Source: Escherichia coli | Lineage (GTDB): Bacteria > Pseudomonadota > Gammaproteobacteria > Enterobacterales > Enterobacteriaceae | Strand: one strand, 5' to 3' | Length of the DNA stretch: 64,000 nucleotides | Assembly (NCBI RefSeq): GCF_003790525.1 | Contig: NZ_CP033635.1 | Shown here: in pieces, positions 1 to 64,000 of the stretch | How the letters are laid out: every line of letters begins with the position of its first letter | Numbering within the stretch: the first letter of the stretch is position 1 | Position numbers and translations under genes: made by a program | Notes under the pieces: model-generated | The model's input: only the letters and a program-made list of their open reading frames with translations | What the model was told of the DNA's origin: nothing | The model's database searches: none

Positions 1-685
1 AGACGTTGAAAGCGATAAGCCAGATAGTTTTGTCTTTCAGCACCGAGGTCATACTGGTGTTTTTCGATGCTCCGTCTTCTTTTTTCACCTCAACGGACGG
101 TGCCTCTTCTTTGTCATTCAGAACAAAGAAAATGATAATGCCTACGGCAATCACAATAAGGGAATAGAACCAGATGCCTGCTTTAAAACCCAATAAGCCA
201 CTGCCAAACCAGGTAAATACTGCCAACGCAGAAAATGCCACCACGGTATCGACAATGCCACGCCCTGTTTCGAAGAAGCCAAACAACCGACCTTGTTGTT
301 CGCTATTGCCCAATCGACTTACCGACTTGAGCAAGACCGGCCAGTTCATCATGTCGCAAGTAACGCCAAATAGCGCCCAGACAAAGAGGATGCCCCAATA
401 CCCCGGCATTGTCGTCAAATAAACACCCAGTAATCCTGTCGCAATGAGTGAGAATGACATGGTGTATCTGCGCGGTAGTTTATCGGCAAAATAAATAGAC
501 AGAAAAAAGCCCACTGTCGTGACAAATGAGTTTACCGACATAGCATTACCAATTTGACCATTGGTCAAATGGAAATATTCCTGCATCGGGATATAAAACG
601 CATCTTTCAGCGACGGTAATTTATAAATTGTACCGCCACACAGTGTTAATAGACTAAATAACGCCCATTTCTTTTTCGTGAGCAT
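1..685 (-). CDS. yihN: MFS-type transporter, N-terminal part; gene continues past window start
   Basis: Manual minus-strand translation from ATG (complement of 683-685) gives MLTKKKWALFSLLTLCGGTIYKLPSLKDAFYIPMQEYFHL..., hydrophobic, open to position 1. Lies next to yihM/yihL as in E. coli. Confidence 0.7.
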   Translation of the reverse strand, partial: MLTKKKWALFSLLTLCGGTIYKLPSLKDAFYIPMQEYFHLTNGQIGNAMSVNSFVTTVGFFLSIYFADKLPRRYTMSFSLIATGLLGVYLTTMPGYWGILFVWALFGVTCDMMNWPVLLKSVSRLGNSEQQGRLFGFFETGRGIVDTVVAFSALAVFTWFGSGLLGFKAGIWFYSLIVIAVGIIIFFVLNDKEEAPSVEVKKEDGASKNTSMTSVLKDKTIWLIAFNV

Positions 686-786
686 AACATCCCCTAAGCG
701 ATTTTTAAAATCACTGTTTTAAAGGCAATAAGATACCGACCATTCATATGGAATGGTTTTATTAACAGCGTATGAGTTAAAACTTA

Positions 787-1767
787 TTAGTGGTTCAGAA
801 GATGGTTTGCCTCTTGTTTGATTTGTTGTAGTACGTTACGCACATGATTTATCTGATTAATTGCATCTTCTTTTTCTTTACGTAACCGCGCATCCAGTAA
901 ATGATTTTCTGGCAATGGTGTTTCACTCATCTGGCGATAAGGGATCCACGGATTATCATCTTCGTCTTCAAAGCGGAACGCCGGCGCATAGTAATCAACC
1001 TCTTCTTCCAGGCCATATGCCGTCACCTGCGGCTCATCATCACCCAGGCAGATAAGGTGCGTTAATAACGCTTTGAACGGCATATCACCCTGACCTGAAA
1101 TACAGGCTTTATGACCCAGGCCACCCTCTTCTTTAACGATCAAGGCATCTTTGATATGGACCTGGGTAATATGCGGTGCCATCGTTTTTAAAGCGTCGAT
1201 GGGATGCTCATTTGCATTGATCATGTTCGCAAAATCAAACAGTAAGGAAAGAGATTCCATCTCACTTTCTTTGACCAGCGACACCAGCTCATGGCTTTTT
1301 AAATCTTCATGCTGTTCGATCGTAAAAGTCAGGCCGCTGTCCTGATACGTTTCTCGTACATAGGCAATGTCGTTAGCGATAATCGATAATACATCGCGCA
1401 AATTACCTTCATAACGCGGATAAAAACGTACGGAGGATGCCCCAGTTTTCAACGCGATGGCGACGGCTTCGTCAATAGATTTTTTATCTGAGGCGCTGGT
1501 TTCAATATGAATATCAAGGTTCAGACGGCGGGCTTTATCCCCAAAGGCAGAGAGTTCTTTATCGTCCATATTACCAAGAGAAAAACGCTCTCCATCCAGA
1601 ACATGGATTTTGACGCCACGTAGATTATTTTCACTTGCGATATCAAGTAAATCAGCAGGCAACACTCTTTCCAGTCGCATATTTAAATGAAAGGCATAAG
1701 CATGTAAATAAAGAGGAAGAGTGTCGACACGTTGTAGAATCTTTCTTGCGTTATTTATTGTCACCAT
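787..1767 (-). CDS. yihM: Putative sugar-phosphate isomerase/epimerase
   Basis: 326-aa ORF in track; position between yihN and yihL matches K-12 order; assignment from memory of YihM. Confidence 0.75.
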   Translation of the reverse strand: MVTINNARKILQRVDTLPLYLHAYAFHLNMRLERVLPADLLDIASENNLRGVKIHVLDGERFSLGNMDDKELSAFGDKARRLNLDIHIETSASDKKSIDEAVAIALKTGASSVRFYPRYEGNLRDVLSIIANDIAYVRETYQDSGLTFTIEQHEDLKSHELVSLVKESEMESLSLLFDFANMINANEHPIDALKTMAPHITQVHIKDALIVKEEGGLGHKACISGQGDMPFKALLTHLICLGDDEPQVTAYGLEEEVDYYAPAFRFEDEDDNPWIPYRQMSETPLPENHLLDARLRKEKEDAINQINHVRNVLQQIKQEANHLLNH

Positions 1768-1774
1768 AAAACAC

Positions 1775-2485
1775 CTACAGATTAATGATGAGGTCTACGG
1801 CCTCAAATCGCCAATATTCAATATCTATCTGGACAATATTGCCCTGCTGGTCGGCGCGATGCTTTTCAATTAAGATCGCTGGCATACCCGCAGAACCGCC
1901 AAGATACTTGCTGATATCGCCCGGCATTCTGACGGGTTTGAAAATCAATTTTTTTACTACCGTCTCTTTTTGGTAGCACTTTTCCCAGACTGCAGAAAAT
2001 GAGTGGTTTTCAAGTTGTTCAATAAAACCCGGGGCAACTTCAGGATTAATATATGTTTCGTGATAGAAAACTTTATGTCCTTCCAGCGCCCCCCAGCCGG
2101 TGATGCGATAGAGTTCAGTTGATGGTGTCACTGCAATCAGTGGCGCGAGCGTCTCGGGAATATCGCTGGTACGGTTTTTCTCGGTAAACCCCCAGGAAGG
2201 CTCTCGTCCTTGCTCAATTGCGGCCCGCTGAAAGCTCGCTGACAGCTCCGGACTGTAATTAAATCGCGGCTGGGTCACGAACCACCCCTTACGATCCTTA
2301 CGGAAGATTTTGGATTCTGCCTCGAGGTTCAACAACGCCTGGCGCAGCGTCATACGTTTAATGCCCAGCAGTTCTCCCAGCTCTCTTTCTGAAGGGAGTT
2401 TTCCACCCGGCGTGGTGATGCCATCTTTCAACCACCGATCCAGTTTCTCTTTTGCATTTTCTACGGTGGATTGATTCTCCGCCAT
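1775..2485 (-). CDS. yihL: GntR-family transcriptional regulator
   Basis: 236-aa ORF; N-terminal HTH-like region (ELGELLGIKRMTLRQAL); position next to typA. Confidence 0.75.
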   Translation of the reverse strand: MAENQSTVENAKEKLDRWLKDGITTPGGKLPSERELGELLGIKRMTLRQALLNLEAESKIFRKDRKGWFVTQPRFNYSPELSASFQRAAIEQGREPSWGFTEKNRTSDIPETLAPLIAVTPSTELYRITGWGALEGHKVFYHETYINPEVAPGFIEQLENHSFSAVWEKCYQKETVVKKLIFKPVRMPGDISKYLGGSAGMPAILIEKHRADQQGNIVQIDIEYWRFEAVDLIINL

Positions 2486-2651
2486 TGTTTAATCCTTTTG
2501 GTTTAAACCAGATGAAGCATCTTACGCTTACGCCAAAAAAGAAAGCAATTAACGGTGTATGACTTTGCAGATAATTGTGACAAAGCTCTCTATTGACGTA
2601 ATCACAGACTTATAAGGGAGATACTCGCATTGGTGTGCGCTCACGACAGGT

Positions 2652-2684
2652 AAAAAAAAACCTGCCAGCGATGGCAGGTTTTTT
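2652..2684. terminator. Bidirectional rho-independent terminator downstream of typA
   Basis: Hairpin cctgccagcgatggcagg flanked by an A-run (2652-2660) and a T-run (2679-2684). Confidence 0.7.
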
Positions 2685-2701
2685 ATAACTAAAAAACGAA
2701 A

Positions 2702-4525
2702 TTAATCGTCTTTCGGTGCGCGGTTGGCGCGACGACGATCGTTTTCCGTCAGGTGACGTTTACGAATACGGATAGAGGTCGGAGTCACTTCTACCAGTTC
2801 GTCATCATCGATGAACTCCAGAGCTTGTTCCAGAGTCATGCGGATAGGCGGAACCAGAACAACGGCTTCGTCAGTACCGGAAGCACGCATGTTGGTCAGT
2901 TTCTTACCGGTCAGGCAGTTTACAGTCAGGTCGTTAGAGCGGCTATGAATACCGATAATCTGACCTTCGTAAACTTCTGCACCGTGACCGAGGAACAGCT
3001 TACCGCGATCTTGCAGACCGAACAGCGCGAACGCGACCGCTTTACCCTGACCGTTAGAGATCAGTACGCCGTTCTGACGCTGACCCACTTCACCCGGACG
3101 TACGTCGTCGTAGTGGCTGAAGGTGGAGTACAGCAGACCAGTACCGGAAGTCATGGTCATGAACTCAGAACGGAAGCCAATCAGACCACGGCTTGGGATC
3201 ACGTAGTCGAGACGTACGCGGCCTTTACCGTCTGGATTCATGTTTTTCAGGTCGCCTTTACGTTCGCCCAGCGCCTGCATTACAGAACCCTGATGCTGTT
3301 CTTCAACGTCCAGAGTCACGTTTTCATACGGCTCTTGTTTACGACCGTCGATTTCACGGAAGATAACTTTCGGACGGGATACCGCCAGTTCGAAACCTTC
3401 ACGACGCATGTTTTCGATCAGAACAGACAGGTGCAGTTCGCCACGACCAGAAACGCGGAACGCATCGGCGTCTTCGGTTTCTTCTACGCGCAGCGCAACG
3501 TTGTGTACCAGTTCTTTGTTCAGACGATCCAGGATCTGACGAGACGTTACGAACTTACCTTCTTTACCGCAGAACGGCGAGGTGTTAACGCAGAAGAACA
3601 TAGAAACGGTCGGCTCATCAACGGAGAGTGCCGGCAGCGCTTCAACGTTTTGCGTGTCGCAAACGGTGTCAGAAATGTTCAGTTCGCCAAGGCCCGTGAT
3701 CGCAACGATATCGCCAGCTTCCGCCAGATCGGTTTCGATACGTTCCAGACCGAGGTGGCCCAGCACTTTACCGACTTTCGCGTTGCGGGTTTTGCCTTCG
3801 CTATCGATGATAGTGACCTGCTGGTTCGGCTTCACTTTACCGCGCTTGATGCGGCCAATGCCGATAACGCCAACATAGCTGTTGTAATCGAGCTGAGAAA
3901 TCTGCATCTGGAACGGACCGTCAAGGTCAACGTCCGGCGCAGGAACGTGGTCAACAATCGCCTGGTACAGCGGGGTCATGTCTTCCGCCATATCTTCGTG
4001 GTCCAGACCCGCGATACCGTTCAGCGCAGAAGCGTAAACGATCGGGAAGTCCAGCTGCTCGTCGGTCGCGTCGAGGTTAACGAACAGATCGAATACCTGA
4101 TCCACAACCCAATCAGGACGCGCGCCAGGGCGGTCAACTTTGTTGATAACAACAATCGGCTTCAGGCCGTAAGCAAACGCTTTTTTGGTTACGAAGCGCG
4201 TTTGCGGCATCGGGCCGTCAAATGCGTCAACCACCAGCAGCACTGAATCTACCATGGACATTACACGTTCAACTTCACCACCGAAGTCGGCGTGCCCCGG
4301 GGTATCAACGATGTTGATACGGTAATCATTCCATTTGATAGCGGTGTTTTTCGCGAGGATGGTAATCCCACGCTCTTTCTCCAAATCGTTGGAGTCCATC
4401 ACGCGCTCTTGGGTTTCGGCACGAGAGTCGAACGTACCGGATTGTTGGAGCAGCTTGTCTACCAGGGTGGTTTTACCATGGTCTACGTGCGCGATGATGG
4501 CGATATTACGCAATTTTTCGATCAC
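2702..4525 (-). CDS. typA: Ribosome-associated translational GTPase BipA/TypA
   Basis: 607-aa ORF beginning [26 protein letters not shown] (G1 motif AHVDHGKTT); length and sequence match TypA. Confidence 0.95.
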
Positions 4526-4677
4526 AACTTTGCCTCAGGCATTAGAAATAGCGCGTTATTGTACACGGATTAATCGCACTACAAAACAGGATCACAAACA
4601 TCCTCCGCAAACAAGTATTGCAGAGTCCCTTTGTGATCGCTTTCACGGAGCATAAAAAGGGTTATCCAAAGGTCATT

Positions 4678-4758
4678 GCACCAATATGGTGCTTAATGTT
4701 TCCATTGAAGCACTATATTGGTGCAACATTCACATCATGGTGCAGCCCTTTTGCACGA
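4678..4758 (+). promoter_or_regulatory. NtrC (NRI) enhancer sites upstream of glnA
   Basis: Dyads of type TGCACC-N-GGTGCA: tgcaccaatatggtgct (4678-4694), gcactatattggtgca (4710-4725), tggtgcagcccttttgcacga (4738-4758). Confidence 0.7.
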
Positions 4759-4797
4759 TGTTAAGCATGATAACGCCTTTTAGGGGCAATTTAAAAG

Positions 4798-4814
4798 TTG
4801 GCACAGTTTTCGCT
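4798..4814 (+). promoter_or_regulatory. Sigma-54 promoter glnAp2
   Basis: ttggcacagttttcgct: -24 GG / -12 GC spacing typical of sigma-54, about 85 nt upstream of the glnA ATG. Confidence 0.75.
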
Positions 4815-4897
4815 TTATCTTTTTTACGGCGACACGGCCAAAATAATTGCAGATTTCGTTACCACGACGACCATGACCAATCCAGGAGAGTTAAAGT

Positions 4898-6307
4898 ATG
4901 TCCGCTGAACACGTACTGACGATGCTGAACGAGCACGAAGTGAAGTTTGTTGATTTGCGCTTCACCGATACCAAAGGTAAAGAACAGCACGTCACTATCC
5001 CTGCTCATCAGGTGAATGCCGAATTCTTCGAAGAAGGCAAAATGTTTGACGGCTCCTCGATTGGCGGCTGGAAAGGCATTAATGAATCCGATATGGTGCT
5101 GATGCCAGACGCATCCACCGCAGTGATTGACCCGTTCTTCGCCGATTCTACCCTGATTATCCGTTGCGACATCCTTGAACCTGGCACCCTGCAAGGCTAT
5201 GACCGTGACCCGCGCTCTATTGCGAAGCGCGCCGAAGATTACCTGCGTTCTACTGGCATTGCCGACACCGTACTGTTCGGGCCAGAACCTGAATTCTTCC
5301 TGTTCGATGACATCCGTTTCGGATCGTCTATCTCCGGTTCCCACGTTGCTATCGACGATATCGAAGGTGCATGGAACTCCTCCACCCAATACGAAGGTGG
5401 TAACAAAGGTCACCGTCCGGCAGTGAAAGGCGGTTACTTCCCGGTTCCGCCGGTAGACTCTGCTCAGGATATTCGTTCTGAAATGTGTCTGGTGATGGAA
5501 CAGATGGGTCTGGTGGTTGAAGCCCATCACCACGAAGTAGCGACTGCTGGTCAGAACGAAGTGGCTACCCGCTTCAATACCATGACCAAAAAAGCTGACG
5601 AAATTCAGATCTACAAATATGTTGTGCACAACGTAGCGCACCGCTTCGGTAAAACTGCGACCTTTATGCCAAAACCGATGTTCGGTGATAACGGTTCCGG
5701 TATGCACTGCCACATGTCGCTGTCTAAAAACGGCGTCAACCTGTTCGCAGGCGACAAATACGCAGGTCTGTCTGAGCAGGCGCTGTACTATATTGGCGGC
5801 GTAATCAAACACGCGAAAGCGATTAATGCCCTGGCAAACCCGACCACCAACTCTTACAAGCGTCTGGTCCCGGGCTACGAAGCACCGGTAATGCTGGCTT
5901 ACTCTGCGCGTAACCGTTCTGCGTCTATCCGTATTCCGGTGGTTTCTTCTCCGAAAGCACGTCGTATCGAAGTACGTTTCCCGGACCCGGCGGCTAACCC
6001 GTACCTGTGTTTTGCTGCCCTGCTGATGGCCGGTCTTGACGGTATCAAGAACAAGATCCATCCGGGCGAAGCCATGGACAAAAACCTGTATGACCTGCCG
6101 CCGGAAGAAGCGAAAGAGATCCCACAGGTTGCTGGTTCTCTGGAAGAAGCACTGAACGAACTGGATCTGGACCGCGAGTTCCTGAAAGCCGGTGGCGTGT
6201 TCACTGATGAAGCGATCGATGCGTACATCGCTCTGCGTCGCGAAGAAGATGACCGTGTGCGTATGACTCCGCATCCGGTAGAGTTTGAGCTGTACTACAG
6301 CGTCTAA
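4898..6307 (+). CDS. glnA: Glutamine synthetase
   Basis: 469-aa [38 protein letters not shown]...; canonical GlnA. Confidence 0.97.
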
Positions 6308-6367
6308 TAGTTGAAGTTGTACTACCCGGCGCAACAACGCTGGGATTTAGTTGCCGTGGAAACTTTC

Positions 6368-6393
6368 AGCCCATCTCTGCATGGGCTTTTTTC
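6368..6393 (+). terminator. glnA rho-independent terminator
   Basis: Hairpin agcccatctctgcatgggct followed by TTTTTT. Confidence 0.7.
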
Positions 6394-6442
6394 TCCGTCA
6401 ATTCTCTGATGCTTCGCGCTTTTTATCCGTAAAAAGCTATAA

Positions 6443-6459
6443 TGCACTAAAATGGTGCA
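6443..6459 (+). promoter_or_regulatory. NtrC site overlapping the glnL promoter
   Basis: tgcactaaaatggtgca dyad about 25 nt upstream of the glnL start. Confidence 0.65.
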
Positions 6460-6480
6460 ACCTGTTCAGGAGACTGCTTT

Positions 6481-7530
6481 ATGGCAACAGGCACGCAGCC
6501 CGATGCTGGGCAGATCCTCAACTCGCTGATTAACAGTATTTTGTTAATTGATGACAATCTGGCGATCCATTACGCCAACCCCGCCGCGCAACAACTGCTC
6601 GCCCAAAGCTCCCGCAAATTGTTTGGTACGCCGTTACCGGAACTGTTGAGCTACTTCTCATTAAATATCGAGCTGATGCAAGAAAGTCTGGAGGCGGGGC
6701 AAGGCTTTACCGATAACGAAGTGACGCTGGTCATCGACGGGCGCTCGCATATCCTTTCTGTGACGGCTCAGCGTATGCCGGACGGCATGATCCTGCTGGA
6801 GATGGCACCGATGGATAACCAGCGCCGCTTAAGTCAGGAACAGCTACAGCACGCCCAGCAGGTTGCTGCCCGTGATTTAGTGCGCGGCCTGGCACATGAG
6901 ATTAAAAATCCGCTTGGCGGTTTACGTGGCGCGGCGCAGCTGCTCAGCAAAGCATTACCTGACCCGTCACTACTCGAATATACCAAAGTGATTATCGAAC
7001 AGGCGGACCGGCTGCGAAATCTGGTCGACCGTCTGTTGGGGCCGCAGCTGCCCGGTACGCGTATTACCGAAAGTATTCACAAAGTGGCTGAACGCGTGGT
7101 GACGCTGGTGTCGATGGAACTGCCGAGCAACGTGCGGTTGATTCGGGATTACGACCCCAGCCTGCCGGAACTGGCGCACGACCCGGATCAAATTGAACAG
7201 GTCTTGCTGAATATTGTGCGCAATGCGCTACAGGCGCTGGGGCCGGAGGGTGGTGAAATCATTCTGCGTACCCGCACCGCGTTTCAACTGACCTTACACG
7301 GCGAGCGTTATCGGCTGGCGGCGCGAATTGATGTGGAAGATAACGGGCCAGGTATTCCGCCTCATTTGCAGGATACGCTGTTTTACCCGATGGTCAGCGG
7401 CCGCGAAGGTGGCACCGGGCTTGGCTTATCCATCGCCCGTAATTTGATTGATCAGCATTCAGGCAAAATTGAATTTACCAGTTGGCCAGGTCATACCGAG
7501 TTCTCGGTTTACCTGCCTATCAGGAAATAA
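6481..7530 (+). CDS. glnL: Nitrogen-regulation sensor histidine kinase NtrB (NRII)
   Basis: 349-aa ORF with H-box ([12 protein letters not shown]) and ATPase motifs; directly follows glnA. Confidence 0.95.
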
Positions 7531-7541
7531 AGGTGACGTTT

Positions 7542-8951
7542 ATGCAACGAGGGATAGTCTGGGTAGTCGATGACGATAGTTCCATCCGTTGGGTGCTTGA
7601 ACGTGCGCTCGCTGGAGCGGGTTTAACCTGTACGACATTTGAGAACGGCGCGGAAGTACTGGAGGCGCTGGCGAGCAAAACGCCGGATGTGCTGCTTTCA
7701 GATATCCGTATGCCGGGAATGGACGGGCTGGCGCTGCTCAAGCAGATTAAACAGCGCCATCCGATGCTTCCGGTCATCATTATGACCGCACATTCCGATC
7801 TGGATGCTGCCGTCAGCGCCTATCAACAAGGGGCGTTTGATTATCTGCCCAAACCGTTTGATATCGACGAAGCCGTCGCGCTGGTTGAGCGCGCCATCAG
7901 TCATTACCAGGAACAGCAGCAGCCGCGTAATGTTCAGCTTAACGGCCCAACGACCGATATCATCGGCGAAGCGCCAGCCATGCAGGACGTGTTCCGTATT
8001 ATCGGTCGGCTTTCGCGTTCTTCTATTAGCGTGCTGATTAACGGCGAATCCGGCACCGGTAAAGAACTGGTCGCTCATGCCCTGCATCGCCACAGTCCGC
8101 GAGCCAAAGCGCCATTTATCGCGCTGAATATGGCTGCTATCCCGAAGGATTTGATCGAATCAGAACTGTTTGGTCACGAGAAAGGCGCATTTACCGGCGC
8201 GAATACCATTCGTCAGGGGCGTTTTGAACAGGCTGATGGCGGTACATTATTCCTCGATGAAATTGGCGATATGCCGCTGGATGTGCAGACGCGTTTGCTG
8301 CGCGTGCTGGCAGACGGTCAGTTTTATCGCGTTGGCGGCTATGCGCCGGTGAAAGTGGATGTGCGGATTATCGCTGCCACTCACCAGAATCTTGAACAGC
8401 GGGTGCAGGAAGGTAAGTTCCGTGAGGATCTGTTCCACCGCCTGAACGTTATCCGCGTTCATCTGCCGCCATTGCGTGAGCGTCGGGAAGATATTCCCCG
8501 TCTGGCACGCCATTTTTTACAGGTTGCCGCGCGCGAACTGGGCGTAGAAGCGAAGTTGCTGCATCCGGAAACCGAAGCCGCGCTGACGCGCCTGGCGTGG
8601 CCAGGCAACGTGCGCCAGCTGGAAAACACCTGTCGCTGGCTAACGGTGATGGCCGCCGGGCAGGAAGTGTTGATTCAGGATTTGCCCGGTGAACTGTTTG
8701 AATCAACGGTTGCGGAGAGTACTTCGCAAATGCAACCGGACAGTTGGGCGACACTTTTAGCGCAGTGGGCAGACAGAGCGCTGCGTTCCGGTCATCAAAA
8801 CCTGCTTTCCGAAGCGCAGCCTGAGCTGGAGCGGACGTTACTGACGACCGCGTTGCGACATACGCAGGGGCATAAACAGGAAGCGGCGCGGCTACTCGGC
8901 TGGGGCCGCAACACCCTGACGCGTAAGTTAAAAGAGCTAGGGATGGAGTGA
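7542..8951 (+). CDS. glnG: Sigma-54-dependent response regulator NtrC (NRI)
   Basis: Start taken at ATG 7542 ([14 protein letters not shown]); receiver domain, AAA+ GESGTGKE and GAFTGA motifs present. The track ORF starts further upstream at 7482, inside glnL. Confidence 0.95.
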
Positions 8952-9062
8952 TTCACGGCTTGTGAGTAAAGATTGATTATTGAGCGCAAATTGCTGGTAT
9001 TTTGCGCTTTACTGTTCCGATAAGTTCAGTATGATCTTGCCCGGAAAACGGGGAGAGTCATT

Positions 9063-9173
9063 ATGCTGGAATCAATAATTAATCTGGTATCGAGTGGCGC
9101 AGTTGACAGCCACACACCACAAACTGCCGTTGCTGCCGTGCTGTGTGCCGCGATGATTGGGCTGTTTAGTTGA
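9063..9173 (+). CDS. yshB: Small protein (36 aa)
   Basis: ATG at 9063 preceded by gggga; translates MLESIINLVSSGAVDSHTPQTAVAAVLCAAMIGLFS; matches my memory of the small ORF between glnG and hemN. Confidence 0.5.
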   Translation: MLESIINLVSSGAVDSHTPQTAVAAVLCAAMIGLFS

Positions 9174-9205
9174 GTTTCAGATTGCTGATGAAGTGCTCTT
9201 TGTTC

Positions 9206-9295
9206 ATGCCGGATGCGGCGTGAACGCCTTATCCGGCCTGCAAAAGCAATATTTTCAACAGGTTTTGTAGGCCTGATAAGCGTAGCGCATCAGGC
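9206..9295. repeat. REP (repetitive extragenic palindrome) pair
   Basis: gccggatgcggcgtgaacgccttatccggcc and aggcctgataagcgtagcgcatcaggca, typical REP consensus. Confidence 0.8.
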
Positions 9296-9362
9296 AATCT
9301 TGTTCTCAGCACATTGATGGCGCTTTCGTTTTCTACTTTGTAAACGAAGCGCCATTCACTAT

Positions 9363-10736
9363 TTAAATCACCCGTGAGAACTGCTGCATCCGCGCTTTCT
9401 GGCGCAGATAGGTATCAAAGCACATGCAAATGTTGCGGATCAGCAAGCGACCTTTCGCCGTCACCTGAATCCCCTTCTCATCCACATCCACCAGCCCATC
9501 TTTTGCTAACGGGGCGAGCAGCTTGAGATCTTCCGCAAAGTAATCAGCGAAGTGCAAATCCCACTGTTGCTCAATGGGAGCGTAATCCAGACGGAAGTTG
9601 CAGATGAGCGACTTAATCACATCGCGGCGAATACAGTCATCACGCGTTAGCGCAATACCACGCCACAGCGCGTTGCCTTGTTCATCCACTTGCTGATAGT
9701 AGTGCTTCAACTCTTTCTGGTTCTGCGCGTAGCAGTCGCCAATCATACTGATGGCGGAAACGCCCATCCCCAGCAGATCGGTATCGCCCTGAGTGGTGTA
9801 GCCCTGGAAGTTACGATGCAGCACGCCTTCACGCTGGGCCACCGCCAGCTCGTCATCCGGGCGGGCAAAGTGATCCATCCCGATAAACTGATAGCCCGAT
9901 TGCGTCAGGAAGGCAATGGTTTCCTGCAGGATATCGAGTTTTTGCTGCGGACTCGGCAGGTCAGCATCTTTGATTTTGCGCTGAGCAGCAAAAATGGTCG
10001 GCAAATGCGCGTAGTTAAAGACGCTCAGACGATCGGGGTTCAGCTCCGCCACACGTTTCAGGGTAAAGGCAAAACTTTCCGGCGTCTGTTTCGGCAGACC
10101 GTAAATCAGGTCGATGTTGGTGGAGGTAAAGCCAATCTCACGCGCATGGTTAAGCAGTGCAAAGATGAACTCTTCATCCTGCTCGCGGTTAACCAGACGC
10201 TGTACTTCTTTGTTGAAGTCCTGCACGCCCATGCTCAGGCGATTAAAGTCCTCGGCGCGTAAATGATCGAGTACATCCAGTTCGATTTCGCGCGGATCGA
10301 CTTCGATCGAAATCTCCGCATCGGCATTGAACTGGAAGTTTTCGCGCAGCAGCTTCATCAGACGGCTGATTTGCGCTTTGTTCAGATACGTCGGCGTACC
10401 ACCGCCCCAGTGCAGCTGGCTCACCTTGCGCCCGGCAAAAAGCGGTGCACGATGGACGATTTCTTGCTCCAGCGCGTCCAGATACTGATCGGCCTTGTGC
10501 TGCTGGCGAGTAACTATCTTATTGCAACCGCAGAAGTAACAAAGCTTATGGCAGAACGGAATATGTACGTAGAGAGATAATGGACGCTCAGGATAGCGCG
10601 CCACGGCTTGTAAAAACGCCTGTTCGCCGAAGTCTTCTGAAAACTCCAGCGCGGTCGGGTACGAGGTGTATCGTGGCCCGGAATAGTTATATTTCTGGAT
10701 CAGGGCCAGATCCCAGTCGATTTGCTGTACAGACAT
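9363..10736 (-). CDS. hemN: Oxygen-independent coproporphyrinogen III oxidase (radical SAM)
   Basis: ORF ...MSVQQIDWDLALIQKYNYSGPRYTSYPTALEF... with CxxxCxxC (CHKLCYFCGC); start taken at the second Met. Confidence 0.93.
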   Translation of the reverse strand: MSVQQIDWDLALIQKYNYSGPRYTSYPTALEFSEDFGEQAFLQAVARYPERPLSLYVHIPFCHKLCYFCGCNKIVTRQQHKADQYLDALEQEIVHRAPLFAGRKVSQLHWGGGTPTYLNKAQISRLMKLLRENFQFNADAEISIEVDPREIELDVLDHLRAEDFNRLSMGVQDFNKEVQRLVNREQDEEFIFALLNHAREIGFTSTNIDLIYGLPKQTPESFAFTLKRVAELNPDRLSVFNYAHLPTIFAAQRKIKDADLPSPQQKLDILQETIAFLTQSGYQFIGMDHFARPDDELAVAQREGVLHRNFQGYTTQGDTDLLGMGVSAISMIGDCYAQNQKELKHYYQQVDEQGNALWRGIALTRDDCIRRDVIKSLICNFRLDYAPIEQQWDLHFADYFAEDLKLLAPLAKDGLVDVDEKGIQVTAKGRLLIRNICMCFDTYLRQKARMQQFSRVI

Positions 10737-10924
10737 GCTCACTCCTTCCGATGGCGTCTCTGGCGGCTACGGCGTACCGGCGGATGCCCGTTTCGGGTCA
10801 TCAGCCGGTTGCGCAGCCACTTTTGTCGCCGCGACAACCGCTGTAGTTTAACGAATAACCACACCAGATAACATATAACCGGAAGGGTTATCAGCAGAAC
10901 GGGAAGGCCCACGGCGGCAATCCG

Positions 10925-11434
10925 TTAGTTGCCCCGCAGCAGACGCATCATGTCTTCTTGCTTCTCGTCTTCTTCCTCTTCTTCGTCATCGTCATAAGAG
11001 AGGCCGAGTTTCTGCATCAACTCATCAATACGATCCAGTTTAGCATCCACCCAGGATTGCTCTTCGGCGCTCAGGGTTTCGCCTGCTTCCAGACGTTCCA
11101 GCAGCGCATCCAGACGCTCATCCGTTTCCAGTAATTCCAACTCCGCCTGCGGTGAAAGCATAGGTTTCTCACTCTTCGGTTTGTGCTGTTTGGTGACTTT
11201 TTCAGTCACGCCCAATGGAATAGGGGTTTTACTGCCAATACGTGGATCTTTTGGTGCGTTCTGGCCTTTGCTGCCTGACGAGGTGTTACCGCCCGCTGCG
11301 CGGCTGCCCGGCGCATGACCACGACGTTTTTTCTGACGCTTACGGTCACGAGCTTCCTGATCCAGCTCCTCGCGTGTTTTTCGACGCGCTTTTGCATGAC
11401 CTTTGCTGCGTGAGTTTGAAGATGATGGTTTCAT
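10925..11434 (-). CDS. yihI: Der GTPase-activating protein YihI
   Basis: Basic N-terminus and acidic C-terminus ([22 protein letters not shown]); start taken at [11 protein letters not shown]. Confidence 0.85.
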
Positions 11435-11502
11435 AATGGTTCGTCTTTTAGCCGTTTTATTCAGTATAGATTTGCGGCGGAATCTAACAGAAAGCAAGCA
11501 AA

Positions 11503-11745
11503 GAAAAAAGGCGACAGATTACTCTGTCGCCTTTTTTCCTGACTCATAACCCTTAACGGGTCTTACAATCCTTGCAGGCCGCCAACACACCCTGTTTTTC
11601 CATTAGCCGGAACAATCCGTGTTGATTCCATTTCCGTTTAATTACGTCTCCGGACGTTTGTCTTCCTGACAATCCTCTGTCTTCGCCTCCTGGCGCTCCT
11701 GACCCTCATCCTGAGTCATTGTTCCTGTTAGCGTCCTCGCTCTAT
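11503..11745 (-). ncRNA. csrC: CsrC sRNA (CsrA-sequestering)
   Basis: Minus-strand sequence carries many GGA motifs (caggatgagggtcaggagcgccaggaggcgaagacagaggattgtcaggaaga...) and ends in the hairpin ggcgacagagtaatctgtcgcc plus a T-run; sits between yihI and engB. Ends approximate. Confidence 0.7.
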
Positions 11746-12015
11746 GGGTGCTACTTTACGCCTTTGCTTTAAACAAACAATCAACCGCCATCAGTATTTG
11801 CACATTTTCAGAGTTTTATATAAAAGCAATTAACTGATTTATATAGCTTATTTGACATGCGTCGCAGAATTTTCTCTGCTATTTCGCATAAAGACTATCG
11901 GCAATGTCTCACAAAGCGTATGGCTTTTACTTACAACGCTCACGCCGAAAAATCCGCCTTTTATTATGGTTCAGGTATAATCGCCGCAAAGCTTTGACTG
12001 ACGGAGACGACCGCT

Positions 12016-28004: not shown

Positions 28005-29456
28005 TCATTCACGCCAGAAAGTCGGGGTAAAGAGCACCAGCAATGTAAAGACCTCGAGACGACCAAACAGCATGTTGGCAATCAGGATCCATTTAGCCAC
28101 CGGGTTCATACTGGTAAAGTTATCAGCAACCACACCAAGCCCTGGCCCCAGGTTATTCAATGTCGCAACAACCGAGGCAAAGGCAGAAAAGTCATCCACG
28201 CCCGTGGCGATAATCGCCAGCATACTGACAATAAACACCAATGCATAGGCGGAGAAAAATCCCCACACGGCTTCGAGGATACGTTCCGGCAGTGCGCGAT
28301 TCCCCAGCTTAATGCTATAGACGGCGTTCGGATGCACCAGTCGTTTCAGCTCACGGTTCCCCTGCTTAAACAGCAGCAGGATGCGGATCACTTTCAGGCC
28401 ACCGCCCGTTGACCCGGCACAACCGCCGATAAAAGCTGAACATAAGAGCAGTACCGGCAAAAAGAGCGGCCAGCGGGCAATGCTGTCAGTTGTAAACCCG
28501 GCGGTTGTCGCCATCGACACCACCTGGAAAAACGCCTGGTTAATTGTCATCAGCGCCGAACTGTAGACATTATGAAACCACAGTACGAGTGTACAAATAA
28601 CCACCAGTGAAAACTGTACGCCGATAAACATGCGAAATTCCGGATCGCGCCAATAAACCTTCAGACTACGCCCACTTAACAGTGAAAAGTGCAGACCGTA
28701 GTTACAGCCAGAGATCAGCAGGAAGATAGCAATGATAGTGTTAATAGTCGGGCTGTCGAAATAACCGATACTGGCATCATGTGTCGAGAAGCCGCCAATA
28801 GCGATAGTCGCAAAGCTATGGCCGATGGCATCAAAGGCATCCATTCCAGCAAACCACAACGCCAGCGCACAGGCGACGGTCAGCAAGACATAAATCAACC
28901 ACAGGGTTTTCGCCGTTTCCGCAATTCGCGGGCGCATTTTGTTATCTTTCAGCGGGCCGGGCATTTCTGCGCGATAGAGCTGCATCCCACCCACGCCGAG
29001 GATAGGCAGTATCGCAACCGCCAACACGATGATCCCCATCCCGCCAAACCATTGCAGCATCTGGCGATAAAAGAGGATGGCATGAGGGAGCGAATCCAGC
29101 CCCACCAGCGTAGTGGCTCCCGTGGTGGTCAGGCCAGAGAAAGATTCAAAAAACGCATCGGTAATCGTGAGGTTCGGGCTTTCCGAGAAGATAAAAGGGA
29201 GCGCACCGACACTACCCAGCACGGTCCAGAACAGCACCACTATCAGAAACCCCTCACGGGATTTCAGTTCGCCCTTCTCTTTGCGGTTCGGCCACCACAG
29301 CATAGAGCCAATGGCGAGGGCGACAAAAAAGGTCTGGGTAAAAGCGCGGCCCGCTCCATCCCGGTAGATGAGTGCTACCAGCCCAGGGATAATCATGGTC
29401 CCTGAAAATAAGATGACCAGTAGTCCAACGATTCGGGTAATGGCGCGAAAATGCAT
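28005..29456 (-). CDS. trkH: Trk-system potassium uptake protein
   Basis: 483-aa polytopic membrane protein MHFRAITRIVGLLVILFSGTMIIPG... Confidence 0.92.
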   Translation of the reverse strand: MHFRAITRIVGLLVILFSGTMIIPGLVALIYRDGAGRAFTQTFFVALAIGSMLWWPNRKEKGELKSREGFLIVVLFWTVLGSVGALPFIFSESPNLTITDAFFESFSGLTTTGATTLVGLDSLPHAILFYRQMLQWFGGMGIIVLAVAILPILGVGGMQLYRAEMPGPLKDNKMRPRIAETAKTLWLIYVLLTVACALALWFAGMDAFDAIGHSFATIAIGGFSTHDASIGYFDSPTINTIIAIFLLISGCNYGLHFSLLSGRSLKVYWRDPEFRMFIGVQFSLVVICTLVLWFHNVYSSALMTINQAFFQVVSMATTAGFTTDSIARWPLFLPVLLLCSAFIGGCAGSTGGGLKVIRILLLFKQGNRELKRLVHPNAVYSIKLGNRALPERILEAVWGFFSAYALVFIVSMLAIIATGVDDFSAFASVVATLNNLGPGLGVVADNFTSMNPVAKWILIANMLFGRLEVFTLLVLFTPTFWRE

Positions 29457-29494
29457 CTCTGCCGCTTCCTTAGTTCTGCAAAACGAAGTGGGGA

Positions 29495-30109
29495 TTATTC
29501 TTCAATCGCTAACAATTGCAATGAACCACGGCTAAAATCCGCCAGCTTTGCGGAAAATTCAGCCACTTTCGCCGCCGGAAGCGCCACCCGCAGCAGAACG
29601 AATGCCTGATAATCACTGTTGATAATTTTGCCGTCACACTGCCCCAGCAACGCTTCAATGCCGGTTAACTGACTATATTCACATTGCAAAGTATATTCGG
29701 TTAATGGCGTCTTGCGTTGGGTCGTTAGCTGGCGCAGCGCCTGATTCACGCCGCCGCCATACGCTTTCACTAACCCACTGGTGCCAAGCAATATGCCGCC
29801 GTAGTAGCGCACCACCACGGCGGTAATTTCCCCGACGCCGCTGCCCATCAGTTGGGCGAGCATCGGTTTACCTGCCGTTCCCGCCGGTTCCCCGTCGTCA
29901 GAGAAACCCAACTGTTGTGAATCATCCGGCGCACCCGCCACCCACGCCACGCAATGGTGGCGGGCATCGGGGTGTTCTGCCCGCACCGATTCAACAAACG
30001 CTTTCGCCGCCTCAACGCCATCGGTATGCGCCAACATCGTTATAAAGCGGCTCTTTTTGATCTCTTCAACAACCGTGACCGGTGCCGCAGGAATTATCCA
30101 GCTTTCCAT
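29495..30109 (-). CDS. yigZ: IMPACT-family protein YigZ
   Basis: About 204-aa [14 protein letters not shown]...; overlaps the pepQ stop. Confidence 0.85.
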   Translation of the reverse strand: MESWIIPAAPVTVVEEIKKSRFITMLAHTDGVEAAKAFVESVRAEHPDARHHCVAWVAGAPDDSQQLGFSDDGEPAGTAGKPMLAQLMGSGVGEITAVVVRYYGGILLGTSGLVKAYGGGVNQALRQLTTQRKTPLTEYTLQCEYSQLTGIEALLGQCDGKIINSDYQAFVLLRVALPAAKVAEFSAKLADFSRGSLQLLAIEE

Positions 30110-31440
30110 CACGCCAGTTTCAGATCCCGGGTCATGTTTTCCACGTTGTTTTCGTGGATCACCACGTTGTCTTCGATACGAATGCCGCCGAACGGTTTCA
30201 GTGCTTCAATTTTCTGCCAGTTGAAGTGTTTGCTGAACTGCCCTTCACGCCACGGCGCCAGCAGCGATTCGATGAAGTAGATACCCGGTTCGATGGTTAA
30301 CACCATGCCTGGCTGGAGAATACGGGTGCAGCGCAGGTACGGATATTTTGCCGGTGCCGCGAGGTGCGTACCGCTATCATCTTGCATAAAGCCAGCTACG
30401 TCATGCACCTGCAGGCCCAGCGGATGACCGATACCGTGCGGCATAAACGGTCCGGTGAGATCGTTTTCGACCATCGCTTCTTCACTCATATCGGTGATGA
30501 TTTGATGTTTACGCAGCAATTTGGCGATGCGCTGATGGAACTGGATGTGGTAATCCACATAGCTGACGCCAGCTTTCATGGTGGCGATCAGCGCAAGTTG
30601 TTCATCATTTACGTCTTTCACCAGCTGTGCGTAGTCGTTGTCGCTTTTTGCCGACCAGGTACGGGTCAGGTCAGCCGCATAGCCGTTATATTCGGCCCCG
30701 GCATCCAGCAGGAAGCTGCGCATCTCTTCCGGTGCCTGGTGGTCCAATTTGGTGTAATGCAGCACCGCAGCGTGTTCGTTAAGCGCCACAATGTTGCTGT
30801 AAGGTACGTCGGTATCACGATGACCGGTCGCGGTCAGATAGGCAATATTGATATCAAACTCGCTCATGCCAGAACGGAACGCTTCTTCTGCCGCGCGATG
30901 ACCGTTGACCGCCATTTTCTGCGCTTCACGCATACAGGCCAGTTCGTACTCGGTTTTGAAGGAGCGGTAGTAATGCAGGTAGTCGATCACCCCTTTCGGA
31001 TTGATGTTGCTGGCCTCAATACCCAGTTGCAGCGCACGTTCCGGCACCGGACCGATATAACCGATATTGCCGCGCGCAGCAGGCAGCAGGCTACCAATGC
31101 CATCGGCTTTCGGCAGCGCGATCACTTCCACATCTTCAGTCCAGAAGGAGTTCGGCAGCGGTTCGACGTTGTGCCAGTAATCAACCGGCAGATAAAACCA
31201 CAGTTTCGGCTTGTTCACGCCATCCACCAGCAGCCAGCAGTTTGGCACCTGAGTTACCGGCACCCACGCTTTGAATTGCGGGTTCACTTTAAACGGATAG
31301 GGATGATCGTCGAGAAAAACGTTGAACAGTTCGCCGGAGTGAATAAGTAACGCATCCAGCTTGAAGCGCGCCAGCGCATCGCGAGTCCGTTCCTGTAAGG
31401 TAGCTATATGATTTTTATAGAGCGAGGCCAGTGATTCCAT
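30109..31440 (-). CDS. pepQ: Xaa-Pro dipeptidase (prolidase)
   Basis: 443-aa ORF with M24 metallopeptidase motifs ([13 protein letters not shown]). Confidence 0.93.
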
Positions 31441-31629
31441 TTTTTACCCTTCTGTTTTTTTGACCTTAAGTCTCCGCATCTTAGCACATCGTTCATCCAG
31501 AGCGTGATTTCTGCCGAGCGTGATCAGATCGGCATTTCTTTAATCTTTTATTTGCATATTTTTAACACAAAATACACACTTCGATGCATCTGGTACGACC
31601 AGATCACCTTGCGGATTCAGGAGACTGAC

Positions 31630-33819
31630 ATGCTTTACAAAGGCGACACCCTGTACCTTGACTGGCTGGAAGATGGCATTGCCGAACTGGTATTTGATGC
31701 CCCAGGTTCAGTTAATAAACTCGACACTGCCACCGTCGCCAGCCTCGGCGAGGCCATCGGCGTGCTGGAACAGCAATCAGATCTAAAAGGGCTGCTGCTG
31801 CGTTCGAACAAAGCAGCCTTTATCGTCGGTGCTGATATCACCGAATTTTTGTCCCTGTTCCTCGTTCCTGAAGAACAGTTAAGTCAGTGGCTGCACTTTG
31901 CCAATAGCGTGTTTAATCGCCTGGAAGATCTGCCGGTGCCGACCATTGCTGCCGTCAACGGCTATGCGCTGGGCGGTGGCTGCGAATGCGTGCTGGCGAC
32001 CGATTATCGTCTGGCGACGCCGGATCTGCGCATCGGTCTGCCGGAAACCAAACTGGGCATCATGCCGGGCTTTGGCGGTTCTGTACGTATGCCACGTATG
32101 CTGGGCGCTGACAGTGCGCTGGAAATCATTGCCGCCGGTAAAGATGTCGGCGCGGATCAGGCGCTGAAAATCGGTCTGGTGGATGGTGTAGTCAAAGCAG
32201 AAAAACTGATTGAAGGGGCGATGGCGATTTTACGCCAGGCCATTAACGGCGACCTCGACTGGAAAGCGAAACGTCAGCCGAAGCTGGAACCGCTAAAACT
32301 GAGCGAGATTGAAGCCACCATGAGCTTCACCATCGCTAAAGGGATGGTCGCACAAACGGCGGGGAAACATTATCCGGCCCCCATCACCGCAGTAAAAACC
32401 ATTGAAGCTGCGGCCCGTTTTGGTCGTGAAGAAGCCCTAAACCTGGAAAACAAAAGTTTTGTCCCGCTGGCGCATACCAACGAAGCTCGCGCACTGGTCG
32501 GCATTTTCCTTAACGATCAATATGTAAAAGGCAAAGCGAAGAAACTCACCAAAGACGTTGAAACCCCGAAACAGGCCGCTGTGCTGGGCGCAGGCATTAT
32601 GGGTGGCGGCATCGCTTACCAGTCTGCGTGGAAAGGCGTACCGGTTGTCATGAAAGATATCAACGACAAGTCGTTAACCCTCGGCATGACCGAAGCCGCG
32701 AAACTGCTGAACAAGCAGCTTGAGCGCGGCAAGATCGATGGTCTGAAACTGGCTGGCGTGATCTCCACAATTCACCCAACGCTCGACTACGCCGGGTTTG
32801 ACCGCGTGGATGTTGTGGTAGAAGCGGTTGTTGAAAACCCGAAAGTGAAAAAAGCCGTACTGGCAGAAACCGAACAAAAAGTACGCCCGGATACCGTACT
32901 GGCGTCTAACACTTCAACCATTCCTATCAGCGAACTGGCCAACGCGCTGGAACGTCCGGAAAACTTCTGCGGGATGCACTTCTTTAACCCGGTCCACCGA
33001 ATGCCGTTAGTAGAAATTATTCGCGGCGAGAAAAGCTCCGACGAAACCATCGCGAAAGTCGTCGCCTGGGCGAGCAAGATGGGCAAAACGCCGATTGTGG
33101 TTAACGACTGCCCCGGCTTCTTCGTCAACCGTGTACTGTTCCCCTATTTCGCCGGTTTCAGCCAGTTGCTGCGCGACGGCGCGGATTTCCGCAAGATCGA
33201 CAAAGTGATGGAAAAACAGTTTGGCTGGCCGATGGGGCCGGCATATCTGCTGGACGTTGTGGGGATTGATACCGCGCATCACGCTCAGGCGGTGATGGCA
33301 GCAGGCTTCCCGCAGCGGATGCAGAAAGATTACCGCGATGCCATCGATGCGCTGTTTGATGCCAACCGTTTTGGTCAGAAGAACGGCCTCGGTTTCTGGC
33401 GTTATAAAGAAGACAGTAAAGGCAAGCCGAAGAAAGAAGAAGATGCCGTCGTTGACGACCTGCTGGCAGAAGTGAGCCAGCCGAAGCGCGATTTCAGCGA
33501 AGAAGAGATTATCGCCCGCATGATGATCCCGATGGTCAACGAAGTGGTGCGCTGTCTGGAAGAAGGCATTATCGCCACTCCAGCAGAAGCGGATATGGCG
33601 CTGGTCTACGGACTGGGGTTCCCTCCGTTCCACGGCGGCGCGTTCCGCTGGCTGGACACCCTCGGTAGCGCAAAATACCTCGATATGGCACAACAATATC
33701 AGCACCTCGGCCCGCTGTATGAAGTGCCGGAAGGTCTGCGTAATAAAGCGCGTCATAACGAACCGTACTATCCCCCGGTTGAGCCAGCCCGTCCGGTTGG
33801 CGACCTGAAAACGGCTTAA
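31630..33819 (+). CDS. fadB: Fatty-acid oxidation complex alpha subunit (enoyl-CoA hydratase / 3-hydroxyacyl-CoA dehydrogenase)
   Basis: Start at ATG 31630 ([20 protein letters not shown]...); 729 aa; the track ORF extends upstream to 31504. Confidence 0.95.
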
Positions 33820-34992
<1,173 letters not shown>

Positions 34993-34995
34993 CCA

Positions 34996-35112
34996 CTTGC
35001 CGGATGCGGCGTGAACGCCTTATCCGGTCTACCGATCCTGCACCAATATAGGCCTGATAAGACGCGCCAGCGTCGCATCAGGCATCGTGCACCGATTGCC
35101 GGATGCGACATA
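34996..35112. repeat. REP element cluster
   Basis: Repeated gccggatgcg..cgccttatccgg and ggcctgataagacgcg...catcaggca units. Confidence 0.8.
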
Positions 35113-35152
35113 GATCTAAATGCCACTGTATAAAGTTTTAGTTGCCGTTCTT

Positions 35153-35177
35153 CCCGCCTGTCAGGGGCGGGTTTTTT
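35153..35177 (+). terminator. Rho-independent terminator downstream of fadBA
   Basis: Hairpin cccgcctgtcaggggcggg followed by TTTTTT. Confidence 0.65.
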
Positions 35178-35182
35178 ATATC

Positions 35183-35884
35183 TCAGATAAATGCAAACGC
35201 ATCGCCAAACAGGCGATCTTCCCGCGCATTACGCTCGCTGCAAAACAGGTCACGGGCAATTTTCGCCATCTCAAAACGTCCGGCAATATAGATATCATGC
35301 TCTGCCAGCGTACCATGATCCTGCAATACCGCCGTTAACACGGTGCCAGTACGCCCACGCCAGCCCGCTTCCGGTTGTTCAACCACCGGCACCACTTGCA
35401 GACCAGGATGCTTCAACGAAAGCGCCTCAAGCTCGGAGAGATCATAAAGATGCTGCTCTTCACGCCCGCCCCAGTAAATGGTGATATCACGGTTTGGGTT
35501 ACGCGCCAGCGCCGTCAGCAAAATCGAGCGCGCATAAGAGAACCCGGTGCCACCCGCAATCAAAATCATCGGACGTTCTTCATCATCGCGCAGCCATGCC
35601 TCACCGTGCGGAATATCGACCACGATTTGATGATCTTTAAGAATGCGGTCCATGACTGCTTTCGCGTAAAGGTTGATTTCAGAAGCGCCAATATGCAGCT
35701 CGATGAACCCTTTTTCATCTGGCGTCGAAGCCATTGAGAACGGACGTTTGTCACGCTCATCCATCACTACCATCAAATACTGACCAGCACGAAAAGAAAA
35801 GGCCGCGTCTGGTACGATTCGGACACGGTATACGGTATCCGTGATAGCTTCTACCGAGGTCACTTTACAGCTTAAGGTTGTCAT
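35183..35884 (-). CDS. fre: NAD(P)H-flavin reductase
   Basis: Start taken at [21 protein letters not shown] (233 aa); ferredoxin-reductase-type FAD/NAD-binding fold. Confidence 0.9.
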
Positions 35885-35929
35885 GCGCTTTCTCTGTCGG
35901 ATCGATAAATAGGGCAAAACAAACGCGCA

Positions 35930-37423
35930 TCAGGCGCTTTTACCGTTGTTAAAAATAGCCAGTTCATCCCAGATGGCGTCAATATGCGCGACAACATCCG
36001 GATCTTTTTTGATGGGACGTCCCCATTCACGCTGGGTTTCCCCTGGCCATTTATTCGTGGCATCCAGCCCCATTTTTGAACCCAGCCCGGACACAGGCGA
36101 GGCAAAATCCAGATAATCAATAGGCGTATTTTCGACCAACACCGTGTCCCGCGCCGGGTCCATACGGGTGGTAATCGCCCAAATCACATCGTTCCAGTCG
36201 CGTGCGTTGACGTCATCATCGCAAACGATCACAAATTTAGTGTACATAAACTGGCGTAAGAACGACCAGACGCCCATCATGACGCGCTTCGCGTGTCCGG
36301 CGTACTGTTTTTTGATCGTCACTACCGCCAGGCGATAAGAGCAGCCTTCCGGCGGCAGGTAAAAATCGACAATTTCCGGGAACTGTTTTTGCAGAATCGG
36401 CACAAACACTTCGTTCAGTGCGACACCCAGCACCGCAGGTTCATCCGGCGGACGCCCGGTATAGGTGGAATGATAAATCGCATCTTCACGCTGGGTAATA
36501 TGCGTCACGGTAAATACCGGGAAACTATCGACTTCGTTATAGTAACCGGTGTGGTCGCCATACGGCCCTTCCGGCGCAGTTTCGCCTTGTTCGATATACC
36601 CTTCCAGCACAATCTCCGCACTGGCGGGCACTTCGAGATCATTGGAAATACACTTTACTACTTCGGTTTTGGTGCCGCGTAGCAATCCGGCAAACGCATA
36701 CTCTGAAAGCGTATCCGGAACGGGGGTGACTGCACCGAGAATCGTGGCGGGATCGGCACCCAGCGCCACAGAAACCGGGAAACGTTCGCCCGGATGCGCC
36801 ACACACCACTCCTGATAATCCAGCGCGCCGCCGCGATGCGACAGCCAGCGCATAATCAGTTTGTTTTTACCAATCAGCTGCTGGCGATAAATGCCCAGAT
36901 TCTGCCGCTCTTTATGCGGGCCGCGCGTCACGGTCAGCCCCCAGGTAATCAGCGGCGCGGCATCTTCCGGCCAGCAGGTCATAATGGGAATGCGATTGAG
37001 ATCGACGTCATCGCCAGAGACGATTTTTTGTTGGCAAGGCGCACCACGCAGCCGCTTTGTCGGCATGTTCAATACTTGCTTAAACTGCGGCAGTTTATCA
37101 AACAGGTCGCGGAAACCTTTTGGCGGCTCCGGCTCTTTCAGAAACGCCAATAATTTACCAACTTCACGCAGCGCCGAAACATCTTCCTGCCCCATGCCCA
37201 TCGCCACGCGCTTTGGCGTACCGAACAGGTTGCACAGCACCGGCATTGAGTAGCCTTTAGGGTTTTCGAACAACAGCGCAGGCCCACCGGCACGCAAAGT
37301 GCGGTCAGCAATTTCAGTGATTTCCAGATGCGGATCCACCGGGAGCGTGATACGTTTTAGCTCACCCTGCTGTTCAAGCAGCGTCAAGAAGTCGCGTAAA
37401 TCGTTATATTTCATGGCGTCCAT
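35930..37423 (-). CDS. ubiD: 4-hydroxy-3-polyprenylbenzoate decarboxylase
   Basis: 497-aa [28 protein letters not shown]... Confidence 0.95.
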
Positions 37424-37544
37424 TGTAGCCTCTTAATCTGCGCCCATTATACGGCGTTCATCTTTGCGATGCTGTAAATTTGTTAAATTAGCGTGAACTC
37501 TGACGGTATAACGCAAACCGGGGAATATAATTAACTTAGCGTAA

Positions 37545-38857
<1,313 letters not shown>

Positions 38858-38898
38858 CCTGTACTCCATATGACAACCGCCCTGACGGGCGGTTGAAT

Positions 38899-39675
38899 TT
38901 ATTCTTCAGTTTTTTCGCTTTCTGCTTCAGCGTCGTTTTCCTCTTCCCGGTTTCGACCCTTACCAACGTAAAAGCGAGAGAAGAAGACACCGATTTCAAA
39001 CAGGCAGTACATCGGGATCGCCAGCAGCGTTTGCGAGAAGACATCCGGCGGCGTCAGCAACATCCCGACAACGAATGCACCAACCAGCACATACGGGCGT
39101 TTTTTGCGTAAGTCTTCTGGCGAGGTAATCCCCATCCAGCACAGCAGCACAATTGCCACAGGCACTTCAAAGGAGACACCAAACGCCATAAACAACGCCA
39201 TAACGAAGCTTAAATAGCTGGCGATGTCGGTGGATACCTGTACCCCTTCCGGCGCGGTATTGGCAAGGAAGCCAAATGCCAGCGGAAAGACCACAAAGTA
39301 GGCGAACGCCATGCCGATATAAAAAAGCAGAGAGCTGGAAACCAGCAGCGGCACCACCAGGCGACGTTCATGCTTATACAGCGCTGGGGCGATAAACGCC
39401 CACACCTGATAGAGAATCACCGGCGCTGACAGAATCAGCGACACCATAAAGGTCAGCTTGATCGGCGTAAAGAACGGCGAGGCCACGTCGGTGGCGATCA
39501 TCGTTGAACCTTGCGGCAACTGCTTGATCAATGGCGCGGATACCAGGTGATAGATGTCATTGGCGAAATAGACCAGACACAGGAATATCACGATCACCGC
39601 GATAATGCAGTTCAGCAGACGCTTACGCAGCTCAATCAGATGCGTGATAAGCGGTTGAGTATCTTCTACAGACAT
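38899..39675 (-). CDS. tatC: Twin-arginine translocase subunit TatC
   Basis: 258-aa polytopic membrane protein [21 protein letters not shown]... Confidence 0.95.
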
Positions 39676-39677
39676 GT

Positions 39678-40193
39678 TTACGGTTTATCACTCGACGAAG
39701 GGGAAGGTGCAGCGGTTTTCGGTTCAGCGTCCGCAGCAGGTTTTACCACCGGCTCTGGCGTGGTTTCTGGCTTCTGTTCCGGCGAACTGGCCTGCGTTTG
39801 TGCAGCGGCAGGCGTTACGCCTTCATGCGCAGCTTCATTGTCTTTCACCACCGGGTTATGGATGGTGTGCGCTTCATCGCTCGCCTTTTCAGGATCGTTT
39901 GCAACGTAGGAACGCTTCATCGACTCCGCGGCCTGGCGTAATTCATCCATCGACGCTTTCAGTTCGGGTGTCAGGTTAGTGAGGCTCGCCTTTTCAACCT
40001 TTTTCAGACTGTCCTGAAACTCCTGGAGTTTTAACTCCTGGGTCAGTTCGTTCTGCACCGTTGTCGCCAGTGAACGCAACGCGCGAATCCAGCCCGCGAC
40101 CGTTTTTACCGCCACAGGCAGTCGTTGCGGCCCCAGAACGACGAGGCCGATGATGAATACCAATAGCAGTTCGCTAAAACCGATATCAAACAC
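39678..40193 (-). CDS. tatB: Twin-arginine translocase subunit TatB
   Basis: 171-aa [29 protein letters not shown]... Confidence 0.93.
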
Positions 40194-40196
40194 GGA

Positions 40197-40466
40197 TTAC
40201 ACCTGCTCTTTATCGTGGCGCTTCGCGTCTTGTGTTTTAGCCTGTTCCTGATTCGTATCCGCCTGCTTATCGGCGATAGTTTTCGCAGTAAAATCAGCAT
40301 CCTGACTGGTTTTATCCTGCTTTGGTTCATCATCGCTCATTGCTTTTTTAAAGCCTTTGATCGACGCACCAAGATCGGAACCGATGGAGCCGAGCTTTTT
40401 GGTGCCAAAAAGCAGTACAACGATGACGGCAATAATCAATAACTGCCAAATACTGATACCACCCAT
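40197..40466 (-). CDS. tatA: Twin-arginine translocase subunit TatA
   Basis: Start taken at [25 protein letters not shown] (89 aa). Confidence 0.93.
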
Positions 40467-40544
40467 ACATGTTCCTCTGTGGTAGATGATGATTAAACAA
40501 GGCCGCATTATACGTTACACAGCCCGCCTTGAGCGATGAAAAAA

Positions 40545-42787
<2,243 letters not shown>

Positions 42788-42800
42788 TTCCGGTCTCCTG

Positions 42801-43556
42801 TCAGAACTTATAACCACGATGCAACGCCACAACCCCTGCCGTCAGATTGTAGTAGTCGACACTTTCGAATCCGGCATCCTGCATCATGGCTTTCAGGGTA
42901 TCCTGATCGGGATGCATACGGATGGATTCTGCCAGATAACGGTAGCTGTCGGCGTCGTTCGCGACCAGTGAGCCAATACGCGGCAGCACATGGAAGGAGT
43001 ATGCATCATAGGCTTTGCTCAGCGGCTCGATAATTGGCTTCGAGAACTCAAGCACCAGCAGGCGGCCGCCGGGTTTCAGCACGCGATACATTGAACGCAG
43101 TGCTTTATCTTTGTCGGTGACGTTACGCAGACCAAACGAAATGGTGATGCAATCAAAGGTGTTATCCGGGAACGGCAGCGCCTCAGCGTTCGCTTGAACA
43201 TACTCAACGTTGCCAATCACACCGATATTACGCAGCTTCTCGCGTCCCATTTTGAGCATGGATTCATTGATATCAGCAAGGACCACTTTGCCAGTTTCTC
43301 CGACCAGGCGGGAGAATTTCGCTGTCAGGTCGCCGGTGCCACCAGCCAGATCCAGCACGGTCTGCCCACGGCGTACGCCGCTGCAATCAATCGTGAATCG
43401 CTTCCACAAACGATGAATACCGAATGACATCAAATCATTCATGACATCGTATTTTGATGCCACGGAATGGAAAACGTGAGCGACCATATCCGCTTTTTGT
43501 TCCTTCGCGACGGTCTGAAAACCAAAGTGCGTCGTTTCTTGTGACTTATCCACCAT
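42801..43556 (-). CDS. ubiE: Ubiquinone/menaquinone C-methyltransferase
   Basis: 251-aa ORF with SAM-binding motif [11 protein letters not shown]. Confidence 0.93.
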
Positions 43557-43650
43557 CTCAATGCCTGCTCATCAAAAAATTGTTCCAGAAGTGTAACAGA
43601 TTGGGCGTCGATGCCCTAGATTTCTACCCGGCTTAACTACCCCCAATGGG

Positions 43651-45078
43651 CTAGCGCGACTGCTGATTATATTCATCATCGCGTTGATAAGCTTCATCAT
43701 TCGGCTGCTCCGGAACCGACCGCAGTCGATACTCTTCATCCTGGCTCACCGCTTGTTCAGCCAAATCCGGATTAATCTCGCGTTTAATTTCTACCCCTAA
43801 ACCGCGAAACGCTTCTGCCTGCGCCAGCACATTTCCGCGACCTGAAGAGAGTTTTTTCATTGCCTGGCGGTAGTTATCCTGCGCTTTGTCGAGACTTTGA
43901 CCAATCGCTGACATGTCATCGACGAACAAACGCATCTTGTCGTACAGCTTGCTGGCACGATCGGCGATTTGCTGGGCGTTGCGGCTTTGATGCTCATAAC
44001 GCCACAGGTTGGCGATAGTGCGCAGCGCCACCAGCAGCGTAGTCGGGCTAACCAGCATGATATTGTTTTTCAACGCTTCGGTGATCAGCTCCGGCTGGCG
44101 GTCAAGCGCCAGTAAAAAAGCGGGTTCAACGGGAATAAACATCAGAACGTAATCCAGGGTTCGCAGCCCCGGCAGCTGTTGATAATCTTTGCGTCCCAGC
44201 AAACGGATATGGTTACGCACCGACGCGATATGTTCCTGTAGCGCGCTTTCGCGGGTGTAGTCATCTTCGGCGTTGAAATAGCGTTCATAGGCGACCAGCG
44301 TCATTTTGGCGTCGATCACCACATCTTTTCCCTGCGGCAACCGCACGATGACATCCGGCTGCATCCGCGAGCGGGCGTCATTTTCGATGCTGACCTGGGT
44401 TTCATATTCATACCCTTCACGCAGACCGGAAGCCTCCAGCACCCGCGTCAATACTACCTCGCCCCAGTTGCCCTGGGTTTTATTGTCGCCTTTCAGCGCA
44501 CGCGTCAGGTTGATCGCTTCCTGGGCCATCTGGGCGTTGAGTTGCTGGAGGTTGCGGATTTCGTGAGTCAGGGTATGACGTTCTTGGGCTTCTTTACCAA
44601 AGCTGTCCTGGACCTGACGGCGGAAACCGTCCAGTTGTTCACGTAGCGGCGACAACAGGCTGTTCAGGCTCTGACGGTTTTGCTCATCAACCCGGCGATT
44701 GCTGTGCTCAAAAATACGGTTGGCGAGGTTTTCAAACTGCTCACTGAGGCGCTGCTCGCTGTTAATCATCTGGCGAATTTTATCGTCAGCATGTTGCTGT
44801 GCAGCTTCCATCCGCGTGGTTACTTCACGCAGATCGGCCTCCAGAGAGGTGTTAATACTTTGCAGGCTGCGCACTTCGTTATTGAGTAACTCGCACTCAG
44901 CGCGCCAGTGCTCGCTTTGAGTAATTTGTTGTTTTGCCGCGCTTAACTCCGCGACCATCTCTTCACGTTCAGCTAATTGCTCGGCTTTTTGCTGCGCATG
45001 TTGATAACTGGCAAACAGCCAGCCAATTGCCACACCCACCAATGCAATAACTGCGTAAACCATGATTGAGAAATCCAC
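43651..45078 (-). CDS. rmuC: DNA recombination protein RmuC
   Basis: 475-aa ORF with N-terminal TM segment and long coiled-coil region. Confidence 0.9.
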   Translation of the reverse strand: MDFSIMVYAVIALVGVAIGWLFASYQHAQQKAEQLAEREEMVAELSAAKQQITQSEHWRAECELLNNEVRSLQSINTSLEADLREVTTRMEAAQQHADDKIRQMINSEQRLSEQFENLANRIFEHSNRRVDEQNRQSLNSLLSPLREQLDGFRRQVQDSFGKEAQERHTLTHEIRNLQQLNAQMAQEAINLTRALKGDNKTQGNWGEVVLTRVLEASGLREGYEYETQVSIENDARSRMQPDVIVRLPQGKDVVIDAKMTLVAYERYFNAEDDYTRESALQEHIASVRNHIRLLGRKDYQQLPGLRTLDYVLMFIPVEPAFLLALDRQPELITEALKNNIMLVSPTTLLVALRTIANLWRYEHQSRNAQQIADRASKLYDKMRLFVDDMSAIGQSLDKAQDNYRQAMKKLSSGRGNVLAQAEAFRGLGVEIKREINPDLAEQAVSQDEEYRLRSVPEQPNDEAYQRDDEYNQQSR

Positions 45079-45196
45079 AACGCCTCCTGACGCAACAACT
45101 TACCCGCACAAAATAGAATTGTGCTGTACAAACGTCCAGTTTGAAAGAAGTTTCCTGCGAGGCGCTACGCAAAACGATCGTTAATTTTCATTATTT

Positions 45197-45234
45197 TATC
45201 CCACAATATGAGATGGAGTTTATATTGTGGGATA
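45197..45234. promoter_or_regulatory. Perfect 13-bp inverted repeat, candidate operator in the rmuC / IclR-operon intergenic region
   Basis: tatcccacaatat (45197-45209) and atattgtgggata (45222-45234) are exact reverse complements separated by 12 bp, about 60 bp upstream of the IclR-family gene start. Confidence 0.5.
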
Positions 45235-45294
45235 TATCACCTTTTCCCCACGTCATTATGTGGAACACTTCAGCAATATCATCAGGAGAAACGT

Positions 45295-46062
45295 ATGGCA
45301 GAAACCTCTTCAACCACCGCAGGCGCACAAACGTTATTACGTGGACTGGCGGTTCTTAATGCTGTTTATAACGGCTGCCATGACCTAAAAAGTATCGGCG
45401 AGTTCACCGGCACGACCCGGAGCACAACCCATCGTTTAGTCACCGTTCTGGTGGAACAACGCTACCTGCGCCATGTCCCAACGCAGGGCTACCAACTGGG
45501 TGCCAAACTGATCGAATTCGGTGCCAGAGCACTGGAAAGCACCTCGCTGTACGAAATTGCCCAGCCCGTTTTGCAACGCCTTGCCCGTTACACCCTGGAC
45601 ACCGTGCATCTGGGGATCGTTGAAGGCGACGAAGTGCTGTATCTGGAGAAGATCAACAGTCAGCGCGGGCTGGAAATGCGCTCACGCCCAGGCCATCGCA
45701 TGCCACTGGCAATCACCGGCATCGGCAAAGCATTGATACTCAACCGAACAGAAGAAGAGTGGCGCACGCTGTTTAAGACCTGTGGTGATGAAACAAAACT
45801 GGGCGCATTTATTCAGAACATGCGTCGTTATGCCGCCAGTGGTTTTGCTTTTGATCTGGAAGAGAACGAGCCGACTATCCGTTGCGTTGCAGCGCCGGTT
45901 TACAACGCCCGGGATGAAATTGTGGCGGCTATTTCTGTCGCCAGTACCACCACGTATATGTCGCTGGCGCGTCTGGAAGAACTGGCACCTTACGTCAAAT
46001 CCTGTGCAGAAGAGATATCCGCTGAACTGGGCTGGGGTAAGCACGTCCGCAAAGATAAATAA
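45295..46062 (+). CDS. IclR-family transcriptional regulator
   Basis: ATG at 45295 with aggag RBS; N-terminal HTH region (LKSIGEFTGTTRSTTHRLVTVL) and C-terminal IclR effector-like domain. Not in the K-12 order as recalled. Confidence 0.8.
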   Translation: MAETSSTTAGAQTLLRGLAVLNAVYNGCHDLKSIGEFTGTTRSTTHRLVTVLVEQRYLRHVPTQGYQLGAKLIEFGARALESTSLYEIAQPVLQRLARYTLDTVHLGIVEGDEVLYLEKINSQRGLEMRSRPGHRMPLAITGIGKALILNRTEEEWRTLFKTCGDETKLGAFIQNMRRYAASGFAFDLEENEPTIRCVAAPVYNARDEIVAAISVASTTTYMSLARLEELAPYVKSCAEEISAELGWGKHVRKDK

Positions 46063-46085
46063 ACCATGATTAAAGGAAACGACTA

Positions 46086-47090
46086 ATGCCGGGAGCACCC
46101 TCATTTATTGCCCTGGACTGGGGAACGTCATCGCTTCGGGCATGGCGTTTTGGCGAATCACCAAATCCACAAGAAAAACGTGAATTCCCCTGGGGGATCA
46201 TGAAATTACCCTCCCAGGCAGCAACACGTGAGGACGCTTTCCACGATACGTTTTTACGTGTCTGCGGCGACTGGCTGGCACAAACCCCATGCCCGGTACT
46301 GGCTTGCGGCATGCTCGGCAGTGCGCAAGGGTGGCAACCAGCAGCTTATTTACCTTGCCCGGTCACTCTCGAGGGTCTGGCGAAGCAGTTGACGCCAGTT
46401 ATCCACCAGCAGCAGACAATGCTGCACATCATTCCTGGCGTGATTAAAGAAGGTGAAATGCCCGAAGTGATGCGTGGCGAAGAGACACAAATCTTCGGTG
46501 CTATCTCGATGGAACCGGCCCTGCAAAACGCGATCCATCAGGGTATGCCAGTGCTGATAGGCTTACCCGGCACACATGCGAAATGGGCAGTAGTTGAAAA
46601 CAACACCATTACCGATTTCCGAACCTTTATGACGGGCGAGTTATTTGATGTTTTATCCCGCCATTCGATTCTCGGTGCCACCATGCATCCTGGAGATGAA
46701 CCGCACTGGGATGCCTTCACCCACGGGCTGACAGCAGCACAAGAGCATCATCAGACCGGATTATTATCGACGCTGTTTTCGACCCGTTCGCGCCTGCTGA
46801 CCAGTAATCTTACGTCGTCCTCGCAGGGGGATTACCTTTCCGGATTACTGATAGGCCATGAATTATGCGGTCTGGCATCCAGTTTGCTACGTGATTTACC
46901 CGCCACAACACCGATCGCCTTAATCGGTAGCGCAAATCTGAACAGCCGCTATTCACAAGCATTCAGCCACGTTTTTCCCGACAGACAGATACACGCCATT
47001 CCTAATGCCACTGAACAGGGATTATGGCGAATCGCCCACGCTGCCGGGTTACTGTCCACCAACGCCAGGGAATGTACCCATGCCATTTAA
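46086..47090 (+). CDS. 2-dehydro-3-deoxygalactonokinase (DgoK)-family sugar-acid kinase
   Basis: 334-aa ORF with DgoK-family signatures IALDWGTSSLRAW, VMRGEETQIFG, PGTHAKW, FRTFMTGELF. Confidence 0.8.
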   Translation: MPGAPSFIALDWGTSSLRAWRFGESPNPQEKREFPWGIMKLPSQAATREDAFHDTFLRVCGDWLAQTPCPVLACGMLGSAQGWQPAAYLPCPVTLEGLAKQLTPVIHQQQTMLHIIPGVIKEGEMPEVMRGEETQIFGAISMEPALQNAIHQGMPVLIGLPGTHAKWAVVENNTITDFRTFMTGELFDVLSRHSILGATMHPGDEPHWDAFTHGLTAAQEHHQTGLLSTLFSTRSRLLTSNLTSSSQGDYLSGLLIGHELCGLASSLLRDLPATTPIALIGSANLNSRYSQAFSHVFPDRQIHAIPNATEQGLWRIAHAAGLLSTNARECTHAI

Positions 47091-47709
47091 GACGCTTTTG
47101 CAAAAAACCGGGTTAGTCGCCATTTTACGCGGCGTGAAACCGGATGAGATTGTCGCCATCGGTGAAAAACTGTACGCCGCCGGATTCCGCCTGATTGAGA
47201 TTCCTATGAACTCGCCGGAGGCGTTGCAAAGTATCAGTTTACTGCGCGACGCCCTGCCTAAGGATTGCCTGGTCGGAGCCGGAACTGTGCTTTCGGTAGA
47301 GCAGGTGGTTGCGGTTAAAGAGGCTGGGGGCCAGATTATCGTGATGCCGCATTGCGATACTGCGGTGATCCGTCGCGCCCGTGCGCTGGGTATGTATTGT
47401 GCGCCTGGCGTCGCCACGCCCACCGAAGCCTTTGCTGCCATTGAACATGGTGCTAATGCCATCAAGCTGTTCCCGGCTGAACAAATTACGCCAGAAGTTA
47501 CCAAAGCCTGGCGTGCGGTTATTCCACAATCCGTTCCGATGTTACCGGTTGGCGGTATCACACCGGAAACCATGGCGCGTTATCTGAGCCACGGCGCAAA
47601 CGGCTTTGGCCTCGGTTCTGCGCTATATCACCCCGGCATGACGCCAGAGCAAGTCTATGAAAATGCAGTACTGTTTATGAACGCATGGAACAATTTAAAT
47701 AGCAACTAA
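47080..47709 (+). CDS. KDPG/KDPGal-type class I aldolase (DgoA/Eda family)
   Basis: ATG at 47080 (MPFKTLLQKTGLVAILRGVKPDEI...); motifs AILRG, IEIPMNSP, GAGTVL, CAPGVATPTEAF, GGITPE resemble DgoA. Overlaps the kinase by 11 nt. Confidence 0.8.
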   Translation: MPFKTLLQKTGLVAILRGVKPDEIVAIGEKLYAAGFRLIEIPMNSPEALQSISLLRDALPKDCLVGAGTVLSVEQVVAVKEAGGQIIVMPHCDTAVIRRARALGMYCAPGVATPTEAFAAIEHGANAIKLFPAEQITPEVTKAWRAVIPQSVPMLPVGGITPETMARYLSHGANGFGLGSALYHPGMTPEQVYENAVLFMNAWNNLNSN

Positions 47710-47733
47710 CTGATAAATAAGGATATAAAAGCA

Positions 47734-48708
47734 ATGATAAAACATCTTACCTTACCGAAAAAAATGGCTGCAATGGTACTTCTTGCAGGCGCTGCCCTCA
47801 GCATTGCGCCTGTACAGGCAGCCTCCTACCCAACCAAACAGATCGAGTTAGTCGTTCCCTACGCTGCCGGAGGCGGTACGGATCTGGTTGCCCGTGCCTT
47901 TGCTGATGCCGCCAAAAACCATTTACCCGTCAGCATCGGGGTTATCAATAAACCTGGCGGAGGCGGTGCTATCGGCCTGAGTGAAATCGCCGCTGCCCGC
48001 CCTGGCGGTTACAAAATTGGTTTAGGCACGGTTGAACTGACCACCCTTCCCAGCCTCGGAATGGTGCGTTTTAAAACCAGCGATTTTAAACCCATTGCCC
48101 GTCTAAACGCGGATCCGGCTGCTATCACCGTCCGTTCTGATGCGCCGTGGAATAGCTATGAAGAATTTATGACTTACGCCAAAGCGAATCCCGGAAAAGT
48201 ACGCATTGGTAACTCAGGCACCGGAGCTATCTGGCATCTGGCGGCAGCTGCACTGGAAGACAAAACGGGTGCGAAGTTTTCTCATGTCCCGTATGACGGC
48301 GCAGCCCCTGCCATTACAGGCCTGTTAGGCGGGCATATTGAAGCGGTTTCCGTAAGCCCAGGAGAAGTTATCAACCATGTGAAAGGCGGCAAGCTGAAGA
48401 CACTGGTAGTGATGGCGGATGAGCGAATGAAAACCATGCCTGACGTCCCGACGTTAAAAGAGAAAGGCGTTGATCTCTCCATCGGCACCTGGCGCGGCCT
48501 GATTGTGTCGCAAAAAACGCCGCAGGATGTGGTGGATGTTCTGGCAAAGGCAGCAAAAGAGACGGCTGAAGAGCCTGCATTCCAGGATGCACTGCAAAAG
48601 TTGAATCTCAACTATGCATGGCTTGACGCTGCCAGCTTCCAGACCCAAATCAGCGAACAGGAAAAGTACTTTGACGAGTTGCTGACTCGCCTGGGCCTGA
48701 AAAAATAA
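47734..48708 (+). CDS. tctC: Tripartite tricarboxylate transporter periplasmic substrate-binding protein (TctC/Bug family)
   Basis: 324-aa ORF with signal peptide (MAAMVLLAGAALSIAPVQAAS) and Bug/TctC-like sequence; aggat RBS. Confidence 0.8.
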   Translation: MIKHLTLPKKMAAMVLLAGAALSIAPVQAASYPTKQIELVVPYAAGGGTDLVARAFADAAKNHLPVSIGVINKPGGGGAIGLSEIAAARPGGYKIGLGTVELTTLPSLGMVRFKTSDFKPIARLNADPAAITVRSDAPWNSYEEFMTYAKANPGKVRIGNSGTGAIWHLAAAALEDKTGAKFSHVPYDGAAPAITGLLGGHIEAVSVSPGEVINHVKGGKLKTLVVMADERMKTMPDVPTLKEKGVDLSIGTWRGLIVSQKTPQDVVDVLAKAAKETAEEPAFQDALQKLNLNYAWLDAASFQTQISEQEKYFDELLTRLGLKK

Positions 48709-48724
48709 ACCTGAGGTACGGTTG

Positions 48725-49231
48725 ATGAACACAAAACAGTCTGTTGCTCAACTCGCCGTACCGCACCGCAAGCGCCTTTCATCAACGATGGTGGTGGCGC
48801 TGTTACTTTGTGTGGTTGCTGGCGCGGTGATGATTAATGCCGCTGATTTTCCAGCAACTGCCATTGAAACGGATCCCGGTGCAAGTGCCTTCCCTACCTT
48901 CTATGCCTGTGCCCTGATTGTGCTCGCTGTCTTGCTGGTGATACGCGATCTTTTGCAGGCAAAACCAGCCTCTTGCGCCAACGCACAGGAAAAACCGGCA
49001 TTCAGGAAAACGGCAACAGGAATTGCGGCAACCGCGTTTTATATTGTGACGATGAGCTACTGCGGTTATCTCATTACTACTCCTGTTTTCCTCATCGTCA
49101 TTATGACGTTGATGGGCTACAGGCGATGGGTACTCACACCGGGTATTGCGCTGCTGTTAACGGCAATCCTCTGGTTGCTGTTTGTCGAAGCGTTACAGGT
49201 GCCATTGCCTGTCGGCACATTTTTCGAATAA
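48725..49231 (+). CDS. tctB: Tripartite tricarboxylate transporter small membrane subunit (TctB family)
   Basis: About 168 aa, four predicted hydrophobic segments; sits between TctC-like and TctA-like genes. Start at ATG 48725 (TTG 48722 is an alternative). Confidence 0.65.
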   Translation: MNTKQSVAQLAVPHRKRLSSTMVVALLLCVVAGAVMINAADFPATAIETDPGASAFPTFYACALIVLAVLLVIRDLLQAKPASCANAQEKPAFRKTATGIAATAFYIVTMSYCGYLITTPVFLIVIMTLMGYRRWVLTPGIALLLTAILWLLFVEALQVPLPVGTFFE

Positions 49232-49243
49232 CAGGGGCCAGCA

Positions 49244-50734
49244 ATGTTTGAAAGTGAACTTTTAACTCAGGGTTTTTCGACATTACTCAATAATCCTCAG
49301 GCGCTGCTGTTTGCCACTTTTGGGGTGATGCTGGGTATTGTGATTGGCGCTTTGCCTGGTCTGACAGCGACCATGGGTGTGGCGATTTTGCTGCCTTTCA
49401 CCTACGGCATGGAGCCTGTTTCTGGCTTGTTGATGATTTGCGGCGTCTTTTTTGGTGGCGTCTACGGTGGTTCTATCACCGCAATTTTGCTCAAAATTCC
49501 CGGAACGCCTGCCGCCGCAGCCACCGCTATTGATGGTTATGAGCTGACGAAACAGGGAAAAGCAGGGCTGGCATTGAGTGCCGCCACGTTCTCTTCCTTT
49601 AGTGGCGGAACGCTCAGCATTATCGTGCTGATGTTTCTCTCTCCGGTACTTGCCAGTTGGGCGCTGAAATTTAGTGCCTCGGAGTCCTTCGCCCTGGCAA
49701 CCTTCGGACTGAGCATTATTGCCAGTATTTCCGGTGAGTCACTGATTAAAGGGCTGATTGCCGGGGTTGGCGGATTGCTGATCGCAACGATAGGCCTTGA
49801 TCCAATGGGCGGTTTTCCACGGTTTACAGGTGGATTTGTGGAGCTGATGAATGTGCCATTTATCCCGGTGATGATTGGTTTATTTGCTGCTTCAGAAGCA
49901 TTCCGCTCTATGGAGCAAAACCAGCAAATTCGTCAGGGGGCGAAGGTGGCTATCGGCAGTCTGTTACTGCCCTGGCAAACACTACGCCGCATTGCATTAA
50001 CCATTTTGCGCTCATCAGGATTAGGGGTTTTTATCGGCATGATCCCCGGTGCGGGGGCGGATATTGCAGCTTTTGTTGCCTATAACGAAACTCGTCGTTT
50101 CAGTAAGACACCAGAAAACTTTGGTAAGGGTGAAATTAAAGCTGTGGCCTCCTGTGAGGCAGGCGCGAATGGCTGCACCGGTGGCGCATTGTTACCTATG
50201 CTGACGCTGGGGATCCCTGGCGATGCGGTAACCGCCATCATGCTGGGCGCGTTAACGTTACAGGGAATGCAACCAGGCCCGCTGATGTTTACCGACCACG
50301 GCGATATGGTTTATACACTGTTTGTCGGCATGATCTTCTGTTACTTCATGCTACTAGTTCTTGGACTGCTCTCTTTGAAAGTCATCGGTAATGTGGTGAA
50401 AATTCCCGGCAATATTCTCACACCGATGATCCTCGCACTTTGTGTGGTCGGGACTTATGCGTTGAACAATAGCCTGTTTGATGTTGGCATTATGCTGATT
50501 GCAGGCGTGGTGGGCTATTTCATGCAGAAAGGAGGATATCCGGCATCACCCGTAGTGCTGGCATTGATTATGGGGCCAATGGCGGAAAGTAATTTTCGCC
50601 GTGCGCTGTCGCTTTCTGGTGGGTCACTCGACTTTCTGTATACCCGACCGATAACTCTGGCATTGCTGACTCTGGCAGCCTTTACGCTACTGACGCCAAT
50701 AATCCGCAAAATAATGCGTTTACGGCGTCAATAA
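49244..50734 (+). CDS. tctA: Tripartite tricarboxylate transporter large permease (TctA family)
   Basis: 496-aa polytopic membrane protein with the duplicated TctA/DUF112-type glycine-rich architecture (e.g. GALPGLTATMG, GMIPGAGADIAAF). Confidence 0.8.
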   Translation: MFESELLTQGFSTLLNNPQALLFATFGVMLGIVIGALPGLTATMGVAILLPFTYGMEPVSGLLMICGVFFGGVYGGSITAILLKIPGTPAAAATAIDGYELTKQGKAGLALSAATFSSFSGGTLSIIVLMFLSPVLASWALKFSASESFALATFGLSIIASISGESLIKGLIAGVGGLLIATIGLDPMGGFPRFTGGFVELMNVPFIPVMIGLFAASEAFRSMEQNQQIRQGAKVAIGSLLLPWQTLRRIALTILRSSGLGVFIGMIPGAGADIAAFVAYNETRRFSKTPENFGKGEIKAVASCEAGANGCTGGALLPMLTLGIPGDAVTAIMLGALTLQGMQPGPLMFTDHGDMVYTLFVGMIFCYFMLLVLGLLSLKVIGNVVKIPGNILTPMILALCVVGTYALNNSLFDVGIMLIAGVVGYFMQKGGYPASPVVLALIMGPMAESNFRRALSLSGGSLDFLYTRPITLALLTLAAFTLLTPIIRKIMRLRRQ

Positions 50735-50742
50735 CTGATATC

Positions 50743-50769
50743 GCTCCCCGAAGTTGGGGAGCGTTTTTT
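50743..50769. terminator. Bidirectional terminator between convergent tctA and udp
   Basis: Hairpin gctccccgaagttggggagc followed by a T-run. Confidence 0.65.
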
Positions 50770-51532
50770 ATTTCAGCAGACGACGCGCCGCTTCCACCAC
50801 GATTTTCACCGCATGGCTTTCGGTTTGTTTCATCGTCTCAGCATTCGGGATCTCTTGCTGGGTGCGGTTAACGATAACCCCCGCTACCATACCGGCACGC
50901 AGGCCCTGACTTGCACACATGGTCAGCAGGGTTGCAGATTCCATTTCATAGTTCATTACGCCCATCGCCTGCCACTCTTCCATAGAACCTTTAAAGTGAC
51001 GAACTACGCGACCAGAGTAAGTATCGTAACGTTCCTGACCCGGGTAGAAGGTATCAGAAGAAGCCGTCACACCAACGTGAGTGGTGGCACCAATTGACTT
51101 CGCCGCTTCAACCAGCGCAGTCGTACATTCGAAATCAGCGACAGCCGGGAATTCCAGCGGTGCGAAGTGCAGGCTCGCACCATCCAGACGAACAGACGCC
51201 GTGGTAACCAGGACATCGCCAACATTAATATGCGGCTGAATAGCGCCTGTTGTGCCGATACGCAGGAAGGTGCGAATGCCCAGCTGTGCCAGCTCTTCAA
51301 CAGCAATAGAGGTAGACGGGCCGCCGATACCGGTAGAGCAGACGATAACAGGTTTACCATCCAGCTCTGCACGCCAGGTGGTGAATTCGCGATGAGATGC
51401 CAGCTTAACCGGCTTATCCATCAGCGCGGCGATCTTTTCCACACGATCCGGGTCGCCAGGGACGATGGCAAGCGTAGCCCCTTGTAAATCGTTTTTAGTG
51501 AGGCCGAGATGAAAAACATCAGACTTGGACAT
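50768..51532 (-). CDS. udp: Uridine phosphorylase
   Basis: Start taken at [31 protein letters not shown] (253 aa). Confidence 0.93.
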
Positions 51533-51654
51533 ATACAACTCCTCTGTGAATCGGTTTAGTCAGAAGAAGCAAAAAGACACTTTACCGAAGGGTTTAACAT
51601 TTTTTCGTGATACTCATCACCATGACGAAAATGCGTTGCATAAATTTACCCGCC

Positions 51655-51690
51655 AAAAGTGATGCAAATCACATAAATCACTCTTCATTC
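51655..51690. promoter_or_regulatory. CRP/CytR-type operator region of the udp promoter
   Basis: Minus-strand tgtgatttgcatcact resembles the CRP half-site consensus TGTGA-N6-TCACA; a second gtgat-containing repeat is adjacent. Confidence 0.5.
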
Positions 51691-51793
51691 TGCAGGACTG
51701 CATAAAAGATGAGCCGATTCAGGCAATGTGATTTGTTGCATGCTGACTATAGTTAACATTGCGCAACATTTTTATAAGGGTACGGAGAATACC

Positions 51794-52603
51794 ATGGCAA
51801 CAACACAACAATCTGGATTTGCACCTGCTGCATCGCCTCTCGCTTCGACCATCGTTCAGACTCCGGACGACGCGATTGTGGCGGGCTTCACCTCTATCCC
51901 TTCACAAGGGGATAACATGCCTGCTTACCATGCCAGACCAAGGCAAAGCGATGGCCCACTGCCAGTGGTCATTGTAGTGCAGGAAATTTTTGGCGTGCAT
52001 GAACATATCCGCGATATTTGTCGCCGTCTGGCGCTGGAGGGGTATCTGGCTATCGCACCTGAACTTTACTTCCGCGAAGGCGATCCGAATGATTTTGCCG
52101 ATATCCCTACGCTGCTTAGCGGTCTGGTAGCAAAAGTGCCTGACTCGCAGGTGCTGGCCGATCTCGATCATGTCGCCAGTTGGGCTTCCCGCAACGGCGG
52201 CGATGTTCATCGTTTAATGATCACCGGATTCTGCTGGGGTGGACGTATCACCTGGCTGTATGCCGCGCATAATCCACAACTGAAAGCAGCGGTGGCATGG
52301 TACGGCAAATTAACCGGCGATAAGACGCTGAATTCACCGAAACAACCTGTTGATATCGCAACCGATCTTAACGCGCCGGTTCTCGGCTTATATGGTGGTC
52401 AGGATAACAGCATTCCGCAAGAGAGTGTGGAAACGATGCGCCAGGCGCTGCGGGCAGCAAACGCGAAAGCAGAGATTATCGTGTACCCGGATGCAGGGCA
52501 TGCGTTCAACGCCGATTATCGTCCGAGCTATCATGCCGAGTCTGCGAAAGACGGCTGGCAGCGAATGTTGGAATGGTTTACACAGTATGGTGTTAAAAAG
52601 TAA
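51794..52603 (+). CDS. ysgA: Dienelactone-hydrolase-family protein
   Basis: Start taken at MATTQQSGFAPAASPLASTIVQT; alpha/beta hydrolase with CWGG nucleophile elbow. Confidence 0.85.
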   Translation: MATTQQSGFAPAASPLASTIVQTPDDAIVAGFTSIPSQGDNMPAYHARPRQSDGPLPVVIVVQEIFGVHEHIRDICRRLALEGYLAIAPELYFREGDPNDFADIPTLLSGLVAKVPDSQVLADLDHVASWASRNGGDVHRLMITGFCWGGRITWLYAAHNPQLKAAVAWYGKLTGDKTLNSPKQPVDIATDLNAPVLGLYGGQDNSIPQESVETMRQALRAANAKAEIIVYPDAGHAFNADYRPSYHAESAKDGWQRMLEWFTQYGVKK

Positions 52604-52669
52604 CGCCATAGTCGCTAAATCTGATGATTAAGCTCACACAATTTCAACGATTTTTTTAATCTCAAAACC

Positions 52670-52698
52670 ATACAGCATCAAAAAATTTGTTGCTGTAT
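52670..52698. promoter_or_regulatory. 8-bp perfect inverted repeat with A/T-rich 13-bp spacer, candidate regulator site upstream of the hydrolase operon
   Basis: atacagca-tcaaaaaatttgt-tgctgtat; a related copy gcaaaaatttcgttgctgt lies at 52747-52765. Confidence 0.45.
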
Positions 52699-52859
52699 GC
52701 CACTCTTTGACTCCCTTCACATTCGTCATCACACCACCTGCTGAATGCAAAAATTTCGTTGCTGTGCGGCAAACTTTTTTCCTGTTTTGTGCCGCTTTTC
52801 TCCTGAATACTCGTTCTCAGAACAACTGGATCGTTTAAACATCAGACAGGAGATTTACC

Positions 52860-53528
52860 ATGACGCAATCCATTTTTCAGGCTCAACCCTTTGAATTACC
52901 TTTTGATCCGCGCACAACTGCACTGGTCATGATCGACATGCAGCGTGACTTTGTCGAAGCAGGGGGCTTCGGTGAGGCACTGGGCAATGATGTTTCACTG
53001 GTACGCACGGCTATCGCACCATGTACAGAGGTGCTGGCAGCCGCACGTCAAAAAGGAATTATGGTTATTCATACTCGTGAAGGCCATCGTGCAGACTTAA
53101 GCGACTGCCCGCCAGCCAAACTGACGCGCGGCGGAAAAACCTTTATTGGTGAACCAGGACCGATGGGACGCATTCTGGTCAGAGGTGAAGCAGGTCATGA
53201 CATCATTCCTGAACTGTACCCGGTGGCAGGCGAACCGGTGATTGATAAGCCTGGCAAAGGCGCGTTTTATCAAACCGACTTACATCTGATTTTGCAAAAC
53301 CACGGTATCAAGACGCTGATAGTTTGTGGTGTTACAACCGAAGTTTGCGTAACCACCACCGTGCGCGAAGCAAATGATCGTGGCTATGAATGCATTATCC
53401 CGGAAGATTGTGTCGGCTCCTATTTCCCGGAATTCCAGAAATACGCCCTCGAGATGATCAAAGCACAAGGTGCCATTTTCGGTTGGGTTACTGATTCCAA
53501 AGCCATTATTGCAGGCCTGGAAGGCTAA
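52860..53528 (+). CDS. Isochorismatase-fold cysteine hydrolase (amidohydrolase; RutB/BiuH/CSHase-like)
   Basis: 222-aa ORF with aggag RBS; motifs ALVMIDMQRDF (Asp) and LIVCGVTTEVCV (catalytic Cys context) typical of this subfamily. Confidence 0.75.
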   Translation: MTQSIFQAQPFELPFDPRTTALVMIDMQRDFVEAGGFGEALGNDVSLVRTAIAPCTEVLAAARQKGIMVIHTREGHRADLSDCPPAKLTRGGKTFIGEPGPMGRILVRGEAGHDIIPELYPVAGEPVIDKPGKGAFYQTDLHLILQNHGIKTLIVCGVTTEVCVTTTVREANDRGYECIIPEDCVGSYFPEFQKYALEMIKAQGAIFGWVTDSKAIIAGLEG

Positions 53529-53533
53529 CACCG

Positions 53534-54394
53534 ATGGTACAGGTTACGCTTTGCGCATCGTCGTTGGGATATCTTTTCCCGCAGAATGAAACGCAAGATT
53601 TACGTCTACATAGCGCTTTTAAACATGCGGTAAATCTGTATTCAGACGCGGGAACATTCATCACTCTGTTGTGTGCGCAAACGTATCTGAATCTCCCTGA
53701 TGCAGCCAGAGTCTGGCTACCTGAATGTTGGGACTGGCGAAGAGAGATTGCCCATTCAGATCCCATTCAGTTAACCCCAGGCTTACTGCGGACACCTCGA
53801 TTTTGTGTGGCGCTCGAAAACGCAACGCTCTGGCAGTCGCCATTTGTGGGGGGAATGCTGACACTTGAGGCATTCCCTTTGGTTTTCCAGCACTACCCAA
53901 CGATGGCATCGCAACGGCTTTTATTTTGTCTGGAACATAACGTTCAAAGCACATTGCACCTGCCGGATAGTCTCACGCACCAGGGATTAGCGATTATGGA
54001 GCATCCAGATGCGCTGGAACGCCAGGTGCCACAACTGATCGGCTTTGGTAAAGGCTTAACGCCCGATGGAGATGACTATTTGTTGGGCTATCTGGCAGCA
54101 CTCTGGTTATGGCAACTCCCTGCACCACTTGCCGATCATCAATACCGGTTGCAGCAGGTAATTGATCAACATGCGCACAACACCACGGATATCAGTCGTC
54201 ATTATCTGGAGCGTGCGCTTCAGGGACATTTTTCAGAACCGATTTGCCAGTTACTCGCACAACTGGTTGGGAGTGCATCGGCAATGACAATCGCATCCTG
54301 TGCAGAACAGGTCATGCAATTTGGCGCAACGTCAGGAGTAGATTGCCTTGCAGGAATGCTGCATGGCTTTCGAACCCTGAACACCATAAATTGA
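53534..54394 (+). CDS. DUF2877-family protein (YahE/YlbF-like)
   Basis: 286-aa ORF starting 5 nt after the preceding stop; resembles YahE / AllH-type proteins that accompany FdrA-like genes (from memory). Confidence 0.6.
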   Translation: MVQVTLCASSLGYLFPQNETQDLRLHSAFKHAVNLYSDAGTFITLLCAQTYLNLPDAARVWLPECWDWRREIAHSDPIQLTPGLLRTPRFCVALENATLWQSPFVGGMLTLEAFPLVFQHYPTMASQRLLFCLEHNVQSTLHLPDSLTHQGLAIMEHPDALERQVPQLIGFGKGLTPDGDDYLLGYLAALWLWQLPAPLADHQYRLQQVIDQHAHNTTDISRHYLERALQGHFSEPICQLLAQLVGSASAMTIASCAEQVMQFGATSGVDCLAGMLHGFRTLNTIN

Positions 54395-54488
54395 TTTCAA
54401 CCTTTTCTCCCGTAGCCCGTTTATGGGGCTACACGGGGATGCTTTGCCCGAATTTTGCTATCGGGCGGAATGAAACAGGCGTAACAGC

Positions 54489-56048
54489 ATGAAAGTTAAA
54501 TATAAAGTTTTCAGTAATCTTTATCAGGACTCAGTTTCTCTGATGCAGATTTCCGCGCAAATCAGCAAGTTGCCCGGTATTCAACAGGCCTCGGTCGTCA
54601 TGGGAACACCCAATAATCTCGAGCAATTGAGCGATGCGGGTCTGGGTAACGAAATCAACGCCAGTCCCAATGATTTAGTGATTGCAGTCATGGGTGAAGA
54701 AGATATTTGCAATGAAGCACTGGTACTGGCCCAGCAACGTCTGACCAGCAAACCCGATGATGAAACGGATAGTGGCATTAAAACACCGGAAAAGGTCAGC
54801 CTGGAAATGGCACTGGAAGCCGAGCCCGAAGCCAACCTGGCACTCATTTCTGTACCGGGAGACTACGCCGCCGCCGAAGCAATTAAAGCGTTAAACCTCG
54901 GAATGAACGTGATGATGTTCAGCGATAACGTCAGTATCGTGCAGGAAAAATCCATCAAAACGCTTGCCCGAGAACGTCAGCGCATCGTAATGGGACCTGA
55001 CTGTGGAACCGCCATTGTTAACGGCATTCCGTTAGGCTTCGCTAATGTGGTGAAACGCGGAGCAATTGGTGTTATTGGCGCGTCAGGCACCGGGCTACAG
55101 GAAGTGACTTGCCGAATCGACCAGCTCGGAGCGGGTATTTCTCAGGCGTTGGGAACAGGCGGACATGATCTCAGTGAAGAGATTGGTGGAATATCGATGC
55201 TCTTCGCTTTAGATGCGCTGGCGCAAGACGATGAAACTCGCGTGATTGTGCTTATTTCAAAACCGCCTTCACCGATCGTTGCCCGGACTATTCTGGAGCG
55301 TGCCGAGGCTTGTGGAAAACCCGTGGTGGTGAATTTCCTCGGTGCGAATCCGCATGATCTGGCACGTCCCAATATCACCGCGGCCACCACACTTGCCAGC
55401 GCCGCAAATATCGCCGTGGCGTTACTGAATGATCAACCACTTCCGACTATCGAGACCGAAATTTCCTGCGACGATCTCACAATGTTACAAAACGCCTGCC
55501 AGCGCCTGCCAGCCCATCGCCAGGCGATACGCGGTGTTTTCGCCGGAGGAACCTTCTGCTACGAAGCGCAACTTATCTGCCAACAAAAGGGATTCAGCGC
55601 AGCCTCCAATACGCCAGTTGCGGGTAATCGTGCTCTGGCAAATATCTGGCAAAGCGAAGATCACACGTTGATCGATATGGGCGACGATGATTTCACCCGT
55701 GGCAAACCGCATCCAATGATCGACCCGACTCTGCGCAATCAACGTCTGCTCAACGAACTCAACGACTCACACACTGCCGTCGTGTTATTCGACCTGGTAC
55801 TTGGTTATGGCGCTTCCACGACGCCTGCCAGCGAATTACTGGACCAACTTTCACACATCGACATGAATAACGCACCGTTGCTGATTGCGCACGTTTGCGG
55901 AACGGAAGCTGATCCGCAAATACGCAGTCAGCAGATAAGCGCACTACAAAATGCAGGGGTCATCATCGCCAGCAGCAATGCACAGGCGGCGTTATGGGCC
56001 AGCACCGTTGCACAGACTCAGTTGCAGAAAAAGGGGCTAAACGCATGA
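54489..56048 (+). CDS. FdrA/YahF-like protein (succinyl-CoA-synthetase-alpha-like, CoA-binding fold)
   Basis: 519-aa ORF with Gly-rich nucleotide/CoA-binding-like segments (VIGASGTGLQEV, GTGGHD). Confidence 0.7.
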   Translation: MKVKYKVFSNLYQDSVSLMQISAQISKLPGIQQASVVMGTPNNLEQLSDAGLGNEINASPNDLVIAVMGEEDICNEALVLAQQRLTSKPDDETDSGIKTPEKVSLEMALEAEPEANLALISVPGDYAAAEAIKALNLGMNVMMFSDNVSIVQEKSIKTLARERQRIVMGPDCGTAIVNGIPLGFANVVKRGAIGVIGASGTGLQEVTCRIDQLGAGISQALGTGGHDLSEEIGGISMLFALDALAQDDETRVIVLISKPPSPIVARTILERAEACGKPVVVNFLGANPHDLARPNITAATTLASAANIAVALLNDQPLPTIETEISCDDLTMLQNACQRLPAHRQAIRGVFAGGTFCYEAQLICQQKGFSAASNTPVAGNRALANIWQSEDHTLIDMGDDDFTRGKPHPMIDPTLRNQRLLNELNDSHTAVVLFDLVLGYGASTTPASELLDQLSHIDMNNAPLLIAHVCGTEADPQIRSQQISALQNAGVIIASSNAQAALWASTVAQTQLQKKGLNA

Positions 56049-57469
56049 ATACCTTATTTAATCAGCCTTTGAAGGTTGTGAACGCGGGACTACACAGTTT
56101 TGCTGACAATATTCAACATGCCGGGGGAAGCGCAATTGCACTCAACTGGCAGCCACCAGCACAAGGCGATATTGACGCTGGATTGGATCTGGCATCGTTG
56201 CTACGTCATCCCCTGGTAGAAAATGCCAACCAAATCGCCATGACACGTTATCTCGAAGCACAGCCCGTGCTGGTGGATGTCATGCTCGCTAAAGAGGCCA
56301 TTCCAGAAATGGCTGAACAAAAACGTATTTTGCACTCTGGCCCGCCGATTGCCTGGGAAGAGATGTGTGGTCCGGTAAAAGGGGCGATTATTGGTGCCAT
56401 GCTGTACGAAGGTTGGGCCACCAGCCAGCAAGACGCTGAAAACCAAATAAACGCAGGCGAAATCGACCTTGCCCCTTGTCATCATTATCACGCGGTTGGC
56501 CCAATGGCAGGCATCATCAGCCCGTCGATGCCGTTATGGGTGGTAGAAAACAAAACCAACGGCCACCGTACTTTTAGCAATTTCAATGAAGGTCTGGGTA
56601 AGGTTCTCCGTTTTGGCGCCAATAACGATGAAGTTCTCAATCGTCTGGCCTGGATGCGCGATGAACTGGCGCCGGCAATGAAAGCAGCAATCGCACAACA
56701 CGGCGAGCTGGAACTCAAGCCATTAATGGCGCAGGCGCTGCATATGGGGGATGAAGTTCATAACCGCAATGCTGCCGCTACCGGTTTGCTGATTAAGCGC
56801 CTGCTCCCGGCATTGCTGGCCTGCTCTCTTCCACAGGAACATATCCAGCGCGTCGTGGCATTTATCACCGGTAACGATCACTTCTTCCTCAATCTTTCGA
56901 TGGCCGCCTGTAAAGCAATGATGGATGCCGCCGCCAATGTACCGTTCAGTTCAATGGTTACGGTGATGGCGCGTAACGGGGTGAATTTTGGTATTCGGCT
57001 TTCCGGTACTGGCGATCGCTGGTTCCAGGCTCCTGCCAATGCCGTTGAAGGTCTGTTCTTCCCCGGATTTGGCGTCGACGATGCCGCTGCTGACCTGGGT
57101 GATAGCGCAATTACTGAAACCGCAGGTGTGGGTGGCTTCGCGATGGCGTCGTCTCCGGCGATCGTCAAATTTGTGGGAGGCACCCCTGCCGATGCCACCA
57201 ATAACAGCCGTCGGATGCAAGCCGTCACCCTCGGCGGTAACCCCGCATTTACACTTCCAGCCCTCAATTTTGCCCCCACCGCAGCAGGGATTGATGCGCG
57301 TAAAGTGACCGATCGCGGCATTTTACCGGTCATCAATACGGGTATCGCCCACAAACAAGCGGGGGTCGGGCAAATTGGTGCCGGGATCACCACTGCGCCG
57401 ATGGCCTGTTTTGTCGCCGCTGTACGTGCACTGGCGGAGATCGTCGCAAAGGAGAACCATCATGGTTAA
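56045..57469 (+). CDS. DUF1116-family protein (YahG/YlbE-like)
   Basis: Start at ATG 56045 overlapping the FdrA-like stop (ATGA); aagggg RBS 8 nt upstream; 474 aa. Confidence 0.65.
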   Translation: MNTLFNQPLKVVNAGLHSFADNIQHAGGSAIALNWQPPAQGDIDAGLDLASLLRHPLVENANQIAMTRYLEAQPVLVDVMLAKEAIPEMAEQKRILHSGPPIAWEEMCGPVKGAIIGAMLYEGWATSQQDAENQINAGEIDLAPCHHYHAVGPMAGIISPSMPLWVVENKTNGHRTFSNFNEGLGKVLRFGANNDEVLNRLAWMRDELAPAMKAAIAQHGELELKPLMAQALHMGDEVHNRNAAATGLLIKRLLPALLACSLPQEHIQRVVAFITGNDHFFLNLSMAACKAMMDAAANVPFSSMVTVMARNGVNFGIRLSGTGDRWFQAPANAVEGLFFPGFGVDDAAADLGDSAITETAGVGGFAMASSPAIVKFVGGTPADATNNSRRMQAVTLGGNPAFTLPALNFAPTAAGIDARKVTDRGILPVINTGIAHKQAGVGQIGAGITTAPMACFVAAVRALAEIVAKENHHG

Positions 57470-58418
57470 GCCACTGGCTGTCGTCGCGGTTGGCGGCAAT
57501 GCGCTCATTCAGGACGAGCAACGCAATAGTATTCCCGATCAATATGTTGCAGTGATGGAAAGCGTGCAGCATATCGTTGATATGGTTGAAGCCGGATGGG
57601 ACCTGGTGCTAACCCACGGTAATGGCCCGCAGGTGGGCTTTATTCTGCGCCGCTCTGAACTCGCCAGTAACGAAGTTTCTCCGGTTCCACTTGATTACGC
57701 CGTGGGTGATACACAAGGTGCAATTGGCTACATGTTCCAGAAAGCACTGCATAACGAATTGGCTCGCCGTGGCATAAACAAACCGGTAATTGCCCTGGTG
57801 ACACAAACGCGAGTCAGCCCACATGACGATGCTTTCGCCAGCCCCAGTAAACCAATTGGCGCGTTTCTCGATGAAGCAACGGCCCAACAACGCCAACAAC
57901 AACTCGGCTGGACGCTGATGGAGGACGCCGGGCGTGGTTGGCGGCGTACAGTTCCCTCTCCTGCCCCACTGGAAGTTATTGAGCACGACACCATCGCTCA
58001 CCTGGTGCGCCAGGGATATCTGGTTATTGCCTGCGGCGGCGGCGGTATTCCGGTGGTGCGAGACGGACAACAACTGAAAGGTGTAGAAGCCGTGATCGAT
58101 AAAGATCTGGCCTCCGCGCTGCTCGCCAGTCAGTTAGGCGCAGATCTGCTGGTGATCCCCACCGGTGTAGAAAAAGTGGCGATTAACTTTGGTACACCAC
58201 AACAACAGTGGCTCGACGCTATCAGCGTTGCCGAAGCGCAAACGCTGTTGCGGGAAGGTCAGTTTGGTGTCGGCAGTATGCAACCCAAAGTGGAAGCCAT
58301 TGTTGATTTCATCAATGCCAGCCAGCAACAAGGCAAACAGGCCAGCGGCCTGATTACTTCACCGCAAACCATAAAAGCAGCCCTGGCGCATCAGAGCGGT
58401 ACATGGATAACCCTTTAA
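57462..58418 (+). CDS. Carbamate kinase
   Basis: Start at ATG 57462 (MVKPLAVVAVGGNALIQ...), aggag RBS; amino-acid-kinase-fold motifs (VLTHGNGPQVG, IACGGGGIPVV); 318 aa. Confidence 0.8.
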   Translation: MVKPLAVVAVGGNALIQDEQRNSIPDQYVAVMESVQHIVDMVEAGWDLVLTHGNGPQVGFILRRSELASNEVSPVPLDYAVGDTQGAIGYMFQKALHNELARRGINKPVIALVTQTRVSPHDDAFASPSKPIGAFLDEATAQQRQQQLGWTLMEDAGRGWRRTVPSPAPLEVIEHDTIAHLVRQGYLVIACGGGGIPVVRDGQQLKGVEAVIDKDLASALLASQLGADLLVIPTGVEKVAINFGTPQQQWLDAISVAEAQTLLREGQFGVGSMQPKVEAIVDFINASQQQGKQASGLITSPQTIKAALAHQSGTWITL

Positions 58419-58434
58419 TTCTCTGGAGAACACA

Positions 58435-58824
58435 ATGACTACAACGCTTTTAGCCGTTAACGGAACGCTGATGCGCGGCCTGGAACTCAACCCAAATATG
58501 CAAAAAGCGGGCGGTATTTTTGTCCGTGAAGACCGAACTGACGCCCATTACCGGTTGTGGAGTATTAATGATCGCCATCCGGGAATGATTCGCGTGAATG
58601 AAGGAGGAACACACGTCGACGTAGAAATTTGGCAATTACCGCTGGCCAGTTTTGCCGCTCTGTTAATGAGCGAACCCGCTGGGCTGGCAATTGGCAAAAT
58701 CAAACTTGCCGATGGTAGCGAAGTGCTGGGCGTACTGGCAGAAAACTGGCTGACCGAAGGCCAACGGGAAATTACAGAACTGGGTAGCTGGCGCAAATAC
58801 ACCGGGCATTTTCATACTGTGTAA
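58435..58824 (+). CDS. AIG2 / gamma-glutamylcyclotransferase-like small protein
   Basis: 129-aa ORF; N-terminal LLAVNGTLMRG resembles the GGCT/AIG2 fold; ggag RBS. Confidence 0.55.
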   Translation: MTTTLLAVNGTLMRGLELNPNMQKAGGIFVREDRTDAHYRLWSINDRHPGMIRVNEGGTHVDVEIWQLPLASFAALLMSEPAGLAIGKIKLADGSEVLGVLAENWLTEGQREITELGSWRKYTGHFHTV

Positions 58825-58849
58825 CGCGCATTTATAAAGGGAACATACT

Positions 58850-60073
58850 ATGCGTAAAAAAGAAGAGAATCTGAATACGGCATCAGGATTGCGTATTGCC
58901 ATGATTTTGCTGGGTATTGCCGTCACACCTGTGCTGTTGTCATCCTCAAGCCTCGGCAATCAACTTTCCAGCGGCAGTTTAATTAGCGTCGTATTGTTAG
59001 GCGGCGTCATTCTGACCTTACTTTCAGCCATCACCATTAGCGTGGGAGAAAAAGCCCGCCTACCAACGTATGGCATTGTGAAATATTCGTTTGGCGAAAA
59101 AGGGGCCATCGCCATTAACATTTTGATGGCGATAAGTCTGTTCGGCTGGATTGCCGTTACCGCCAATATGTTTGGTCATTCGGTACATGACTTACTGGCT
59201 CAACATGGACTGGAAGTTCCACTGGCACTGTTAGTGGCGGCTGGCTGTGTCATTTTTGTCGCCTCTACGGCATTTGGCTTTGCCGTTCTGGGAAAAATTG
59301 CCCAGGTTGCCGTGCCGGTTATCGCGCTGGTGCTGTGTTACATCCTCTATGTGGCAACCCATACCGAAGTGGCAGTACCAGCGGCGATTGTGGAGATGAA
59401 TACAGGTGTCGCCGTTTCCACCGTTGTTGGCACCATTATTGTGCTGGTTGCCACACTGCCTGATTTCGGTAGTTTTGTGCATAACCGCAAACATGCGCTG
59501 ATTGCCGCAGGCGTGACGTTTCTGGTTGCCTACCCTCTGCTCTACTGGGCGGGTGCAACGCCGAGCGCCATTAGTGGTCAGGGATCTTTACTGGGTGCGA
59601 TGGCGGTATTCGGTGCGGTTCTGCCTGCGGCGCTGTTGTTGATTTTCGCCTGCGTCACCGGTAACGCGGGCAATATGTTCCAGGGCACGCTGGTGGTTTC
59701 CACACTGCTTACCCGCTTTCCCAAATGGCAGATTACCGTGGCGCTGGGTATCCTTTCCGCCATCGTAGGCAGTATGGATATTATGGCGTGGTTTATTCCG
59801 TTTCTGCTGTTCCTGGGTATCGCCACGCCACCCGTTGCCGGAATTTATATCGCTGACTTTTTCTTTTATCGCCGTAATGGCTATCAAGAGTCAGTGTTAG
59901 CCCAGGAGTCACAGATTAAAGTGCTGACATTCGCAGCATGGATCATAGGCGCAGCGGTTGGCTTTATGACCGTAAAAGGCTTATTCACCCTGACGACGAT
60001 CCCTTCGGTAGACTCGATTCTGGTGGCATGTATCGCTTATGCGATTCTCAGTCGGGCAAGTCAACACCGCTAA
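58850..60073 (+). CDS. NCS1-family nucleobase:cation symporter (cytosine/hydantoin/allantoin permease-like)
   Basis: 407-aa ORF with about 12 hydrophobic segments; resembles CodB-type permeases. Confidence 0.7.
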   Translation: MRKKEENLNTASGLRIAMILLGIAVTPVLLSSSSLGNQLSSGSLISVVLLGGVILTLLSAITISVGEKARLPTYGIVKYSFGEKGAIAINILMAISLFGWIAVTANMFGHSVHDLLAQHGLEVPLALLVAAGCVIFVASTAFGFAVLGKIAQVAVPVIALVLCYILYVATHTEVAVPAAIVEMNTGVAVSTVVGTIIVLVATLPDFGSFVHNRKHALIAAGVTFLVAYPLLYWAGATPSAISGQGSLLGAMAVFGAVLPAALLLIFACVTGNAGNMFQGTLVVSTLLTRFPKWQITVALGILSAIVGSMDIMAWFIPFLLFLGIATPPVAGIYIADFFFYRRNGYQESVLAQESQIKVLTFAAWIIGAAVGFMTVKGLFTLTTIPSVDSILVACIAYAILSRASQHR

Positions 60074-60150
60074 TTCCTGGGTATACTCAGGCAATGATTA
60101 CGGCTGAATCTGGAGAGATTCAGCCACTTTACCACTGACCAGGAAGCCTT

Positions 60151-61047
60151 ATGTTCATCTCAGACGAAACGCTTCGTGTTATTCATCTGGTCGCCAGACA
60201 CCAGAGCATTACCACCGCAGCCGAGCAGTTAAATAAAGTCCCTTCCGCCATCAGTTACACCATCAAGAAAGCGGAAGAGAGCCTGGGCGTTGAACTGTTC
60301 ATTCGTAAGGGACGCTATATTGAATTATCGCCAGCGGGAAGTTACTTCATCGAACATAGCAAAACTATTCTTGGCGACCTGGAAGCATTAAAGCGCAACA
60401 CAGTGCTGATTCACGATGGTATTGAGCGTGAACTGACAATTGCGGTAAACAATATTATTCCTGGTGATTTGCTGGTGGCATTTATTCGAGATTTTGAACG
60501 GCAATTCACATCAACAACACTGACGGTAGATCTTGAGGTATACAACGGCTGCTGGGATGCGCTGTACAGTAAGCGTGCCGATCTGGTCTACGGTGCTCCT
60601 CATGCAGTGCCAAGCAGTGAAGGCATCATTAGCGAACCGGTCGGACAAATGGAATGGGATTTTGTCGTCAGCCCACTCCACCCACTGGCAGCGAAGCGGC
60701 ATCCATTAGAAAACAGTGAATTGCGTCATTATCCAGCGGTTTGTATCCGCGATACCTCCGTTAACTTCCCCCCGATGCAAGCCTGGTTGTTGGAAGGACA
60801 AAAACCCATTTTTGTTCCTGACTTCGCTACGGCAATCGCCTTAATAGAACAAAACGTCGGTATTGGTTATATTCCACATCATCTGGCATTGCCGTTATTG
60901 AACAGCGGTAAATTGCTTAAAAAGCCAATGCGCGAACATAAACACGCCACCAAGTTATTTCTTGCCGCTCGTTCCGATGGTATGGGCAAAGCCTGTCAGT
61001 GGTGCATAGAATATTTAAGAAATCCGCAATTAATTTTCTGTTCCTGA
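60151..61047 (+). CDS. LysR-family transcriptional regulator
   Basis: 298-aa ORF with N-terminal LysR HTH (LVARHQSITTAAEQLNKVPSAISYTIKKAEESLGVELFIR) and substrate-binding domain. Confidence 0.8.
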   Translation: MFISDETLRVIHLVARHQSITTAAEQLNKVPSAISYTIKKAEESLGVELFIRKGRYIELSPAGSYFIEHSKTILGDLEALKRNTVLIHDGIERELTIAVNNIIPGDLLVAFIRDFERQFTSTTLTVDLEVYNGCWDALYSKRADLVYGAPHAVPSSEGIISEPVGQMEWDFVVSPLHPLAAKRHPLENSELRHYPAVCIRDTSVNFPPMQAWLLEGQKPIFVPDFATAIALIEQNVGIGYIPHHLALPLLNSGKLLKKPMREHKHATKLFLAARSDGMGKACQWCIEYLRNPQLIFCS

Positions 61048-61079
61048 AGATCCACATCATACCTGGCATACATAGCAAA

Positions 61080-61105
61080 ATGGCTTCCGGTGTTGGAAGC
61101 CATTA
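61080..61105. terminator. Bidirectional terminator between the LysR gene and metE
   Basis: Hairpin aatggcttccggtgttggaagccatt. Confidence 0.6.
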
Positions 61106-61140
61106 TTGTGCTGCAATTTACAATGACTCGTTAATACTCA

Positions 61141-63402
61141 TCATCCCCGACGCAAATTCTGCGCCGCCTGCACCATGTTCGCCAGTGCCGCGCGGGTTTC
61201 TGGCCAGCCGCGCGTTTTCAGGCCACAGTCCGGGTTGACCCACAGACGCTCTGCCGGAATGCGTTTTGCCGCTTTCTTCAGCAAGGCTTCAATCCATTCC
61301 ACGCTCGGTACGTTTGGCGAGTGAATGTCATAGACGCCAGGACCGATTTCATTTGGATAATCAAACTCTTCGAACGACTCCAGCAACTCCATGTCGGAAC
61401 GCGAGGTTTCGATGGTGATGACGTCTGCGTCCAGCGCCGCAATCGAATCCATGATGTCGTTGAACTCGCAGTAACACATGTGAGTGTGGATTTGTGTGTC
61501 ATCTTTCGCCACAGCGGCGTTGATACGGAAAGCCTCCACGCCCCACTGGAGATAGGCATCCCAGTCGCTGCGACGCAGTGGTAAACCTTCGCGCAATGCC
61601 GGTTCGTCAATCTGAATGATGCCAATTCCAGCGGCTTCCAGGTCCGCGACTTCATCACGCAGCGCCAGCGCAATTTGTTTGGCGATGGTTTCACGGCTGA
61701 CATCTTCACGCGGGAACGACCAGCAGAGAATAGTCACCGGGCCGGTCAACATCCCTTTCACCGGTTTATCAGTCAGGGATTGCGCATATTTTGCCCACTC
61801 CACGGTAATCGGTGCCGGGCGGCTAACGTCACCAATAACAATCGGTGGCTTCACGCAGCGGGAACCGTAGCTCTGTACCCAACCGTTTTGCGTAAAGACA
61901 AAGCCATCCAGATGCTCGCCAAAGTATTCCACCATGTCATTACGCTCGGCCTCGCCATGTACCAGCACATCCAGTCCCAAACGTTCCTGCTCAACAATGG
62001 CCTGCTTGATATGTTCCGCAATGCCTGTGCGGTAGTTGTTGGCGTCGAGATTACCCTTTTTGAAATCCAGACGCAGGGTACGAATCTCCGTGGTTTGCGG
62101 GAAAGAACCAATCGTGGTGGTCGGCCATGCTGGGAGTTTAAAACGCGCACGCTGGGCTTCAGCACGCACTTCATAGACATTCGCACGCTGACTGTCCTGA
62201 GCGGTGATCGCCGCCAGACGCTTTTCTACTGCCGGATTATGTACACGAGTAGAGTGACGACGCGCCTGAATCGGAGCGCTCCACGCTGCCAGAGCTGCCG
62301 TATCACCACTGTTCAACGCATCGCGCAGCAATGCCAGTTCATGACATTTTTGCAGGGCGAAGGCAAACCAGCTTTTCACTTCTGCATCAAGACGTGTTTC
62401 CACACTCAGGTCAATGGGACTGTGCAGCAGTGAGCAGGAAGATGCCACCCACAAATCACGTTTGCCGACAATGTCCTTAATTTGCGCATATTTCTCGGTA
62501 AGATCGGCGCGCCAGACGTTACGACCATTGATAAGACCCGCAGACAGCAGCCAGTCAGAAGGCAGACGCTTGTGCAGTTCAGCAACGTCATCTTTACCAT
62601 GTACAAGATCGACATGCAGACCCTGAACAGGCAGCGCAGTAATCGTGTCGAGATTTGGTGTTACGCCTTCAAAATAGGTGGTCAGCAGCAGTTTCACCTG
62701 TCCCTGGAGCGCGTCGTAAGCGGGTTTGTATGCGTCCAGCCACGCCTGCGGCAGTTCCAGTACCAGCGCGGGTTCATCAATCTGTACCCACTCGATGCCG
62801 CGTTTCGCCAGTTCTGCCAGCACTTGCTGATAAACCGGCAGAATGTCGTTCAGCAGGCTCAGGCGATCAAACTGTTCACCTTTCACTTTACCCAGCCACA
62901 GGTAGGTAACTGGCCCCAGCAGCACAGGTTTCACCTTGTGGCCCAGCGCCAGCGCCTCGTCCACTTCCTCCAGCAGCTGCGTCCAGGTCAGTTTGAACTG
63001 TTGGCCTTTAACGAACTCCGGCACCATGTAGTGATAGTTGGTGTTAAACCATTTGGTCATTTCCGCTGCCGCCGCAGGTTCGCCAGTCGGTGCACGTCCA
63101 CGACCAATACGGAACAGGGTGTCGATATCTACCGAACCATCGTTGTTCTGGTGACGCGCCGGAACATTACCCAGCAGCAGACTGGTGGTCAGTACATGAT
63201 CGTACCAGGCAAAATCGCCCACCGGCAGCAGGTCGATACCCGCTTGCTTTTGTTGCTCCCAGTGACGAGCACGTAATTCACGCCCTACCGCCAGCAGTTC
63301 TTCACGCGTGGAGTTCCCCGCCCAATAACTCTCTTGCGCTTTTTTCAGCTCGCGACGCAGGCCAACGCGAGGGAAACCGAGGGTGTGATTAAGAATTGTC
63401 AT
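61141..63402 (-). CDS. metE: Cobalamin-independent methionine synthase
   Basis: 753-aa [33 protein letters not shown]... Confidence 0.96.
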
Positions 63403-63519
63403 TATATGCCCCTTATGGAATTTTTAGTATTTAGCCGTCCAGATGTTTACACATCCATAATTGGCGGTTACTGTATATTCCTCAAGCGCAAATTATTCAT
63501 GCCGAAGTGAAGGACTTTC
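63403..63519. promoter_or_regulatory. Divergent metE / metR promoter region
   Basis: Intergenic region between divergent metE and metR; MetR/MetJ control expected from known biology. Individual boxes not confidently resolved by eye. Confidence 0.5.
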
Positions 63520-64000
63520 ATGATCGAAGTAAAACACCTGAAAACGCTACAAGCGTTGCGGAACTGCGGCTCACTCGCAGCCGCTGCGGCGACGTTGCAT
63601 CAAACGCAATCCGCCCTGTCTCACCAGTTTAGCGATCTGGAACAACGCCTTGGCTTCCGGCTATTTGTGCGTAAAAGCCAGCCGCTTCGCTTTACACCGC
63701 AGGGAGAAATCCTGTTGCAACTGGCAAATCAGGTGCTGCCGCAAATTAGCCAGGCACTGCAAGCCTGCAATGAACCGCAGCAGACGCGCCTGCGCATTGC
63801 CATAGAGTGCCATAGCTGTATTCAGTGGCTGACGCCCGCATTAGAAAATTTCCATAAGAACTGGCCGCAGGTGGAGATGGATTTTAAATCGGGCGTAACG
63901 TTTGATCCGCAGCCTGCGTTGCAACAGGGCGAGCTGGATCTGGTGATGACGTCCGATATTCTGCCGCGCAGTGGCCTGCATTATTCGCCGATGTTCGACT
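63520..64000 (+). CDS. metR: LysR-family regulator MetR, N-terminal part; gene continues past window end
   Basis: ATG at 63520; [54 protein letters not shown]... (HTH); divergent from metE. Confidence 0.9.

What the first reader, a model, noticed from the sequence alone, without database searches (positions are those of the whole stretch)
45079..50767. 5.7-kb accessory module between rmuC and udp: IclR regulator + DgoK-like kinase + DgoA-like aldolase + TctCBA transporter
As I recall the K-12 order, udp is followed directly by rmuC. Here an opposite-strand six-gene block is inserted. It pairs the kinase and aldolase steps of a De Ley-Doudoroff-type route with a tripartite tricarboxylate transporter (a family that is sparse in enterobacteria but abundant in Bordetella-type genomes) and an IclR regulator, rather than the GntR regulator, dehydratase and MFS transporter of the canonical dgoRKADT operon. 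The missing dehydratase implies the imported substrate is already a 2-keto-3-deoxy sugar acid (for example 2-dehydro-3-deoxy-galactonate or -gluconate, or a related acid). The kinase and aldolase overlap by 11 nt (47080-47090), consistent with coupling. No integrase, transposase or obvious direct repeats flank the block.
Basis: partly seen in the sequence, partly recalled or inferred. Interest (0 to 1): 0.7.

Follow-up and report, generated by a model that had tools for sequence, protein, structure and literature searches.

The report
Keto-deoxy sugar-acid uptake and breakdown operon
About a quarter of E. coli strains, but not K-12, carry a self-contained six-gene operon that most likely imports a ready-made 2-keto-3-deoxy sugar acid and splits it into pyruvate and glyceraldehyde-3-phosphate; it is real and untested in the lab, but it is an ordinary kind of catabolic module.

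Summary
Between rmuC and udp lie six co-oriented, tightly packed genes: an IclR regulator, a DGOK-family kinase, a DgoA-type class I aldolase and TctC/TctB/TctA. K-12 has only a 140-bp spacer there. The block is in 1457 of 5426 complete E. coli genomes, always at this site, with no mobility genes, flanking repeats or GC deviation.

It is probably not a recent insertion. Buttiauxella, Pseudocitrobacter, Phytobacter and a Klebsiella indica-like genome carry it at the same locus, and one E. coli keeps a decayed relic. Old residence with repeated loss fits better.

The cassette is widespread in Proteobacteria. None of about 35 related loci has a recurring dehydratase. In Bacilli the orthologous transporter sits beside a PfkB KDG kinase and a KDPG-type aldolase.

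The stereochemistry is unresolved. The aldolase carries KDPGal-type residues (Val157, Ile). Yet relatives link the cassette to alginate-type DEH reductases or to KduI, both of which make KDG.

A similar locus was predicted in 2017 to take up D-galactonate. I found no experimental work. Verdict: a new variant of a known kind, of moderate interest.

The parts
45173..45294 (+). Module-specific leader and regulatory region. K-12 homology ends at about 45172. A Shine-Dalgarno AGGAG lies upstream of the IclR ATG at 45295.
   Evidence: Junction alignment with K-12; sequence printed.
45197..45234 (.). Perfect 13-nt inverted repeat TATCCCACAATAT-N12-ATATTGTGGGATA. Candidate operator of the IclR regulator (inferred).
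   Evidence: the repeat finder. A TCCCAyATATrGGGA palindrome is conserved upstream of the orthologous iclR genes in Buttiauxella, Pseudocitrobacter, Phytobacter and the K. indica-like genome.
45295..46062 (+). IclR-family transcriptional regulator, 255 aa. Presumed repressor and sensor of the operon.
   Evidence: RefSeq annotation. NCBIfam hits to BhcR, KdgR, PcaR and IclR models are all below their equivalog cut-offs. The orthologue in L092 carries Pfam HTH_IclR + IclR_C.
46086..47090 (+). [quoted passage not shown]
   Evidence: Pfam PF05035 at 6e-89 over the full length. 35% identity to K-12 DgoK. Closest PDB entries are 3R1X and 3T69.
47080..47709 (+). Class I (Schiff-base) 2-keto-3-deoxy-6-phosphohexonate aldolase, DgoA type, 209 aa. 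Overlaps the kinase gene by 11 nt.
   Evidence: NCBIfam PRK09140 scores 320 bits (cut-off 207); the eda model scores 136, below its cut-off of 156. 46% identity to K-12 DgoA. The catalytic Glu and Lys are conserved, with Val157 (= DgoA V154) and a beta1 strand LVAIL (= DgoA I12 type).
47734..48708 (+). TctC/Bug-family periplasmic substrate-binding protein, 324 aa, with a Sec-type signal peptide (...APVQA|AS).
   Evidence: PF03401 on the 99%-identical P0001. Closest solved structure is 4X9T (Polaromonas Bpro_3516, ligand unknown), followed by Vibrio TTT-C 25HK. The signal peptide is read from the translation.
48725..49231 (+). TctB small membrane subunit, 168 aa.
   Evidence: Pfam PF07331 at 2.5e-21; RefSeq start.
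49244..50734 (+). TctA large permease subunit, 496 aa.
   Evidence: Pfam PF01970 at 1.2e-151.
50742..50763 (.). G+C-rich hairpin CGCTCCCCGAAGTTGGGGAGCG followed by a T run. Intrinsic terminator-like site between the convergent tctA and udp genes.
   Evidence: scan_promoters_terminators, 9-pair stem with 7 G-C pairs.

Best explanation
[quoted passage not shown] The periplasmic TctC protein captures the free acid, which is KDGal and/or KDG. TctBA carries it across the inner membrane. The DGOK-family kinase phosphorylates C6. The class I aldolase cleaves the product to pyruvate plus D-glyceraldehyde-3-phosphate. The IclR protein probably represses the operon from the inverted repeat at 45197-45234 until the acid or its phosphate binds.

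What is shown: the gene content, family membership, catalytic residues, operon-like packing, distribution and conserved synteny. What is inferred: the ligand, the kinase and aldolase substrates, and the regulation.

The C4 stereochemistry (KDGal or KDG) is left open. Enzyme family and residues favour KDGal. The genomic context of relatives favours KDG.

In E. coli the block is an old resident of the rmuC-udp site, kept in some lineages (including ST131 and UPEC F11) and lost in others such as K-12.
For: - Six co-oriented genes have gaps of 23, -11, 24, 16 and 12 nt, one terminator, and a conserved palindrome upstream.
- Family membership is established for the kinase, the aldolase and TctC, TctB and TctA.
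- The aldolase keeps the catalytic Glu and Lys.
- TctC orthologues of 59% identity or more lie almost always in the same IclR-DGOK-aldolase-TctCBA cassette. This holds in Rhodoferax, Azospirillum, Skermanella, Brenneria, Stutzerimonas and others.
- No dehydratase recurs in 38 loci, nor in any Pfam-labelled locus.
- In Bacilli the orthologous TctCBA has the same putative pocket residues. There it is joined to a PfkB KDG/KDGal kinase and a Thr-type aldolase. This is a non-orthologous replacement that keeps the same two steps.
- The carrier genome has its own complete dgoRKADT, so the module is not a piece of that pathway.
- External KD-hexonates do not induce their own uptake in E. coli (PMC11219438, citing Lagarde 1973 and Pouyssegur 1974). 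A self-regulated importer would therefore add a capability.
Against: - No ligand is known for this TctC or for its closest solved relative, 4X9T (PMC11452294).
- The stereochemical evidence conflicts. The aldolase carries the KDPGal-type determinants Val157 and beta1 Ile (PMC4915726). Relatives place the same kinase and aldolase types next to A1-R-type DEH reductases, which make KDG and prefer erythro substrates (PMC6011931). Others place them next to KduI plus an SDR.
- A comparable IclR+TTT+dgoK locus was predicted to import D-galactonate (PMC5507952).
- No sigma-70-like promoter was found on the + strand upstream.
Confidence: 0.6

Rival explanations
1. The module salvages lyase-derived 4-deoxy-5-hexosulose uronates. 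These are DEH from alginate and DKI from pectin or glycosaminoglycans. The TTT imports the uronate monomer, an unlinked host reductase or isomerase (for example KduI/KduD) converts it to KDG, and the module's kinase and aldolase act as KDG kinase and KDPG aldolase despite their 'galactonate' names.
For: - An SDR that scores 356 bits against the DEH reductase A1-R (PDB 3AFM/4TKL) flanks the cassette in at least 14 non-enterobacterial loci. It is inside the operon in Stutzerimonas.
- The same SDR type sits with a PL15/17-like lyase and an SSF symporter in Kluyvera.
- Clostridial relatives carry KduI, at 379 bits against a cut-off of 250, with the DGOK kinase and the Val-type aldolase.
- The second-closest solved SBP is the Vibrio TTT-C of an alginate locus. 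The E. coli TctC shares 8 of its 11 mutationally important residues.
Against: - The enterobacterial cassettes lack the reductase and the lactonase.
- No A1-R-like gene was detectable in any E. coli genome at the DNA level.
- The aldolase carries KDPGal-type determinants.
- The Vibrio-type SBPs differ in the 160-169 loop.
Confidence: 0.2
2. The TTT is a high-affinity D-galactonate importer, as predicted for the IclR('GalR')+TTT+dgoK locus of Salinivirga. Dehydration would be done by the unlinked canonical DgoD.
For: - Published in-silico prediction for a similar locus (PMC5507952).
- DgoD is present in the carrier and in 5020 of 5426 E. coli genomes.
- An SDR plus an SMP-30-type lactonase next to many cassettes resembles the galactose dehydrogenase and lactonase pair of De Ley-Doudoroff clusters.
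Against: - No cassette in about 35 loci carries a dehydratase.
- Galactonate would induce the whole dgoRKADT operon through DgoR (established knowledge, from memory), which would make a second kinase and aldolase redundant.
- The associated SDR is an A1-R (DEH reductase) orthologue, not a demonstrated galactose dehydrogenase.
- The Bacilli versions use a KDG kinase with a KDPG-type aldolase.
Confidence: 0.1
3. The transporter is a citrate/tricarboxylate system like Salmonella TctCBA, and the kinase and aldolase genes are functionally unrelated neighbours.
For: Only the family name. TctA, TctB and TctC are the Pfam families of the citrate system.
Against: - The transporter, kinase, aldolase and IclR genes stay linked across Alpha-, Beta- and Gammaproteobacteria and Firmicutes.
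- No TctDE two-component genes are nearby.
- The motif AGGGTD differs from the AAGGPTD of BugD.
Confidence: 0.03

Closest known systems
E. coli dgoRKADT (De Ley-Doudoroff D-galactonate operon)
   Same: It has a DGOK-family kinase and a DgoA-type class I aldolase, with overlapping kinase and aldolase genes. The aldolase shares E37, K126, V154 and I12-type residues.
   Different: The module has no DgoD dehydratase, an IclR rather than a GntR regulator, and a TTT rather than the DgoT MFS transporter. Identity is only 35% and 46%. Both systems coexist in the same genome.
KdgR regulon of E. coli (kdgT, kdgK, eda) and the B. subtilis kdgRKAT operon
   Same: [quoted passage not shown] E. coli KdgR is also an IclR-family protein, and the KdgR model scores 130 bits on the module's regulator. 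Bacilli relatives of the module carry exactly this set with a TTT in place of KdgT.
   Different: The kinase is DGOK/ASKHA rather than PfkB. The aldolase has Val rather than Thr at the stereo-determining site. The transporter depends on a binding protein.
TTT of the alginate utilisation locus of Vibrio sp. C42 (PMC13390454; PDB 25HK)
   Same: It is a TTT embedded in a KDG-forming sugar-acid pathway. It is the second-best solved homologue of the TctC here (E = 7e-64). Of its mutationally important residues, G24, T25, D26, P104, G183, T225 and R227 are identical here and F19 is Tyr.
   Different: It binds unsaturated alginate oligosaccharides. Its 160-169 loop is shorter and different. It is paired with KdgK/Eda-type enzymes and lyases, and E. 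coli has no lyase or DEH reductase at this locus.
Salmonella TctCBA citrate transporter (prototype TTT) and Bordetella Bug proteins
   Same: The three-component architecture and Pfam families are the same.
   Different: There is no TctDE regulator, the binding-loop motif differs, and the genomic association is with sugar-acid enzymes.
IclR('GalR')+TTT+dgoK locus of Salinivirga fredricksonii HL-109 (PMC5507952)
   Same: It is the same type of gene association, noticed earlier by comparative genomics.
   Different: It was predicted to import D-galactonate. It has not been tested and was not connected to E. coli or to the DEH-reductase association.
Sphingomonas sp. A1 DEH pathway (A1-R/A1-R', A1-K, A1-A)
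   Same: Orthologues of the reductase A1-R accompany the cassette in many Proteobacteria. The downstream logic is also kinase plus aldolase.
   Different: E. coli lacks the reductase. I could not establish which protein families A1-K and A1-A belong to.

Membership tests
De Ley-Doudoroff dgo operon (dgoRKADT) | 2-dehydro-3-deoxygalactonokinase of Pfam DGOK | tested here: met
   PF05035 at 6e-89 over the full length; 35% identity to DgoK.
De Ley-Doudoroff dgo operon (dgoRKADT) | KDPGal aldolase (PRK09140) with Schiff-base Lys, Glu, and the V154/I12 stereo-determinants | tested here: met
   320 bits against a cut-off of 207. E, K, Val157 and beta1 LVAIL are present. The determinants are taken from PMC4915726.
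De Ley-Doudoroff dgo operon (dgoRKADT) | D-galactonate dehydratase DgoD in the operon | tested here: not met
   There is no such ORF in 45079-50767. tblastn with K-12 DgoD found none in the related cassettes.
De Ley-Doudoroff dgo operon (dgoRKADT) | GntR-type regulator DgoR and MFS transporter DgoT | tested here: not met
   The regulator is IclR family and the transporter is TctCBA.
De Ley-Doudoroff dgo operon (dgoRKADT) | Enzymatic specificity for KDGal/KDPGal | not testable with these tools
   This needs kinase and aldolase assays. The context of relatives argues for KDG.
Tripartite tricarboxylate transporter (TTT) | TctC-type SBP, 4-TM TctB and 12-TM-class TctA encoded together | tested here: met
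   PF03401, PF07331 and PF01970. The three genes are adjacent with gaps of 16 and 12 nt.
Tripartite tricarboxylate transporter (TTT) | Tricarboxylate (citrate) substrate and TctDE two-component control, as in the prototype | tested here: not met
   No TctD/TctE genes are nearby. The substrate is not testable here.
KdgR-type KDG regulon or operon | IclR-family KdgR equivalog | tested here: inconclusive
   The KdgR model NF011671 scores 129.7 bits, below its cut-off of 275. BhcR scores slightly higher.
KdgR-type KDG regulon or operon | PfkB KDG kinase and an Eda-type aldolase (Thr161) | tested here: not met
   The kinase is DGOK. The aldolase has Val and falls below the eda cut-off.
Horizontally acquired genomic island | Integrase or transposase, tRNA or direct-repeat borders, deviant composition | tested here: not met
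   There are no such genes and no flanking repeats of 10 nt or more. GC is 0.51-0.54 and GC3 is 0.52-0.56, like the flanks. The same locus is occupied in four other genera.

The most novel reading that the evidence does not exclude
The E. coli module is the reduced form of a widespread, unrecognised cassette family. In this family a TTT importer captures monomeric keto-deoxy uronate or hexonate end-products of polysaccharide-lyase digestion (DEH, DKI, KDG). Its 'DgoK/DgoA' enzymes, annotated in thousands of genomes as galactonate-pathway enzymes, would really be a KDG-specific or epimer-promiscuous subfamily. In B2/F-type (ExPEC-rich) E. coli it would allow cross-feeding on keto-deoxy acids released by gut polysaccharide degraders or present in the host, and so act as a lineage-specific colonisation trait.
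Probability: 0.25. Interest if true: 0.6.

Novelty: new variant of a known kind. Interest (0 to 1): 0.4.

Why it matters
- If the model is right, about 27% of sequenced E. coli can use free 2-keto-3-deoxy-hexonates, including pandemic ST131 and classical UPEC strains. K-12 cannot take these compounds up inducibly. That would be a cheap, testable metabolic difference between lineages.
- It would assign the first keto-deoxy sugar-acid ligand to a TTT binding protein. That would also give a ligand to the orphan structure 4X9T.
- It would settle whether a large set of 'KDGal kinase/aldolase' annotations next to TTT genes has the wrong stereochemistry.
- If the model is wrong, this is still just one more uncharacterised accessory catabolic operon.

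Tried and rejected
- NCBIfam has no model that hits the kinase or TctC, TctB or TctA, so Pfam was used instead.
- Rfam found nothing in 44800-51700 at E <= 1. There is no riboswitch or leader RNA.
- The promoter scan found no + strand sigma-70-like site upstream of iclR.
- A search for flanking direct or inverted repeats was negative, and no mobility genes are present. The recent-island model was rejected.
- I looked for TctC positions that track the aldolase type (Val or Thr). Every discriminating column follows taxonomy (Firmicutes or Proteobacteria) and not the enzyme type, so the binding protein does not resolve KDG against KDGal.
- The contexts of TctC orthologues that lack the kinase and aldolase (Marinobacterium L015, betaproteobacterium L020) were uninformative.
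- I tried to learn which families the Sphingomonas A1-K and A1-A enzymes belong to. The papers only name them.
- Literature searches for this E. coli module found only a passing tctA entry in an EPEC RNA-seq table.
- My initial claim of a perfect DGOK-Val and PfkB-Thr correlation was withdrawn. Two loci (L064 and L069) pair a PfkB kinase with a Val-type aldolase.
- Two early Python calls failed because a locus file was not yet available.

Full report
**What is in the sequence**

The window is 100% identical to E. coli SMS-3-5 over the region tested. rmuC (43651-45078) and udp (50768-51532) are both on the - strand. Between them lie six + strand ORFs that match the RefSeq annotation of that genome:
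- an IclR-family regulator, 45295-46062
- a kinase, 46086-47090
- an aldolase, 47080-47709
- a TctC-type binding protein, 47734-48708
- TctB, 48725-49231
- TctA, 49244-50734

The gaps between these genes are 23, -11, 24, 16 and 12 nt. A strong hairpin with a T run follows tctA at 50742-50763. This is the layout of a single operon.

Family membership was tested directly:
- The kinase is a full-length Pfam DGOK protein (6e-89).
- The aldolase passes the NCBIfam KDPGal-aldolase model (320 bits, cut-off 207) and fails the eda model (136 bits, cut-off 156).
- TctA and TctB match their Pfam families.
- The TctC cluster representative, 99% identical, carries PF03401.
- The regulator hits several IclR-family equivalog models (BhcR, KdgR, PcaR, IclR), all below cut-off.

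**Comparison with K-12 and the junctions**

In MG1655, udp is followed by rmuC after 140 bp. Alignment shows that K-12 homology continues from rmuC to about window position 45172 and resumes at the udp stop codon. About 45 bp of K-12 spacer, which holds a terminator hairpin, is replaced here by about 5.6 kb. udp gains one C-terminal Lys. No repeat of 10 nt or more flanks the block. There are no integrase or transposase genes. GC (0.51-0.54) and GC3 (0.52-0.56) match the neighbouring core genes.

**Distribution and history**

A module-only query finds the block in 1457 of 5426 complete E. coli genomes, complete in 1452, at 98.9-100% identity. A query that includes both flanks also gives 1452 complete single-place matches, so the block is always at this site. 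Carriers include O25b:H4-ST131, UPEC F11 and APEC strains.

The same rmuC-udp site holds the same six genes in Buttiauxella warmboldiae, a Pseudocitrobacter, a Klebsiella indica-like genome and Phytobacter massiliensis, where rmuC itself is missing. A divergent Escherichia-like contig also has it.

Between E. coli and these genera, TctA (86-91%) and TctC (79-88%) are about as conserved as the flanking core proteins (72-96%). The kinase (48-59%), aldolase (60-67%) and regulator (64-72%) are much more diverged.

E. coli HS-02 keeps a 1.4-kb relic at this site. It is 81.5% identical, holds only broken ORFs, and sits next to a 3'-truncated udp.

Together these points argue that the module is an old occupant of this locus that many lineages have lost, K-12's among them. 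Exchange by homologous recombination through the conserved flanks cannot be excluded.

**Relation to the canonical galactonate operon**

SMS-3-5 also has a complete dgoRKADT, as do 5020 of 5426 E. coli genomes. The module's kinase and aldolase are only 35% and 46% identical to DgoK and DgoA. They are distant paralogues with their own regulator and transporter. They are not a duplicated piece of dgo.

**The wider cassette family**

I scanned one genome per species with an alignment of TctC orthologues and mapped the six proteins onto the 80 loci returned.

TctC proteins of 59% identity or more lie almost always in IclR-DGOK-aldolase-TctCBA cassettes. These occur in Alpha-, Beta- and Gammaproteobacteria: Rhodoferax, Azospirillum, Skermanella, Acetobacteraceae, Aquincola, Mangrovicoccus and Brenneria. 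The order is rearranged in Spirabiliibacterium and Photobacterium.

I clustered the neighbouring ORFs of 38 loci. The only recurrent families were the six module proteins, an SDR, an SMP-30-type lactonase, a PfkB kinase, KduI and a GhrB-like dehydrogenase. No dehydratase recurred. The ORF calling was crude, but the Pfam-labelled loci agree.

In Bacilli the orthologous TctCBA (51-67% identity) follows an IclR gene. It is followed in turn by a PfkB KDG/KDGal-type kinase and an aldolase.

The common intermediate is a 2-keto-3-deoxy-hexonate, and the transported compound is at or just before that level.

**The unresolved stereochemistry**

Two sites set facial selectivity in these aldolases. They are V154/T161 and the beta1 strand I12/V20, in KDPGal/KDPG aldolase numbering (PMC4915726).

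- The module's aldolase and every cassette aldolase paired with a DGOK kinase have Val and [LI][VI]AILR, the KDPGal type.
- The Bacilli aldolases have Thr and VAV, the KDPG type.
- Two loci pair a PfkB kinase with a Val-type aldolase.

That evidence favours KDGal. The context of relatives points the other way:
- The recurrent SDR scores 356 bits against the Sphingomonas DEH reductases A1-R and A1-R'.
- It flanks the cassette in at least 14 loci and lies inside the operon in Stutzerimonas.
- In Kluyvera it sits with a PL15/17-like lyase and an SSF symporter, a typical oligo-alginate unit.
- A1-R-type enzymes reduce DEH to KDG and strongly prefer erythro over threo substrates (PMC8778563 and PMC6011931).
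- Clostridial relatives combine the DGOK kinase and Val-type aldolase with KduI (379 bits, cut-off 250) and an SDR, again a KDG-forming pair.

No cassette contains a KDGal-forming enzyme. Either the TTT-linked 'DgoK/DgoA' enzymes accept KDG and KDPG, or the reductase serves another purpose. I could not decide between these.

The enterobacterial cassettes lack both the reductase and the lactonase. No A1-R-like gene is detectable in E. coli genomes by DNA search. In E. coli the imported compound must therefore be a direct kinase substrate, or be converted by unrelated host enzymes.

**The binding protein**

The closest solved structure is 4X9T from Polaromonas (E = 3e-99), deposited without a ligand and listed as 'unknown' in a 2024 comparison. 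Next is the 2026 Vibrio TTT-C, which binds unsaturated alginate oligosaccharides.

Of the 11 residues whose mutation weakened or abolished binding in that protein, seven are identical in the E. coli TctC (G48, T49, D50, P128, G210, T252, R254) and F19 is replaced conservatively by Y43. The 160-169 loop (NSGTGAIWHL) differs.

This signature is essentially invariant in all orthologues of 50% identity or more, whether they sit with Val-type or Thr-type aldolases. The few class-discriminating columns follow taxonomy and not enzyme type. The binding protein therefore seems to recognise what KDG and KDGal (or DEH) have in common. This fits old genetics, recalled from memory, in which KdgT carries both epimers.

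**Regulation (inferred)**

A perfect 13-nt inverted repeat lies 61 bp upstream of the iclR start. A TCCCAyATATrGGGA palindrome occupies the equivalent place in the other genera, although the surrounding sequence has diverged. I take this to be the operator of the IclR protein. No sigma-70 consensus promoter was found, and Rfam found no RNA element.

**What is already known**

RefSeq names the genes generically. Leyn et al. 2017 noticed an IclR('GalR')+TTT+dgoK locus in Salinivirga and predicted D-galactonate uptake. An EPEC RNA-seq table lists the tctA gene. I found no experimental study of the module, of its ligand, or of its restriction to part of the E. coli species. A 2024 review recalls that external KD-hexonates do not induce their own uptake in E. 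coli. This gives a plausible selective reason for a self-regulated importer.

**Verdict**

The finding is real, and its functional reading is largely upheld. I make two corrections. The block is more likely an ancient, repeatedly lost resident than an insertion. The 'galactonate' stereochemistry is uncertain, because relatives tie the cassette to KDG-forming uronate salvage. It is an uncharacterised variant of well-known sugar-acid catabolic operons. It would be worth a small set of growth, binding and enzyme assays, but it is not a surprising kind of system.

Noticed in passing
window 52860-61047: This is a second block absent from K-12, where ysgA is followed directly by metE. It holds a cysteine hydrolase/isochorismatase, DUF2877 (AllH-like), FdrA (AllF-like), DUF1116 (AllG-like), carbamate kinase ArcC, an allophanate-hydrolase-related protein, a cytosine permease and a LysR regulator. 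It looks like a carbamate or oxamate-type nitrogen-compound catabolic cluster.
   Followed up: partly
L097 5903-7313 (E. coli HS-02, NZ_CP172818.1): A 1.4-kb decayed relic of the module (regulator plus the 5' part of the kinase) lies between rmuC and a udp pseudogene lacking its 3' end. It is 81.5% identical and holds only broken ORFs. That is far more divergent than any intact E. coli copy, all of which are at 98.9% or more, so its origin is unclear.
   Followed up: partly
L004 6512-7288, L096 10001-10780, L095 10001-10777 and 12 further loci: Orthologues of the alginate-pathway DEH reductase A1-R accompany the kinase-aldolase-TTT cassette in many Proteobacteria, often with an SMP-30-type lactonase of unknown role. 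This conflicts with the KDPGal-type residues of the linked aldolases.
   Followed up: partly
window 50768-50773 (udp 3' end): The module junction coincides with the udp stop codon. udp here encodes one extra C-terminal Lys compared with K-12.
   Followed up: yes
L006 5079-7258 (Enterobacter hormaechei): A copy of the cassette at a different chromosomal site has an extra divergent pair, a second DGOK-family kinase and an Fe-dependent alcohol dehydrogenase, plus a second IclR gene downstream.
   Followed up: no
E. coli genome collection: The canonical dgoKAD genes are missing or undetectable in about 400 of 5426 complete E. coli genomes. I could not cross-tabulate whether these overlap the carriers of the module.
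   Followed up: no
window 45208-45294: The longest ORF for the regulator starts 87 nt upstream of the RefSeq start, at an ATG at 45208, and would run through the inverted repeat. The downstream start at 45295 has the Shine-Dalgarno sequence and aligns with the orthologues, so it is preferred.
   Followed up: yes

Follow-up and report, generated by a model that had tools for sequence, protein, structure and literature searches.

The closest described relative of the locus analysed here is the 'tkt1 genomic island', which Li et al. 2012 (PMC3349570) reported in the metE/ysgA gap of APEC O1 and phylogroup B2 pathogenic E. coli, together with an '~5 kb islet of 6 ORFs' in the udp/rmuC gap. The same study already noted the lack of direct repeats and of mobility genes. 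In the BEN2908 genome paper (PMC12928451), the tkt1 island with the udp|rmuC islet appears as GR 29. A further described system is AllFGH, biochemically proven to be an oxamic transcarbamylase (PMC11326118), which with AllK belongs to the anaerobic allantoin degradation of K-12 (PMC11326118, PMC9843812). In nitrifiers, biuH, allFGHK and codB are co-located (PMC12625717).

The window is a stretch of 64,000 nucleotides of E. coli DNA (NCBI RefSeq assembly GCF_003790525.1, contig NZ_CP033635.1). Both its sites and its genes are as in the tkt1 island: the islet of 6 ORFs is block 1, and block 2 matches the left 8.4 kb of the B2-strain island at 99.2% identity. In contrast to the full island, the window holds a short form without the rpiR-tkt1-ptsG-hxlB and tssD modules, in which block 2 directly meets a 110-bp tail at 61034/61035. 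Both blocks are an ordinary feature that has been explained already and was described in 2012 (Li et al., PMC3349570). Here, we document how the blocks are built and distributed, where the empty alleles come from, and a recombinant tract in BL21.

Results

Relative to K-12, the rmuC-udp gap of the window is enlarged by a 5.6-kb block (45175-50769), and the ysgA-metE gap by an 8.4-kb block (52591-61034) that is followed by the 110-bp tail. The region from 43000 to 63500 is a 100% match to E. coli SMS-3-5 (NC_010498.1). In the RefSeq annotation, the rmuC-udp gap contains six genes and the ysgA-metE gap eight. The core genes around them are rmuC (43651-45078, minus strand), which borders block 1 on the left, udp (50768-51532, minus strand), ysgA (51794-52603, plus strand), and metE (61141-63402, minus strand) on the right flank. 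That two accessory blocks flank udp-ysgA, as the earlier note had proposed, is borne out by the RefSeq genes, by blastn against K-12 and by their partial occurrence in 5,426 genomes.

The limits of the blocks were set by blastn against K-12-type DNA. Block 1 (5,595 bp) stands in place of a 43-bp K-12 filler, and block 2 with its tail (52602-61144 by blastn) in place of a 50-bp filler. The earlier note had placed both insertions exactly in intergenic gaps; it named the right gaps, but the terminal codons of the adjoining genes are altered at the junctions. Udp gains a C-terminal Lys in block 1 carriers (254 instead of 253 amino acids), because the junction falls in the stop codon. With block 2, YsgA ends in GVKK in place of GGKKSL, the final three codons (VKK) and the stop of ysgA coming from the left end of the block. 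MetE ends in RRG, not RLG. The last four codons and the stop of the LysR gene of block 2 lie outside the module, in the tail (61035-61144), which in other strains is also found after the tssD module.

Hairpins are present at both block ends where terminators had been claimed, each folding on both strands. The first (50742-50763), with its T-run, was called by a terminator scan; its folding energies on the two strands are -19 to -20 kcal/mol (z -3.5 and -4.3). It is GC-rich, common to the tctA operon and udp, and replaces the ancestral udp terminator. The second (61079-61103; -21 and -20 kcal/mol, z about -2.5) was missed by the scanner. It lies in the tail, which serves the LysR gene and metE as terminator.

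There are no mobility genes among the RefSeq genes of both gaps, no direct or inverted repeats coincide with any block junction on the chromosome, and no tRNAs lie near the blocks. The only tRNAs of the window are found in an rrn operon (25267-25461), 20 kb away. By these checks, the reported lack of an integrase, transposase, tRNA site or flanking repeats holds on the chromosome.

Block 1 is an accessory operon on the plus strand. A 12-nt inverted repeat, ATCCCACAATAT / ATATTGTGGGAT (45198-45233), is located 5' of the IclR gene and is likely an operator. The pattern TCCCAyAtAT..GGGAT is kept in block 1 copies of four other genera. The first gene encodes an IclR-family, KdgR/BhcR-like regulator (45295-46062), for which all NCBIfam matches fall below equivalog cut-offs. 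It is followed by a kinase that RefSeq names 2-dehydro-3-deoxygalactonokinase-like (Pfam DGOK; 46086-47090); it has no NCBIfam match, and Pfam PF05035 is found on its orthologues in other genera. Next is a DgoA-like 2-dehydro-3-deoxy-6-phosphogalactonate aldolase (47080-47709; NF006600, 320 bits, cut-off 207). The remaining genes (47734-50734) are annotated by RefSeq as a tripartite tricarboxylate transporter, comprising a TctC/Bug binding protein (47734-48708), TctB (48725-49231) and TctA (49244-50734), with Pfam TctC, TctB and TctA on the respective orthologues.

Going by homology, TctCBA would take up a 2-keto-3-deoxy sugar acid, which the DgoK-like kinase would phosphorylate and the DgoA-like aldolase would split into pyruvate and glyceraldehyde-3-phosphate. 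The operon would be governed by an IclR-type repressor. The substrate is only a guess, because the block contains no dehydratase. The D-galactonate operon of E. coli is dgoRKADT, and TctCBA is a tricarboxylate transporter of Salmonella. Block 1 shares a DgoK-family kinase and a DgoA-family aldolase with the former and the three-component TctC/TctB/TctA transporter with the latter. Unlike dgoRKADT, it lacks the DgoD dehydratase, has the tripartite transporter in place of the MFS transporter DgoT, and an IclR-type regulator in place of the GntR-type DgoR.

Block 2 is a discrete module of 8,444 bp by blastn, also on the plus strand. It begins with a BiuH-like/RutB-like cysteine hydrolase (52860-53528), which scores 279.8 bits against BiuH NF050097, below the 370-bit cut-off, and 111.9 bits against the RutB model. 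Paralogues of the three oxamic transcarbamylase subunits follow (53534-57469; RefSeq, AllFGH assignment after PMC11326118): an AllH-like DUF2877 protein (53534-54394), an AllF-like FdrA (54489-56048; NF004760, 496 bits, cut-off 433) and an AllG-like DUF1116 protein (56045-57469). The BEN2908 paper (PMC12928451) gives identities of about 40% to FdrA, 46% to YahG and 47% to YqeA for this set. Downstream are a carbamate kinase (57462-58418; TIGR00746, 364 bits, cut-off 358) and a 129-aa protein (58435-58824) with homology only to the C-terminal domain of allophanate hydrolase, covering positions 440-563 and 472-595 of the respective profiles. The block ends with an NCS1-family, cytosine-permease-like permease (58850-60073; 146 bits, below the 326-bit CodB cut-off) and a PunR/AllS-like LysR-family regulator (60151-61047; model match below the curated cut-off).

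As for block 1, we infer substrates and enzyme reactions from homology. The NCS1 permease may take up a nitrogen-rich ureide or biuret-like compound, which the cysteine hydrolase would then hydrolyse. The oxamic transcarbamylase paralogue (FdrA-DUF1116-DUF2877) would generate carbamoyl phosphate, and the carbamate kinase step would yield ATP, ammonia and CO2, with the operon under a LysR activator. Block 2 shares the FdrA, DUF1116 and DUF2877 families with the AllFGH and AllK system; here too, the subunit genes adjoin a carbamate kinase, and the LysR regulator resembles AllS. In contrast to that system, the set in block 2 is paralogous and unlinked to allantoin genes. Its partners are instead a BiuH/RutB-like hydrolase, a protein corresponding to the C-terminal domain of AtzF, and an NCS1 permease.

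The composition of the blocks against core genes had been set as a check beforehand. Both are host-like in GC (block 1 0.520, whole window 0.513), and in codon usage they differ from the core only slightly more than core genes differ among themselves. Li et al. 2012 read a foreign origin from GC, whereas the short form has a host-like composition.

Of 5,426 complete E. coli genomes, 1,457 carry block 1 and 1,559 carry block 2, the latter count including plasmid copies (129 places on plasmids); chromosomal block 2 occurs in about 1,500. Both blocks occur together in 1,427. The ysgA|metE gap exists in at least five states within E. coli, and in some strains modules are stacked in it. In B2 strains, rpiR-tkt-ptsG-hxlB comes after block 2. 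The tkt module was found in 1,136 genomes, versus 362 with the short form. SMS-3-5 is an environmental isolate, and the laboratory strain BL21 belongs to phylogroup A, as does K-12. In BL21, both blocks lie inside a ~28-kb tract that is 1.4-3.5% divergent per kb from K-12 and is bounded on both sides by 99.1-100% identity to K-12. As evidence of recombination, this single example is suggestive and not a proof, given that mosaicism pervades the whole of the B and K-12 genomes.

Outside E. coli, Buttiauxella warmboldiae, a Pseudocitrobacter, Klebsiella indica and Metakosakonia massiliensis have block 1 in the same place, with its genes in the same order and direction. Its left junction is homologous in the three of these four loci where rmuC is retained, and the putative operator is kept in 4/4. 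Block 2 also occupies ysgA|metE in Buttiauxella noackiae and in the Escherichia sister clade E69. The rmuC-udp adjacency is kept in most Enterobacteriaceae.

Discussion

We propose, with a probability of about 0.7, that the blocks are two independent, old catabolic operons that are not self-mobile and sit in fixed gaps, and whose alleles are swapped by homologous recombination in the core flanks. Each operon would fill one core-gene gap, the two gaps being 1.8 kb apart, and occupied and empty versions would coexist as alleles that are exchanged between lineages. Recombination would act in the flanks ubiE-rmuC, udp-ysgA and metE-metR. Because the gaps are so close, a single tract would usually carry both blocks, in keeping with their joint presence in 1,427 genomes. 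Occasional illegitimate events may have added, stacked or deleted modules in the ysgA|metE gap. Gain or loss by homologous recombination in a variable region, as the earlier note had suggested, agrees with the multi-state gap, the varied cargo in other species and the BL21 tract.

Between genera, with flank identities of 75-90%, such recombination would be inefficient, and the same site in distant genera could alternatively stem from ancient vertical inheritance with many later losses. Both blocks would then date back to the ancestor of the Enterobacteriaceae, or at least of Escherichia, and have been deleted from K-12-like strains and most genera. Several genera indeed hold each block at the same site, with divergence equal to or above that of the core flanks (48-91% amino-acid identity for block 1), and the divergence of block 2 between E. 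coli and clade E69 equals that of the core (95.4% identity versus 94.1% for the core flanks). A real deletion scar is found in Buttiauxella sp. B2, whose gap is empty apart from about 95 nt that belong to the left end of block 2; the search for such scars found none in K-12. We nevertheless consider this scenario rather unlikely. The empty K-12 rmuC|udp site holds a terminator filler, AAAAGGCCGAACGCGTCGGCCTT, that is missing from the occupied allele and is common to the empty sites of E. albertii, clade E69, Citrobacter, Salmonella, Enterobacter, Leclercia and Kluyvera. One filler shared by so many genera does not stem from independent deletions of the occupied allele. The K-12 ysgA|metE filler is likewise missing from the occupied allele and present in E. 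albertii, and this shared empty allele is free of scars. The empty alleles are therefore old and not deletion products, which contradicts the lineage-specific deletion in K-12-like strains that had been suggested earlier. Occupancy also varies between sister species in Buttiauxella and Pseudocitrobacter.

Li et al. 2012 (PMC3349570) raised the possibility of classical integrative genomic islands, brought in by site-specific recombination or transposition and since deprived of integrase, transposase and att repeats. In line with this, block 2 forms a discrete unit whose ends are identical on the chromosome of the window, in B2 strains and on plasmids of poultry E. coli. In about 80 plasmids the block lies between 136-bp direct repeats resembling IS200/IS605 ends, with remnants of IS66, IS3 and IS1 in the surroundings. 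The identical ends and plasmid repeats hint at a module-specific mobilisation route for block 2, beyond simple flank recombination. IS or att-like repeats at the junctions would have spoken against the earlier proposal; they bracket the plasmid copies, but the chromosomal junctions lack them. The 136-bp repeat was not found in the window, and the chromosome has no IS remnant, integrase or nearby tRNA. Moreover, the insertions replace ancestral filler without target duplication, composition is host-like, and block 1 shares its junction among several genera at genus-level divergence. An origin as integrative islands is thus unlikely.

Recent acquisition from distant donors, as virulence islands of extraintestinal pathogenic E. 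coli, is very improbable: Azospirillum replicons in a plasmid collection do carry the six-gene layout of block 1 (about 67% nucleotide identity), the block 2 genes resemble Photobacterium (2026 BEN2908 paper, PMC12928451), which would suggest a Vibrionaceae-like donor, and Li et al. 2012 tie the island to phylogroup B2 pathogens, but GC is host-like and codon usage barely beyond the core-to-core spread, the nearest relatives are other Enterobacteriaceae with the block at the same site, BL21, SMS-3-5 and a non-coli Escherichia clade are carriers, and the genes are metabolic and not virulence-related.

In about 25 other species, ysgA|metE is filled with unrelated cargo, and the cargo proteins scanned included no recombinase. 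Many integration hotspots of the E. coli chromosome lack mobile-element genes, and their turnover is ascribed to homologous recombination in the flanks; such hotspots are reportedly the subject of Touchon et al. 2009 and Oliveira et al. 2017. The gaps studied here likewise combine fixed core flanks with variable content. In contrast to typical hotspot turnover, the cargo is older and more stable, and is found at the same site across genera at genus-level divergence. The ysgA|metE gap is a cargo hotspot across the Enterobacteriaceae.

Two metabolic operons around udp and ysgA

Two accessory operons enclose the core pair udp (minus strand) and ysgA (plus strand) in the window. According to the RefSeq annotation, the first (block 1; 45175-50769, plus strand) separates udp from rmuC (minus strand), its left flank, and encodes an IclR regulator, a DgoK-like kinase, a DgoA-like aldolase and TctC, TctB and TctA. 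The second (block 2; 52591-61034, plus strand) lies between ysgA and metE (61141-63402, minus strand), its right flank. The first four of its eight genes encode a cysteine hydrolase, a DUF2877 protein, FdrA and a DUF1116 protein; the last four encode a carbamate kinase, an allophanate-hydrolase-related protein, a cytosine-permease-like protein and a LysR regulator. A tail of 110 bp (61035-61144) follows block 2. Between 43000 and 63500 the window is 100% identical to E. coli SMS-3-5, and the remainder matches the RefSeq record of that strain at 99.96-99.98% identity, the rrn spacer excepted. In the window this spacer (25267-25461) holds tRNA-Ile and tRNA-Ala, whereas the SMS-3-5 record annotates a tRNA-Glu spacer there, a mismatch that reflects either another assembly version or rrn operons that were resolved differently.

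The limits of the blocks were set by blastn against a K-12 strain. Block 1 stands in place of a 43-bp filler of K-12, and block 2 with its tail (52602-61144) in place of a 50-bp filler. The earlier note had placed both insertions exactly in intergenic gaps. The gaps are indeed the right ones, but the junctions alter the last codons of three core genes: udp gains one extra Lys codon owing to the junction, YsgA ends in GVKK instead of the GGKKSL of K-12, and MetE ends in RRG instead of RLG. The bidirectional terminators that the note had placed near the block ends are borne out, as the hairpins at 50742-50763 and 61079-61103 both fold stably on both strands. The former was found by a terminator scan; for the latter the terminator scanner gave no call.

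Several sequence elements lie close to the junctions. The SOS-box-like sequence CTGTACAAACGTCCAG is located upstream of rmuC (45124-45139) and is kept, with few substitutions, in every enterobacterial locus inspected. The block 1 junction falls just past it, so that the promoter region of rmuC is left whole. A 12-nt inverted repeat (ATCCCACAATAT / ATATTGTGGGAT; 45198-45233) precedes the IclR gene. This operator-like palindrome recurs with block 1 in four other genera and is a candidate operator, probably that of the IclR regulator. The first gene of block 2 is preceded by a palindrome (ATACAGCA, 13 nt, TGCTGTAT; 52670-52698) that is kept in E69, an Escherichia sister clade, and may be a regulator binding site. 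A plasmid-borne copy of block 2 has different arms at the equivalent position (AAACA / TGTTT), which are still palindromic.

Chromosomal blocks without mobility features

RefSeq annotation and profile matches reveal no mobility gene among the 14 genes of the blocks, which confirms that two accessory blocks surround udp-ysgA without the integrase or transposase of a classical island. No direct or inverted repeats are found at the junctions, with only short, chance-level matches elsewhere, and the only tRNAs of the window reside in the rrn operon, 20 kb away. The absence of a tRNA site and of flanking repeats, likewise claimed before, therefore stands. Neither IS copies nor IS-end repeats flank the blocks in the window; such features occur only around the plasmid copy of block 2.

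The comparison with the core genes that the earlier note had proposed finds both blocks to be host-like. Their GC content is 0.520 (block 1) and 0.513 (block 2), against 0.513 for the whole window, and their codon distances to the core are 0.18 and 0.20, against 0.157 +/- 0.03 for core genes. The compositional deviation of a classical island is thus absent from both.

A short form of the tkt1 island

In APEC O1, Li et al. 2012 (PMC3349570) described a "tkt1 genomic island" of 16 kb that separates metE from ysgA; flanking direct repeats, integrases and transposases were reported as not found. The 2026 BEN2908 genome paper (PMC12928451) lists the same region as GR 29 and reads it as a nitrogen-acquisition module. 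The arrangement has thus been known from publications since 2012; the mechanism fits the well-known hotspot model. Like the tkt1 island, block 2 sits between ysgA and metE, and it is accompanied by the same islet of ~5 kb and six ORFs between udp and rmuC, which is block 1. Unlike the published island (~16 kb, 15 ORFs), the window lacks the transketolase-like tkt1 and the ptsG-like, hxlB-like and rpiR-like genes. It keeps only the left 8 ORFs, with a break at 61034/61035 relative to the B2 strain FDAARGOS_1298, and is a short, truncated variant of the island. In most other carriers of block 2, the match to the short-form junction ends exactly at 61034, which shows the published island to be a stack of separable modules.

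In E. coli the ysgA-metE gap exists in at least five states. K-12 has it empty, other strains have a tssD gene (extended Hcp) plus two small ORFs, and the window and BL21 contain block 2 on its own. In two further states, block 2 is accompanied by an rpiR-tkt-ptsG-hxlB module or by both this module and the tssD module. Among 5,426 complete E. coli genomes, block 1 is found in 1,457 and block 2 in 1,559 (including 129 places on plasmids), and both lie within one stretch in 1,427. The rpiR-tkt-ptsG-hxlB module occurs in 1,136 of these genomes, the tssD module in 849 and the short-form junction, with block 2 directly on the tail, in 362. About 93% of chromosomal carriers of either block have both, as expected for loci that are 1.8 kb apart. 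SMS-3-5, BL21 and a B2-type strain bearing the tkt1 module have versions of block 2 that are 99.2-99.3% identical to each other.

We compared the boundaries of the modules by eye (ysgA/block 2, block 2/tkt module, block 2/tail, tssD module/tail and the plasmid ends) and rejected a shared motif, as they have only AT-richness and 2-4 nt of microhomology in common. In the tssD module (4947-6654 and 24274-25981 of loci L003 and L004), the orphan tssD gene encodes a 377-aa Hcp with a C-terminal extension, and the two small ORFs after it share a repeat that is 77% identical between them. Together they look like a type VI effector with its immunity genes. At least one B2 strain has the tssD module as a pseudogene, and the window contains only its 110-bp downstream tail.

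Empty sites are old alleles

To follow the ancestry of the two sites, the window proteins were mapped onto 80 loci around udp from different species, a set that does not include E. fergusonii, E. marmotae or E. ruysiae. In most Enterobacteriaceae the udp-rmuC gap measures about 140 bp and holds one homologous terminator, AAAAGGCCGAACGCGTCGGCCTT, which is common to K-12, E. albertii, E69, Citrobacter, Salmonella, Enterobacter, Leclercia and Kluyvera. The occupied allele lacks this terminator and has another hairpin instead. At the second site, the empty allele of K-12 has the ysgA end and a hairpin in common with E. albertii, and contains no sequence derived from block 2. The search for deletion scars that the earlier note had called for found no trace of the blocks in empty sites of the K-12 type. 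The empty sites of K-12 are therefore old alleles with their own conserved filler and not deletion products, and the note's alternative to recombination, a lineage-specific deletion in strains like K-12, is not supported.

The sole scar lies in Buttiauxella sp. B2. Its seemingly empty ysgA-metE gap (L045 8760-8925; 155 bp) contains ~95 nt that align with block 2 of Buttiauxella noackiae. They correspond to the 5' regulatory region of block 2 and include a core motif that is kept in the E. coli, E69 and plasmid copies. The gap is a genuine deletion scar, left when block 2 was lost in that lineage.

In strain HS-02, one of the 5,426 genomes, a 1.3-kb stretch between rmuC and udp (L006 3903-5313) resembles the left part of block 1. 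It runs into the right end of a filler of the K-12 type, and the annotation marks udp as truncated. We did not accept this stretch as a remnant of block 1: at ~80% identity with many single-base gaps, a decayed scar is not separable from an artefact of the assembly.

The same sites are occupied in other genera

Loci of Buttiauxella warmboldiae, a Pseudocitrobacter, Klebsiella indica and Metakosakonia massiliensis have block 1 at this site too, with gene order and orientation unchanged. Three of the four retain rmuC, and in each of the three the left junction follows the same conserved motif. The M. massiliensis locus (L090 5546-7358) has no rmuC, and block 1 directly adjoins ubiE. The block 1 proteins of the four genera share 48-91% amino acid identity with those of E. 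coli, are no closer than the core flanks and do not stem from recent transfer. Beyond these genera, the same six-gene cluster was found on Azospirillum replicons in the plasmid collection, at ~67% nucleotide identity.

Block 2 lies between ysgA and metE in B. noackiae (51-89% amino acid identity). E69, deposited as "E. coli E69", carries it in the short form and with the same tail, at 95.4% nucleotide identity to E. coli, a value near the 94.1% of the core flanks. These identities and shared positions argue that the occupied alleles are old too.

Probable homologous exchange and a variable gap

BL21, a phylogroup A strain as is K-12, has both blocks in the arrangement of SMS-3-5. Over the ~28 kb that run from about pldA/recQ to rmuC and include the blocks, BL21 and K-12 are 96.5-98.6% identical per kb, against 99.1-100% immediately outside this tract, with further divergent patches beyond. 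This is the pattern expected of a segment replaced through its flanks. It supports gain or loss by homologous recombination, as the earlier note had suggested, but as a single example from mosaic genomes it is not proof of the mechanism.

Two candidate footprints of recombination were rejected. At the 3' end of ysgA, a 100-bp window scan gave 79% identity to K-12, which is the junction itself; base-by-base alignment with K-12 revealed only scattered polymorphisms in ysgA outside it. A foreign 3' end of metE was likewise discarded, as this gene is unusually polymorphic over its full length within E. coli and has no distinct foreign flank. Between SMS-3-5 and K-12, metE (61141-63402) is a mosaic of 90.7-99% identity per 150 bp, and its polymorphism within E. 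coli nears the divergence between E. coli and E. albertii. In the vicinity, BL21-AI (L089) has two further small islets that are missing from K-12: one between uvrD and yigE (2089-2991), encoding a SAM hydrolase/halogenase-family protein, and one between corA and yigF (5200-6865), encoding DUF943 and YPO3983-family proteins, with a fragment of corA after them.

Across species, the ysgA-metE gap measures 0.85-7.4 kb in about 25 of the 80. Its cargo elsewhere includes a radical-SAM maturase (adjoining a sulfatase in Metakosakonia), a BglG-type antiterminator with a GH1 glycosidase beside a third ORF, a GH3 glycosidase, a family-3 solute-binding protein, a fimbrial usher, a short-chain dehydrogenase, and a binding protein that is the only scanned ORF of a three-ORF cluster with an ABC-transporter layout. 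No recombinase was found among the scanned cargo proteins. With the same core flanks and differing content between genomes, this gap is a hotspot. The rmuC-udp gap is far more uniform, with only two main states in Enterobacteriaceae. In Yersinia and Serratia (L063, L065, L080 and L087) it holds 4-4.5 kb of genes other than block 1, whose sequences suggest a phosphatase-like protein and a large membrane protein.

A plasmid copy of block 2

Block 2 is also present on about 80 plasmids, at 93.5-94.5% identity. Nearly all of these plasmids come from E. coli, with poultry as the source of many. The homology spans 52591-61034 of the window and has the same two ends as on the chromosome; its right end is the point at which the tkt module starts in B2 strains and the tail starts in the window. 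In plasmid p1 of E. coli 64.1 (L005), direct repeats of 136 bp (7609-7744 and 16295-16430), 97% identical to each other, bracket block 2. Part of the repeat matches the transposase-proximal end of IS200/IS605-family elements, and its full length is found on about 85 plasmids. It is absent from the window and from every chromosomal locus. As a candidate structured RNA it was rejected, since L005 7000-17500 gave no Rfam match. Many remnants of IS66, IS3 and IS1 surround the plasmid block 2.

With only 91.7-93.7% identity to the copies of E. coli and E69, the plasmid copy derives from a third lineage. It leaves the reading of the chromosomal locus standing. The region can broadly be called a plasticity zone, as had been proposed; the lack of mobility is limited to this chromosome and does not extend to block 2 in general.

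Predicted functions of the two operons

The block 1 aldolase matches NF006600 (2-dehydro-3-deoxy-6-phosphogalactonate aldolase) at 320 bits (cut-off 207), the regulator is IclR/KdgR-like, and the kinase is a DgoK by its RefSeq name and by Pfam DGOK on its orthologues. Block 1 thus shares the DgoK kinase and DgoA aldolase with the dgoRKADT galactonate operon. Unlike this operon, it lacks the DgoD dehydratase, the MFS transporter DgoT and the GntR-type regulator DgoR, and a TctCBA transporter and an IclR regulator replace their counterparts. Given a DgoK-family kinase, TctCBA and no dehydratase, the simplest reading is that block 1 would serve the uptake and cleavage of a 2-keto-3-deoxy sugar acid.

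In block 2, FdrA (496 bits; cut-off 433) and the carbamate kinase (364 bits; cut-off 358) exceed their model thresholds. The RutB-like product of the first gene reaches 279.8 bits with the BiuH model, below the NCBIfam equivalog cut-off of 370, and is BiuH-like only. The similarity of the 129-aa protein to allophanate hydrolase is confined to the C-terminal domain of that enzyme. The permease is of the NCS1 family, and the regulator is PunR/AllS-like. In K-12, FdrA, YlbE (DUF1116) and YlbF (DUF2877) form the oxamic transcarbamylase (PMC11326118). As in AllFGH/AllK, block 2 has adjacent FdrA, DUF1116 and DUF2877 genes and a carbamate kinase; unlike in that context, no all genes are nearby, and the activity of the block 2 enzyme is a prediction. 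In nitrifier genomes, biuH, allFGHK and codB are co-located (PMC12625717). From these similarities, block 2 likely supports a scheme in which a ureide or biuret-type compound would be imported and hydrolysed, carbamoyl phosphate would be released by phosphorolysis, and ATP would be formed via carbamate kinase.

A more far-reaching, less likely reading, to which we assign a probability of roughly 0.3, is that both islets are very old, site-fixed alleles and that block 2 encodes an uncharacterised ATP-yielding phosphorolytic pathway. The islets may have persisted across Escherichia, Buttiauxella, Pseudocitrobacter, Klebsiella indica and Metakosakonia without mobility machinery. The pathway of block 2 may be of the biuret or allophanate type, a ureide route built on a paralogue of oxamic transcarbamylase, and block 2 may have moved as a discrete module, by IS200/IS605-type ends, onto plasmids of poultry E. 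coli. The published descriptions were not found to include the ancestral empty alleles, the occupation of the same sites across genera, the Buttiauxella deletion scar, or the modularity of block 2 with its plasmid copy between IS200/IS605-like repeats; these additions are of modest interest. The locus provides a clean, small, textbook-style case of how accessory metabolic operons can persist and be exchanged without mobile-element machinery. It resolves the published tkt1 island into separable modules rather than a single unit, one of which, the block 2 operon, is common in pathogenic strains of phylogroup B2 and on poultry plasmids.

What the first reader, a model, noticed from the sequence alone, without database searches (positions are those of the whole stretch)
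45197..45234. Perfect 13-bp inverted repeat in the rmuC / IclR-operon intergenic region (candidate operator)
tatcccacaatat-N12-atattgtgggata is an exact palindromic pair about 60 bp upstream of the IclR-family regulator gene. IclR regulators usually bind palindromic operators that overlap their own or target promoters. Because the site sits between divergent rmuC and the island operon, it could also place rmuC expression under island control.
Basis: seen in the sequence. Interest (0 to 1): 0.4.

Follow-up and report, generated by a model that had tools for sequence, protein, structure and literature searches.

The report
Operator of an IclR-type sugar-acid regulator
The perfect 13-bp inverted repeat is real. 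It is most likely the DNA binding site (two adjacent 15-bp boxes) of the IclR-family regulator encoded next to it, because the same boxes occur upstream of that regulator's relatives from Escherichia to Burkholderia; this is an ordinary regulatory element, now better defined.

Summary
The repeat is exactly as described: arms at 45197-45209 and 45222-45234, a 12-nt spacer, and 60 nt from the right arm to the regulator's ATG at 45295. It is unlikely by chance.

The window is E. coli SMS-3-5. The repeat lies about 22 nt inside a 5.6-kb segment (iclR-dgoK-dgoA-tctCBA) that 1456 of 5426 complete E. coli genomes carry between rmuC and udp.

A 15-bp matrix built only from non-Escherichia orthologous loci puts its two best hits in the 64-kb window on the two arms (18.3 and 16.4 bits; next best 10.9). 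In 76 of 80 orthologous loci the best hit lies within 600 bp upstream of the regulator. Most show two boxes 19-20 bp apart.

The repeat is therefore the outer part of a 34-bp bipartite operator: box A 45199-45213, gap, box B 45218-45232. This fits a dimer of dimers. The perfect 13/13 symmetry is allele-specific and uncompensated substitutions occur, so a conserved RNA hairpin or terminator is not supported.

No evidence supports control of rmuC, which has its own LexA-type promoter region in core DNA. Binding, effector and sign of regulation are inferred, not shown.

The parts
45197..45209 (.). Left arm of the perfect inverted repeat (TATCCCACAATAT)
45222..45234 (.). Right arm of the perfect inverted repeat (ATATTGTGGGATA)
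45199..45213 (+). Box A, TCCCACAATATGAGA: the best hit in the 64-kb window (18.3 bits) to a 15-bp matrix built only from non-Escherichia orthologous loci
   Evidence: orthologous boxes
45214..45217 (.). 4-nt gap between the boxes (TGGA). It is the most variable part within Escherichia (TGAA, CTGA, CAGA). Most other genera have 5 nt here.
45218..45232 (-). Box B (plus strand GTTTATATTGTGGGA; read on the minus strand TCCCACAATATAAAC): second-best hit in the window (16.4 bits). Its inner half is weak.
45226..45240 (.). CRP-like site TGTGG-GATATA-TCACC (8 of 10 core positions of TGTGA-N6-TCACA; consensus recalled from memory). It overlaps box B and the right arm. The equivalent TGTG-N7-TCAC lies just after box B in the other enterobacterial loci. 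This is a candidate only.
45198..45226 (+). Best sigma-70-like candidate on the regulator's strand: -35 ATCCCA (45198-45203), 17-nt spacer, -10 TATATT (45221-45226). Both hexamers lie inside the boxes. The matrix was rough and the promoter is not verified.
45295..46062 (+). IclR-family regulator gene (255 aa; HTH_IclR and IclR_C domains), the presumed cognate binding protein
46086..50734 (+). Presumed co-transcribed target genes: dgoK-like kinase, KDPGal aldolase, TctC/TctB/TctA transporter. The gaps between genes are about 24 nt or less, or the genes overlap. No further box-like site was found in the island.
50742..50769 (+). Hairpin plus T-run at the island's right end (cgctcccc-gaagtt-ggggagcg-tttttt), abutting the udp stop codon
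   Evidence: read from the sequence
45175..50773 (.). Segment absent from K-12, where about 47 bp holding the udp terminator lie instead. The repeat starts about 22 nt inside its left edge.
45124..45139 (-). LexA-type box of rmuC in core DNA (minus strand CTGGACGTTTGTACAG). It overlaps the best minus-strand promoter candidate (-35 TGGACG 45138, -10 TATTTT 45115). It is not part of the operator and is listed as context for the rmuC claim.

Best explanation
The inverted repeat is the core of a 34-bp bipartite operator (45199-45232) for the IclR-family regulator encoded 60 nt downstream. That regulator is an IclR-type regulator of dgoK/dgoA (2-keto-3-deoxy-galactonate kinase and aldolase) gene clusters. 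Each 15-bp box is an imperfect palindrome (consensus about TCyCA-wTATA-TGrGA) that would take one regulator dimer. Two boxes set 19-20 bp centre to centre would take a dimer of dimers. In E. coli the two outer halves are strong and identical, which produces the perfect 13-bp repeat, while the inner halves are weaker (TGAGA, and GTTTA on the plus strand). The site overlaps the best promoter-like sequence for the iclR-dgoK-dgoA-tctCBA unit. The most likely mode is therefore repression, including autorepression, relieved by a sugar-acid effector. A CRP-like site overlaps box B, so catabolite control may be added. Shown here: the repeat, the regulator's family, conservation of the boxes upstream of orthologues across gamma- and beta-proteobacteria, and conservation of the recognition-helix residues. 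Inferred: binding itself, tetramer stoichiometry, repression rather than activation, the effector, and the promoter position.
For: 1) A matrix built from 32 unique sites in non-Escherichia loci places its top two hits in the 64-kb window at 45199(+) and 45218(-), with 18.3 and 16.4 bits. The next best is 10.9; the background mean is -21 with sd 8.
2) In 76 of 80 orthologous loci (regulator 53-96% identical) the best hit in the roughly 8.7-kb locus lies within 600 bp upstream of the regulator. Column-permuted matrices give a mean of 10.8 and a maximum of 28.
3) A second box lies 19-20 bp from the first in Achromobacter, Bordetella, Collimonas, Burkholderia, Paraburkholderia, Caballeronia, Trinickia, Brenneria, Phytobacter, Pseudocitrobacter, Klebsiella huaxiensis and L087.
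4) The site follows the dgo cluster through different gene orders. It lies between the regulator and divergent dgoK-dgoA-dgoD in Achromobacter, Bordetella and Collimonas. It lies upstream of the first gene in the two-regulator locus L091/L092, and not upstream of the terminal regulator copy.
5) The residues of the presumed recognition helix (S43 T44 H46 R47 L48) are invariant in an alignment of 15 orthologues.
6) Within Escherichia the substitutions fall in the gap, at matrix-variable positions, or outside the boxes, and they are not compensated.
7) The best plus-strand promoter candidate has both hexamers inside the boxes. In Paraburkholderia and Burkholderia the outer half of box 2 (TTGGAG) sits 17-18 nt before TACAAT (read from the sequences).
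8) The protein has HTH_IclR and IclR_C domains. Its closest solved relatives are TM-IclR, KdgR and TtgV.
Against: There is no binding or expression data, and no published study of this regulator or its site was found. I chose the seed sites by eye after seeing the E. coli repeat, although the final matrix excluded all Escherichia sites. Many of the 80 loci are closely related, so the count of 76 of 80 overstates the number of independent observations. The matrix is AT-rich and the beta-proteobacterial genomes are GC-rich, which favours intergenic hits; the permuted-matrix control addresses this only in part. The Escherichia lineage and L087 have 19-bp rather than 20-bp box spacing, and box B has a poor inner half. 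The promoter could not be placed with confidence. A site overlapping a -35 element is compatible with activation as well as repression.
Confidence: 0.8

Rival explanations
1. The repeat acts as an RNA hairpin. It would be a terminator or attenuator, or a stabilising or regulatory stem-loop in the 5' leader of the island operon or in a transcript running towards rmuC.
For: The plus-strand RNA folds into a 16-pair stem at -20.3 kcal/mol (z = -5.3), and the minus strand folds at -16.1 kcal/mol. A promoter-like site on the minus strand (-35 at 45282, -10 at 45260) would transcribe through it.
Against: There is no T-run after the stem on either strand, and the scan makes no terminator call at the repeat. 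No Rfam family comes near its threshold. On the enterobacterial alignment only 68.9% of cells pair, against 65.6% in shuffles (37 of 500 shuffles reach the observed value), and the inner pairs are mostly broken. Changes within Escherichia are not compensated. In Brenneria the strong half-sites face the opposite way, which keeps the boxes but not the same stem. Any dyad-symmetric operator folds well when treated as RNA.
Confidence: 0.05
2. The conserved boxes are bound by a different factor, or mainly by CRP. The repeat would then be a composite or global-regulator site rather than the operator of the island's own regulator.
For: TGTGG-N6-TCACC at 45226-45240 matches 8 of 10 CRP core positions. 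An equivalent site follows box B in all enterobacterial loci examined. The same pattern also finds a site in the region upstream of udp, which I recall to be CRP-regulated.
Against: The CRP-like pattern covers only the right arm. It is absent as such from the beta-proteobacterial loci, where the two boxes are still conserved. The boxes' TCCCA/TGGGA cores are not CRP-like. The site co-occurs with the IclR-type gene in 76 of 80 loci. The distance to any plausible -10 does not fit the standard CRP positions (my own reading).
Confidence: 0.08
3. The repeat is a structural remnant of how the segment was acquired (a terminal inverted repeat, recombination site or MITE-like element) and has no regulatory role.
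For: It lies only about 22 nt from the left junction with core DNA, and its perfect symmetry is unusual.
Against: No copy or partner exists at the right junction or elsewhere in the window. There is one place per genome in E. coli. The same boxes occur upstream of orthologous regulators in genera where they are not at any junction. No integrase or transposase gene lies in the segment.
Confidence: 0.03
4. The operator is bidirectional and also controls rmuC.
For: rmuC is divergent, and the site is dyad-symmetric. The rmuC-regulator adjacency is kept in Escherichia, Klebsiella huaxiensis, Pseudocitrobacter and L087.
Against: The best rmuC promoter candidate and its LexA-type box lie in core DNA that is also present in K-12. 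The -35 element is about 75 bp, and the presumed start about 110 bp, from the centre of the repeat. rmuC/yigN is a listed LexA-regulated gene. In Phytobacter the same regulator and boxes sit next to ubiE rather than rmuC. No outward promoter-like site uses the left arm.
Confidence: 0.05

Closest known systems
Operators of characterised IclR-family regulators (E. coli IclR box and AllR, KdgR, PcaU/PobR sites)
   Same: The cognate protein has the HTH_IclR and IclR_C architecture. The site is an AT-centred palindrome of about 15 bp (7-1-7 layout), lies close to the regulator's own gene and overlaps promoter-like elements. From memory, the published IclR box TGGAAATNATTTCCA is also 15 bp.
   Different: The sequence is unrelated: the core is TCCCA...TGGGA rather than TGGAAA...TTTCCA (IclR/AllR) or the KdgR box as I recall them. 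The regulator scores far below the curated cut-offs of every named NCBIfam equivalog (best is BhcR, 143 bits against 350; KdgR 130 against 275). It is therefore a separate, uncharacterised subfamily.
TtgV-operator complex of Pseudomonas putida (PDB 2XRO): an IclR-family tetramer on a long operator
   Same: TtgV is a detectable homologue (2XRN/2XRO, E = 4e-11). From memory of the published structure, one tetramer covers a roughly 40-bp operator as a dimer of dimers and overlaps the promoter. That is the model proposed here for the 34-35 bp two-box site.
   Different: The box sequences are different. TtgV senses aromatic compounds and controls an efflux pump. Tetramer binding is inferred here only from the number and spacing of the boxes.
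GntR-type DgoR and its operator in the native E. coli dgoRKADT operon
   Same: It has an analogous role: a local regulator of 2-keto-3-deoxy-galactonate kinase and aldolase genes, with an inverted-repeat operator at the operon promoter and CRP input (recalled from the literature).
   Different: The protein family (GntR/FadR) and the operator sequence are different. The native operon also has a dehydratase (dgoD) and an MFS transporter (dgoT), whereas this segment has no dehydratase and uses a TctCBA transporter.
Predicted IclR-family 'GalR' with dgoK and a TTT transporter in Salinivirga fredricksonii (PMC5507952)
   Same: The same combination of gene types (IclR-family regulator, dgoK, TTT-family transporter), assigned by comparative genomics to galactonate-related catabolism.
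   Different: It is an alphaproteobacterium, orthology was not tested here, and no operator sequence from that paper was compared.

Membership tests
IclR-family regulator operator | An adjacent gene encodes a protein with an N-terminal HTH_IclR domain and a C-terminal IclR effector domain | tested here: met
   The clusters of nearest homologues, including the identical sequence, carry PF09339 and PF01614. NCBIfam hits are all IclR-family models. PDB relatives are 1MKM, 1YSP and 2XRN.
IclR-family regulator operator | A dyad-symmetric DNA site in the regulator's own or its target's upstream region | tested here: met
   A perfect 13-bp inverted repeat lies 60 nt upstream of the ATG. Each 15-bp box is itself an imperfect palindrome: positions 4/12 are C/G and 5/11 are A/T in 29-32 of 32 sites.
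IclR-family regulator operator | The site is conserved upstream of orthologous regulators or targets in other genomes (phylogenetic footprint) | tested here: met
   76 of 80 loci against a permuted-control maximum of 28. The cross-validated matrix finds the E. coli arms as its top two hits. Further enterobacterial loci agree.
IclR-family regulator operator | The site overlaps the regulated promoter | tested here: inconclusive
   The best plus-strand sigma-70 candidate lies inside the boxes (99.987th percentile of a rough matrix written from memory). The consensus scan called no plus-strand promoter, and no transcription start data are available.
IclR-family regulator operator | The regulator binds the site specifically and an effector modulates the binding | not testable with these tools
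   This needs EMSA or footprinting and reporter assays. No publication was found.
Intrinsic (Rho-independent) terminator | A G+C-rich stem directly followed by a T-run | tested here: not met
   The scan finds no terminator-like site at 45197-45234. The stem is A+T-rich and is followed by TATATCACC on the plus strand and AAAATAATG on the minus strand.
Known structured RNA (Rfam) | A match to a curated covariance model, or a stem supported by covariation | tested here: not met
   The best Rfam hits have E = 0.5-1 and about 20 bits, against gathering scores of 67-69. Pair counts are indistinguishable from shuffles.
CRP binding site | A match to TGTGA-N6-TCACA at a standard distance from a promoter | tested here: inconclusive
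   45226-45240 matches TGTG-N7-TCAC, and the equivalent site is conserved after box B in the enterobacterial loci. The pattern occurs 4 times in the window against 2 expected. No promoter at a standard CRP distance was identified.
Mobile-element terminal repeat or attachment site | Matching repeats at both ends of the inserted segment, or several copies in the genome | tested here: not met
   There is no second copy in the window with 1 mismatch or fewer, none at the right junction, and one place per E. coli genome.

The most novel reading that the evidence does not exclude
In the Escherichia lineage a 10-nt deletion has merged the regulator's box B with the neighbouring CRP-like site, so that both share the TGTG at 45226-45229. 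At the same time the two outer half-sites became a perfect 13-bp palindrome. This could make the IclR-type regulator and CRP mutually exclusive on the DNA: a compact competitive switch, unlike the side-by-side arrangement in Klebsiella, Pseudocitrobacter and Phytobacter. The symmetric site, divergent from the SOS gene rmuC, could also couple the two promoters.
Probability: 0.1. Interest if true: 0.5.

Novelty: new member of a known kind. Interest (0 to 1): 0.3.

Why it matters
The result gives a concrete, testable operator model for an uncharacterised IclR-type regulator. The model is a 15-bp box consensus, a two-box layout and exact coordinates. The regulator accompanies dgoK/dgoA sugar-acid genes in many beta- and gamma-proteobacteria, and it is present in about a quarter of complete E. 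coli genomes, including B2/F-type clinical isolates and BL21 derivatives. This would help annotate the regulon, guide EMSA and reporter experiments, and perhaps provide a new inducible promoter-regulator pair. It does not change the understanding of IclR-family regulation.

Tried and rejected
- Terminator: rejected. The repeat gets no terminator call and has no T-run.
- Known RNA family: nothing near threshold.
- Conserved hairpin: pair counts on the enterobacterial alignment are no better than shuffles.
- Other copies of the 13-mer in the window: none closer than 2 mismatches, and the count at 3 mismatches or fewer equals expectation (14 against 13). A lone box-like site at 20757 (10.9 bits) has no partner box and is probably chance.
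- Terminal repeat of a mobile element: no partner at the right junction and no mobility genes.
- Promoter placement: a hexamer matrix written from memory gave a candidate inside the boxes, but nothing decisive. I tried to fit the CRP-like site to class I or class II distances from each candidate -10 and none fitted.
- Simple search for CCCAC/GTGGG pentamers upstream of orthologues: not informative, because the beta-proteobacterial boxes read TCCCAA or TCTCA.
- Upstream of the terminal regulator copy in Citrobacter, Lelliottia and Serratia odorifera loci (L006, L007, L089): no box. The box sits at the head of that operon instead.
- Literature: six full-text searches found no experimental work on this regulator, its site or the E. 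coli segment. One comparative-genomics prediction of a similar gene set was found.

Full report
**1. Observation**

The sequence at 45197-45234 reads TATCCCACAATAT-GAGATGGAGTTT-ATATTGTGGGATA. The repeat finder reports it as a 13-nt, 100% complementary inverted repeat with 12 nt between the arms. It cannot be extended.

The window holds perfect inverted repeats of at least 13 nt with a spacer of 30 nt or less at only four places. First-order shuffles of the window give a mean of 0.1, and only 2 of 20000 shuffles of the 216-nt intergenic region contain one.

**2. Context**

- The window is 100% identical to E. coli SMS-3-5.
- The RefSeq annotation gives rmuC on the minus strand (43651-45078) and an IclR-family regulator on the plus strand (45295-46062).
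- Downstream of the regulator come a 2-dehydro-3-deoxygalactonokinase, a KDPGal aldolase and TctC/TctB/TctA (to 50734), then udp on the minus strand.
- Comparison with K-12 shows shared DNA upstream of rmuC up to about 45174 and again from about 50774.
- In K-12 about 47 bp holding the udp terminator lie in place of this 5.6-kb segment.
- The segment is present in 1456 of 5426 complete E. coli genomes, at one place each.
- The repeat starts about 22 nt inside its left edge and ends 60 nt before the regulator's ATG.

**3. Comparative evidence**

The regulator has many orthologues at 53-96% identity in Enterobacteriaceae, Brenneria, Burkholderiaceae, Achromobacter, Bordetella and Collimonas. The residues of the presumed recognition helix (S43 T44 H46 R47 L48) are invariant in a 15-sequence alignment.

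Reading the upstream regions showed a shared 15-bp box:

| Organism | Box 1 | Gap | Box 2 |
|---|---|---|---|
| Achromobacter, Bordetella | TCTCAAAATATAGAA | ttaaa | TCCCACATA[TC]AGGGA |
| Collimonas | TGTCAATATATGAAA | tcaaa | TCCCAATATATAGTA |
| Brenneria | TCCCTATATGTGGGA | cgatc | TCCCACATTATAGAG |
| Phytobacter | TCCCACATATTGGGA | tgacg | TTTTATATTATGGTA |

I then built a position matrix from 32 unique top sites of non-Escherichia loci only and scanned the 64-kb window.

- The two best hits are 45199(+) TCCCACAATATGAGA (18.3 bits) and 45218(-) TCCCACAATATAAAC (16.4 bits). These are the two arms of the repeat. The next best site scores 10.9.
- In 76 of 80 orthologous loci the best hit in the whole locus (about 8.7 kb, both strands) lies within 600 bp upstream of the regulator. 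Column-permuted matrices give a mean of 10.8 and a maximum of 28.
- In most Burkholderia, Paraburkholderia, Caballeronia and Trinickia loci a second, inverted box follows after 5 nt. An example is TCCCAATATATGAGC-gaccc-AATCACATATTGGAG.

Three further enterobacterial loci have the same divergent rmuC-regulator arrangement and show the same layout:

| Locus | Box A | Gap | Box B | Start-to-start spacing |
|---|---|---|---|---|
| L087 | TCCCACATATAGGGA | ttaa | GTTTATATTATGGGA | 19 bp |
| Pseudocitrobacter | TCCCACATATCGGGA | tgcca | TCTTATTTGTTGGGA | 20 bp |
| Klebsiella huaxiensis | TCCCACATATCGGGA | tgaca | TCTTATAAATAGGGA | 20 bp |

The site follows the dgo genes through different gene orders.

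- It lies between the regulator and divergent dgoK-dgoA-dgoD in Achromobacter, Bordetella and Collimonas.
- In the Citrobacter-type locus with two IclR genes it lies at the head of the operon, not before the terminal regulator copy.

**4. Anatomy in the window**

The operator is best described as follows.

- Box A: 45199-45213.
- Gap: 45214-45217 (TGGA).
- Box B: 45218-45232.

Within a box, positions 4/12 (C/G) and 5/11 (A/T) are nearly invariant and mutually complementary. Each box is therefore an imperfect palindrome of the TCyCA-N5-TGrGA type.

The 13-bp arms are the strong outer halves plus the AT core. The inner halves are weaker: TGAGA in box A, and GTTTA on the plus strand in box B.

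Four half-sites in two boxes about two helical turns apart fit a dimer of dimers. From established knowledge, IclR-family proteins are often tetramers, and TtgV, a detectable homologue, binds a long operator that way. The stoichiometry here is an inference.

**5. Variation within Escherichia**

- Of the 1456 genomes, 877 are at least 99% identical over 45176-45294 and 577 are 95-99% identical.
- Sampled members of the second group (AZ159, S37) have C to T at 45204, a matrix-variable position in the left arm, and G to A at 45216 in the gap.
- Strain 382634_2f has G to T at 45212.
- Escherichia sp. E1V33 changes the gap and the two outermost bases of the right arm.
- Strain SCPM-O-B-8794 has A to T at 45206.
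- HS-02 carries a decayed remnant with no annotated regulator gene.

None of these changes is compensated on the other arm. The perfect symmetry is allele-specific, while the box cores are kept.

**6. Rivals**

- *RNA hairpin.* As RNA the region folds well: -20.3 kcal/mol on the plus strand and -16.1 on the minus strand. However, there is no T-run and no terminator call at the repeat, and no Rfam match. On an alignment of eight enterobacterial loci only 68.9% of cells pair, against 65.6% in shuffles (37 of 500 shuffles reach it).
- *Mobile-element end.* This is not supported. There is no partner repeat, no mobility genes, and the same boxes occur away from any junction in other genera.

**7. 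Promoter and sign of regulation**

- A rough sigma-70 matrix (frequencies written from memory) puts the best plus-strand candidate at -35 ATCCCA (45198), a 17-nt spacer and -10 TATATT (45221). This is inside the boxes and at the 99.987th percentile of window scores. The stricter consensus scan called none.
- In Burkholderia and Paraburkholderia the outer half of box 2 (TTGGAG) lies 17-18 nt before TACAAT. In Achromobacter the reverse complement of box 1's outer half (TTGAGA) lies 17 nt before TAGAAT, facing dgoK. Both are read from the sequences.

Overlap with promoter elements favours repression by occlusion, as in sugar-acid regulators such as KdgR, but activation is not excluded.

**8. CRP-like site**

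- TGTGG-GATATA-TCACC at 45226-45240 matches 8 of 10 core CRP positions and overlaps box B.
- The other enterobacterial loci have TGTGC-N6-TCACC, or TGTGA-N6-TCATA, two or three bases after box B.
- The alignment shows a 10-nt deletion in Escherichia that brings the two elements together.
- The same pattern finds a site in the region upstream of udp, which I recall to be CRP-regulated (51659-51673).
- I could not fit the site to a standard CRP distance from any candidate -10, so it remains a candidate.

**9. rmuC**

- The best minus-strand promoter candidate (-35 TGGACG at 45138, -10 TATTTT at 45115) lies in core DNA shared with K-12.
- It overlaps a LexA-type box, CTGGACGTTTGTACAG on the minus strand, at 45139-45124.
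- rmuC (yigN) is listed among LexA-regulated SOS genes (PMC6590174).
- The centre of the operator is about 75 bp from that -35 element and about 110 bp from the presumed start.
- In Phytobacter the same regulator and boxes sit next to ubiE instead of rmuC.
- Nothing points to control of rmuC by the operator, although it is not excluded.

**10. Comparison with known systems and verdict**

The element works like the operators of IclR-family regulators and meets the features that could be tested here:

- a cognate IclR-type protein next to it;
- a dyad site;
- conservation upstream of orthologues.

Binding and effector response cannot be tested here. Its sequence is unrelated to the IclR/AllR and KdgR boxes as I recall them. 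The regulator falls well below the cut-offs of all named NCBIfam equivalogs. No experimental paper on it was found. The nearest published item is a comparative-genomics prediction of an IclR-type 'GalR' with dgoK and a TTT transporter (PMC5507952).

It is a new member of a known kind. Interest is modest (0.3).

Noticed in passing
window 45124-45139 (minus strand CTGGACGTTTGTACAG): A LexA-type SOS box overlaps the best promoter candidate of rmuC (-35 TGGACG at 45138, -10 TATTTT at 45115). It lies in core DNA that is also present in K-12. rmuC/yigN is listed as an SOS gene in PMC6590174.
   Followed up: partly
window 45226-45240; L087, L088, L090, L005, L091 just after box B: A conserved CRP-like TGTG-N7-TCAC site follows the operator in the enterobacterial loci. 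Escherichia has a 10-nt deletion that makes it overlap box B and the right arm.
   Followed up: partly
window 45175-50773: The segment has dgoK-like and dgoA-like genes and a TctCBA (TTT-family) transporter but no dehydratase (dgoD). The substrate may therefore be a 2-keto-3-deoxy sugar acid taken up directly, or the pathway may rely on the native dgoD. The substrate is unknown.
   Followed up: no
window 50764-50775 (right junction): The junction falls at the udp stop codon. Here udp ends ...CTG CTG AAA TAA, one codon longer than K-12's ...CTG CTG TAA. The T-run of the island's terminator hairpin abuts the udp stop, so the hairpin may terminate both convergent units.
   Followed up: partly
L087, L088 (Pseudocitrobacter), L090 (Klebsiella huaxiensis); L005 (Phytobacter): The same regulator-dgoK-dgoA cluster sits divergent from rmuC in several Enterobacteriaceae genera, and next to ubiE in Phytobacter. 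The E. coli 'island' may therefore be an old locus lost in many lineages rather than a recent gain.
   Followed up: partly
L091/L092, L006, L007: A paralogous locus in Citrobacter amalonaticus and Lelliottia-type genomes has two IclR-family genes flanking dgoK-dgoA-tctCBA. The operator boxes occur only at the head of the operon. The role of the second regulator is unknown.
   Followed up: partly
E. coli genomes: One of the 1456 copies is on a plasmid. BL21-RIPL carries the segment. Strain HS-02 carries a decayed remnant of the regulatory region with no annotated regulator gene.
   Followed up: no
window 20755-20771: A lone box-like sequence, AATCCCACAATAAAAGA (10.9 bits), lies about 10 nt upstream of an ORF that starts at 20782. 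It has no partner box and is probably chance.
   Followed up: partly
window 45248-45261 / 45331-45344: A second, imperfect inverted repeat (14 nt, 79% complementary, 69 nt apart) spans the regulator's start codon. Nothing suggests a function.
   Followed up: no
window 51659-51673 and 51877-51891: TGTG-N7-TCAC matches lie in and near the region upstream of udp. From memory, udp is CRP/CytR-regulated. I used the first match only as a positive control for the pattern.
   Followed up: no

Follow-up and report, generated by a model that had tools for sequence, protein, structure and literature searches.

In the 64,000-nucleotide stretch of Escherichia coli DNA analysed here (the window), the interval between ysgA and metE appears to hold a self-contained, LysR-controlled cassette that would catabolize triuret (carbonyldiurea), and probably also biuret, to nitrogen and ATP, a reading to which, on the strength of sequence comparisons, we assign a probability of about one half. 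Triuret and biuret are urea oligomers that form by uric acid oxidation and urea pyrolysis; to our knowledge, their natural abundance in gut, urine and poultry habitats is poorly documented. The original prediction envisaged import of a ureido or carbamoyl compound, amidohydrolysis, carbamoyl transfer to phosphate and ATP formation, and this working model fits all the evidence assembled here. Since the hydrolase is of the triuret hydrolase (TrtA) type, the candidate substrate can be narrowed to the triuret/biuret family.

According to the open reading frame (ORF) listing of the window and to RefSeq, whose annotated SMS-3-5 record matches it at 100% identity, the gene set comprises eight intact coding sequences (g1 to g8), all on the plus strand at positions 52604–61140, flanked on the left by ysgA (51794–52603, plus strand) and on the right by metE (61141–63402, minus strand). 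As predicted, the genes are close-packed and partly overlapping, with successive spacings from g1 to g8 of 5, 94, −4, −8, 16, 25 and 77 nt (the overlaps being those of g3 with g4 and of g4 with g5), and every family call held in profile searches (NCBIfam/Pfam). Also as claimed, ysgA and metE are neighbors in K-12: the interval in MG1655 is 39 bp and contains no cassette, and the K-12 homology of the window ends at the last ysgA codons and restarts at the metE stop. The GC content of the cassette region (0.44–0.59 per 500 nt) is not anomalous. The locus itself has been reported before, as the left portion of the ‘tkt1 genomic island’ of ExPEC (PMC3349570, 2012; PMC12928451, 2026), described in 2012 with the cassette ORFs listed as of unknown function (PMC3349570); in the literature, we found no paper characterizing the substrate of this cluster.

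The cassette is widely conserved and mobile and, as judged from comparative genomics, behaves as a functional unit. Of the 5426 complete E. coli genomes, 1553 contain it, as do 82 conjugative plasmids; full-length identity reaches 99% or more in 1483 records. Citrobacter, Lelliottia and Buttiauxella carry it at the same udp-ysgA/metE site, so that the K-12 state is more likely to be a loss than the SMS-3-5 state a recent gain. The order of the seven-gene core is kept across gamma-, beta- and alphaproteobacteria, the sequence IHL-H-F-G-K-AH_C-permease being identical in Paraburkholderia, Photobacterium and Dyella; among the 80 mapped loci, 35 have the exact order and 52 lack at most one of the 7 parts. 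In Rahnella, urtBCDE lies immediately 5′ of the entire cassette, tying it to urea-oligomer chemistry. Purifying selection acts on all eight genes: when the chromosomal copy is compared with a plasmid copy of 94.5% identity, dN/dS is 0.06–0.29, and in comparisons with Citrobacter and Buttiauxella dN is 0.05–0.46 at saturated dS. The annotations of SMS-3-5, Nissle 1917 and plasmid pVTB929v flag none of the eight as a pseudogene. Least probable of all is the reading that, in E. coli, the cassette now does nothing and persists as a cryptic or decaying remnant. About 71% of the complete E. coli genomes lack it, and a scan of the plus strand upstream of g1 found no canonical sigma-70 promoter consensus; against decay, however, and against the pseudogenization that the original prediction had named as a possible objection, stand the low dN/dS, the intact ORFs in every annotated copy inspected, the many near-identical full-length records, the recruitment onto plasmids and the conservation of upstream motifs.

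Those motifs lie in a region (52604–52859, plus strand) that is likely to contain a LysR-type operator and promoter. A repeat search detected a palindrome with 14-nt arms, CATACAGCATCAAA/TTTGTTGCTGTATG, at 52669–52699 and, 69 nt downstream at 52748–52777, a 30-nt direct-repeat copy related to it. Upstream of g1, a GCATCAA..TTG.TGC element, a second element, TGCAAAA.TTTCGTTGC, and the block CTCCTGAATACTC all recur in Citrobacter, Buttiauxella, Edwardsiella and the plasmid copy; within 52604–52859, neither a sigma-54 match nor an Rfam family was found. The LysR call for g8 (60151–61047, plus strand, 298 aa) was upheld by profile search, the nearest NCBIfam models, both below cutoff, being PunR (286.7 versus 345) and AllS (214.3 versus 372). 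With a LysR homolog (39–88% identity) adjoining the cassette in 51 of the mapped loci, though not always at the same place or in the same orientation, g8 is the probable dedicated regulator. Between the convergent 3′ ends of g8 and metE, folding of the spacer predicts a hairpin (61079–61104, no strand assigned) with an 11-bp stem, AUGGCUUCCGG/UUGGAAGCCAU, a possible bidirectional terminator; the folding z-score of the entire spacer is only −1.07, and the hairpin is not listed by a consensus terminator scan.

The choice of substrate turns on g1 (52860–53528, plus strand, 222 aa), for which profile search and PDB matches agree with the predicted isochorismatase-fold cysteine amidohydrolase. Its top PDB match is TrtA (6XIX/6XJ4, 270.6 bits; 58.7% identity), with BiuH (6AZO) at 237.5 (53.5% identity) and RutB at 104.8, and it scores below cutoff against the NCBIfam models of BiuH (279.8 versus 370) and RutB (111.9 versus 378). 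Alongside the triad D26/K130/C163 and E74, K133 and Q203, g1 has the TrtA-type residue at six of the six positions (F37, N43, A135, E161, Y188 and I206) that discriminate TrtA from BiuH, specificity residues that were defined by aligning more than 500 sequences (PMC7948467). The same signature occurs in 66 of the 67 other TrtA-like IHL ORFs of related loci (65–92% identity to g1), the one exception reading FNSEYI. The second IHL of Verrucomicrobia-type loci has the BiuH signature (YYSDTV in seven loci, YYADTV in one) and in one case clears the NCBIfam BiuH cutoff (411.8 versus 370); the two groups separate in a neighbor-joining tree. TrtA is reported to be ultraspecific, its activity on other acyl-ureas being 0.3% at most (PMC7948467). 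In overall identity, g1 is nearer to TrtA than BiuH by only about 5 percentage points, so that it could represent a third specificity of the family.

The presumed importer of the substrate is g7 (58850–60073, plus strand, 407 aa), an NCS1 permease as predicted (Pfam Transp_cyt_pur PF02133, 1.7e-14), in place of which an unrelated transporter stands in Phytobacter/Kosakonia. Assignment of g7 as a CodB ortholog was rejected (NCBIfam CodB, 146 versus a cutoff of 326). A Rut-like pyrimidine salvage, in which a CodB-like permease would take up cytosine or uracil, a RutB-like hydrolase would cleave ureidoacrylate and the carbamate would be processed, has been suggested on bioinformatic grounds for GR29 of BEN2908 (PMC12928451), and it accords with the placement of g7 in the cytosine/uracil/allantoin NCS1 family and with the nearby udp gene, previously raised as a speculative hint of a pyrimidine-derived substrate. 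That hint is not supported, and the adjacency to udp is uninformative about function, since beyond Enterobacteriaceae the cassette has unrelated neighbors and does not adjoin udp. This reading, already disfavored, is very improbable also because g1 is far closer to TrtA and BiuH than to RutB, g7 falls short of CodB, the cassette has no RutA-type ring-opening enzyme, and carbamate decomposes without a kinase.

Downstream of the hydrolase gene, the anticipated FdrA-like/DUF1116/DUF2877 trio was recovered in g2, g3 and g4. The AllH/DUF2877-like g2 (53534–54394, plus strand, 286 aa; Pfam AllH PF11392, 6.5e-27) is 26% identical to YahE and 33% (partial) to AllH/YlbF and, with a median identity of 40% across loci, is the fastest-evolving part of the cassette. 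The AllF/FdrA/YahF-like g3 (54489–56048, plus strand, 519 aa) scores above the cutoff of the NCBIfam FdrA subfamily (496.4 versus 433 bits) and is 42% identical to YahF and 40% to AllF; the AllG/DUF1116/YahG-like g4 (56045–57469, plus strand, 474 aa; Pfam AllG PF06545, 8.6e-99), 46% identical to YahG and 49% to AllG, is the most conserved enzyme (median identity 79%). The carbamate kinase call stands for g5 (57462–58418, plus strand, 318 aa), which exceeds the cutoffs of the equivalog TIGR00746 arcC (364.4 versus 358.25) and of PRK12352 (376.7 versus 266) and shares 48% identity with YahI and 38% with AllK/YbcF.

The paralogous AllFGH set, cited in the original prediction as a proposed oxamate carbamoyltransferase, has since been shown by experiment to be an oxamic transcarbamylase partnered with the carbamate kinase AllK (PMC11326118, PMC9843812). 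Oxalurate, the only known substrate of the AllF/G/H family and that of its sole biochemically defined member (PMC11326118), offers another reading: the hydrolase would deamidate a precursor of oxalurate, for instance oxaluramide or a different acyl-urea arising from parabanate or uric acid oxidation, and the trio would be an isofunctional oxamic transcarbamylase releasing oxamate. The nearest named relatives of g8, PunR and AllS, are both purine-linked, and allFGHK next to biuH has been read as an oxalurate pathway (PMC12625717). We nonetheless consider this second oxalurate route rather unlikely: it conflicts with the full TrtA signature of g1, given the narrow specificity of TrtA; other phyla pair the AH_C protein and the TrtA-type hydrolase with BiuH, not with allantoin genes; and the 80 mapped loci contain no allB/C/D/E-type genes, in a partial search for which the window and K-12 were the references. 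Furthermore, SMS-3-5-type E. coli presumably also carry the allFGHK operon as a rule, so a duplicate route would not be needed.

The product of g6 (58435–58824, plus strand, 129 aa), corresponding to CFT073 c4763 (PDB 5C5Z), indeed has the GGCT/AIG2-like fold of the predicted ‘AIG2-like protein’ but is better described as a stand-alone allophanate-hydrolase C-terminal domain (Pfam AH_C PF21986, 1.8e-41; GGACT match marginal, 0.0012). Among the small proteins of the cassette, AH_C is the most conserved (48 invariant columns). Where the cassette is split, in Pseudovibrio (L059) and Palleronia (L082), it accompanies the hydrolase and permease genes rather than those of the trio and kinase; in Verrucomicrobia lacking the trio, it adjoins the TrtA-type gene paired with a true BiuH gene; and in a Chthoniobacter MAG it lies immediately 3′ of urtBCDE, the last two neighborhoods again pointing to urea-oligomer chemistry. 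The family has Leu at the position of His492 of Kluyveromyces lactis allophanate hydrolase, reportedly the key C-domain residue in the 2013 work of Fan et al., and hence a simple transfer of that domain's function to g6 is unsafe.

In the favored triuret/biuret scheme, g7 would bring in the substrate and g1 would remove a terminal amide of triuret as NH3 to give 1-carboxybiuret, as suggested by 59% identity to the solved TrtA and full conservation of the specificity residues. The AH_C protein may then handle the unstable N-carboxylated intermediate, most likely by decarboxylating carboxybiuret to biuret, as the role of the same domain after the amidase domain in allophanate hydrolase would suggest; this is the weakest step. 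The AllH/AllF/AllG-like enzyme, by its one characterized homolog, oxamic transcarbamylase, would move the terminal carbamoyl of an N-carbamoyl-amide onto phosphate, acting on biuret (leaving urea) or on carboxybiuret and then allophanate (leaving carbamate), and g5 would use the resulting carbamoyl phosphate to phosphorylate ADP, giving ATP and carbamate, the latter decaying to NH3 and CO2. On balance, a urea oligomer would supply nitrogen and substrate-level ATP with no need for urease, BiuH or an allophanate amidase. E. coli is without urease, so that the biuret-to-urea variant would waste half of the nitrogen. Consistent with use of biuret, Nissle 1917, which has an intact cassette with an identical hydrolase (WP_000194414.1), grew on it as sole nitrogen source in Biolog PM3 and K-12 MG1655 did not (PMC7924626), a correlation between two strains, under aerobic conditions, that differ in thousands of other genes.

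The variant in which the trio acts on the carboxylated intermediates (carboxybiuret + Pi to carbamoyl phosphate and allophanate, then allophanate + Pi to carbamoyl phosphate and carbamate) is a tentative sub-variant, accounting for the smaller part of the probability given to the triuret/biuret scheme. It would yield 2 ATP and all four nitrogens per triuret and no urea, the best nitrogen use for a urease-negative E. coli, and AH_C would be accessory, for example by stabilizing unstable intermediates, by channelling them or by removing CO2 from a side product. It leaves so invariant a protein with no needed role, however, sits poorly with the retention of AH_C beside the hydrolase and permease in the split cassettes, and requires that the growth of Nissle on biuret reflect hydrolase promiscuity or a triuret impurity, commercial biuret containing about 1 mol% (PMC7948467).

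Compared with known systems, the trio is a paralog, 26–49% identical to AllFGH and YahEFG, from whose sequence a substrate is not readable; like AllF and YahF, g3 lacks the phosphohistidine motif (GHAGA) of SucD. Oxalurate is an N-carbamoyl-amide with a terminal carboxylate (PMC11326118), as are carboxybiuret and allophanate, which favors carboxylated substrates. In MAGs of comammox and AOA, trtA/biuH adjoin allFGHK and codB (PMC12625717), a further link to urea-oligomer chemistry. Carboxylated substrates are also favored by the gene content of nitrifier contigs: comammox contigs with allFGHK beside trtA/biuH/atzF have no trtB (carboxybiuret decarboxylase), AOB contigs with trtB have no allFGHK, and AOA pair biuH with allFGHK without atzF (PMC12625717).

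The interval between ysgA (51794-52603, + strand) and metE (61141-63402, - strand) holds eight + strand genes, g1 to g8, that together form a compact cassette, with successive intergenic gaps of 5, 94, -4, -8, 16, 25 and 77 nt (g5 start at 57462, as in RefSeq), that is, with overlaps of 4 nt between g3 and g4 and 8 nt between g4 and g5. The window belongs to E. coli SMS-3-5, with 100% identity across the query. The ORF listing and the RefSeq annotation agree with the original prediction of eight tightly packed, same-strand genes at this position, and the predicted adjacency of the flanking genes in K-12 is also correct: ysgA and metE are 39 bp apart in MG1655. Similarity to K-12 stops at the stop codons of both flanking genes, and neither the genome comparison nor a repeat search detected a mobile-element scar at the K-12 junction or direct repeats around it. 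The GC content of the cassette is ordinary.

All eight genes are intact in every annotated copy inspected, and comparison with a 94.5%-identical plasmid copy yielded dN/dS values of 0.06-0.29 across all eight (dS is saturated against the Citrobacter and Buttiauxella copies). In these copies, the pseudogenisation for which the original prediction had allowed is not observed, and the dN/dS values show purifying selection on each of the eight genes. This selection, together with the recruitment of the cassette by plasmids, excludes a decaying remnant.

A 2012 study of B2 ExPEC reported a 16-kb 'tkt1 genomic island' at this site; it listed the eight genes as hypothetical and covered tkt1 only (PMC3349570). 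Genes g1-g8 correspond to APECO1_2632-2639 of the island (APECO1_2632-2646 in APEC O1; PMC3349570), and the insertion site between ysgA and metE is the one shared by the tkt1 island and GR29 of BEN2908 (PMC3349570, PMC12928451). The B2 strains match cassette query positions 1-8431 at 99.2%. SMS-3-5 lacks the 7-kb right part (hxlB-like, PTS IIBC, tkt1 and RpiR genes) found in Nissle and other B2 strains, with g8 located directly before metE where the tkt1 block sits in Nissle, so that the window contains a short form of the tkt1 island. Our literature search returned no study that addresses the eight genes experimentally; an APEC plasmid paper does not mention the cassette, and a UTI transcriptome paper deals with the core all genes only. 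The eight-gene observation is real; the locus had already been catalogued, and its function had not.

Other features lie in the vicinity of the site. At about 44650-50734 of the window (SMS-3-5 4306913-4312352), an accessory islet absent from K-12 is located between udp and rmuC and encodes an IclR regulator, 2-dehydro-3-deoxygalactonokinase-like and KDPGal-aldolase-like proteins, and a Bug/TctB/TctA tricarboxylate transporter; it has been reported as a 6-ORF islet of unknown function (PMC3349570). In the Nissle 1917 assembly, pldB occurs as two tandem copies, separated by a truncated HAD-hydrolase fragment, just upstream of yigL-bioP-metR-metE (L093:35219-37577, NZ_CP007799.1 4410219-4412577; L-numbers denote related loci or comparison records from other genomes), a duplication that could be either real or an assembly artefact.

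The first gene of the cassette, g1 (52860-53528, + strand), encodes an isochorismatase-fold cysteine hydrolase with the triuret hydrolase TrtA as its best solved relative (6XIX and 6XJ4, 270.6 bits), followed by BiuH (237.5 bits) and RutB (104.8 bits); overall, g1 shares 58.7% identity with TrtA and 53.5% with BiuH. TrtA possesses an Asp-Lys-Cys triad and the substrate-binding residues Glu72, Lys132 and Gln202 (TrtA numbering), and its consensus differs from that of BiuH at F35, N41, A134, E160, Y187 and I205, which are Y, Y, S, D, T and V, respectively, in BiuH; mutating these six positions toward BiuH impairs triuret activity (PMC7948467). The triad (D26, K130, C163) and the binding residues (E74, K133, Q203) are all present in g1 and are conserved in 78 of 78 aligned isochorismatase-like hydrolase (IHL) sequences, and g1 is of the TrtA type at six of the six discriminating positions (F37, N43, A135, E161, Y188, I206). 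As an internal control, the signature was scored in every IHL ORF of 80 related loci, the best 80 of 458 relatives: FNAEYI was found in 66 of these ORFs, and the BiuH signature was confined to the second IHL of the Verrucomicrobia-type loci (YYSDTV, n=7; YYADTV, n=1). On the NCBIfam BiuH model (NF050097, cutoff 370), g1 scores 279.8 bits, below the cutoff, and the second IHL of locus L077 scores 411.8 bits, above it, and is a true BiuH. In a neighbor-joining tree, the TrtA-type and BiuH-type IHLs separate, with the solved TrtA on the g1 side. Judging by its pocket residues, g1 is a TrtA-type hydrolase, predicted to convert triuret into carboxybiuret and NH3. Rut-like pyrimidine nitrogen salvage, which a 2026 genome paper proposed as a guess (PMC12928451), is rejected on both scores and context: g1 reaches only 111.9 bits on the RutB model (TIGR03614, cutoff 377.95), and the annotation of the locus includes no further rut genes in the cassette.

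The four genes that follow, all on the + strand, match the gene set of an oxamic transcarbamylase, with AllF/FdrA, AllG and AllH subunits encoded together beside a carbamate kinase: g2 (53534-54394; AllH/DUF2877, PF11392, 6.5e-27), g3 (54489-56048; FdrA subfamily, 496 bits against a cutoff of 433), g4 (56045-57469; AllG/DUF1116, 8.6e-99) and g5 (57462-58418; carbamate kinase arcC, TIGR00746, 364.4 bits against a cutoff of 358.25, and also above the PRK12352 threshold, 376.7 vs 266). AllFGH is the oxamic transcarbamylase that partners the catabolic carbamate kinase AllK (PMC11326118, PMC9843812). The g2-g4 trio and the kinase resemble both K-12 sets, with g3 42% identical to YahF and 40% to AllF, g4 46% to YahG and 49% to AllG, g2 26% to YahE and 33% (partial) to AllH, and g5 48% to YahI and 38% to AllK. 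The order of the cassette genes, H-F-G-K (for the AllH, AllF, AllG and kinase parts), is that of yahEFG-yahI, and the locus annotation places no all genes, such as the allantoin genes allDCE, next to the cassette. By sequence, the trio is a paralog, not an ortholog, of AllFGH (b0518-b0520). It would transfer a carbamoyl group to phosphate, and g5 would use the resulting carbamoyl phosphate to form ATP.

The position of SucD His246 (GHAGA loop) is occupied by N/G-I/V in g3, AllF, YahF and nine orthologs, that is, the phospho-histidine is absent, so that g3 was rejected as an acyl-CoA or SCS-type ligase and its label 'acyl-CoA synthetase FdrA' is misleading and uninformative. The entire AllF/FdrA/YahF family lacks the SCS-alpha phospho-histidine loop, although its members are annotated as 'acyl-CoA synthetase'.

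The small protein g6 (58435-58824, + strand) belongs to the family of the allophanate-hydrolase C-terminal domain, AH_C (PF21986, 1.8e-41; the GGACT match is marginal), and is the protein solved as PDB 5C5Z under the title 'c4763, a uropathogenic E. coli-specific protein'. It aligns solely to positions 472-595 of the 600-position allophanate hydrolase profile, the C-terminal end, and fits this domain in both sequence and fold, as well as the GGCT/AIG2-like fold, by structural similarity to gamma-glutamyl cyclotransferase-like proteins. An allophanate amidase is missing: g6 has no N-terminal amidase-signature domain, and, according to the annotation, the cassette has no amidase gene. The stand-alone AH_C family shows 48 invariant columns, among them several Arg, His, Glu, Lys and Tyr, and this level of conservation suggests that the protein is an enzyme. 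His492 in the GAHL motif of the Kluyveromyces lactis allophanate hydrolase, which Fan et al. reportedly identified in 2013 as catalytic, aligns with Leu12 of g6, and this leucine is invariant in 21 stand-alone homologs. In allophanate hydrolase, the N-terminal and C-terminal domains run sequential reactions (PMC5770610).

The product of g7 (58850-60073, + strand) is an NCS1 permease (PF02133, 1.7e-14) that falls below the cutoffs of both the CodB model (146 vs 326) and TIGR00800 (59.4 vs 353); these scores mark it as an NCS1 member and not a CodB ortholog, and it would import the substrate. Likewise, g8 (60151-61047, + strand) scores below the cutoffs of its nearest models, PunR (286.7 vs 345) and AllS (214.3 vs 372), and by this measure is a LysR-family regulator that is neither of the two. 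Together, the profile scores bear out the family calls that had been made for all eight genes from the sequence alone.

The control region upstream of g1 contains a palindrome (52669-52699; 14-nt arms, 3-nt spacer) and, 69 nt downstream of it, a related repeat (52748-52777), a layout that resembles the recognition and activation sites of LysR regulators. Alignment exposed partial conservation of these elements in Citrobacter, Buttiauxella, Edwardsiella and the plasmid allele, whereas a naive regular expression for the E. coli upstream repeat matched E. coli loci only. An Rfam search of 52400-61300 (E <= 1) returned two sub-threshold matches only, and thus no riboswitch; consensus scans for sigma-70 promoters and terminators did not exceed the number of sites in shuffled sequence and yielded no convincing site in front of g1; and the sigma-54 pattern had no site in the control region and an overall count at chance level.

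The cassette is present in 1553 of the 5426 complete E. coli genomes (about 29%), with 1483 records at least 99% identical to it, and on 82 PLSDB plasmid records (78 Escherichia, 4 Klebsiella), from large, conjugative plasmids, at about 94.5-95.6% identity. On pVTB929v (L088, NZ_CP178655.1, 7015-15193), a second eight-gene allele, about 94.5% identical, lies between IS remnants, beside an ABC iron-transport-like cluster and bacteriocin immunity genes. Many of the cassette-bearing plasmids are of poultry or human ExPEC origin. Given that Citrobacter, Lelliottia and Buttiauxella carry the cassette at the same udp-ysgA/metE site, its patchy presence in E. coli looks like an old locus that was lost in K-12-like lineages.

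Using an AH_C-alignment scan with one genome per species, we collected 458 relatives and mapped the best 80 loci with an ORF and blastp script, in which the longest ORFs were compared with the proteins of the window and of K-12 only, so that the map names no gene families beyond these references. Among these best 80 of the 458, the exact order IHL-H-F-G-K-AH_C-permease occurs in 35 loci, at least six of the seven cassette parts in 52, and F together with G in 60, weak AllH copies being sometimes missed. The carriers in this set include Enterobacterales, Burkholderiales, Xanthomonadales, Vibrionales, Aeromonas, Shewanella, Halomonas and two alpha-proteobacteria, and precomputed gene calls confirm that the order is unchanged in Paraburkholderia, Photobacterium and Dyella.

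Several variants of the gene order are informative. In Pseudovibrio (L059:7854-16826) and Palleronia (L082:3026-11714), the cassette is split into an IHL-AH_C-permease unit and an H-F-G-K unit, which in Pseudovibrio are on opposite strands, suggesting two functional sub-modules. Verrucomicrobia-type loci combine a TrtA-type IHL, an unannotated membrane protein with 10-12 TM segments, a true BiuH and AH_C, with neither the trio nor the kinase; the membrane protein gene lies between the TrtA-type and BiuH genes. In Phytobacter and Kosakonia, the NCS1 permease is swapped for this same protein, which is about 530 aa long with 8-11 predicted TM segments and is found in 15 of the 80 loci (best 80 of 458), for example, at L063:10398-11996, L065:7225-8817, L075:7984-9615, L036:11898-13502 and L085:3042-4604. 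Searches of Pfam, NCBIfam and PDB sequences gave no match; the only matches of a low-confidence predicted model (pLDDT 58) are transporters with the 7+7 'UraA fold' (UraA, SLC26, BicA, SVCT, AzgA), which makes the protein a candidate for a new triuret/biuret transporter family. In Rahnella (L024:121-4287; also L026 and L027), urtBCDE, each gene above its equivalog cutoff, directly precedes the cassette and shares its strand, and in a Chthoniobacter MAG (L086:3920-9003), a stand-alone AH_C gene comes right after urtBCDE; this linkage could reflect either an Urt-like importer of urea oligomers or a general urea-nitrogen locus. In comammox bacteria and archaeal ammonia oxidisers, trtA and biuH occur beside allFGHK and codB, which the authors interpreted as two separate pathways (PMC12625717).

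A phenotype that bears on the substrate has been reported: in Biolog PM3 plates, Nissle 1917 grew on biuret as a nitrogen source and K-12 MG1655 did not, and no gene was offered by the authors (PMC7924626). The cassette is intact in Nissle 1917, where the hydrolase is identical to the SMS-3-5 protein, and is absent from K-12. This contrast is a two-strain correlation, not proof, and triuret makes up about 1 mol% of commercial biuret (PMC7948467).

The working model of the original prediction, in which an imported ureido or carbamoyl compound yields ATP, is supported by these observations and sharpened to triuret and biuret. We propose a phosphorolytic, ATP-yielding route of urea-oligomer breakdown that consists of known kinds of enzymes in a combination not previously described. 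Two orders of steps can be envisaged. In the first, AH_C would decarboxylate carboxybiuret to biuret, and biuret may be the substrate of the trio, which would split it into carbamoyl phosphate and urea. This order gives every gene a role, fits growth on biuret as well as the modular pattern, in which TrtA, AH_C and a transporter are combined with BiuH or H-F-G-K as alternative sinks, and finds a precedent in the allantoin pathway, where oxamate goes to waste. In the second order, the trio may act on the carboxylated intermediates, using carboxybiuret and then allophanate; this fits the carboxylate of oxalurate and the observation that trtB is missing where allFGHK occurs (PMC12625717), and would recover all the nitrogen along with 2 ATP. 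It is also possible that the cassette encodes isoenzymes of an oxalurate-type route, a poor fit to the TrtA signature and to the BiuH and urt contexts. The proposal that the AllH/F/G-like enzyme is a new carbamoyltransferase phosphorolysing biuret, carboxybiuret and/or allophanate is a tentative one, to which we assign a probability of roughly one in three.

If the triuret/biuret route is real, E. coli and many other bacteria would 'ferment' these compounds to ATP, NH3 and CO2 with no need of urease, BiuH or allophanate amidase, an energy-conserving branch of triuret, biuret and cyanuric acid degradation that would bear on fertiliser impurities and on the use of organic nitrogen by nitrifiers. 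The stand-alone AH_C protein (c4763/5C5Z) would be a new N-carboxy-amide decarboxylase, and the recently discovered three-subunit transcarbamylase family, in which K-12 yahEFG is also an orphan, would gain a second substrate class. ExPEC and APEC lineages and their ColV-type plasmids would have access to products of uric-acid oxidation in urine, inflamed tissue or the avian gut, which is rich in uric acid. The carriers include Nissle 1917, CFT073-type UPEC and APEC, and the genes have been 'UPEC-specific' or 'unknown' since at least 2012; the substrate hypothesis makes them a pathway that is open to direct testing and offers a genetic account of the unexplained biuret phenotype of Nissle. The analysis also draws attention to an orphan protein that is small, extremely conserved and structurally solved, and to an unannotated candidate transporter family.

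Among the known systems, the triuret/biuret pathway of Herbaspirillum and Rhizobium (TrtA, TrtB, BiuH, AtzF) shares with the cassette the type of the first enzyme, a TrtA-like IHL with the same triad, substrate-binding and second-shell specificity residues, as well as a homolog of the AtzF C-terminal domain. The cassette lacks BiuH, the allophanate amidase domain and TrtB, and its transporter is of the NCS1 type, whereas a BmpA-NupABC type has been reported beside trtA (PMC12625717). With its downstream steps assigned to an AllF/G/H-type carbamoyltransferase and a carbamate kinase, the pathway would proceed by phosphorolysis and yield ATP, instead of relying on hydrolysis alone. The allFGHK operon of K-12 encodes the same three subunit families followed by a carbamate kinase (PMC11326118, PMC9843812), with the same presumed logic, in which an N-carbamoyl-amide and Pi give carbamoyl phosphate and then ATP; the order is F-G-H-K instead of H-F-G-K, and the partners are allDCE instead of a TrtA-type hydrolase, AH_C and a permease. 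The yahEFG-yahI-yahJ cluster of K-12 has the same order, DUF2877-FdrA-like-DUF1116-carbamate kinase, and an amidohydrolase partner too, and supplies the nearest K-12 paralogs of the F subunit (42%) and of the kinase (48%), with identities of only 26-48% across the set; however, YahJ is a metal-dependent amidohydrolase, unlike the isochorismatase-fold g1, and the yah cluster includes neither AH_C nor a permease. The arginine and agmatine deiminase pathways follow the same design, with deimination or amidohydrolysis, phosphorolytic carbamoyl transfer and substrate-level ATP formation by carbamate kinase, but employ OTCase/PTCase-fold transcarbamylases that act on N-carbamoyl amines, whereas the cassette encodes an unrelated, three-subunit AllF/G/H-type enzyme for which the carbamoyl donor would be an acyl-urea.

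What the first reader, a model, noticed from the sequence alone, without database searches (positions are those of the whole stretch)
52670..52765. Palindrome plus related repeat upstream of the hydrolase operon; LysR regulator encoded at the operon 3' end
atacagca-N13-tgctgtat (52670-52698) is a perfect 8-bp inverted repeat around an A/T-rich spacer, and a similar motif gcaaaaatttcgttgctgt recurs at 52747-52765, both inside the 256-bp leader before the cysteine-hydrolase gene. This looks like a LysR-type regulator site. Unusually, the only regulator in the block is a LysR gene at the distal end in the same orientation rather than divergent.
Basis: seen in the sequence. Interest (0 to 1): 0.4.

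Follow-up and report, generated by a model that had tools for sequence, protein, structure and literature searches.

The report
LysR operator pair before hydrolase operon
The palindrome and its nearby repeat are most likely the two binding sites of the island's own LysR-type regulator in a CRP-assisted promoter of an uncharacterised nitrogen-compound breakdown operon; this is a well-supported but ordinary kind of bacterial gene switch.

Summary
ATACAGCA-N13-TGCTGTAT (52670-52698) is the outer part of a 31-bp near-palindrome (arms 52669-82/52686-99, 13 of 14 pairs), and a related copy lies 69 bp downstream. The window is the E. coli ysgA-metE accessory island, present in 1499 of 5426 genomes.

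Leaders of orthologous operons in about 50 other genera carry the same two boxes, with consensus GCATCAAAAATTTTGATGC. A matrix built only from non-E. coli sites ranks 52675-52693 (26.0 bits) and 52744-52762 (17.7 bits) first and second in the 64-kb window; the next hit scores 11.6. Boxes occur where an ortholog of the island's LysR gene is linked (41 of 48 loci) and never where it is absent (0 of 29). The regulator's closest named relative is PunR, whose validated site shares the TCAA-N5-TTG core.

Relative to a conserved -10 (AATACT, 52806-52811), the proximal box sits near -66, followed by an ABS-like block. A conserved CRP-like box (52706-52721) lies between the two boxes, and the distal box sits near -135. 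The regulator gene is not divergent in most genera, and it appears to have its own promoter.

This is a new member of a known kind. Nothing has been shown experimentally.

The parts
52669..52699 (.). Distal LysR-type box ('site 1'), a 31-bp near-palindrome. The 19-bp core GCATCAAAAAATTTGTTGC is 52675-52693, centre 52684, about -135 from the predicted start.
   Evidence: 14-nt arms, 93% complementary; 26.0 bits, the best hit in 64 kb with a matrix built from non-E. coli sites, above the maximum of 200 simulated 64-kb sequences (23.2). Conserved in alignment A2.
52744..52762 (.). Proximal LysR-type box ('site 2'), AATGCAAAAATTTCGTTGC, centre 52753, about -66. Candidate recognition site (RBS).
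   Evidence: 17.7 bits, second best in the window. Columns CAAA..TTCG..GC are nearly invariant in 21 Enterobacterales leaders. In Vibrio-type leaders the proximal box lies a similar distance upstream of a -10-like hexamer (my count by hand on the sequences printed).
52770..52785 (+). Conserved block CAAACTTTTTTCCTGT next to the proximal box, covering about -49 to -34. Candidate activation site (ABS) that overlaps a missing -35.
   Evidence: AAA, TTT and CTGT columns invariant or nearly so. It lies about 22-24 bp from the proximal box centre. Role inferred from LysR-family architecture.
52706..52721 (.). CRP-like box TTTGACTCCCTTCACA (9 of 10 core positions), centre 52713.5, about -105.5, 29.5 bp from the distal box centre.
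   Evidence: one of only 3 hits with at most 1 mismatch in 64 kb; present at the same 29.5-30.5 bp distance from a LysR box in most Enterobacterales leaders (17 of 19) and in five Vibrio-type leaders. I read further close matches (TGTGAGGCTAATCACA in Thorsellia, TGTGATTTCGTTCACA in Avibacterium) off the printed sequences.
52644..52662 (.). Weak third LysR-like box ('site 0'), TCAACGATTTTTTTAATCT, in inverted orientation to site 2.
   Evidence: 81-85% complementary to sites 1 and 2; only 6.4 bits in E. coli. The same position scores 14.2-14.5 bits in Serratia oryzae and Serratia Ag1.
52623..52638 (.). Upstream conserved CTCACA box (GATGATTAAGCTCACA, 8 of 10 to the CRP core). Role unclear.
   Evidence: CACA invariant in all 21 leaders, but the left half is not conserved.
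52806..52811 (+). Predicted sigma-70 -10 hexamer AATACT (TATACT in most genera). There is no recognisable -35. Predicted start near A52819 in a conserved CAG.
   Evidence: ATACT invariant or nearly so; no full consensus promoter found on the + strand, as expected for an activator-dependent promoter. The start site is not mapped.
52860..60073 (+). Regulated operon of seven genes: BiuH/RutB-like cysteine hydrolase, AllH-like (DUF2877), FdrA/AllF-like, AllG-like (DUF1116), carbamate kinase, allophanate-hydrolase C-domain protein, NCS1 permease.
   Evidence: Gene order is conserved in about 50 loci.
60151..61047 (+). LysR-type regulator of the PunR/AllS subfamily, the proposed binder of the boxes.
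   Evidence: PF00126 and PF03466. (PunR model 286.7 bits, AllS 214.3, both below cut-off). (35% identity to K-12 PunR). (recognition helix KVPSAISYT conserved among orthologs and PunR).
60082..60125 (+). Candidate lysR promoter -10 (TATACT, 60082-60087) followed by hairpin GGCTGAATC/GATTCAGCC (60102-60125) in the permease-lysR gap.
   Evidence: TATAAT is conserved in Citrobacter, Buttiauxella and Serratia. A hairpin is present in each genus with a different sequence, and in Rahnella it is followed by a T-run.

Best explanation
The two motifs are operator boxes for the LysR-type regulator encoded at 60151-61047. Together with a cAMP-CRP site they form a compound, activator-dependent sigma-70 promoter for the seven-gene catabolic operon.

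Inferred mechanism:
1. The regulator is made from its own weak promoter in the permease-lysR gap.
2. It binds as a tetramer to the proximal box (about -66, the recognition site) and to the adjacent conserved block (about -49 to -34, the activation site). That block replaces a missing -35.
3. A second dimer or tetramer occupies the near-consensus distal box (about -135).
4. CRP binds 29.5 bp from the distal box. By bending the DNA it couples the distal module to the promoter in a helical-phase-dependent way.
5. An unknown inducer, by analogy a nitrogen-rich ureide or purine-type compound, shifts the regulator on the activation site so that RNA polymerase can start near 52819.

Shown here: the sequence, the conservation, the co-occurrence of boxes with the regulator gene, and the similarity to the PunR site. 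Inferred: binding, the start site, activation rather than repression, the role of the distal box, and the inducer.
For: - The locus is the ysgA-metE island, and the 256-bp leader is found only in island-bearing genomes.
- Leaders of orthologous operons from other genera show two boxes with consensus GCATCAAAAATTTTGATGC.
- A matrix from 62 non-E. coli sites ranks the two window motifs first and second in 64 kb: 26.0 and 17.7 bits, with the next hit at 11.6.
- In 48 loci with a linked LysR ortholog, 41 have a box of at least 15 bits within 350 bp upstream of the hydrolase gene. That is 58 hits in 16.8 kb, against 14 in 931 kb elsewhere in those loci. In 29 loci without the ortholog there are none. 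This holds within one genus, Caballeronia, which has loci with and without LysR.
- The regulator has the LysR helix-turn-helix and substrate-binding domains. Its best named match is PunR, then AllS.
- The PunR operator TsttwTCAAwAwwwTTGaaGGCA was validated by ChIP-exo, fluorescence polarisation and EMSA (PMC8376909). It shares the core, and it is the top hit of my matrix in the punR-punC locus at 17.2 bits.
- The recognition helix is conserved among the orthologs and PunR.
- AllS, the second-closest relative, activates the paralogous allFGHK operon from a site 144-203 bp upstream of allF (PMC12535856).
- The conserved -10 places the proximal box near -66.
- A CRP-like box lies 29.5-30.5 bp from a LysR box in most leaders. 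The spacing between boxes falls into classes of 69-71, 79-81 and 100-103 bp, which share one helical phase.
Against: - There are no experimental data: no binding assay, no mapped start site, no expression data.
- The matrix was trained on the upstream regions it is then scored on. The enrichment in LysR-positive loci is therefore partly circular. The fair controls are the LysR-negative loci, the rest of each locus, the E. coli window and the PunR site.
- The E. coli boxes each miss one end of a strict T-N11-A: site 1 is T-N11-T and site 2 is G-N11-T. Those two positions carry little information in the matrix (0.42 bits).
- A distal box at about -135 lies outside the usual 50-60 bp LysR footprint, so its role is a guess.
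- The helical-phase argument rests on only three independent spacing classes.
- The plasmid-borne copy keeps the regulator at 91% identity but has poor boxes, at most about 8 bits. The boxes may therefore be dispensable or re-specified there.
- The core-genome PunR could also bind these sites, because the core is the same.
Confidence: 0.8

Rival explanations
1. The palindrome is an RNA hairpin. It would act as a terminator or 3'-end stabiliser for ysgA, or as an insulator that stops read-through into the operon.
For: As RNA, 52669-52699 folds at -14.3 kcal/mol with z = -4.9 against shuffles. It lies 66 nt after the ysgA stop. The arms differ between genera while staying complementary.
Against: - No T-run follows the stem (sequence GCCACTCTTTGAC), and the terminator scan does not flag it.
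- The box is conserved where the upstream gene is not ysgA, including on plasmids.
- Conservation is of sequence in the A/T core (CAA...TTG), not merely of pairing.
- The second copy does not fold better than shuffles (z = -0.57), and neither does the plasmid copy (z = -0.16).
- A symmetric dimer site also makes both arms change together, so the covariation does not discriminate between the two readings.
Confidence: 0.05
2. The boxes are bound by another protein, not the island's regulator. Candidates are the core-genome PunR, or a global A/T-binding regulator such as Nac, ArgR, Fis or IHF.
For: The core TCAA-N5-TTG is the same as in the validated PunR site (PMC8376909). The sites are A/T-rich. 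The operon looks like nitrogen catabolism, where Nac or NtrC control would be plausible.
Against: - The boxes track the presence of the linked LysR ortholog, including within Caballeronia.
- The flanks differ from the PunR consensus: GCA-TCAA against TTw-TCAA.
- There is no sigma-54 promoter match with at most 2 mismatches in the leader.
- By eye I saw no ATA-N9-TAT (Nac-type) or ARG-box match conserved across genera in the sequences. This was not scanned with a tool.
Confidence: 0.1
3. Only the proximal box is functional. The distal palindrome would be a relic of an ancestral divergent lysR promoter (autoregulation site), left behind when lysR moved to the 3' end.
For: In Pseudovibrio, Crenobacter and Laribacter-type loci the regulator is divergent, and the box lies 161-231 bp upstream of the hydrolase gene, near lysR. 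The distal box lies outside a normal LysR footprint.
Against: - The distal box is the best match to the consensus in E. coli (26.0 bits). It is retained in nearly all Enterobacterales and in the Vibrio-type loci with a co-directional lysR.
- Its distance to the CRP-like box is fixed at 29.5-30.5 bp, and its distance to the proximal box changes in steps of about one helical turn. A decaying relic would not keep this.
Confidence: 0.1

Closest known systems
PunR (YdhB) and its operator in the punR-punC intergenic region of E. coli K-12
   Same: Same LysR subfamily: the best NCBIfam match is PunR at 286.7 bits, with 35% identity over 292 residues. The recognition helix is nearly identical, VPSAISYT against VPSAVSYT. 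The operator core TCAA-w5-TTG has an A/T centre, and my matrix finds the validated PunR site as the top hit. PunR acts as an activator upstream of its target promoter (PMC8376909).
   Different: It is not a PunR ortholog: the score is below the 345-bit cut-off. The target is a seven-gene catabolic operon, not a divergent MFS transporter. The regulator gene is not divergent. There are two boxes plus a CRP-like box instead of one 23-bp site. The flanking bases differ, and the effector is unknown (adenine for PunR).
AllS activation of the allD and allFGHK operons of the E. coli allantoin cluster
   Same: AllS is the second-best family match (214.3 bits). The regulated operon here contains paralogs of AllF, AllG, AllH and carbamate kinase AllK. 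The AllS site lies far upstream, -203 to -144 from the allF start codon, and allS is not adjacent to allF (PMC12535856).
   Different: The score is below the AllS cut-off of 372 bits. The AllS recognition helix differs (KTTATISYRIKL). My matrix finds no strong box in the allD-allF gap. The allF operon is co-regulated by ArcA, not by an evident CRP site. This operon adds a BiuH-like hydrolase, an AH_C protein and an NCS1 permease.
Classical LysR-type promoters with a recognition site near -65 and an activation site near -35 (for example CbnR, BenM, AtzR, OccR; from general knowledge of the family)
   Same: There is an interrupted dyad upstream of a promoter that has a good -10 and a poor -35. 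The proximal box lies near -66, with a second conserved block two helical turns downstream.
   Different: There is an extra near-consensus box about 69 bp further upstream, with a CRP-like box between the two. The regulator gene is not divergently transcribed, so the usual shared autoregulatory promoter is absent.

Membership tests
LysR-type transcriptional regulator (the protein at 60151-61047) | N-terminal winged helix-turn-helix (Pfam HTH_1) and C-terminal LysR substrate-binding domain, in a protein of about 300 residues | tested here: met
   PF00126 at 61 bits (residues 7-63) and PF03466 at 97.7 bits (residues 89-290). The protein has 298 residues.
LysR-type operator | Interrupted dyad of the T-N11-A type with an A/T-rich centre | tested here: met
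   the consensus of 96 sites is GCATCAAAAATTTTGATGC, with T4 and A16 twelve positions apart. The strongest positions are C5, A7, T13 and G15. The E. coli boxes each deviate at one end: site 1 is T-N11-T and site 2 is G-N11-T.
LysR-type operator | Recognition site centred near -65 and activation site near -35 relative to the transcription start | tested here: inconclusive
   The proximal box centre (52753) is 66 bp upstream of a start predicted from the conserved -10 at 52806-52811. The start site is not mapped.
LysR-type operator | Bound by the cognate regulator | not testable with these tools
   Only indirect evidence: co-occurrence with the regulator gene.
LysR-type operator | Regulator gene divergently transcribed from the target promoter (common, but not defining) | tested here: not met
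   lysR is 7.3 kb downstream and co-directional. It is divergent only in a few genera.
PunR (NCBIfam NF008294 equivalog) | Score at or above the curated cut-off of 345 bits | tested here: not met
   286.7 bits; 35% identity. It is a paralog in the same subfamily, not PunR.
AllS (NCBIfam NF007501 equivalog) | Score at or above the curated cut-off of 372 bits | tested here: not met
   214.3 bits.
cAMP-CRP binding site | TGTGA-N6-TCACA core | tested here: met
   TTTGACTCCCTTCACA matches 9 of 10 positions, one of 3 such hits in 64 kb. It is conserved at a fixed distance from a LysR box. Binding was not tested.
Intrinsic (Rho-independent) terminator | G+C-rich stem followed directly by a T-run | tested here: not met
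   One search does not flag 52669-52699. The stem is A/T-rich in its inner half, and it is followed by GCCACTCTTTGAC.
Known RNA families (riboswitch, leader) | Match to an Rfam covariance model at its gathering score | tested here: not met
   only one chance-level match (19.8 bits against a gathering score of 49) in 52400-53000.

The most novel reading that the evidence does not exclude
The leader would be a phase-locked nucleoprotein switch rather than a simple LysR promoter. Two LysR-bound boxes, one far upstream, would be joined through a CRP-bent segment. The CRP-to-box distance is fixed at about 30 bp, and the spacers change only by whole helical turns. The switch would control an uncharacterised ATP-yielding pathway (BiuH-like hydrolase, AllFGH-like transcarbamylase, carbamate kinase) for a biuret- or ureide-like nitrogen source. 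The plasmid-borne copy, with new complementary arms (ATAAACA/TGTTTAT) and an A33T change in the recognition helix, would be a re-specified regulator-operator pair.
Probability: 0.2. Interest if true: 0.5.

Novelty: new member of a known kind. Interest (0 to 1): 0.3.

Why it matters
The operon belongs to an accessory island carried by about a quarter of complete E. coli genomes, including B, B2/ExPEC and probiotic strains, and by plasmids. Its hydrolase is more than 80% identical across distant proteobacterial genera, yet its substrate is unknown. A defined operator, a candidate regulator and a CRP site give a direct experimental handle. A reporter fused to 52610-52860 could be screened with candidate inducers (biuret, triuret, allophanate, oxalurate, purine breakdown products) to find the substrate. 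The operator matrix can be used to list the regulon in other genera. As gene regulation it is a standard LysR/CRP design, and the interest lies mainly in what it controls.

Tried and rejected
- Terminator or hairpin reading: the RNA fold is stable in E. coli, but there is no T-run. The second copy and the plasmid copy do not fold better than shuffles, and the box is conserved where ysgA is absent.
- Sigma-54 promoter: no match with at most 2 mismatches in the leader.
- Known RNA family: none.
- Full consensus sigma-70 promoter on the + strand of the leader: none found. I read this as an activator-dependent promoter with a conserved -10 only.
- Box upstream of lysR (autoregulation): nothing above 8 bits in 60074-60150 or inside lysR.
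- Extra 21.7-bit hits downstream of lysR in the Rahnella-type loci: in the one locus I read (L024) the hit lies inside the coding sequence of a small secreted protein, so I treat it as a chance match.
- AllS-type site: my matrix finds no strong box in the K-12 allD-allF gap.
- Second promoter between the two boxes: TTGACT at 52708 has no usable or conserved -10 downstream (by eye).
- Literature: four full-text searches found gene-content descriptions of the island (PMC12928451) but nothing on its regulation.
- My Markov-chain simulation gave more high-scoring A/T palindromes than the real window (mean maximum 15.3 bits). I therefore rely on rank within the window and on the comparative controls, not on that null model.

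Full report
**Where this is**

The window matches E. coli chromosomes at 100% identity. In strain SMS-3-5 the annotated order is udp, ysgA, then eight co-directional genes, then the convergent metE. The eight genes are:
- cysteine hydrolase, 52860-53528
- DUF2877 protein, 53534-54394
- FdrA-like protein, 54489-56048
- DUF1116 protein, 56045-57469
- carbamate kinase, 57462-58418
- allophanate-hydrolase-related protein, 58435-58824
- 'cytosine permease', 58850-60073
- LysR-family regulator, 60151-61047

K-12 has ysgA next to metE, so this is an accessory island. The 256-bp leader (52604-52859) occurs in 1499 of 5426 complete E. coli genomes. A diverged copy (about 68% identical) occurs on about 120 plasmids that carry the same eight genes. 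A recent genome paper lists the island as 'GR 29 metE..ysgA' and discusses only its gene content (PMC12928451).

**The observation**

The repeat finder extends the palindrome to arms of 14 nt (52669-52682 and 52686-52699, 93% complementary, 3 nt between them). It reports the second motif as a 30-nt direct repeat 69 bp downstream, and a weaker third copy in inverted orientation at 52645-52660.

An 8-bp perfect inverted repeat with a short spacer is common: the window has 82. The 14-nt arms are not common: there are 4 such places in the window against 0.17 expected. Two of the other three are textbook terminators.

**Comparative evidence**

I fetched 80 loci encoding close relatives of the hydrolase and mapped the eight island proteins onto them. 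The operon is conserved from Enterobacterales to Vibrio, Photobacterium, Shewanella, Silvimonas, Burkholderiaceae and Dyella.

An ortholog of the LysR gene is nearly always linked, but its place varies:
- 3' end and co-directional in Enterobacterales and Burkholderiaceae;
- immediately 5' and co-directional in the Vibrio-type loci;
- divergent in Pseudovibrio, Crenobacter and Laribacter.

The upstream regions and an alignment of 21 Enterobacterales leaders show discrete conserved blocks in otherwise free-running sequence. An iterative search gave a 19-bp palindromic consensus, GCATCAAAAATTTTGATGC. Its most informative positions are C5, A7, T13 and G15.

I rebuilt the matrix from 62 sites that exclude E. 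coli and scanned the whole window. The two best hits are 52675-52693 (26.0 bits) and 52744-52762 (17.7 bits), and the third is 11.6 bits.

**Link to the regulator**

Among 48 loci with a linked LysR ortholog, 41 have at least one box of 15 bits or more within 350 bp upstream of the hydrolase gene. That is 58 hits in 16.8 kb, against 14 hits in the remaining 931 kb. Among 29 loci without the ortholog there is none. The contrast holds inside one genus, Caballeronia. Because the matrix was trained on these leaders, the positive side is partly circular. The negative loci, the rest of each locus and the E. coli window are fair controls.

An independent control comes from the literature. The regulator has both LysR domains, and its best named family is PunR, followed by AllS, both below their cut-offs. 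PunR's operator was defined by footprinting across species, ChIP-exo, fluorescence polarisation and EMSA as TsttwTCAAwAwwwTTGaaGGCA (PMC8376909). That is the same TCAA-N5-TTG core. My matrix picks the validated site as the top hit in the K-12 punR-punC locus at 17.2 bits. The recognition helix (KVPSAISYT) is conserved among the orthologs and PunR, but differs in AllS.

**Promoter anatomy**

The alignment shows an invariant -10 (ATACT). The hexamer AATACT is at 52806-52811 and is TATACT in most genera. A conserved CAG follows 7-8 nt later, which puts the likely start at A52819, and a Shine-Dalgarno sequence follows. No -35 is recognisable, and the consensus scan finds no full promoter on this strand, which fits an activator-dependent promoter.

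On this numbering the elements lie as follows:

| Element | Window coordinates | Approximate position |
|---|---|---|
| Conserved block CAAACTTTTTTCCTGT | 52770-52785 | -49 to -34 |
| Proximal box (centre) | 52753 | -66 |
| CRP-like box TTTGACTCCCTTCACA (centre 52713.5) | 52706-52721 | -105.5 |
| Distal box (centre) | 52684 | -135 |
| Weak third box (centre) | 52653 | -166 |

The CRP-like box is one of only three hits with at most one mismatch in the window. Another of the three lies in the udp-ysgA gap.

Across genera the CRP-like box keeps 29.5-30.5 bp to one LysR box. The distance between the two LysR boxes falls into classes of 69-71, 79-81 and 100-103 bp, which is the same helical phase. 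This suggests a phase-dependent complex. With three independent classes, the statistics are weak.

**The regulator gene**

The permease-lysR gap carries a conserved TATAAT-like hexamer (TATACT, 60082-60087). It is followed by a hairpin (60102-60125) that is present in every genus examined but with different sequences. In Rahnella the hairpin is followed by a T-run. I read this as a separate lysR promoter, partly insulated from the operon. That removes the bootstrapping problem of an activator that would otherwise be made only from the promoter it activates. No LysR box lies there, so classical autorepression is not evident.

**Rivals**

- A ysgA terminator or RNA hairpin fits the E. coli fold energy (-14.3 kcal/mol, z = -4.9). 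It does not fit the missing T-run, the conservation in loci without ysgA, or the lack of structure in the second copy and the plasmid copy.
- Binding by PunR or a global regulator cannot be excluded, but it does not explain the co-occurrence with the linked gene.
- A relic role for the distal box conflicts with its near-consensus sequence and its fixed geometry.
- There is no sigma-54 promoter and no Rfam family in the leader.

**Open points**

- The plasmid copy has proteins 91-98% identical but a leader only about 68% identical. Both of its boxes score at most about 8 bits. The distal arms remain complementary with a new sequence (ATAAACA-N12-TGTTTAT), and the recognition helix carries A33T and I38L. 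I could not decide whether this is decay or re-specification.
- The invariant CTCACA at 52633-52638 lacks a conserved CRP left half and is unexplained.

**Verdict**

I found no description of this operator in the library searched. It belongs to a well-known class, next to PunR and AllS, so it is a new member of a known kind. Interest is modest. The main value is as a tool to discover what the conserved, uncharacterised operon degrades.

Noticed in passing
window 60074-60150: The permease-lysR gap holds a conserved -10-like hexamer (TATACT 60082-60087; TATAAT in Citrobacter, Buttiauxella and Serratia). A hairpin follows (60102-60125) that is present in each genus with a different sequence, and Rahnella adds a T-run. 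lysR probably has its own promoter and is partly insulated from the operon.
   Followed up: partly
L002 11060-11160 and 18524-19411 (plasmid pGDE043-2; about 120 E. coli plasmids): The plasmid-borne copy of the operon has proteins 91-98% identical but a leader about 68% identical. Both LysR boxes are degenerate (at most about 8 bits). The distal arms stay complementary with a new sequence (ATAAACA-N12-TGTTTAT), and the regulator's recognition helix carries A33T and I38L. This is either decay or a re-specified regulator-operator pair.
   Followed up: partly
window 52860-60073: The operon's gene set is a BiuH-like cysteine hydrolase (280 bits, below the 370-bit BiuH cut-off), paralogs of oxamate carbamoyltransferase AllF/G/H, a carbamate kinase, a stand-alone allophanate-hydrolase C-domain protein and an NCS1 permease. 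This points to an uncharacterised, possibly ATP-yielding breakdown of a biuret- or ureide-like compound. The hydrolase is more than 80% identical from E. coli to Vibrio and Burkholderiaceae.
   Followed up: partly
window 52623-52638: A CTCACA box is invariant in 21 Enterobacterales leaders, upstream of the weak third LysR-like box. Its left half is not conserved, so a CRP assignment is weak. Its role is unknown.
   Followed up: partly
window 51658-51673: AGTGATGCAAATCACA is a near-consensus CRP-type site in the udp-ysgA intergenic region.
   Followed up: no
window 45198-45235: A long palindrome (ATCCCACAATAT ... ATATTGTGGGAT, 14-nt arms with 1 mismatch) lies in the gap between rmuC and an IclR-family regulator gene. 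That gene heads a dehydro-deoxygalactonate kinase/aldolase and tripartite tricarboxylate transporter cluster. It is a candidate operator.
   Followed up: no
window 61080-61103: A hairpin (ATGGCTTCC/GGAAGCCAT) lies between the convergent lysR and metE genes and is probably a shared terminator. Textbook bidirectional terminators also lie at about 2653-2686 and 11503-11538.
   Followed up: no
L060, L061, L072 about 8828-8848 (Crenobacter, Craterilacuibacter): Where lysR is divergent, a second LysR box (15.7-16.6 bits) lies just beyond the 3' end of lysR. It is upstream of an opposite-strand stretch that includes the fdrA-like and DUF1116 genes, so the same regulator may control two transcription units there.
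   Followed up: no

What the first reader, a model, noticed from the sequence alone, without database searches (positions are those of the whole stretch)
52860..53528. First operon enzyme belongs to the cysteine-hydrolase branch of the isochorismatase fold
The sequence keeps the Asp-containing MIDMQRDF motif and the VCGVTTEVCV segment that carries the catalytic cysteine in amidases such as N-carbamoylsarcosine amidase, RutB and biuret hydrolase. That points to C-N bond hydrolysis of an amide or ureide rather than isochorismate chemistry, and gives the best handle on the substrate of the whole cluster.
Basis: partly seen in the sequence, partly recalled or inferred. Interest (0 to 1): 0.45.

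Follow-up and report, generated by a model that had tools for sequence, protein, structure and literature searches.

The report
Triuret-type amidase heading E. coli cassette
The gene encodes a cysteine amidase whose closest characterised relative is the triuret hydrolase TrtA, and it leads a widely shared, uncharacterised E. coli cassette that probably turns a urea-like nitrogen compound into ammonia and ATP.

Summary
ORF 52860-53528 (+) encodes a 222-aa isochorismatase-fold protein (Pfam E 5.9e-48). It contains MIDMQRDF (aa 24-31) and VCGVTTEVCV (aa 155-164), and an Asp26-Lys130-Cys163 triad. EntB has Gly where this protein has Cys163.

The assignment can be narrowed. The best solved relative is triuret hydrolase TrtA (59% identity; AF2 model TM 0.96 to 6XJE). 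All published residues that separate TrtA from biuret hydrolase are TrtA-type here. The BiuH and RutB models score below their cut-offs.

The window is E. coli (100% identical to SMS-3-5). The gene leads a cassette: hydrolase, AllH-, AllF- and AllG-like subunits, carbamate kinase, a stand-alone allophanate-hydrolase C-domain (identical to PDB 5C5Z, c4763), an NCS1 permease and a LysR regulator. This is the ysgA-proximal part of the known "tkt1 island" of ExPEC. It occurs in 1559 of 5426 complete E. coli genomes and on conjugative IncF plasmids.

In 59 of 62 well-flanked loci from other species, the hydrolase sits beside AllF/AllG homologues. In the 44 loci closest to the query (hydrolase identity at least 80%) it is never beside BiuH or AtzF.

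Best reading (inferred, not shown): triuret or a near analogue is deamidated to an N-carboxy-ureide. An OXTCase-like enzyme then phosphorolyses it to carbamoyl phosphate, and carbamate kinase makes ATP from that.

The parts
52669..52699 (.). Near-perfect 14-nt inverted repeat (CATACAGCATCAAA-N3-TTTGTTGCTGTATG). Candidate operator in the 256-bp region upstream of the hydrolase.
   Evidence: the repeat finder I4, 93% complementary. Function is inferred only.
52682..52765 (+). Two direct copies of AAAATTT(C)GTTGCTGT, at 52682-52696 and 52750-52765. Candidate binding sites for the cassette's LysR regulator.
   Evidence: 2 matches in the window against 0.00 expected in 100 shuffles. Related k-mers recur upstream of the hydrolase in 5-7 of 33 upstream regions compared.
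52860..53528 (+). TrtA-type cysteine amidohydrolase (222 aa). Triad Asp26 (52935-52937), Lys130 (53247-53249), Cys163 (53346-53348). Val158-Thr159 occupy the cis-peptide position.
53534..54394 (+). AllH-like (DUF2877) subunit of an OXTCase-type carbamoyltransferase.
   Evidence: Pfam PF11392 AllH 4.3e-27. 33% identical to K-12 AllH over 110 aa and 26% to YahE.
54489..56048 (+). AllF/FdrA-like subunit.
   Evidence: NCBIfam FdrA subfamily 496 bits against a cut-off of 433. 40% identical to AllF and 42% to YahF.
56045..57469 (+). AllG-like (DUF1116) subunit. The annotated start overlaps the AllF-like stop by 4 nt.
   Evidence: Pfam PF06545 AllG 9.4e-99. Start taken from the RefSeq annotation. 49% identical to AllG and 46% to YahG.
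57462..58418 (+). Carbamate kinase.
   Evidence: TIGR00746 arcC 364 bits against a cut-off of 358. 48% identical to YahI and 38% to AllK.
58435..58824 (+). Stand-alone allophanate-hydrolase C-terminal domain protein, equal to c4763 of CFT073.
   Evidence: Pfam PF21986 AH_C 1.6e-41. 100% identical over 129 aa to PDB 5C5Z.
58850..60073 (+). NCS1-family (CodB-like) permease, the presumed importer of the substrate.
   Evidence: Pfam PF02133. The cytosine permease model scores 146 bits against a cut-off of 326, so it is not CodB itself.
60151..61047 (+). LysR-type regulator related to PunR and AllS, the presumed cassette regulator.
   Evidence: Found beside the cassette in 43 of 62 well-flanked loci.

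Best explanation
The gene encodes a Cys-nucleophile amidohydrolase of the isochorismatase-like fold, on the TrtA (triuret hydrolase) side of the TrtA/BiuH subfamily.

Mechanism, by homology: Cys163 is activated by Lys130 and Asp26 and attacks a terminal carboxamide of a planar polyureide. The most likely substrate is triuret (carbonyldiurea). Ammonia leaves, and the thioester is hydrolysed to an N-carboxy-ureide (carboxybiuret).

Pathway, inferred from strict gene linkage: the NCS1 permease imports the substrate. A third E. coli paralogue of the AllFGH oxamate carbamoyltransferase then phosphorolyses the hydrolase's product or its immediate derivative, taking off a terminal carbamoyl group as carbamoyl phosphate. 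The best guess is carboxybiuret giving carbamoyl phosphate plus allophanate, possibly followed by allophanate giving carbamoyl phosphate plus carbamate. Carbamate kinase converts carbamoyl phosphate and ADP to ATP, ammonia and CO2. The stand-alone AH_C protein (c4763) speeds the decarboxylation of an N-carboxy intermediate, as the same domain does inside allophanate hydrolase.

Shown here: fold, triad, TrtA-type signature residues and the conserved cassette.

Inferred: the identity of the substrate, the order of steps after the hydrolase, and the role of AH_C.
For: Fold and triad: Pfam and PDB matches and alignment A1.

TrtA type:
- The best solved relative is TrtA 6XIX at 8.7e-80, ahead of BiuH at 1e-69 and RutB at 4e-29.
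- The AF2 model (pLDDT 96.9) matches triuret-bound TrtA 6XJE best, TM 0.96 and rmsd 1.0 A. BiuH structures score essentially as well (TM 0.96-0.97), so fold alone does not separate the two.
- The model keeps N-terminal strands at residues 4-6 and 13-15. The TrtA paper says BiuH has lost this sheet.
- The substrate-contact residues named in PMC7948467 and the TrtA-versus-BiuH discriminators (TrtA F35, N41, A134, E160, Y187, I205, with Q202) correspond to query F37, N43, A135, E161, Y188, I206 and Q203. All are TrtA-type.
- The 14-site signature DFFNEKKATECYQI is shared by 74 sequences: the query, the Herbaspirillum TrtA reference and 72 of the 80 locus hydrolases. BiuHs read DFYYEKKSTDCTQV.
- The NJ tree puts the query on the TrtA side.

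Linkage:
- Of 62 loci from different species with at least 7 kb on both sides, 59 have AllF and AllG homologues beside the hydrolase, 56 carbamate kinase, 53 AH_C and 46 the permease.
- In the 44 loci with hydrolase identity of 80% or more, the counts are 44, 44, 43, 44 and 44, with no AtzF or BiuH.
- Gene order is the same in Beta- and Gammaproteobacteria.

The carbamoyltransferase is a distinct paralogue:
- It is 33-49% identical to K-12 AllFGH and 26-46% to YahEFG.
- NRG857c, which carries the cassette, also carries the yah and all sets.

Carboxybiuret as the link:
- Stand-alone AH_C (60 loci) and full-length AtzF (3 loci) never co-occur among the 71 loci that have AllF.
- Loci L077, L083 and L092 combine the hydrolase, AllFG and AtzF without BiuH.
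- Published comammox clusters have trtA, biuH, atzF and allFGHK but lack the carboxybiuret decarboxylase trtB.

All seven genes are under purifying selection between the chromosomal and plasmid alleles, dN/dS 0.06-0.23.
Against: - No biochemistry exists for this clade, and it is only 59% identical to the one characterised TrtA.
- Its gene context differs from the characterised triuret pathway (TrtA-TrtB-BiuH-AtzF).
- The highest-scoring NCBIfam model is BiuH, although below its cut-off, and JGI labels many homologues 'biuret amidohydrolase'.
- The signature residues could be ancestral and compatible with a different acyl-ureide.
- Whether E. coli's habitats contain triuret is unknown.
- The cassette has no amidase-signature domain and, from general knowledge rather than any test here, most E. 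coli lack urease. So the fate of allophanate or urea is unexplained, and the role of AH_C is a guess.
- When the cassette is rearranged (L062, L064, L072), AH_C stays beside the hydrolase. This fits a TrtB-like decarboxylation to biuret as well as my preferred order.
- Locus L077 also carries an AllD-like Ldh_2 dehydrogenase. In some genomes the AllFGH homologue may therefore act on oxalurate.
Confidence: 0.55

Rival explanations
1. It is a biuret hydrolase (BiuH). Biuret is deamidated to allophanate, which the AllFGH-like enzyme phosphorolyses to carbamoyl phosphate and carbamate.
For: NCBIfam's best model is BiuH, NF050097 at 1.3e-83. The protein is 53% identical to Rhizobium BiuH. Several homologues are labelled 'biuret amidohydrolase' by JGI. 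Allophanate is a close analogue of oxalurate.
Against: The BiuH model scores 279.8 bits against a cut-off of 370. All six BiuH-consensus discriminator residues (Y, Y, S, D, T, V) are absent. The query is on the TrtA side of the tree. [quoted passage not shown] The N-terminal beta-hairpin that BiuH lacks is predicted here.
Confidence: 0.12
2. It hydrolyses a different acyl-ureide amide, for example an oxalurate amide or another urate- or pyrimidine-derived ureide. Its product, oxalurate or an analogue, is the true substrate of an OXTCase-type enzyme.
For: The downstream enzyme family is known only as oxamate carbamoyltransferase. The regulator resembles AllS and PunR. L077 has an AllD-like gene nearby. 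The permease belongs to a nucleobase/allantoin family.
Against: First- and second-shell residues are identical to those of an enzyme reported as ultraspecific for triuret. Cassette-positive E. coli already have allFGHK for oxalurate. The cassette set is only 33-49% identical to AllFGH. No enzyme in the cassette would make such an amide.
Confidence: 0.22
3. It is a RutB-like ureidoacrylate amidohydrolase in a pyrimidine-degradation island, as suggested for 'GR 29' of strain BEN2908.
For: It is 32-33% identical to RutB, and a CodB-like permease is present.
Against: TIGR03614 RutB scores 111.9 bits against a cut-off of 378. The RutB signature differs at most active-site positions. There are no rutA, rutC, rutD, rutE or rutF homologues in any of the 80 loci as far as checked. 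TrtA and BiuH are much closer relatives.
Confidence: 0.03
4. It is a true isochorismatase, or a non-catalytic family member.
For: The Pfam family name, and the old annotation 'putative isochorismatase hydrolase' for APECO1_2632.
Against: The Cys nucleophile and full triad are present where EntB has Gly. It is 23% identical to EntB. There is no chorismate or enterobactin context. dN/dS of 0.067 indicates a constrained, functional enzyme.
Confidence: 0.01

Closest known systems
Triuret hydrolase TrtA, Herbaspirillum sp. BH-1 (PDB 6XIX, 6XJE, 6XJ4; PMC7948467)
   Same: Same fold (TM 0.96). D-K-C triad. Val-Thr at the cis-peptide position. All substrate-contact and TrtA-consensus second-shell residues are the same. 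The N-terminal two-strand sheet is kept. Similar length (222 aa against about 220).
   Different: Only 59% identity. TrtA is encoded with biuH, atzF, trtB and an ABC transporter, whereas this clade is encoded with AllH/F/G-like genes, carbamate kinase, AH_C and an NCS1 permease. No activity data exist for this clade.
Biuret hydrolase BiuH, Rhizobium leguminosarum (PDB 6AZO and others) and Rhodococcus RhdBiuH (6XJM)
   Same: Same subfamily and triad. 53% identity, TM 0.96-0.97.
   Different: The discriminating residues differ (BiuH has Y, Y, S, D, T, V). BiuH lacks the N-terminal hairpin. The NCBIfam BiuH cut-off is not reached.
RutB ureidoacrylate amidohydrolase, E. coli (PDB 8BKD)
   Same: Cysteine-hydrolase branch acting on a ureide. 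33% identity.
   Different: Different active-site lining, no rut operon, well below the TIGR03614 cut-off.
Oxamate carbamoyltransferase AllFGH with carbamate kinase AllK, E. coli K-12 (PMC11326118, PMC9843812)
   Same: The cassette has the same three-subunit architecture plus a carbamate kinase, implying phosphorolysis of an N-carbamoyl compound and ATP formation.
   Different: Only 33-49% identical. Gene order is H-F-G-K, as in the uncharacterised yahEFGI cluster. There are no allantoin genes nearby, and a TrtA-type hydrolase is always adjacent instead. The substrate is therefore probably not oxalurate.
Allophanate hydrolase C-terminal domain; c4763 of UPEC CFT073 (PDB 5C5Z)
   Same: The cassette's sixth gene product is 100% identical to c4763. 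It is homologous to the AH C-domain, which performs the second of two sequential reactions in allophanate breakdown (PMC5770610).
   Different: It stands alone with no amidase-signature N-domain. Its substrate in this cassette is unknown.
tkt1 genomic island of B2 ExPEC, between metE and ysgA (PMC3349570), also 'GR 29' of BEN2908 (PMC12928451)
   Same: Same insertion site and the same eight genes (APECO1_2632-2639).
   Different: This window has only the cassette half, without the hxlB-ptsG-tkt1-rpiR block. The published descriptions leave the function open or suggest pyrimidine or urea use.

Membership tests
Isochorismatase-like hydrolases, cysteine-hydrolase branch | PF00857 domain above the gathering score | tested here: met
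   163.7 bits against 27, covering profile positions 1-173 of 175.
Isochorismatase-like hydrolases, cysteine-hydrolase branch | Asp-Lys-Cys catalytic triad at the conserved positions | tested here: met
   D26, K130 and C163 align with the triads of TrtA, BiuH, RutB and PncA. EntB has Gly at the Cys column.
Isochorismatase-like hydrolases, cysteine-hydrolase branch | Rossmann-like alpha/beta fold of the family | tested here: met
   AF2 pLDDT 96.9. Foldseek TM 0.96 to 6XJE, 0.89 to RutB and 0.74 to CSHase 1NBA.
Isochorismatase-like hydrolases, cysteine-hydrolase branch | cis-peptide bond just before the nucleophile (TrtA V157-T158) | not testable with these tools
   The residues are conserved (V158-T159). 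The cis geometry cannot be read from the tool output.
Triuret hydrolase (TrtA) | TrtA-consensus residues that distinguish it from BiuH (F35, N41, A134, E160, Y187, I205, with Q202, E72, K132) | tested here: met
   Query F37, N43, A135, E161, Y188, I206, Q203, E74 and K133 are all identical to TrtA.
Triuret hydrolase (TrtA) | N-terminal two-strand beta-sheet, lost in BiuH | tested here: met
   The AF2 model has strands at residues 4-6 and 13-15. This is a prediction, not a solved structure.
Triuret hydrolase (TrtA) | Groups with characterised TrtA rather than BiuH in a tree | tested here: met
   NJ tree rooted on RutB. No bootstrap support was computed.
Triuret hydrolase (TrtA) | Encoded with biuH and atzF (the published triuret pathway) | tested here: not met
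   None of the 44 close loci has BiuH or AtzF nearby. They have AllF/G, carbamate kinase and AH_C instead.
Triuret hydrolase (TrtA) | High, specific activity on triuret yielding carboxybiuret and ammonia | not testable with these tools
   Needs enzyme assays.
Biuret hydrolase (BiuH) | NCBIfam NF050097 equivalog cut-off | tested here: not met
   279.8 bits against 370.
Biuret hydrolase (BiuH) | BiuH-consensus residues (Y, Y, S, D, T, V at the discriminating sites) | tested here: not met
RutB | TIGR03614 cut-off and rut operon context | tested here: not met
   111.9 bits against 377.95. No rut genes are nearby.
Oxamate carbamoyltransferase AllFGH (for the neighbouring genes) | Three subunits: FdrA-like, DUF1116 and DUF2877 | tested here: met
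Oxamate carbamoyltransferase AllFGH (for the neighbouring genes) | Orthology to E. coli allFGH and allantoin-regulon context | tested here: not met
   33-49% identity, equally distant from YahEFG. NRG857c carries the all, yah and cassette sets together. There are no all genes nearby.

The most novel reading that the evidence does not exclude
The cassette encodes a previously undescribed, ATP-yielding, phosphorolytic route for polyureas. A TrtA-type hydrolase makes carboxybiuret. A new-specificity three-subunit carbamoyltransferase, acting on carboxybiuret and/or allophanate with phosphate, then strips off carbamoyl groups as carbamoyl phosphate for carbamate kinase. This would replace the TrtB-BiuH-AtzF hydrolytic route. 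Because triuret is the product of urate oxidation by peroxynitrite, the cassette would let ExPEC, AIEC, APEC, Nissle 1917 and BL21 harvest nitrogen and energy from an inflammation-derived or uricotelic-host-derived metabolite. That would explain its association with B2 ExPEC islands and avian ColV-type plasmids.
Probability: 0.3. Interest if true: 0.75.

Novelty: new variant of a known kind. Interest (0 to 1): 0.55.

Why it matters
The ysgA-metE island, known as the tkt1 island with the 'UPEC-specific' protein c4763, has been catalogued since about 2010 without a function. It is present in about 29% of complete E. coli genomes, including BL21, Nissle 1917, ST131 and AIEC NRG857c, and on conjugative APEC plasmids.

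Pinning the first enzyme to the TrtA type gives a concrete, cheap test: growth and ammonia release on triuret, using strains found in many laboratories.

If the linkage to the AllFGH-like enzyme is functional, it extends the newly discovered three-subunit carbamoyltransferase family to a second substrate. It would also add an energy-conserving branch to triuret, biuret and cyanuric-acid catabolism. The same gene pairing has been seen in comammox Nitrospira and ammonia-oxidising archaea, where it was read as two unrelated pathways.

Tried and rejected
- **AH_C as the carboxybiuret decarboxylase TrtB: rejected.** The supplement of PMC12625717 shows that TrtB is an AtzH/HpxZ-type protein. My guess that the 'formamidase' on the Enterobacter IncR plasmid is TrtB is likewise unsupported.
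- **Sigma-54 promoter upstream of the hydrolase: not found.** A TGG-N9-TGC[A/T] scan (a loose sigma-54 -24/-12 pattern) of 33 upstream regions gave nothing in the query and a single hit in L040. The sigma-70 and terminator scan was no better than shuffles.
- **Defence-system reading: rejected.** No PADLOC hits for the three proteins scanned: the hydrolase, the AllH-like protein and AH_C.
- **Expression and fitness leads.** The DUF1116 mentions in the UPEC transcriptome paper and the IncHI2 paper concern K-12 ylbE or another gene, not this cassette. The carbamate kinase in the Nissle/BL21 paper belongs to the arginine deiminase island.
- **AIEC fitness gene NRG857_19070.** This 'carbamate kinase' is probably the cassette's, judging by map position. 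I could not prove it, because the supplement is truncated and RefSeq uses new locus tags.
- **Papers not held.** The c4763 structure paper and Aukema et al. 2020 are not in the library. What I say about them comes from citing papers or from memory.
- **Rosetta-stone fusions to AllF: none found.** The long fusion proteins are isochorismatase plus amidase. One is a carbamate-kinase-like domain plus isochorismatase (P0171) and may be a gene-call artefact.
- **CSHase sequence.** It could not be retrieved for the alignment, so only the HMMER coordinate mapping was used.
Full report
**Observation.** The window is E. coli. The 8.5-kb region around the finding is 100% identical to strain SMS-3-5. ORF 52860-53528 (+) is real: ATG start, AGGAG eight bases upstream, 222 codons. 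Both quoted motifs are present exactly, MIDMQRDF at residues 24-31 and VCGVTTEVCV at 155-164. The protein matches Pfam Isochorismatase over the whole domain, E 5.9e-48.

I aligned it with E. coli RutB, PncA, YcaC and EntB (fetched from K-12) and with the TrtA and BiuH sequences shown in the PDB search. In that alignment Asp26 is invariant. Lys130 pairs with Lys in all but YcaC. Cys163 pairs with the nucleophilic Cys of every amidase, while the isochorismatase EntB has Gly there. The ungapped HMMER match to N-carbamoylsarcosine amidase 1NBA puts K130 and C163 on residues 144 and 177. I recall these as its catalytic Lys and Cys. An AlphaFold2 model built on a 28-sequence alignment has pLDDT 96.9. 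RefSeq already calls the gene 'cysteine hydrolase family protein'.

**Which cysteine hydrolase.** By sequence, the solved relatives rank as follows: TrtA, the triuret hydrolase of Herbaspirillum BH-1, at 8.7e-80; Rhizobium and Rhodococcus BiuH at about 1e-69; RutB at 4e-29; everything else much further away. Identities are 59, 53, 33, 27 (PncA), 25 (YcaC) and 23% (EntB). The best structural match is triuret-bound TrtA 6XJE, TM 0.96 and rmsd 1.0 A. BiuH structures score essentially as well (TM 0.96-0.97), so fold alone does not separate the two.

NCBIfam's BiuH equivalog model scores 279.8 bits against a cut-off of 370, and the RutB model 112 against 378. The protein is therefore neither enzyme by NCBI's own criteria.

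The TrtA paper (PMC7948467) lists the residues that contact triuret (D24, E72, K132, Q202' and a water held by T158 and E160). It also lists the second-shell positions where more than 500 TrtA and BiuH sequences differ (F35, N41, A134, E160, Y187, I205). The query has the TrtA residue at every one of these positions. The paper notes as well that BiuH has lost the N-terminal two-strand sheet. The model here predicts strands at residues 4-6 and 13-15.

**Surroundings.** The hydrolase is followed at 5, 94, -4, -8, 16, 25 and 77 nt by:
- an AllH-like DUF2877 protein;
- an FdrA/AllF-like protein;
- an AllG-like DUF1116 protein;
- a carbamate kinase;
- a 129-aa protein that is only the C-terminal domain of allophanate hydrolase;
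- an NCS1 (CodB-like) permease;
- a LysR regulator related to PunR and AllS.

AllFGH was shown in 2024 to be the three-subunit oxamate carbamoyltransferase, converting oxalurate and phosphate to carbamoyl phosphate and oxamate. It works with the catabolic carbamate kinase AllK. The cassette's subunits are 40, 49 and 33% identical to K-12 AllF, AllG and AllH, and 42, 46 and 26% to the uncharacterised YahF, YahG and YahE. The gene order is the yah order. They are thus a third paralogous set. Strain NRG857c carries all three sets.

The AH_C protein is 100% identical to PDB 5C5Z. This is c4763 of CFT073, described as a 'UPEC-specific' protein of unknown function (cited in PMC7558591). The eight genes are the ysgA-proximal part of the 16-kb 'tkt1 island' of B2 ExPEC (APECO1_2632-2639) and of 'GR 29' of BEN2908, where pyrimidine degradation was suggested. 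Here the tkt1 block is absent and the cassette abuts metE directly.

**Distribution.**
- The cassette is in 1559 of 5426 complete E. coli genomes, almost always at 99% identity or more. These include E. coli B and BL21 derivatives, Nissle 1917, ST131 and AIEC NRG857c.
- A second allele, about 94.5% identical, sits on 82 conjugative plasmids, for example an IncFIB/FIC pAPEC-O2-type plasmid from chicken.
- Between the two alleles every gene shows purifying selection, dN/dS 0.06-0.23.
- Hydrolases 80-88% identical occur in Enterobacterales, Vibrionaceae, Shewanella, Psychrobacter, Avibacterium, Silvimonas, Caballeronia, Paraburkholderia and Dyella.
- Gene order is identical in the four loci inspected in detail.

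**Comparative test of linkage.** A scan of one genome per species returned 80 loci with hydrolases 67-99% identical to the query. I searched each locus with the cassette proteins and with AtzF, BiuH and BMP from a classical trtA-biuH-atzF plasmid cluster.
- Of 62 loci with at least 7 kb on both sides, 59 have AllF and AllG homologues next to the hydrolase, 56 a carbamate kinase, 53 AH_C and 46 the permease.
- Of the 44 loci with identity of 80% or more, 43 or 44 have every one of these genes and none has AtzF or BiuH.
- The association extends to Mycobacterium and Mycolicibacterium, Chloroflexota MAGs, Pseudovibrio and Neisseriales.
- Only below about 72% identity do classical contexts appear (AtzF, BiuH and BMP in L074, L078 and L087), or mixed ones (AtzF plus AllFG, with a carbamate kinase in two of the three, and without BiuH, in L077, L083 and L092).
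- Among the 71 loci that have AllF, stand-alone AH_C (60 loci) and full-length AtzF (3 loci) never occur together.
- In an NJ tree rooted on RutB, all these hydrolases, the Herbaspirillum TrtA and a plasmid TrtA lie on one side and the BiuHs on the other.
- The 14-site signature is shared by 74 sequences: the query, the Herbaspirillum TrtA reference and 72 of the 80 locus hydrolases. The main variant is a Ser for Ala135 in seven sequences, six mycobacterial and one Chloroflexota MAG. The equivalent A134S change was neutral in TrtA.

**Mechanism.**

Shown or directly implied by homology: a Cys163 thiolate, with Lys130 and Asp26, attacks a terminal carboxamide. Ammonia leaves and the thioester is hydrolysed to a carboxylate (TrtA mechanism).

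Inferred: the substrate is triuret or a very close planar polyureide, and the product is carboxybiuret.

Inferred from linkage: the AllFGH-like enzyme acts in the same pathway and releases carbamoyl phosphate, which the kinase converts to ATP. Carboxybiuret (H2N-CO-NH-CO-NH-COO-) and allophanate (H2N-CO-NH-COO-) differ from oxalurate (H2N-CO-NH-CO-COO-) by one NH more or one CO less. Both are N-carbamoyl compounds of the same type.

Three observations favour carboxybiuret as the hand-over point:
- mixed loci pair the hydrolase with AllFG and AtzF but without BiuH;
- comammox Nitrospira clusters have trtA, biuH, atzF and allFGHK but lack the carboxybiuret decarboxylase trtB;
- AH_C and AtzF are mutually exclusive.

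**What stays open** is the fate of allophanate in the E. coli cassette. I see three possibilities: a second phosphorolysis to carbamate; AH_C-assisted decarboxylation to urea; or AH_C acting like TrtB on carboxybiuret, followed by phosphorolysis of biuret. In rearranged loci AH_C stays next to the hydrolase (L062, L064, L072), which fits the last option as well as my preferred one. The AH C-domain is reported to catalyse the second of two sequential steps in allophanate breakdown. I recall that step as decarboxylation of N-carboxycarbamate.

**Comparison with the literature.** I found no paper that links triuret to E. coli or to this island. The one paper that noticed trtA or biuH next to allFGHK, in nitrifiers, treats the latter as a separate oxalurate pathway. 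The hydrolase is therefore a new, uncharacterised member of the TrtA/BiuH family. The cassette is a new variant of polyurea/ureide catabolism in which a phosphorolytic, ATP-yielding module takes the place of BiuH and AtzF.

Triuret is formed from urate by peroxynitrite and is found in human urine (introduction and discussion of PMC7948467). This makes an ExPEC, AIEC and APEC association plausible. An AIEC in-vivo fitness screen lists a carbamate kinase, NRG857_19070, whose map position fits the cassette kinase. That identification is unproven.

**Verdict.** I hold the fold, triad and subfamily with about 0.95 confidence. I put in-vitro triuret activity at about 0.7, functional coupling to the AllFGH-like enzyme and kinase at about 0.75, and the specific carboxybiuret/allophanate phosphorolysis scheme at about 0.45. 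Interest is moderate. The enzyme class is ordinary, but it gives a direct experimental handle on a widespread, long-unexplained E. coli island and on a possible second substrate for a newly discovered enzyme family.

Noticed in passing
window 58435-58824: The AH_C protein is 100% identical to PDB 5C5Z, which is deposited under the name 'Glutamyl-tRNA amidotransferase'. That name does not fit a 129-aa allophanate-hydrolase C-domain (GGCT-like) protein. It is c4763, the so-called UPEC-specific protein, yet the cassette it belongs to (counted here from the whole region and from the hydrolase gene) is in about 29% of all complete E. coli genomes, including B/BL21 strains and Nissle 1917.
   Followed up: partly
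L011 (pAPEC-O2-MS1657-1) 6015-14193; 82 plasmid records: A second allele of the whole cassette, about 94.5% identical at the nucleotide level, sits on conjugative IncF plasmids, many of them from poultry isolates. It lies next to iron ABC-transporter and cytochrome b562 genes. A few genomes carry both the chromosomal and the plasmid copy (up to 3 places per genome).
   Followed up: partly
window 52669-52699, 52682-52696 and 52750-52765: A 14-nt-arm palindrome and two direct copies of AAAATTT(C)GTTGCTGT lie upstream of the hydrolase, where 0 copies are expected by chance. Related k-mers occur upstream of the cassette in other Enterobacterales. This is a probable regulator site.
   Followed up: partly
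window 45208-50734: A second accessory block lies between rmuC and udp: an IclR regulator, 2-dehydro-3-deoxygalactonokinase, a KDPGal aldolase and a TctCBA tripartite tricarboxylate transporter. It is also present in NRG857c. From memory, K-12 has nothing between these genes.
   Followed up: no
L012 (NRG857c) 17235-24457, compared with window 61048-61140: In B2 strains the island carries an extra block between metE and the LysR gene: T6SS TssD pseudogene remnants, hxlB, ptsG-like, tkt1 and an RpiR regulator. In this window the block is absent and the cassette abuts metE. The two halves of the 'tkt1 island' are therefore separable modules.
   Followed up: partly
PMC8016931; L012 27296-28252: An AIEC transposon screen reports a 'carbamate kinase (NRG857_19070)' as an in-vivo gut fitness gene and attributes it to arginine and pyrimidine synthesis. 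By map position it is probably the cassette kinase (NRG857_RS19505).
   Followed up: partly
P0121-P0128, P0164, P0167, P0171, P0175, P0187: Many relatives are fusion proteins. There are tandem double isochorismatase domains (about 500 aa), isochorismatase plus amidase-signature domains (about 730 aa), and one carbamate-kinase-like domain plus isochorismatase (616 aa).
   Followed up: partly
L018 (Chryseobacterium sp. 18061) and L064 (Desulfotomaculum MAG): L018 carries an Enterobacterales-like cassette (hydrolase 86% identical) in an assembly labelled Bacteroidota. L064, labelled Firmicutes, has an 83%-identical hydrolase with much more divergent AllF/AllG/kinase genes (44-52%) on the opposite strand. 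Contamination, mis-binning or recent transfer could explain this.
   Followed up: no
L028 (Avibacterium gallinarum) 4286-7200 and 10663-13600: Two AllF/AllG-like pairs lie on one contig, each preceded by a LysR gene. Only one pair is next to the hydrolase.
   Followed up: no
L077 3947-9678: In a marine alphaproteobacterial MAG the hydrolase-AllHFG-kinase set lies next to three amidase-signature genes, one of them a full AtzF, and an AllD-like Ldh_2 dehydrogenase. A roughly 514-aa protein with no Pfam match sits between the hydrolase and AllH. L073 (Chloroflexota) has two proteins of similar size with no Pfam match at the same position; whether they are related to it was not tested.
   Followed up: partly
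window 55994, 57375 and 51728: The mechanical ORF list gives longer N-termini than RefSeq for the AllG-like protein (55994 against 56045), the carbamate kinase (57375 TTG against 57462) and ysgA (51728 GTG against 51794). The annotated starts give the 4- and 8-nt overlaps typical of translational coupling.
   Followed up: partly
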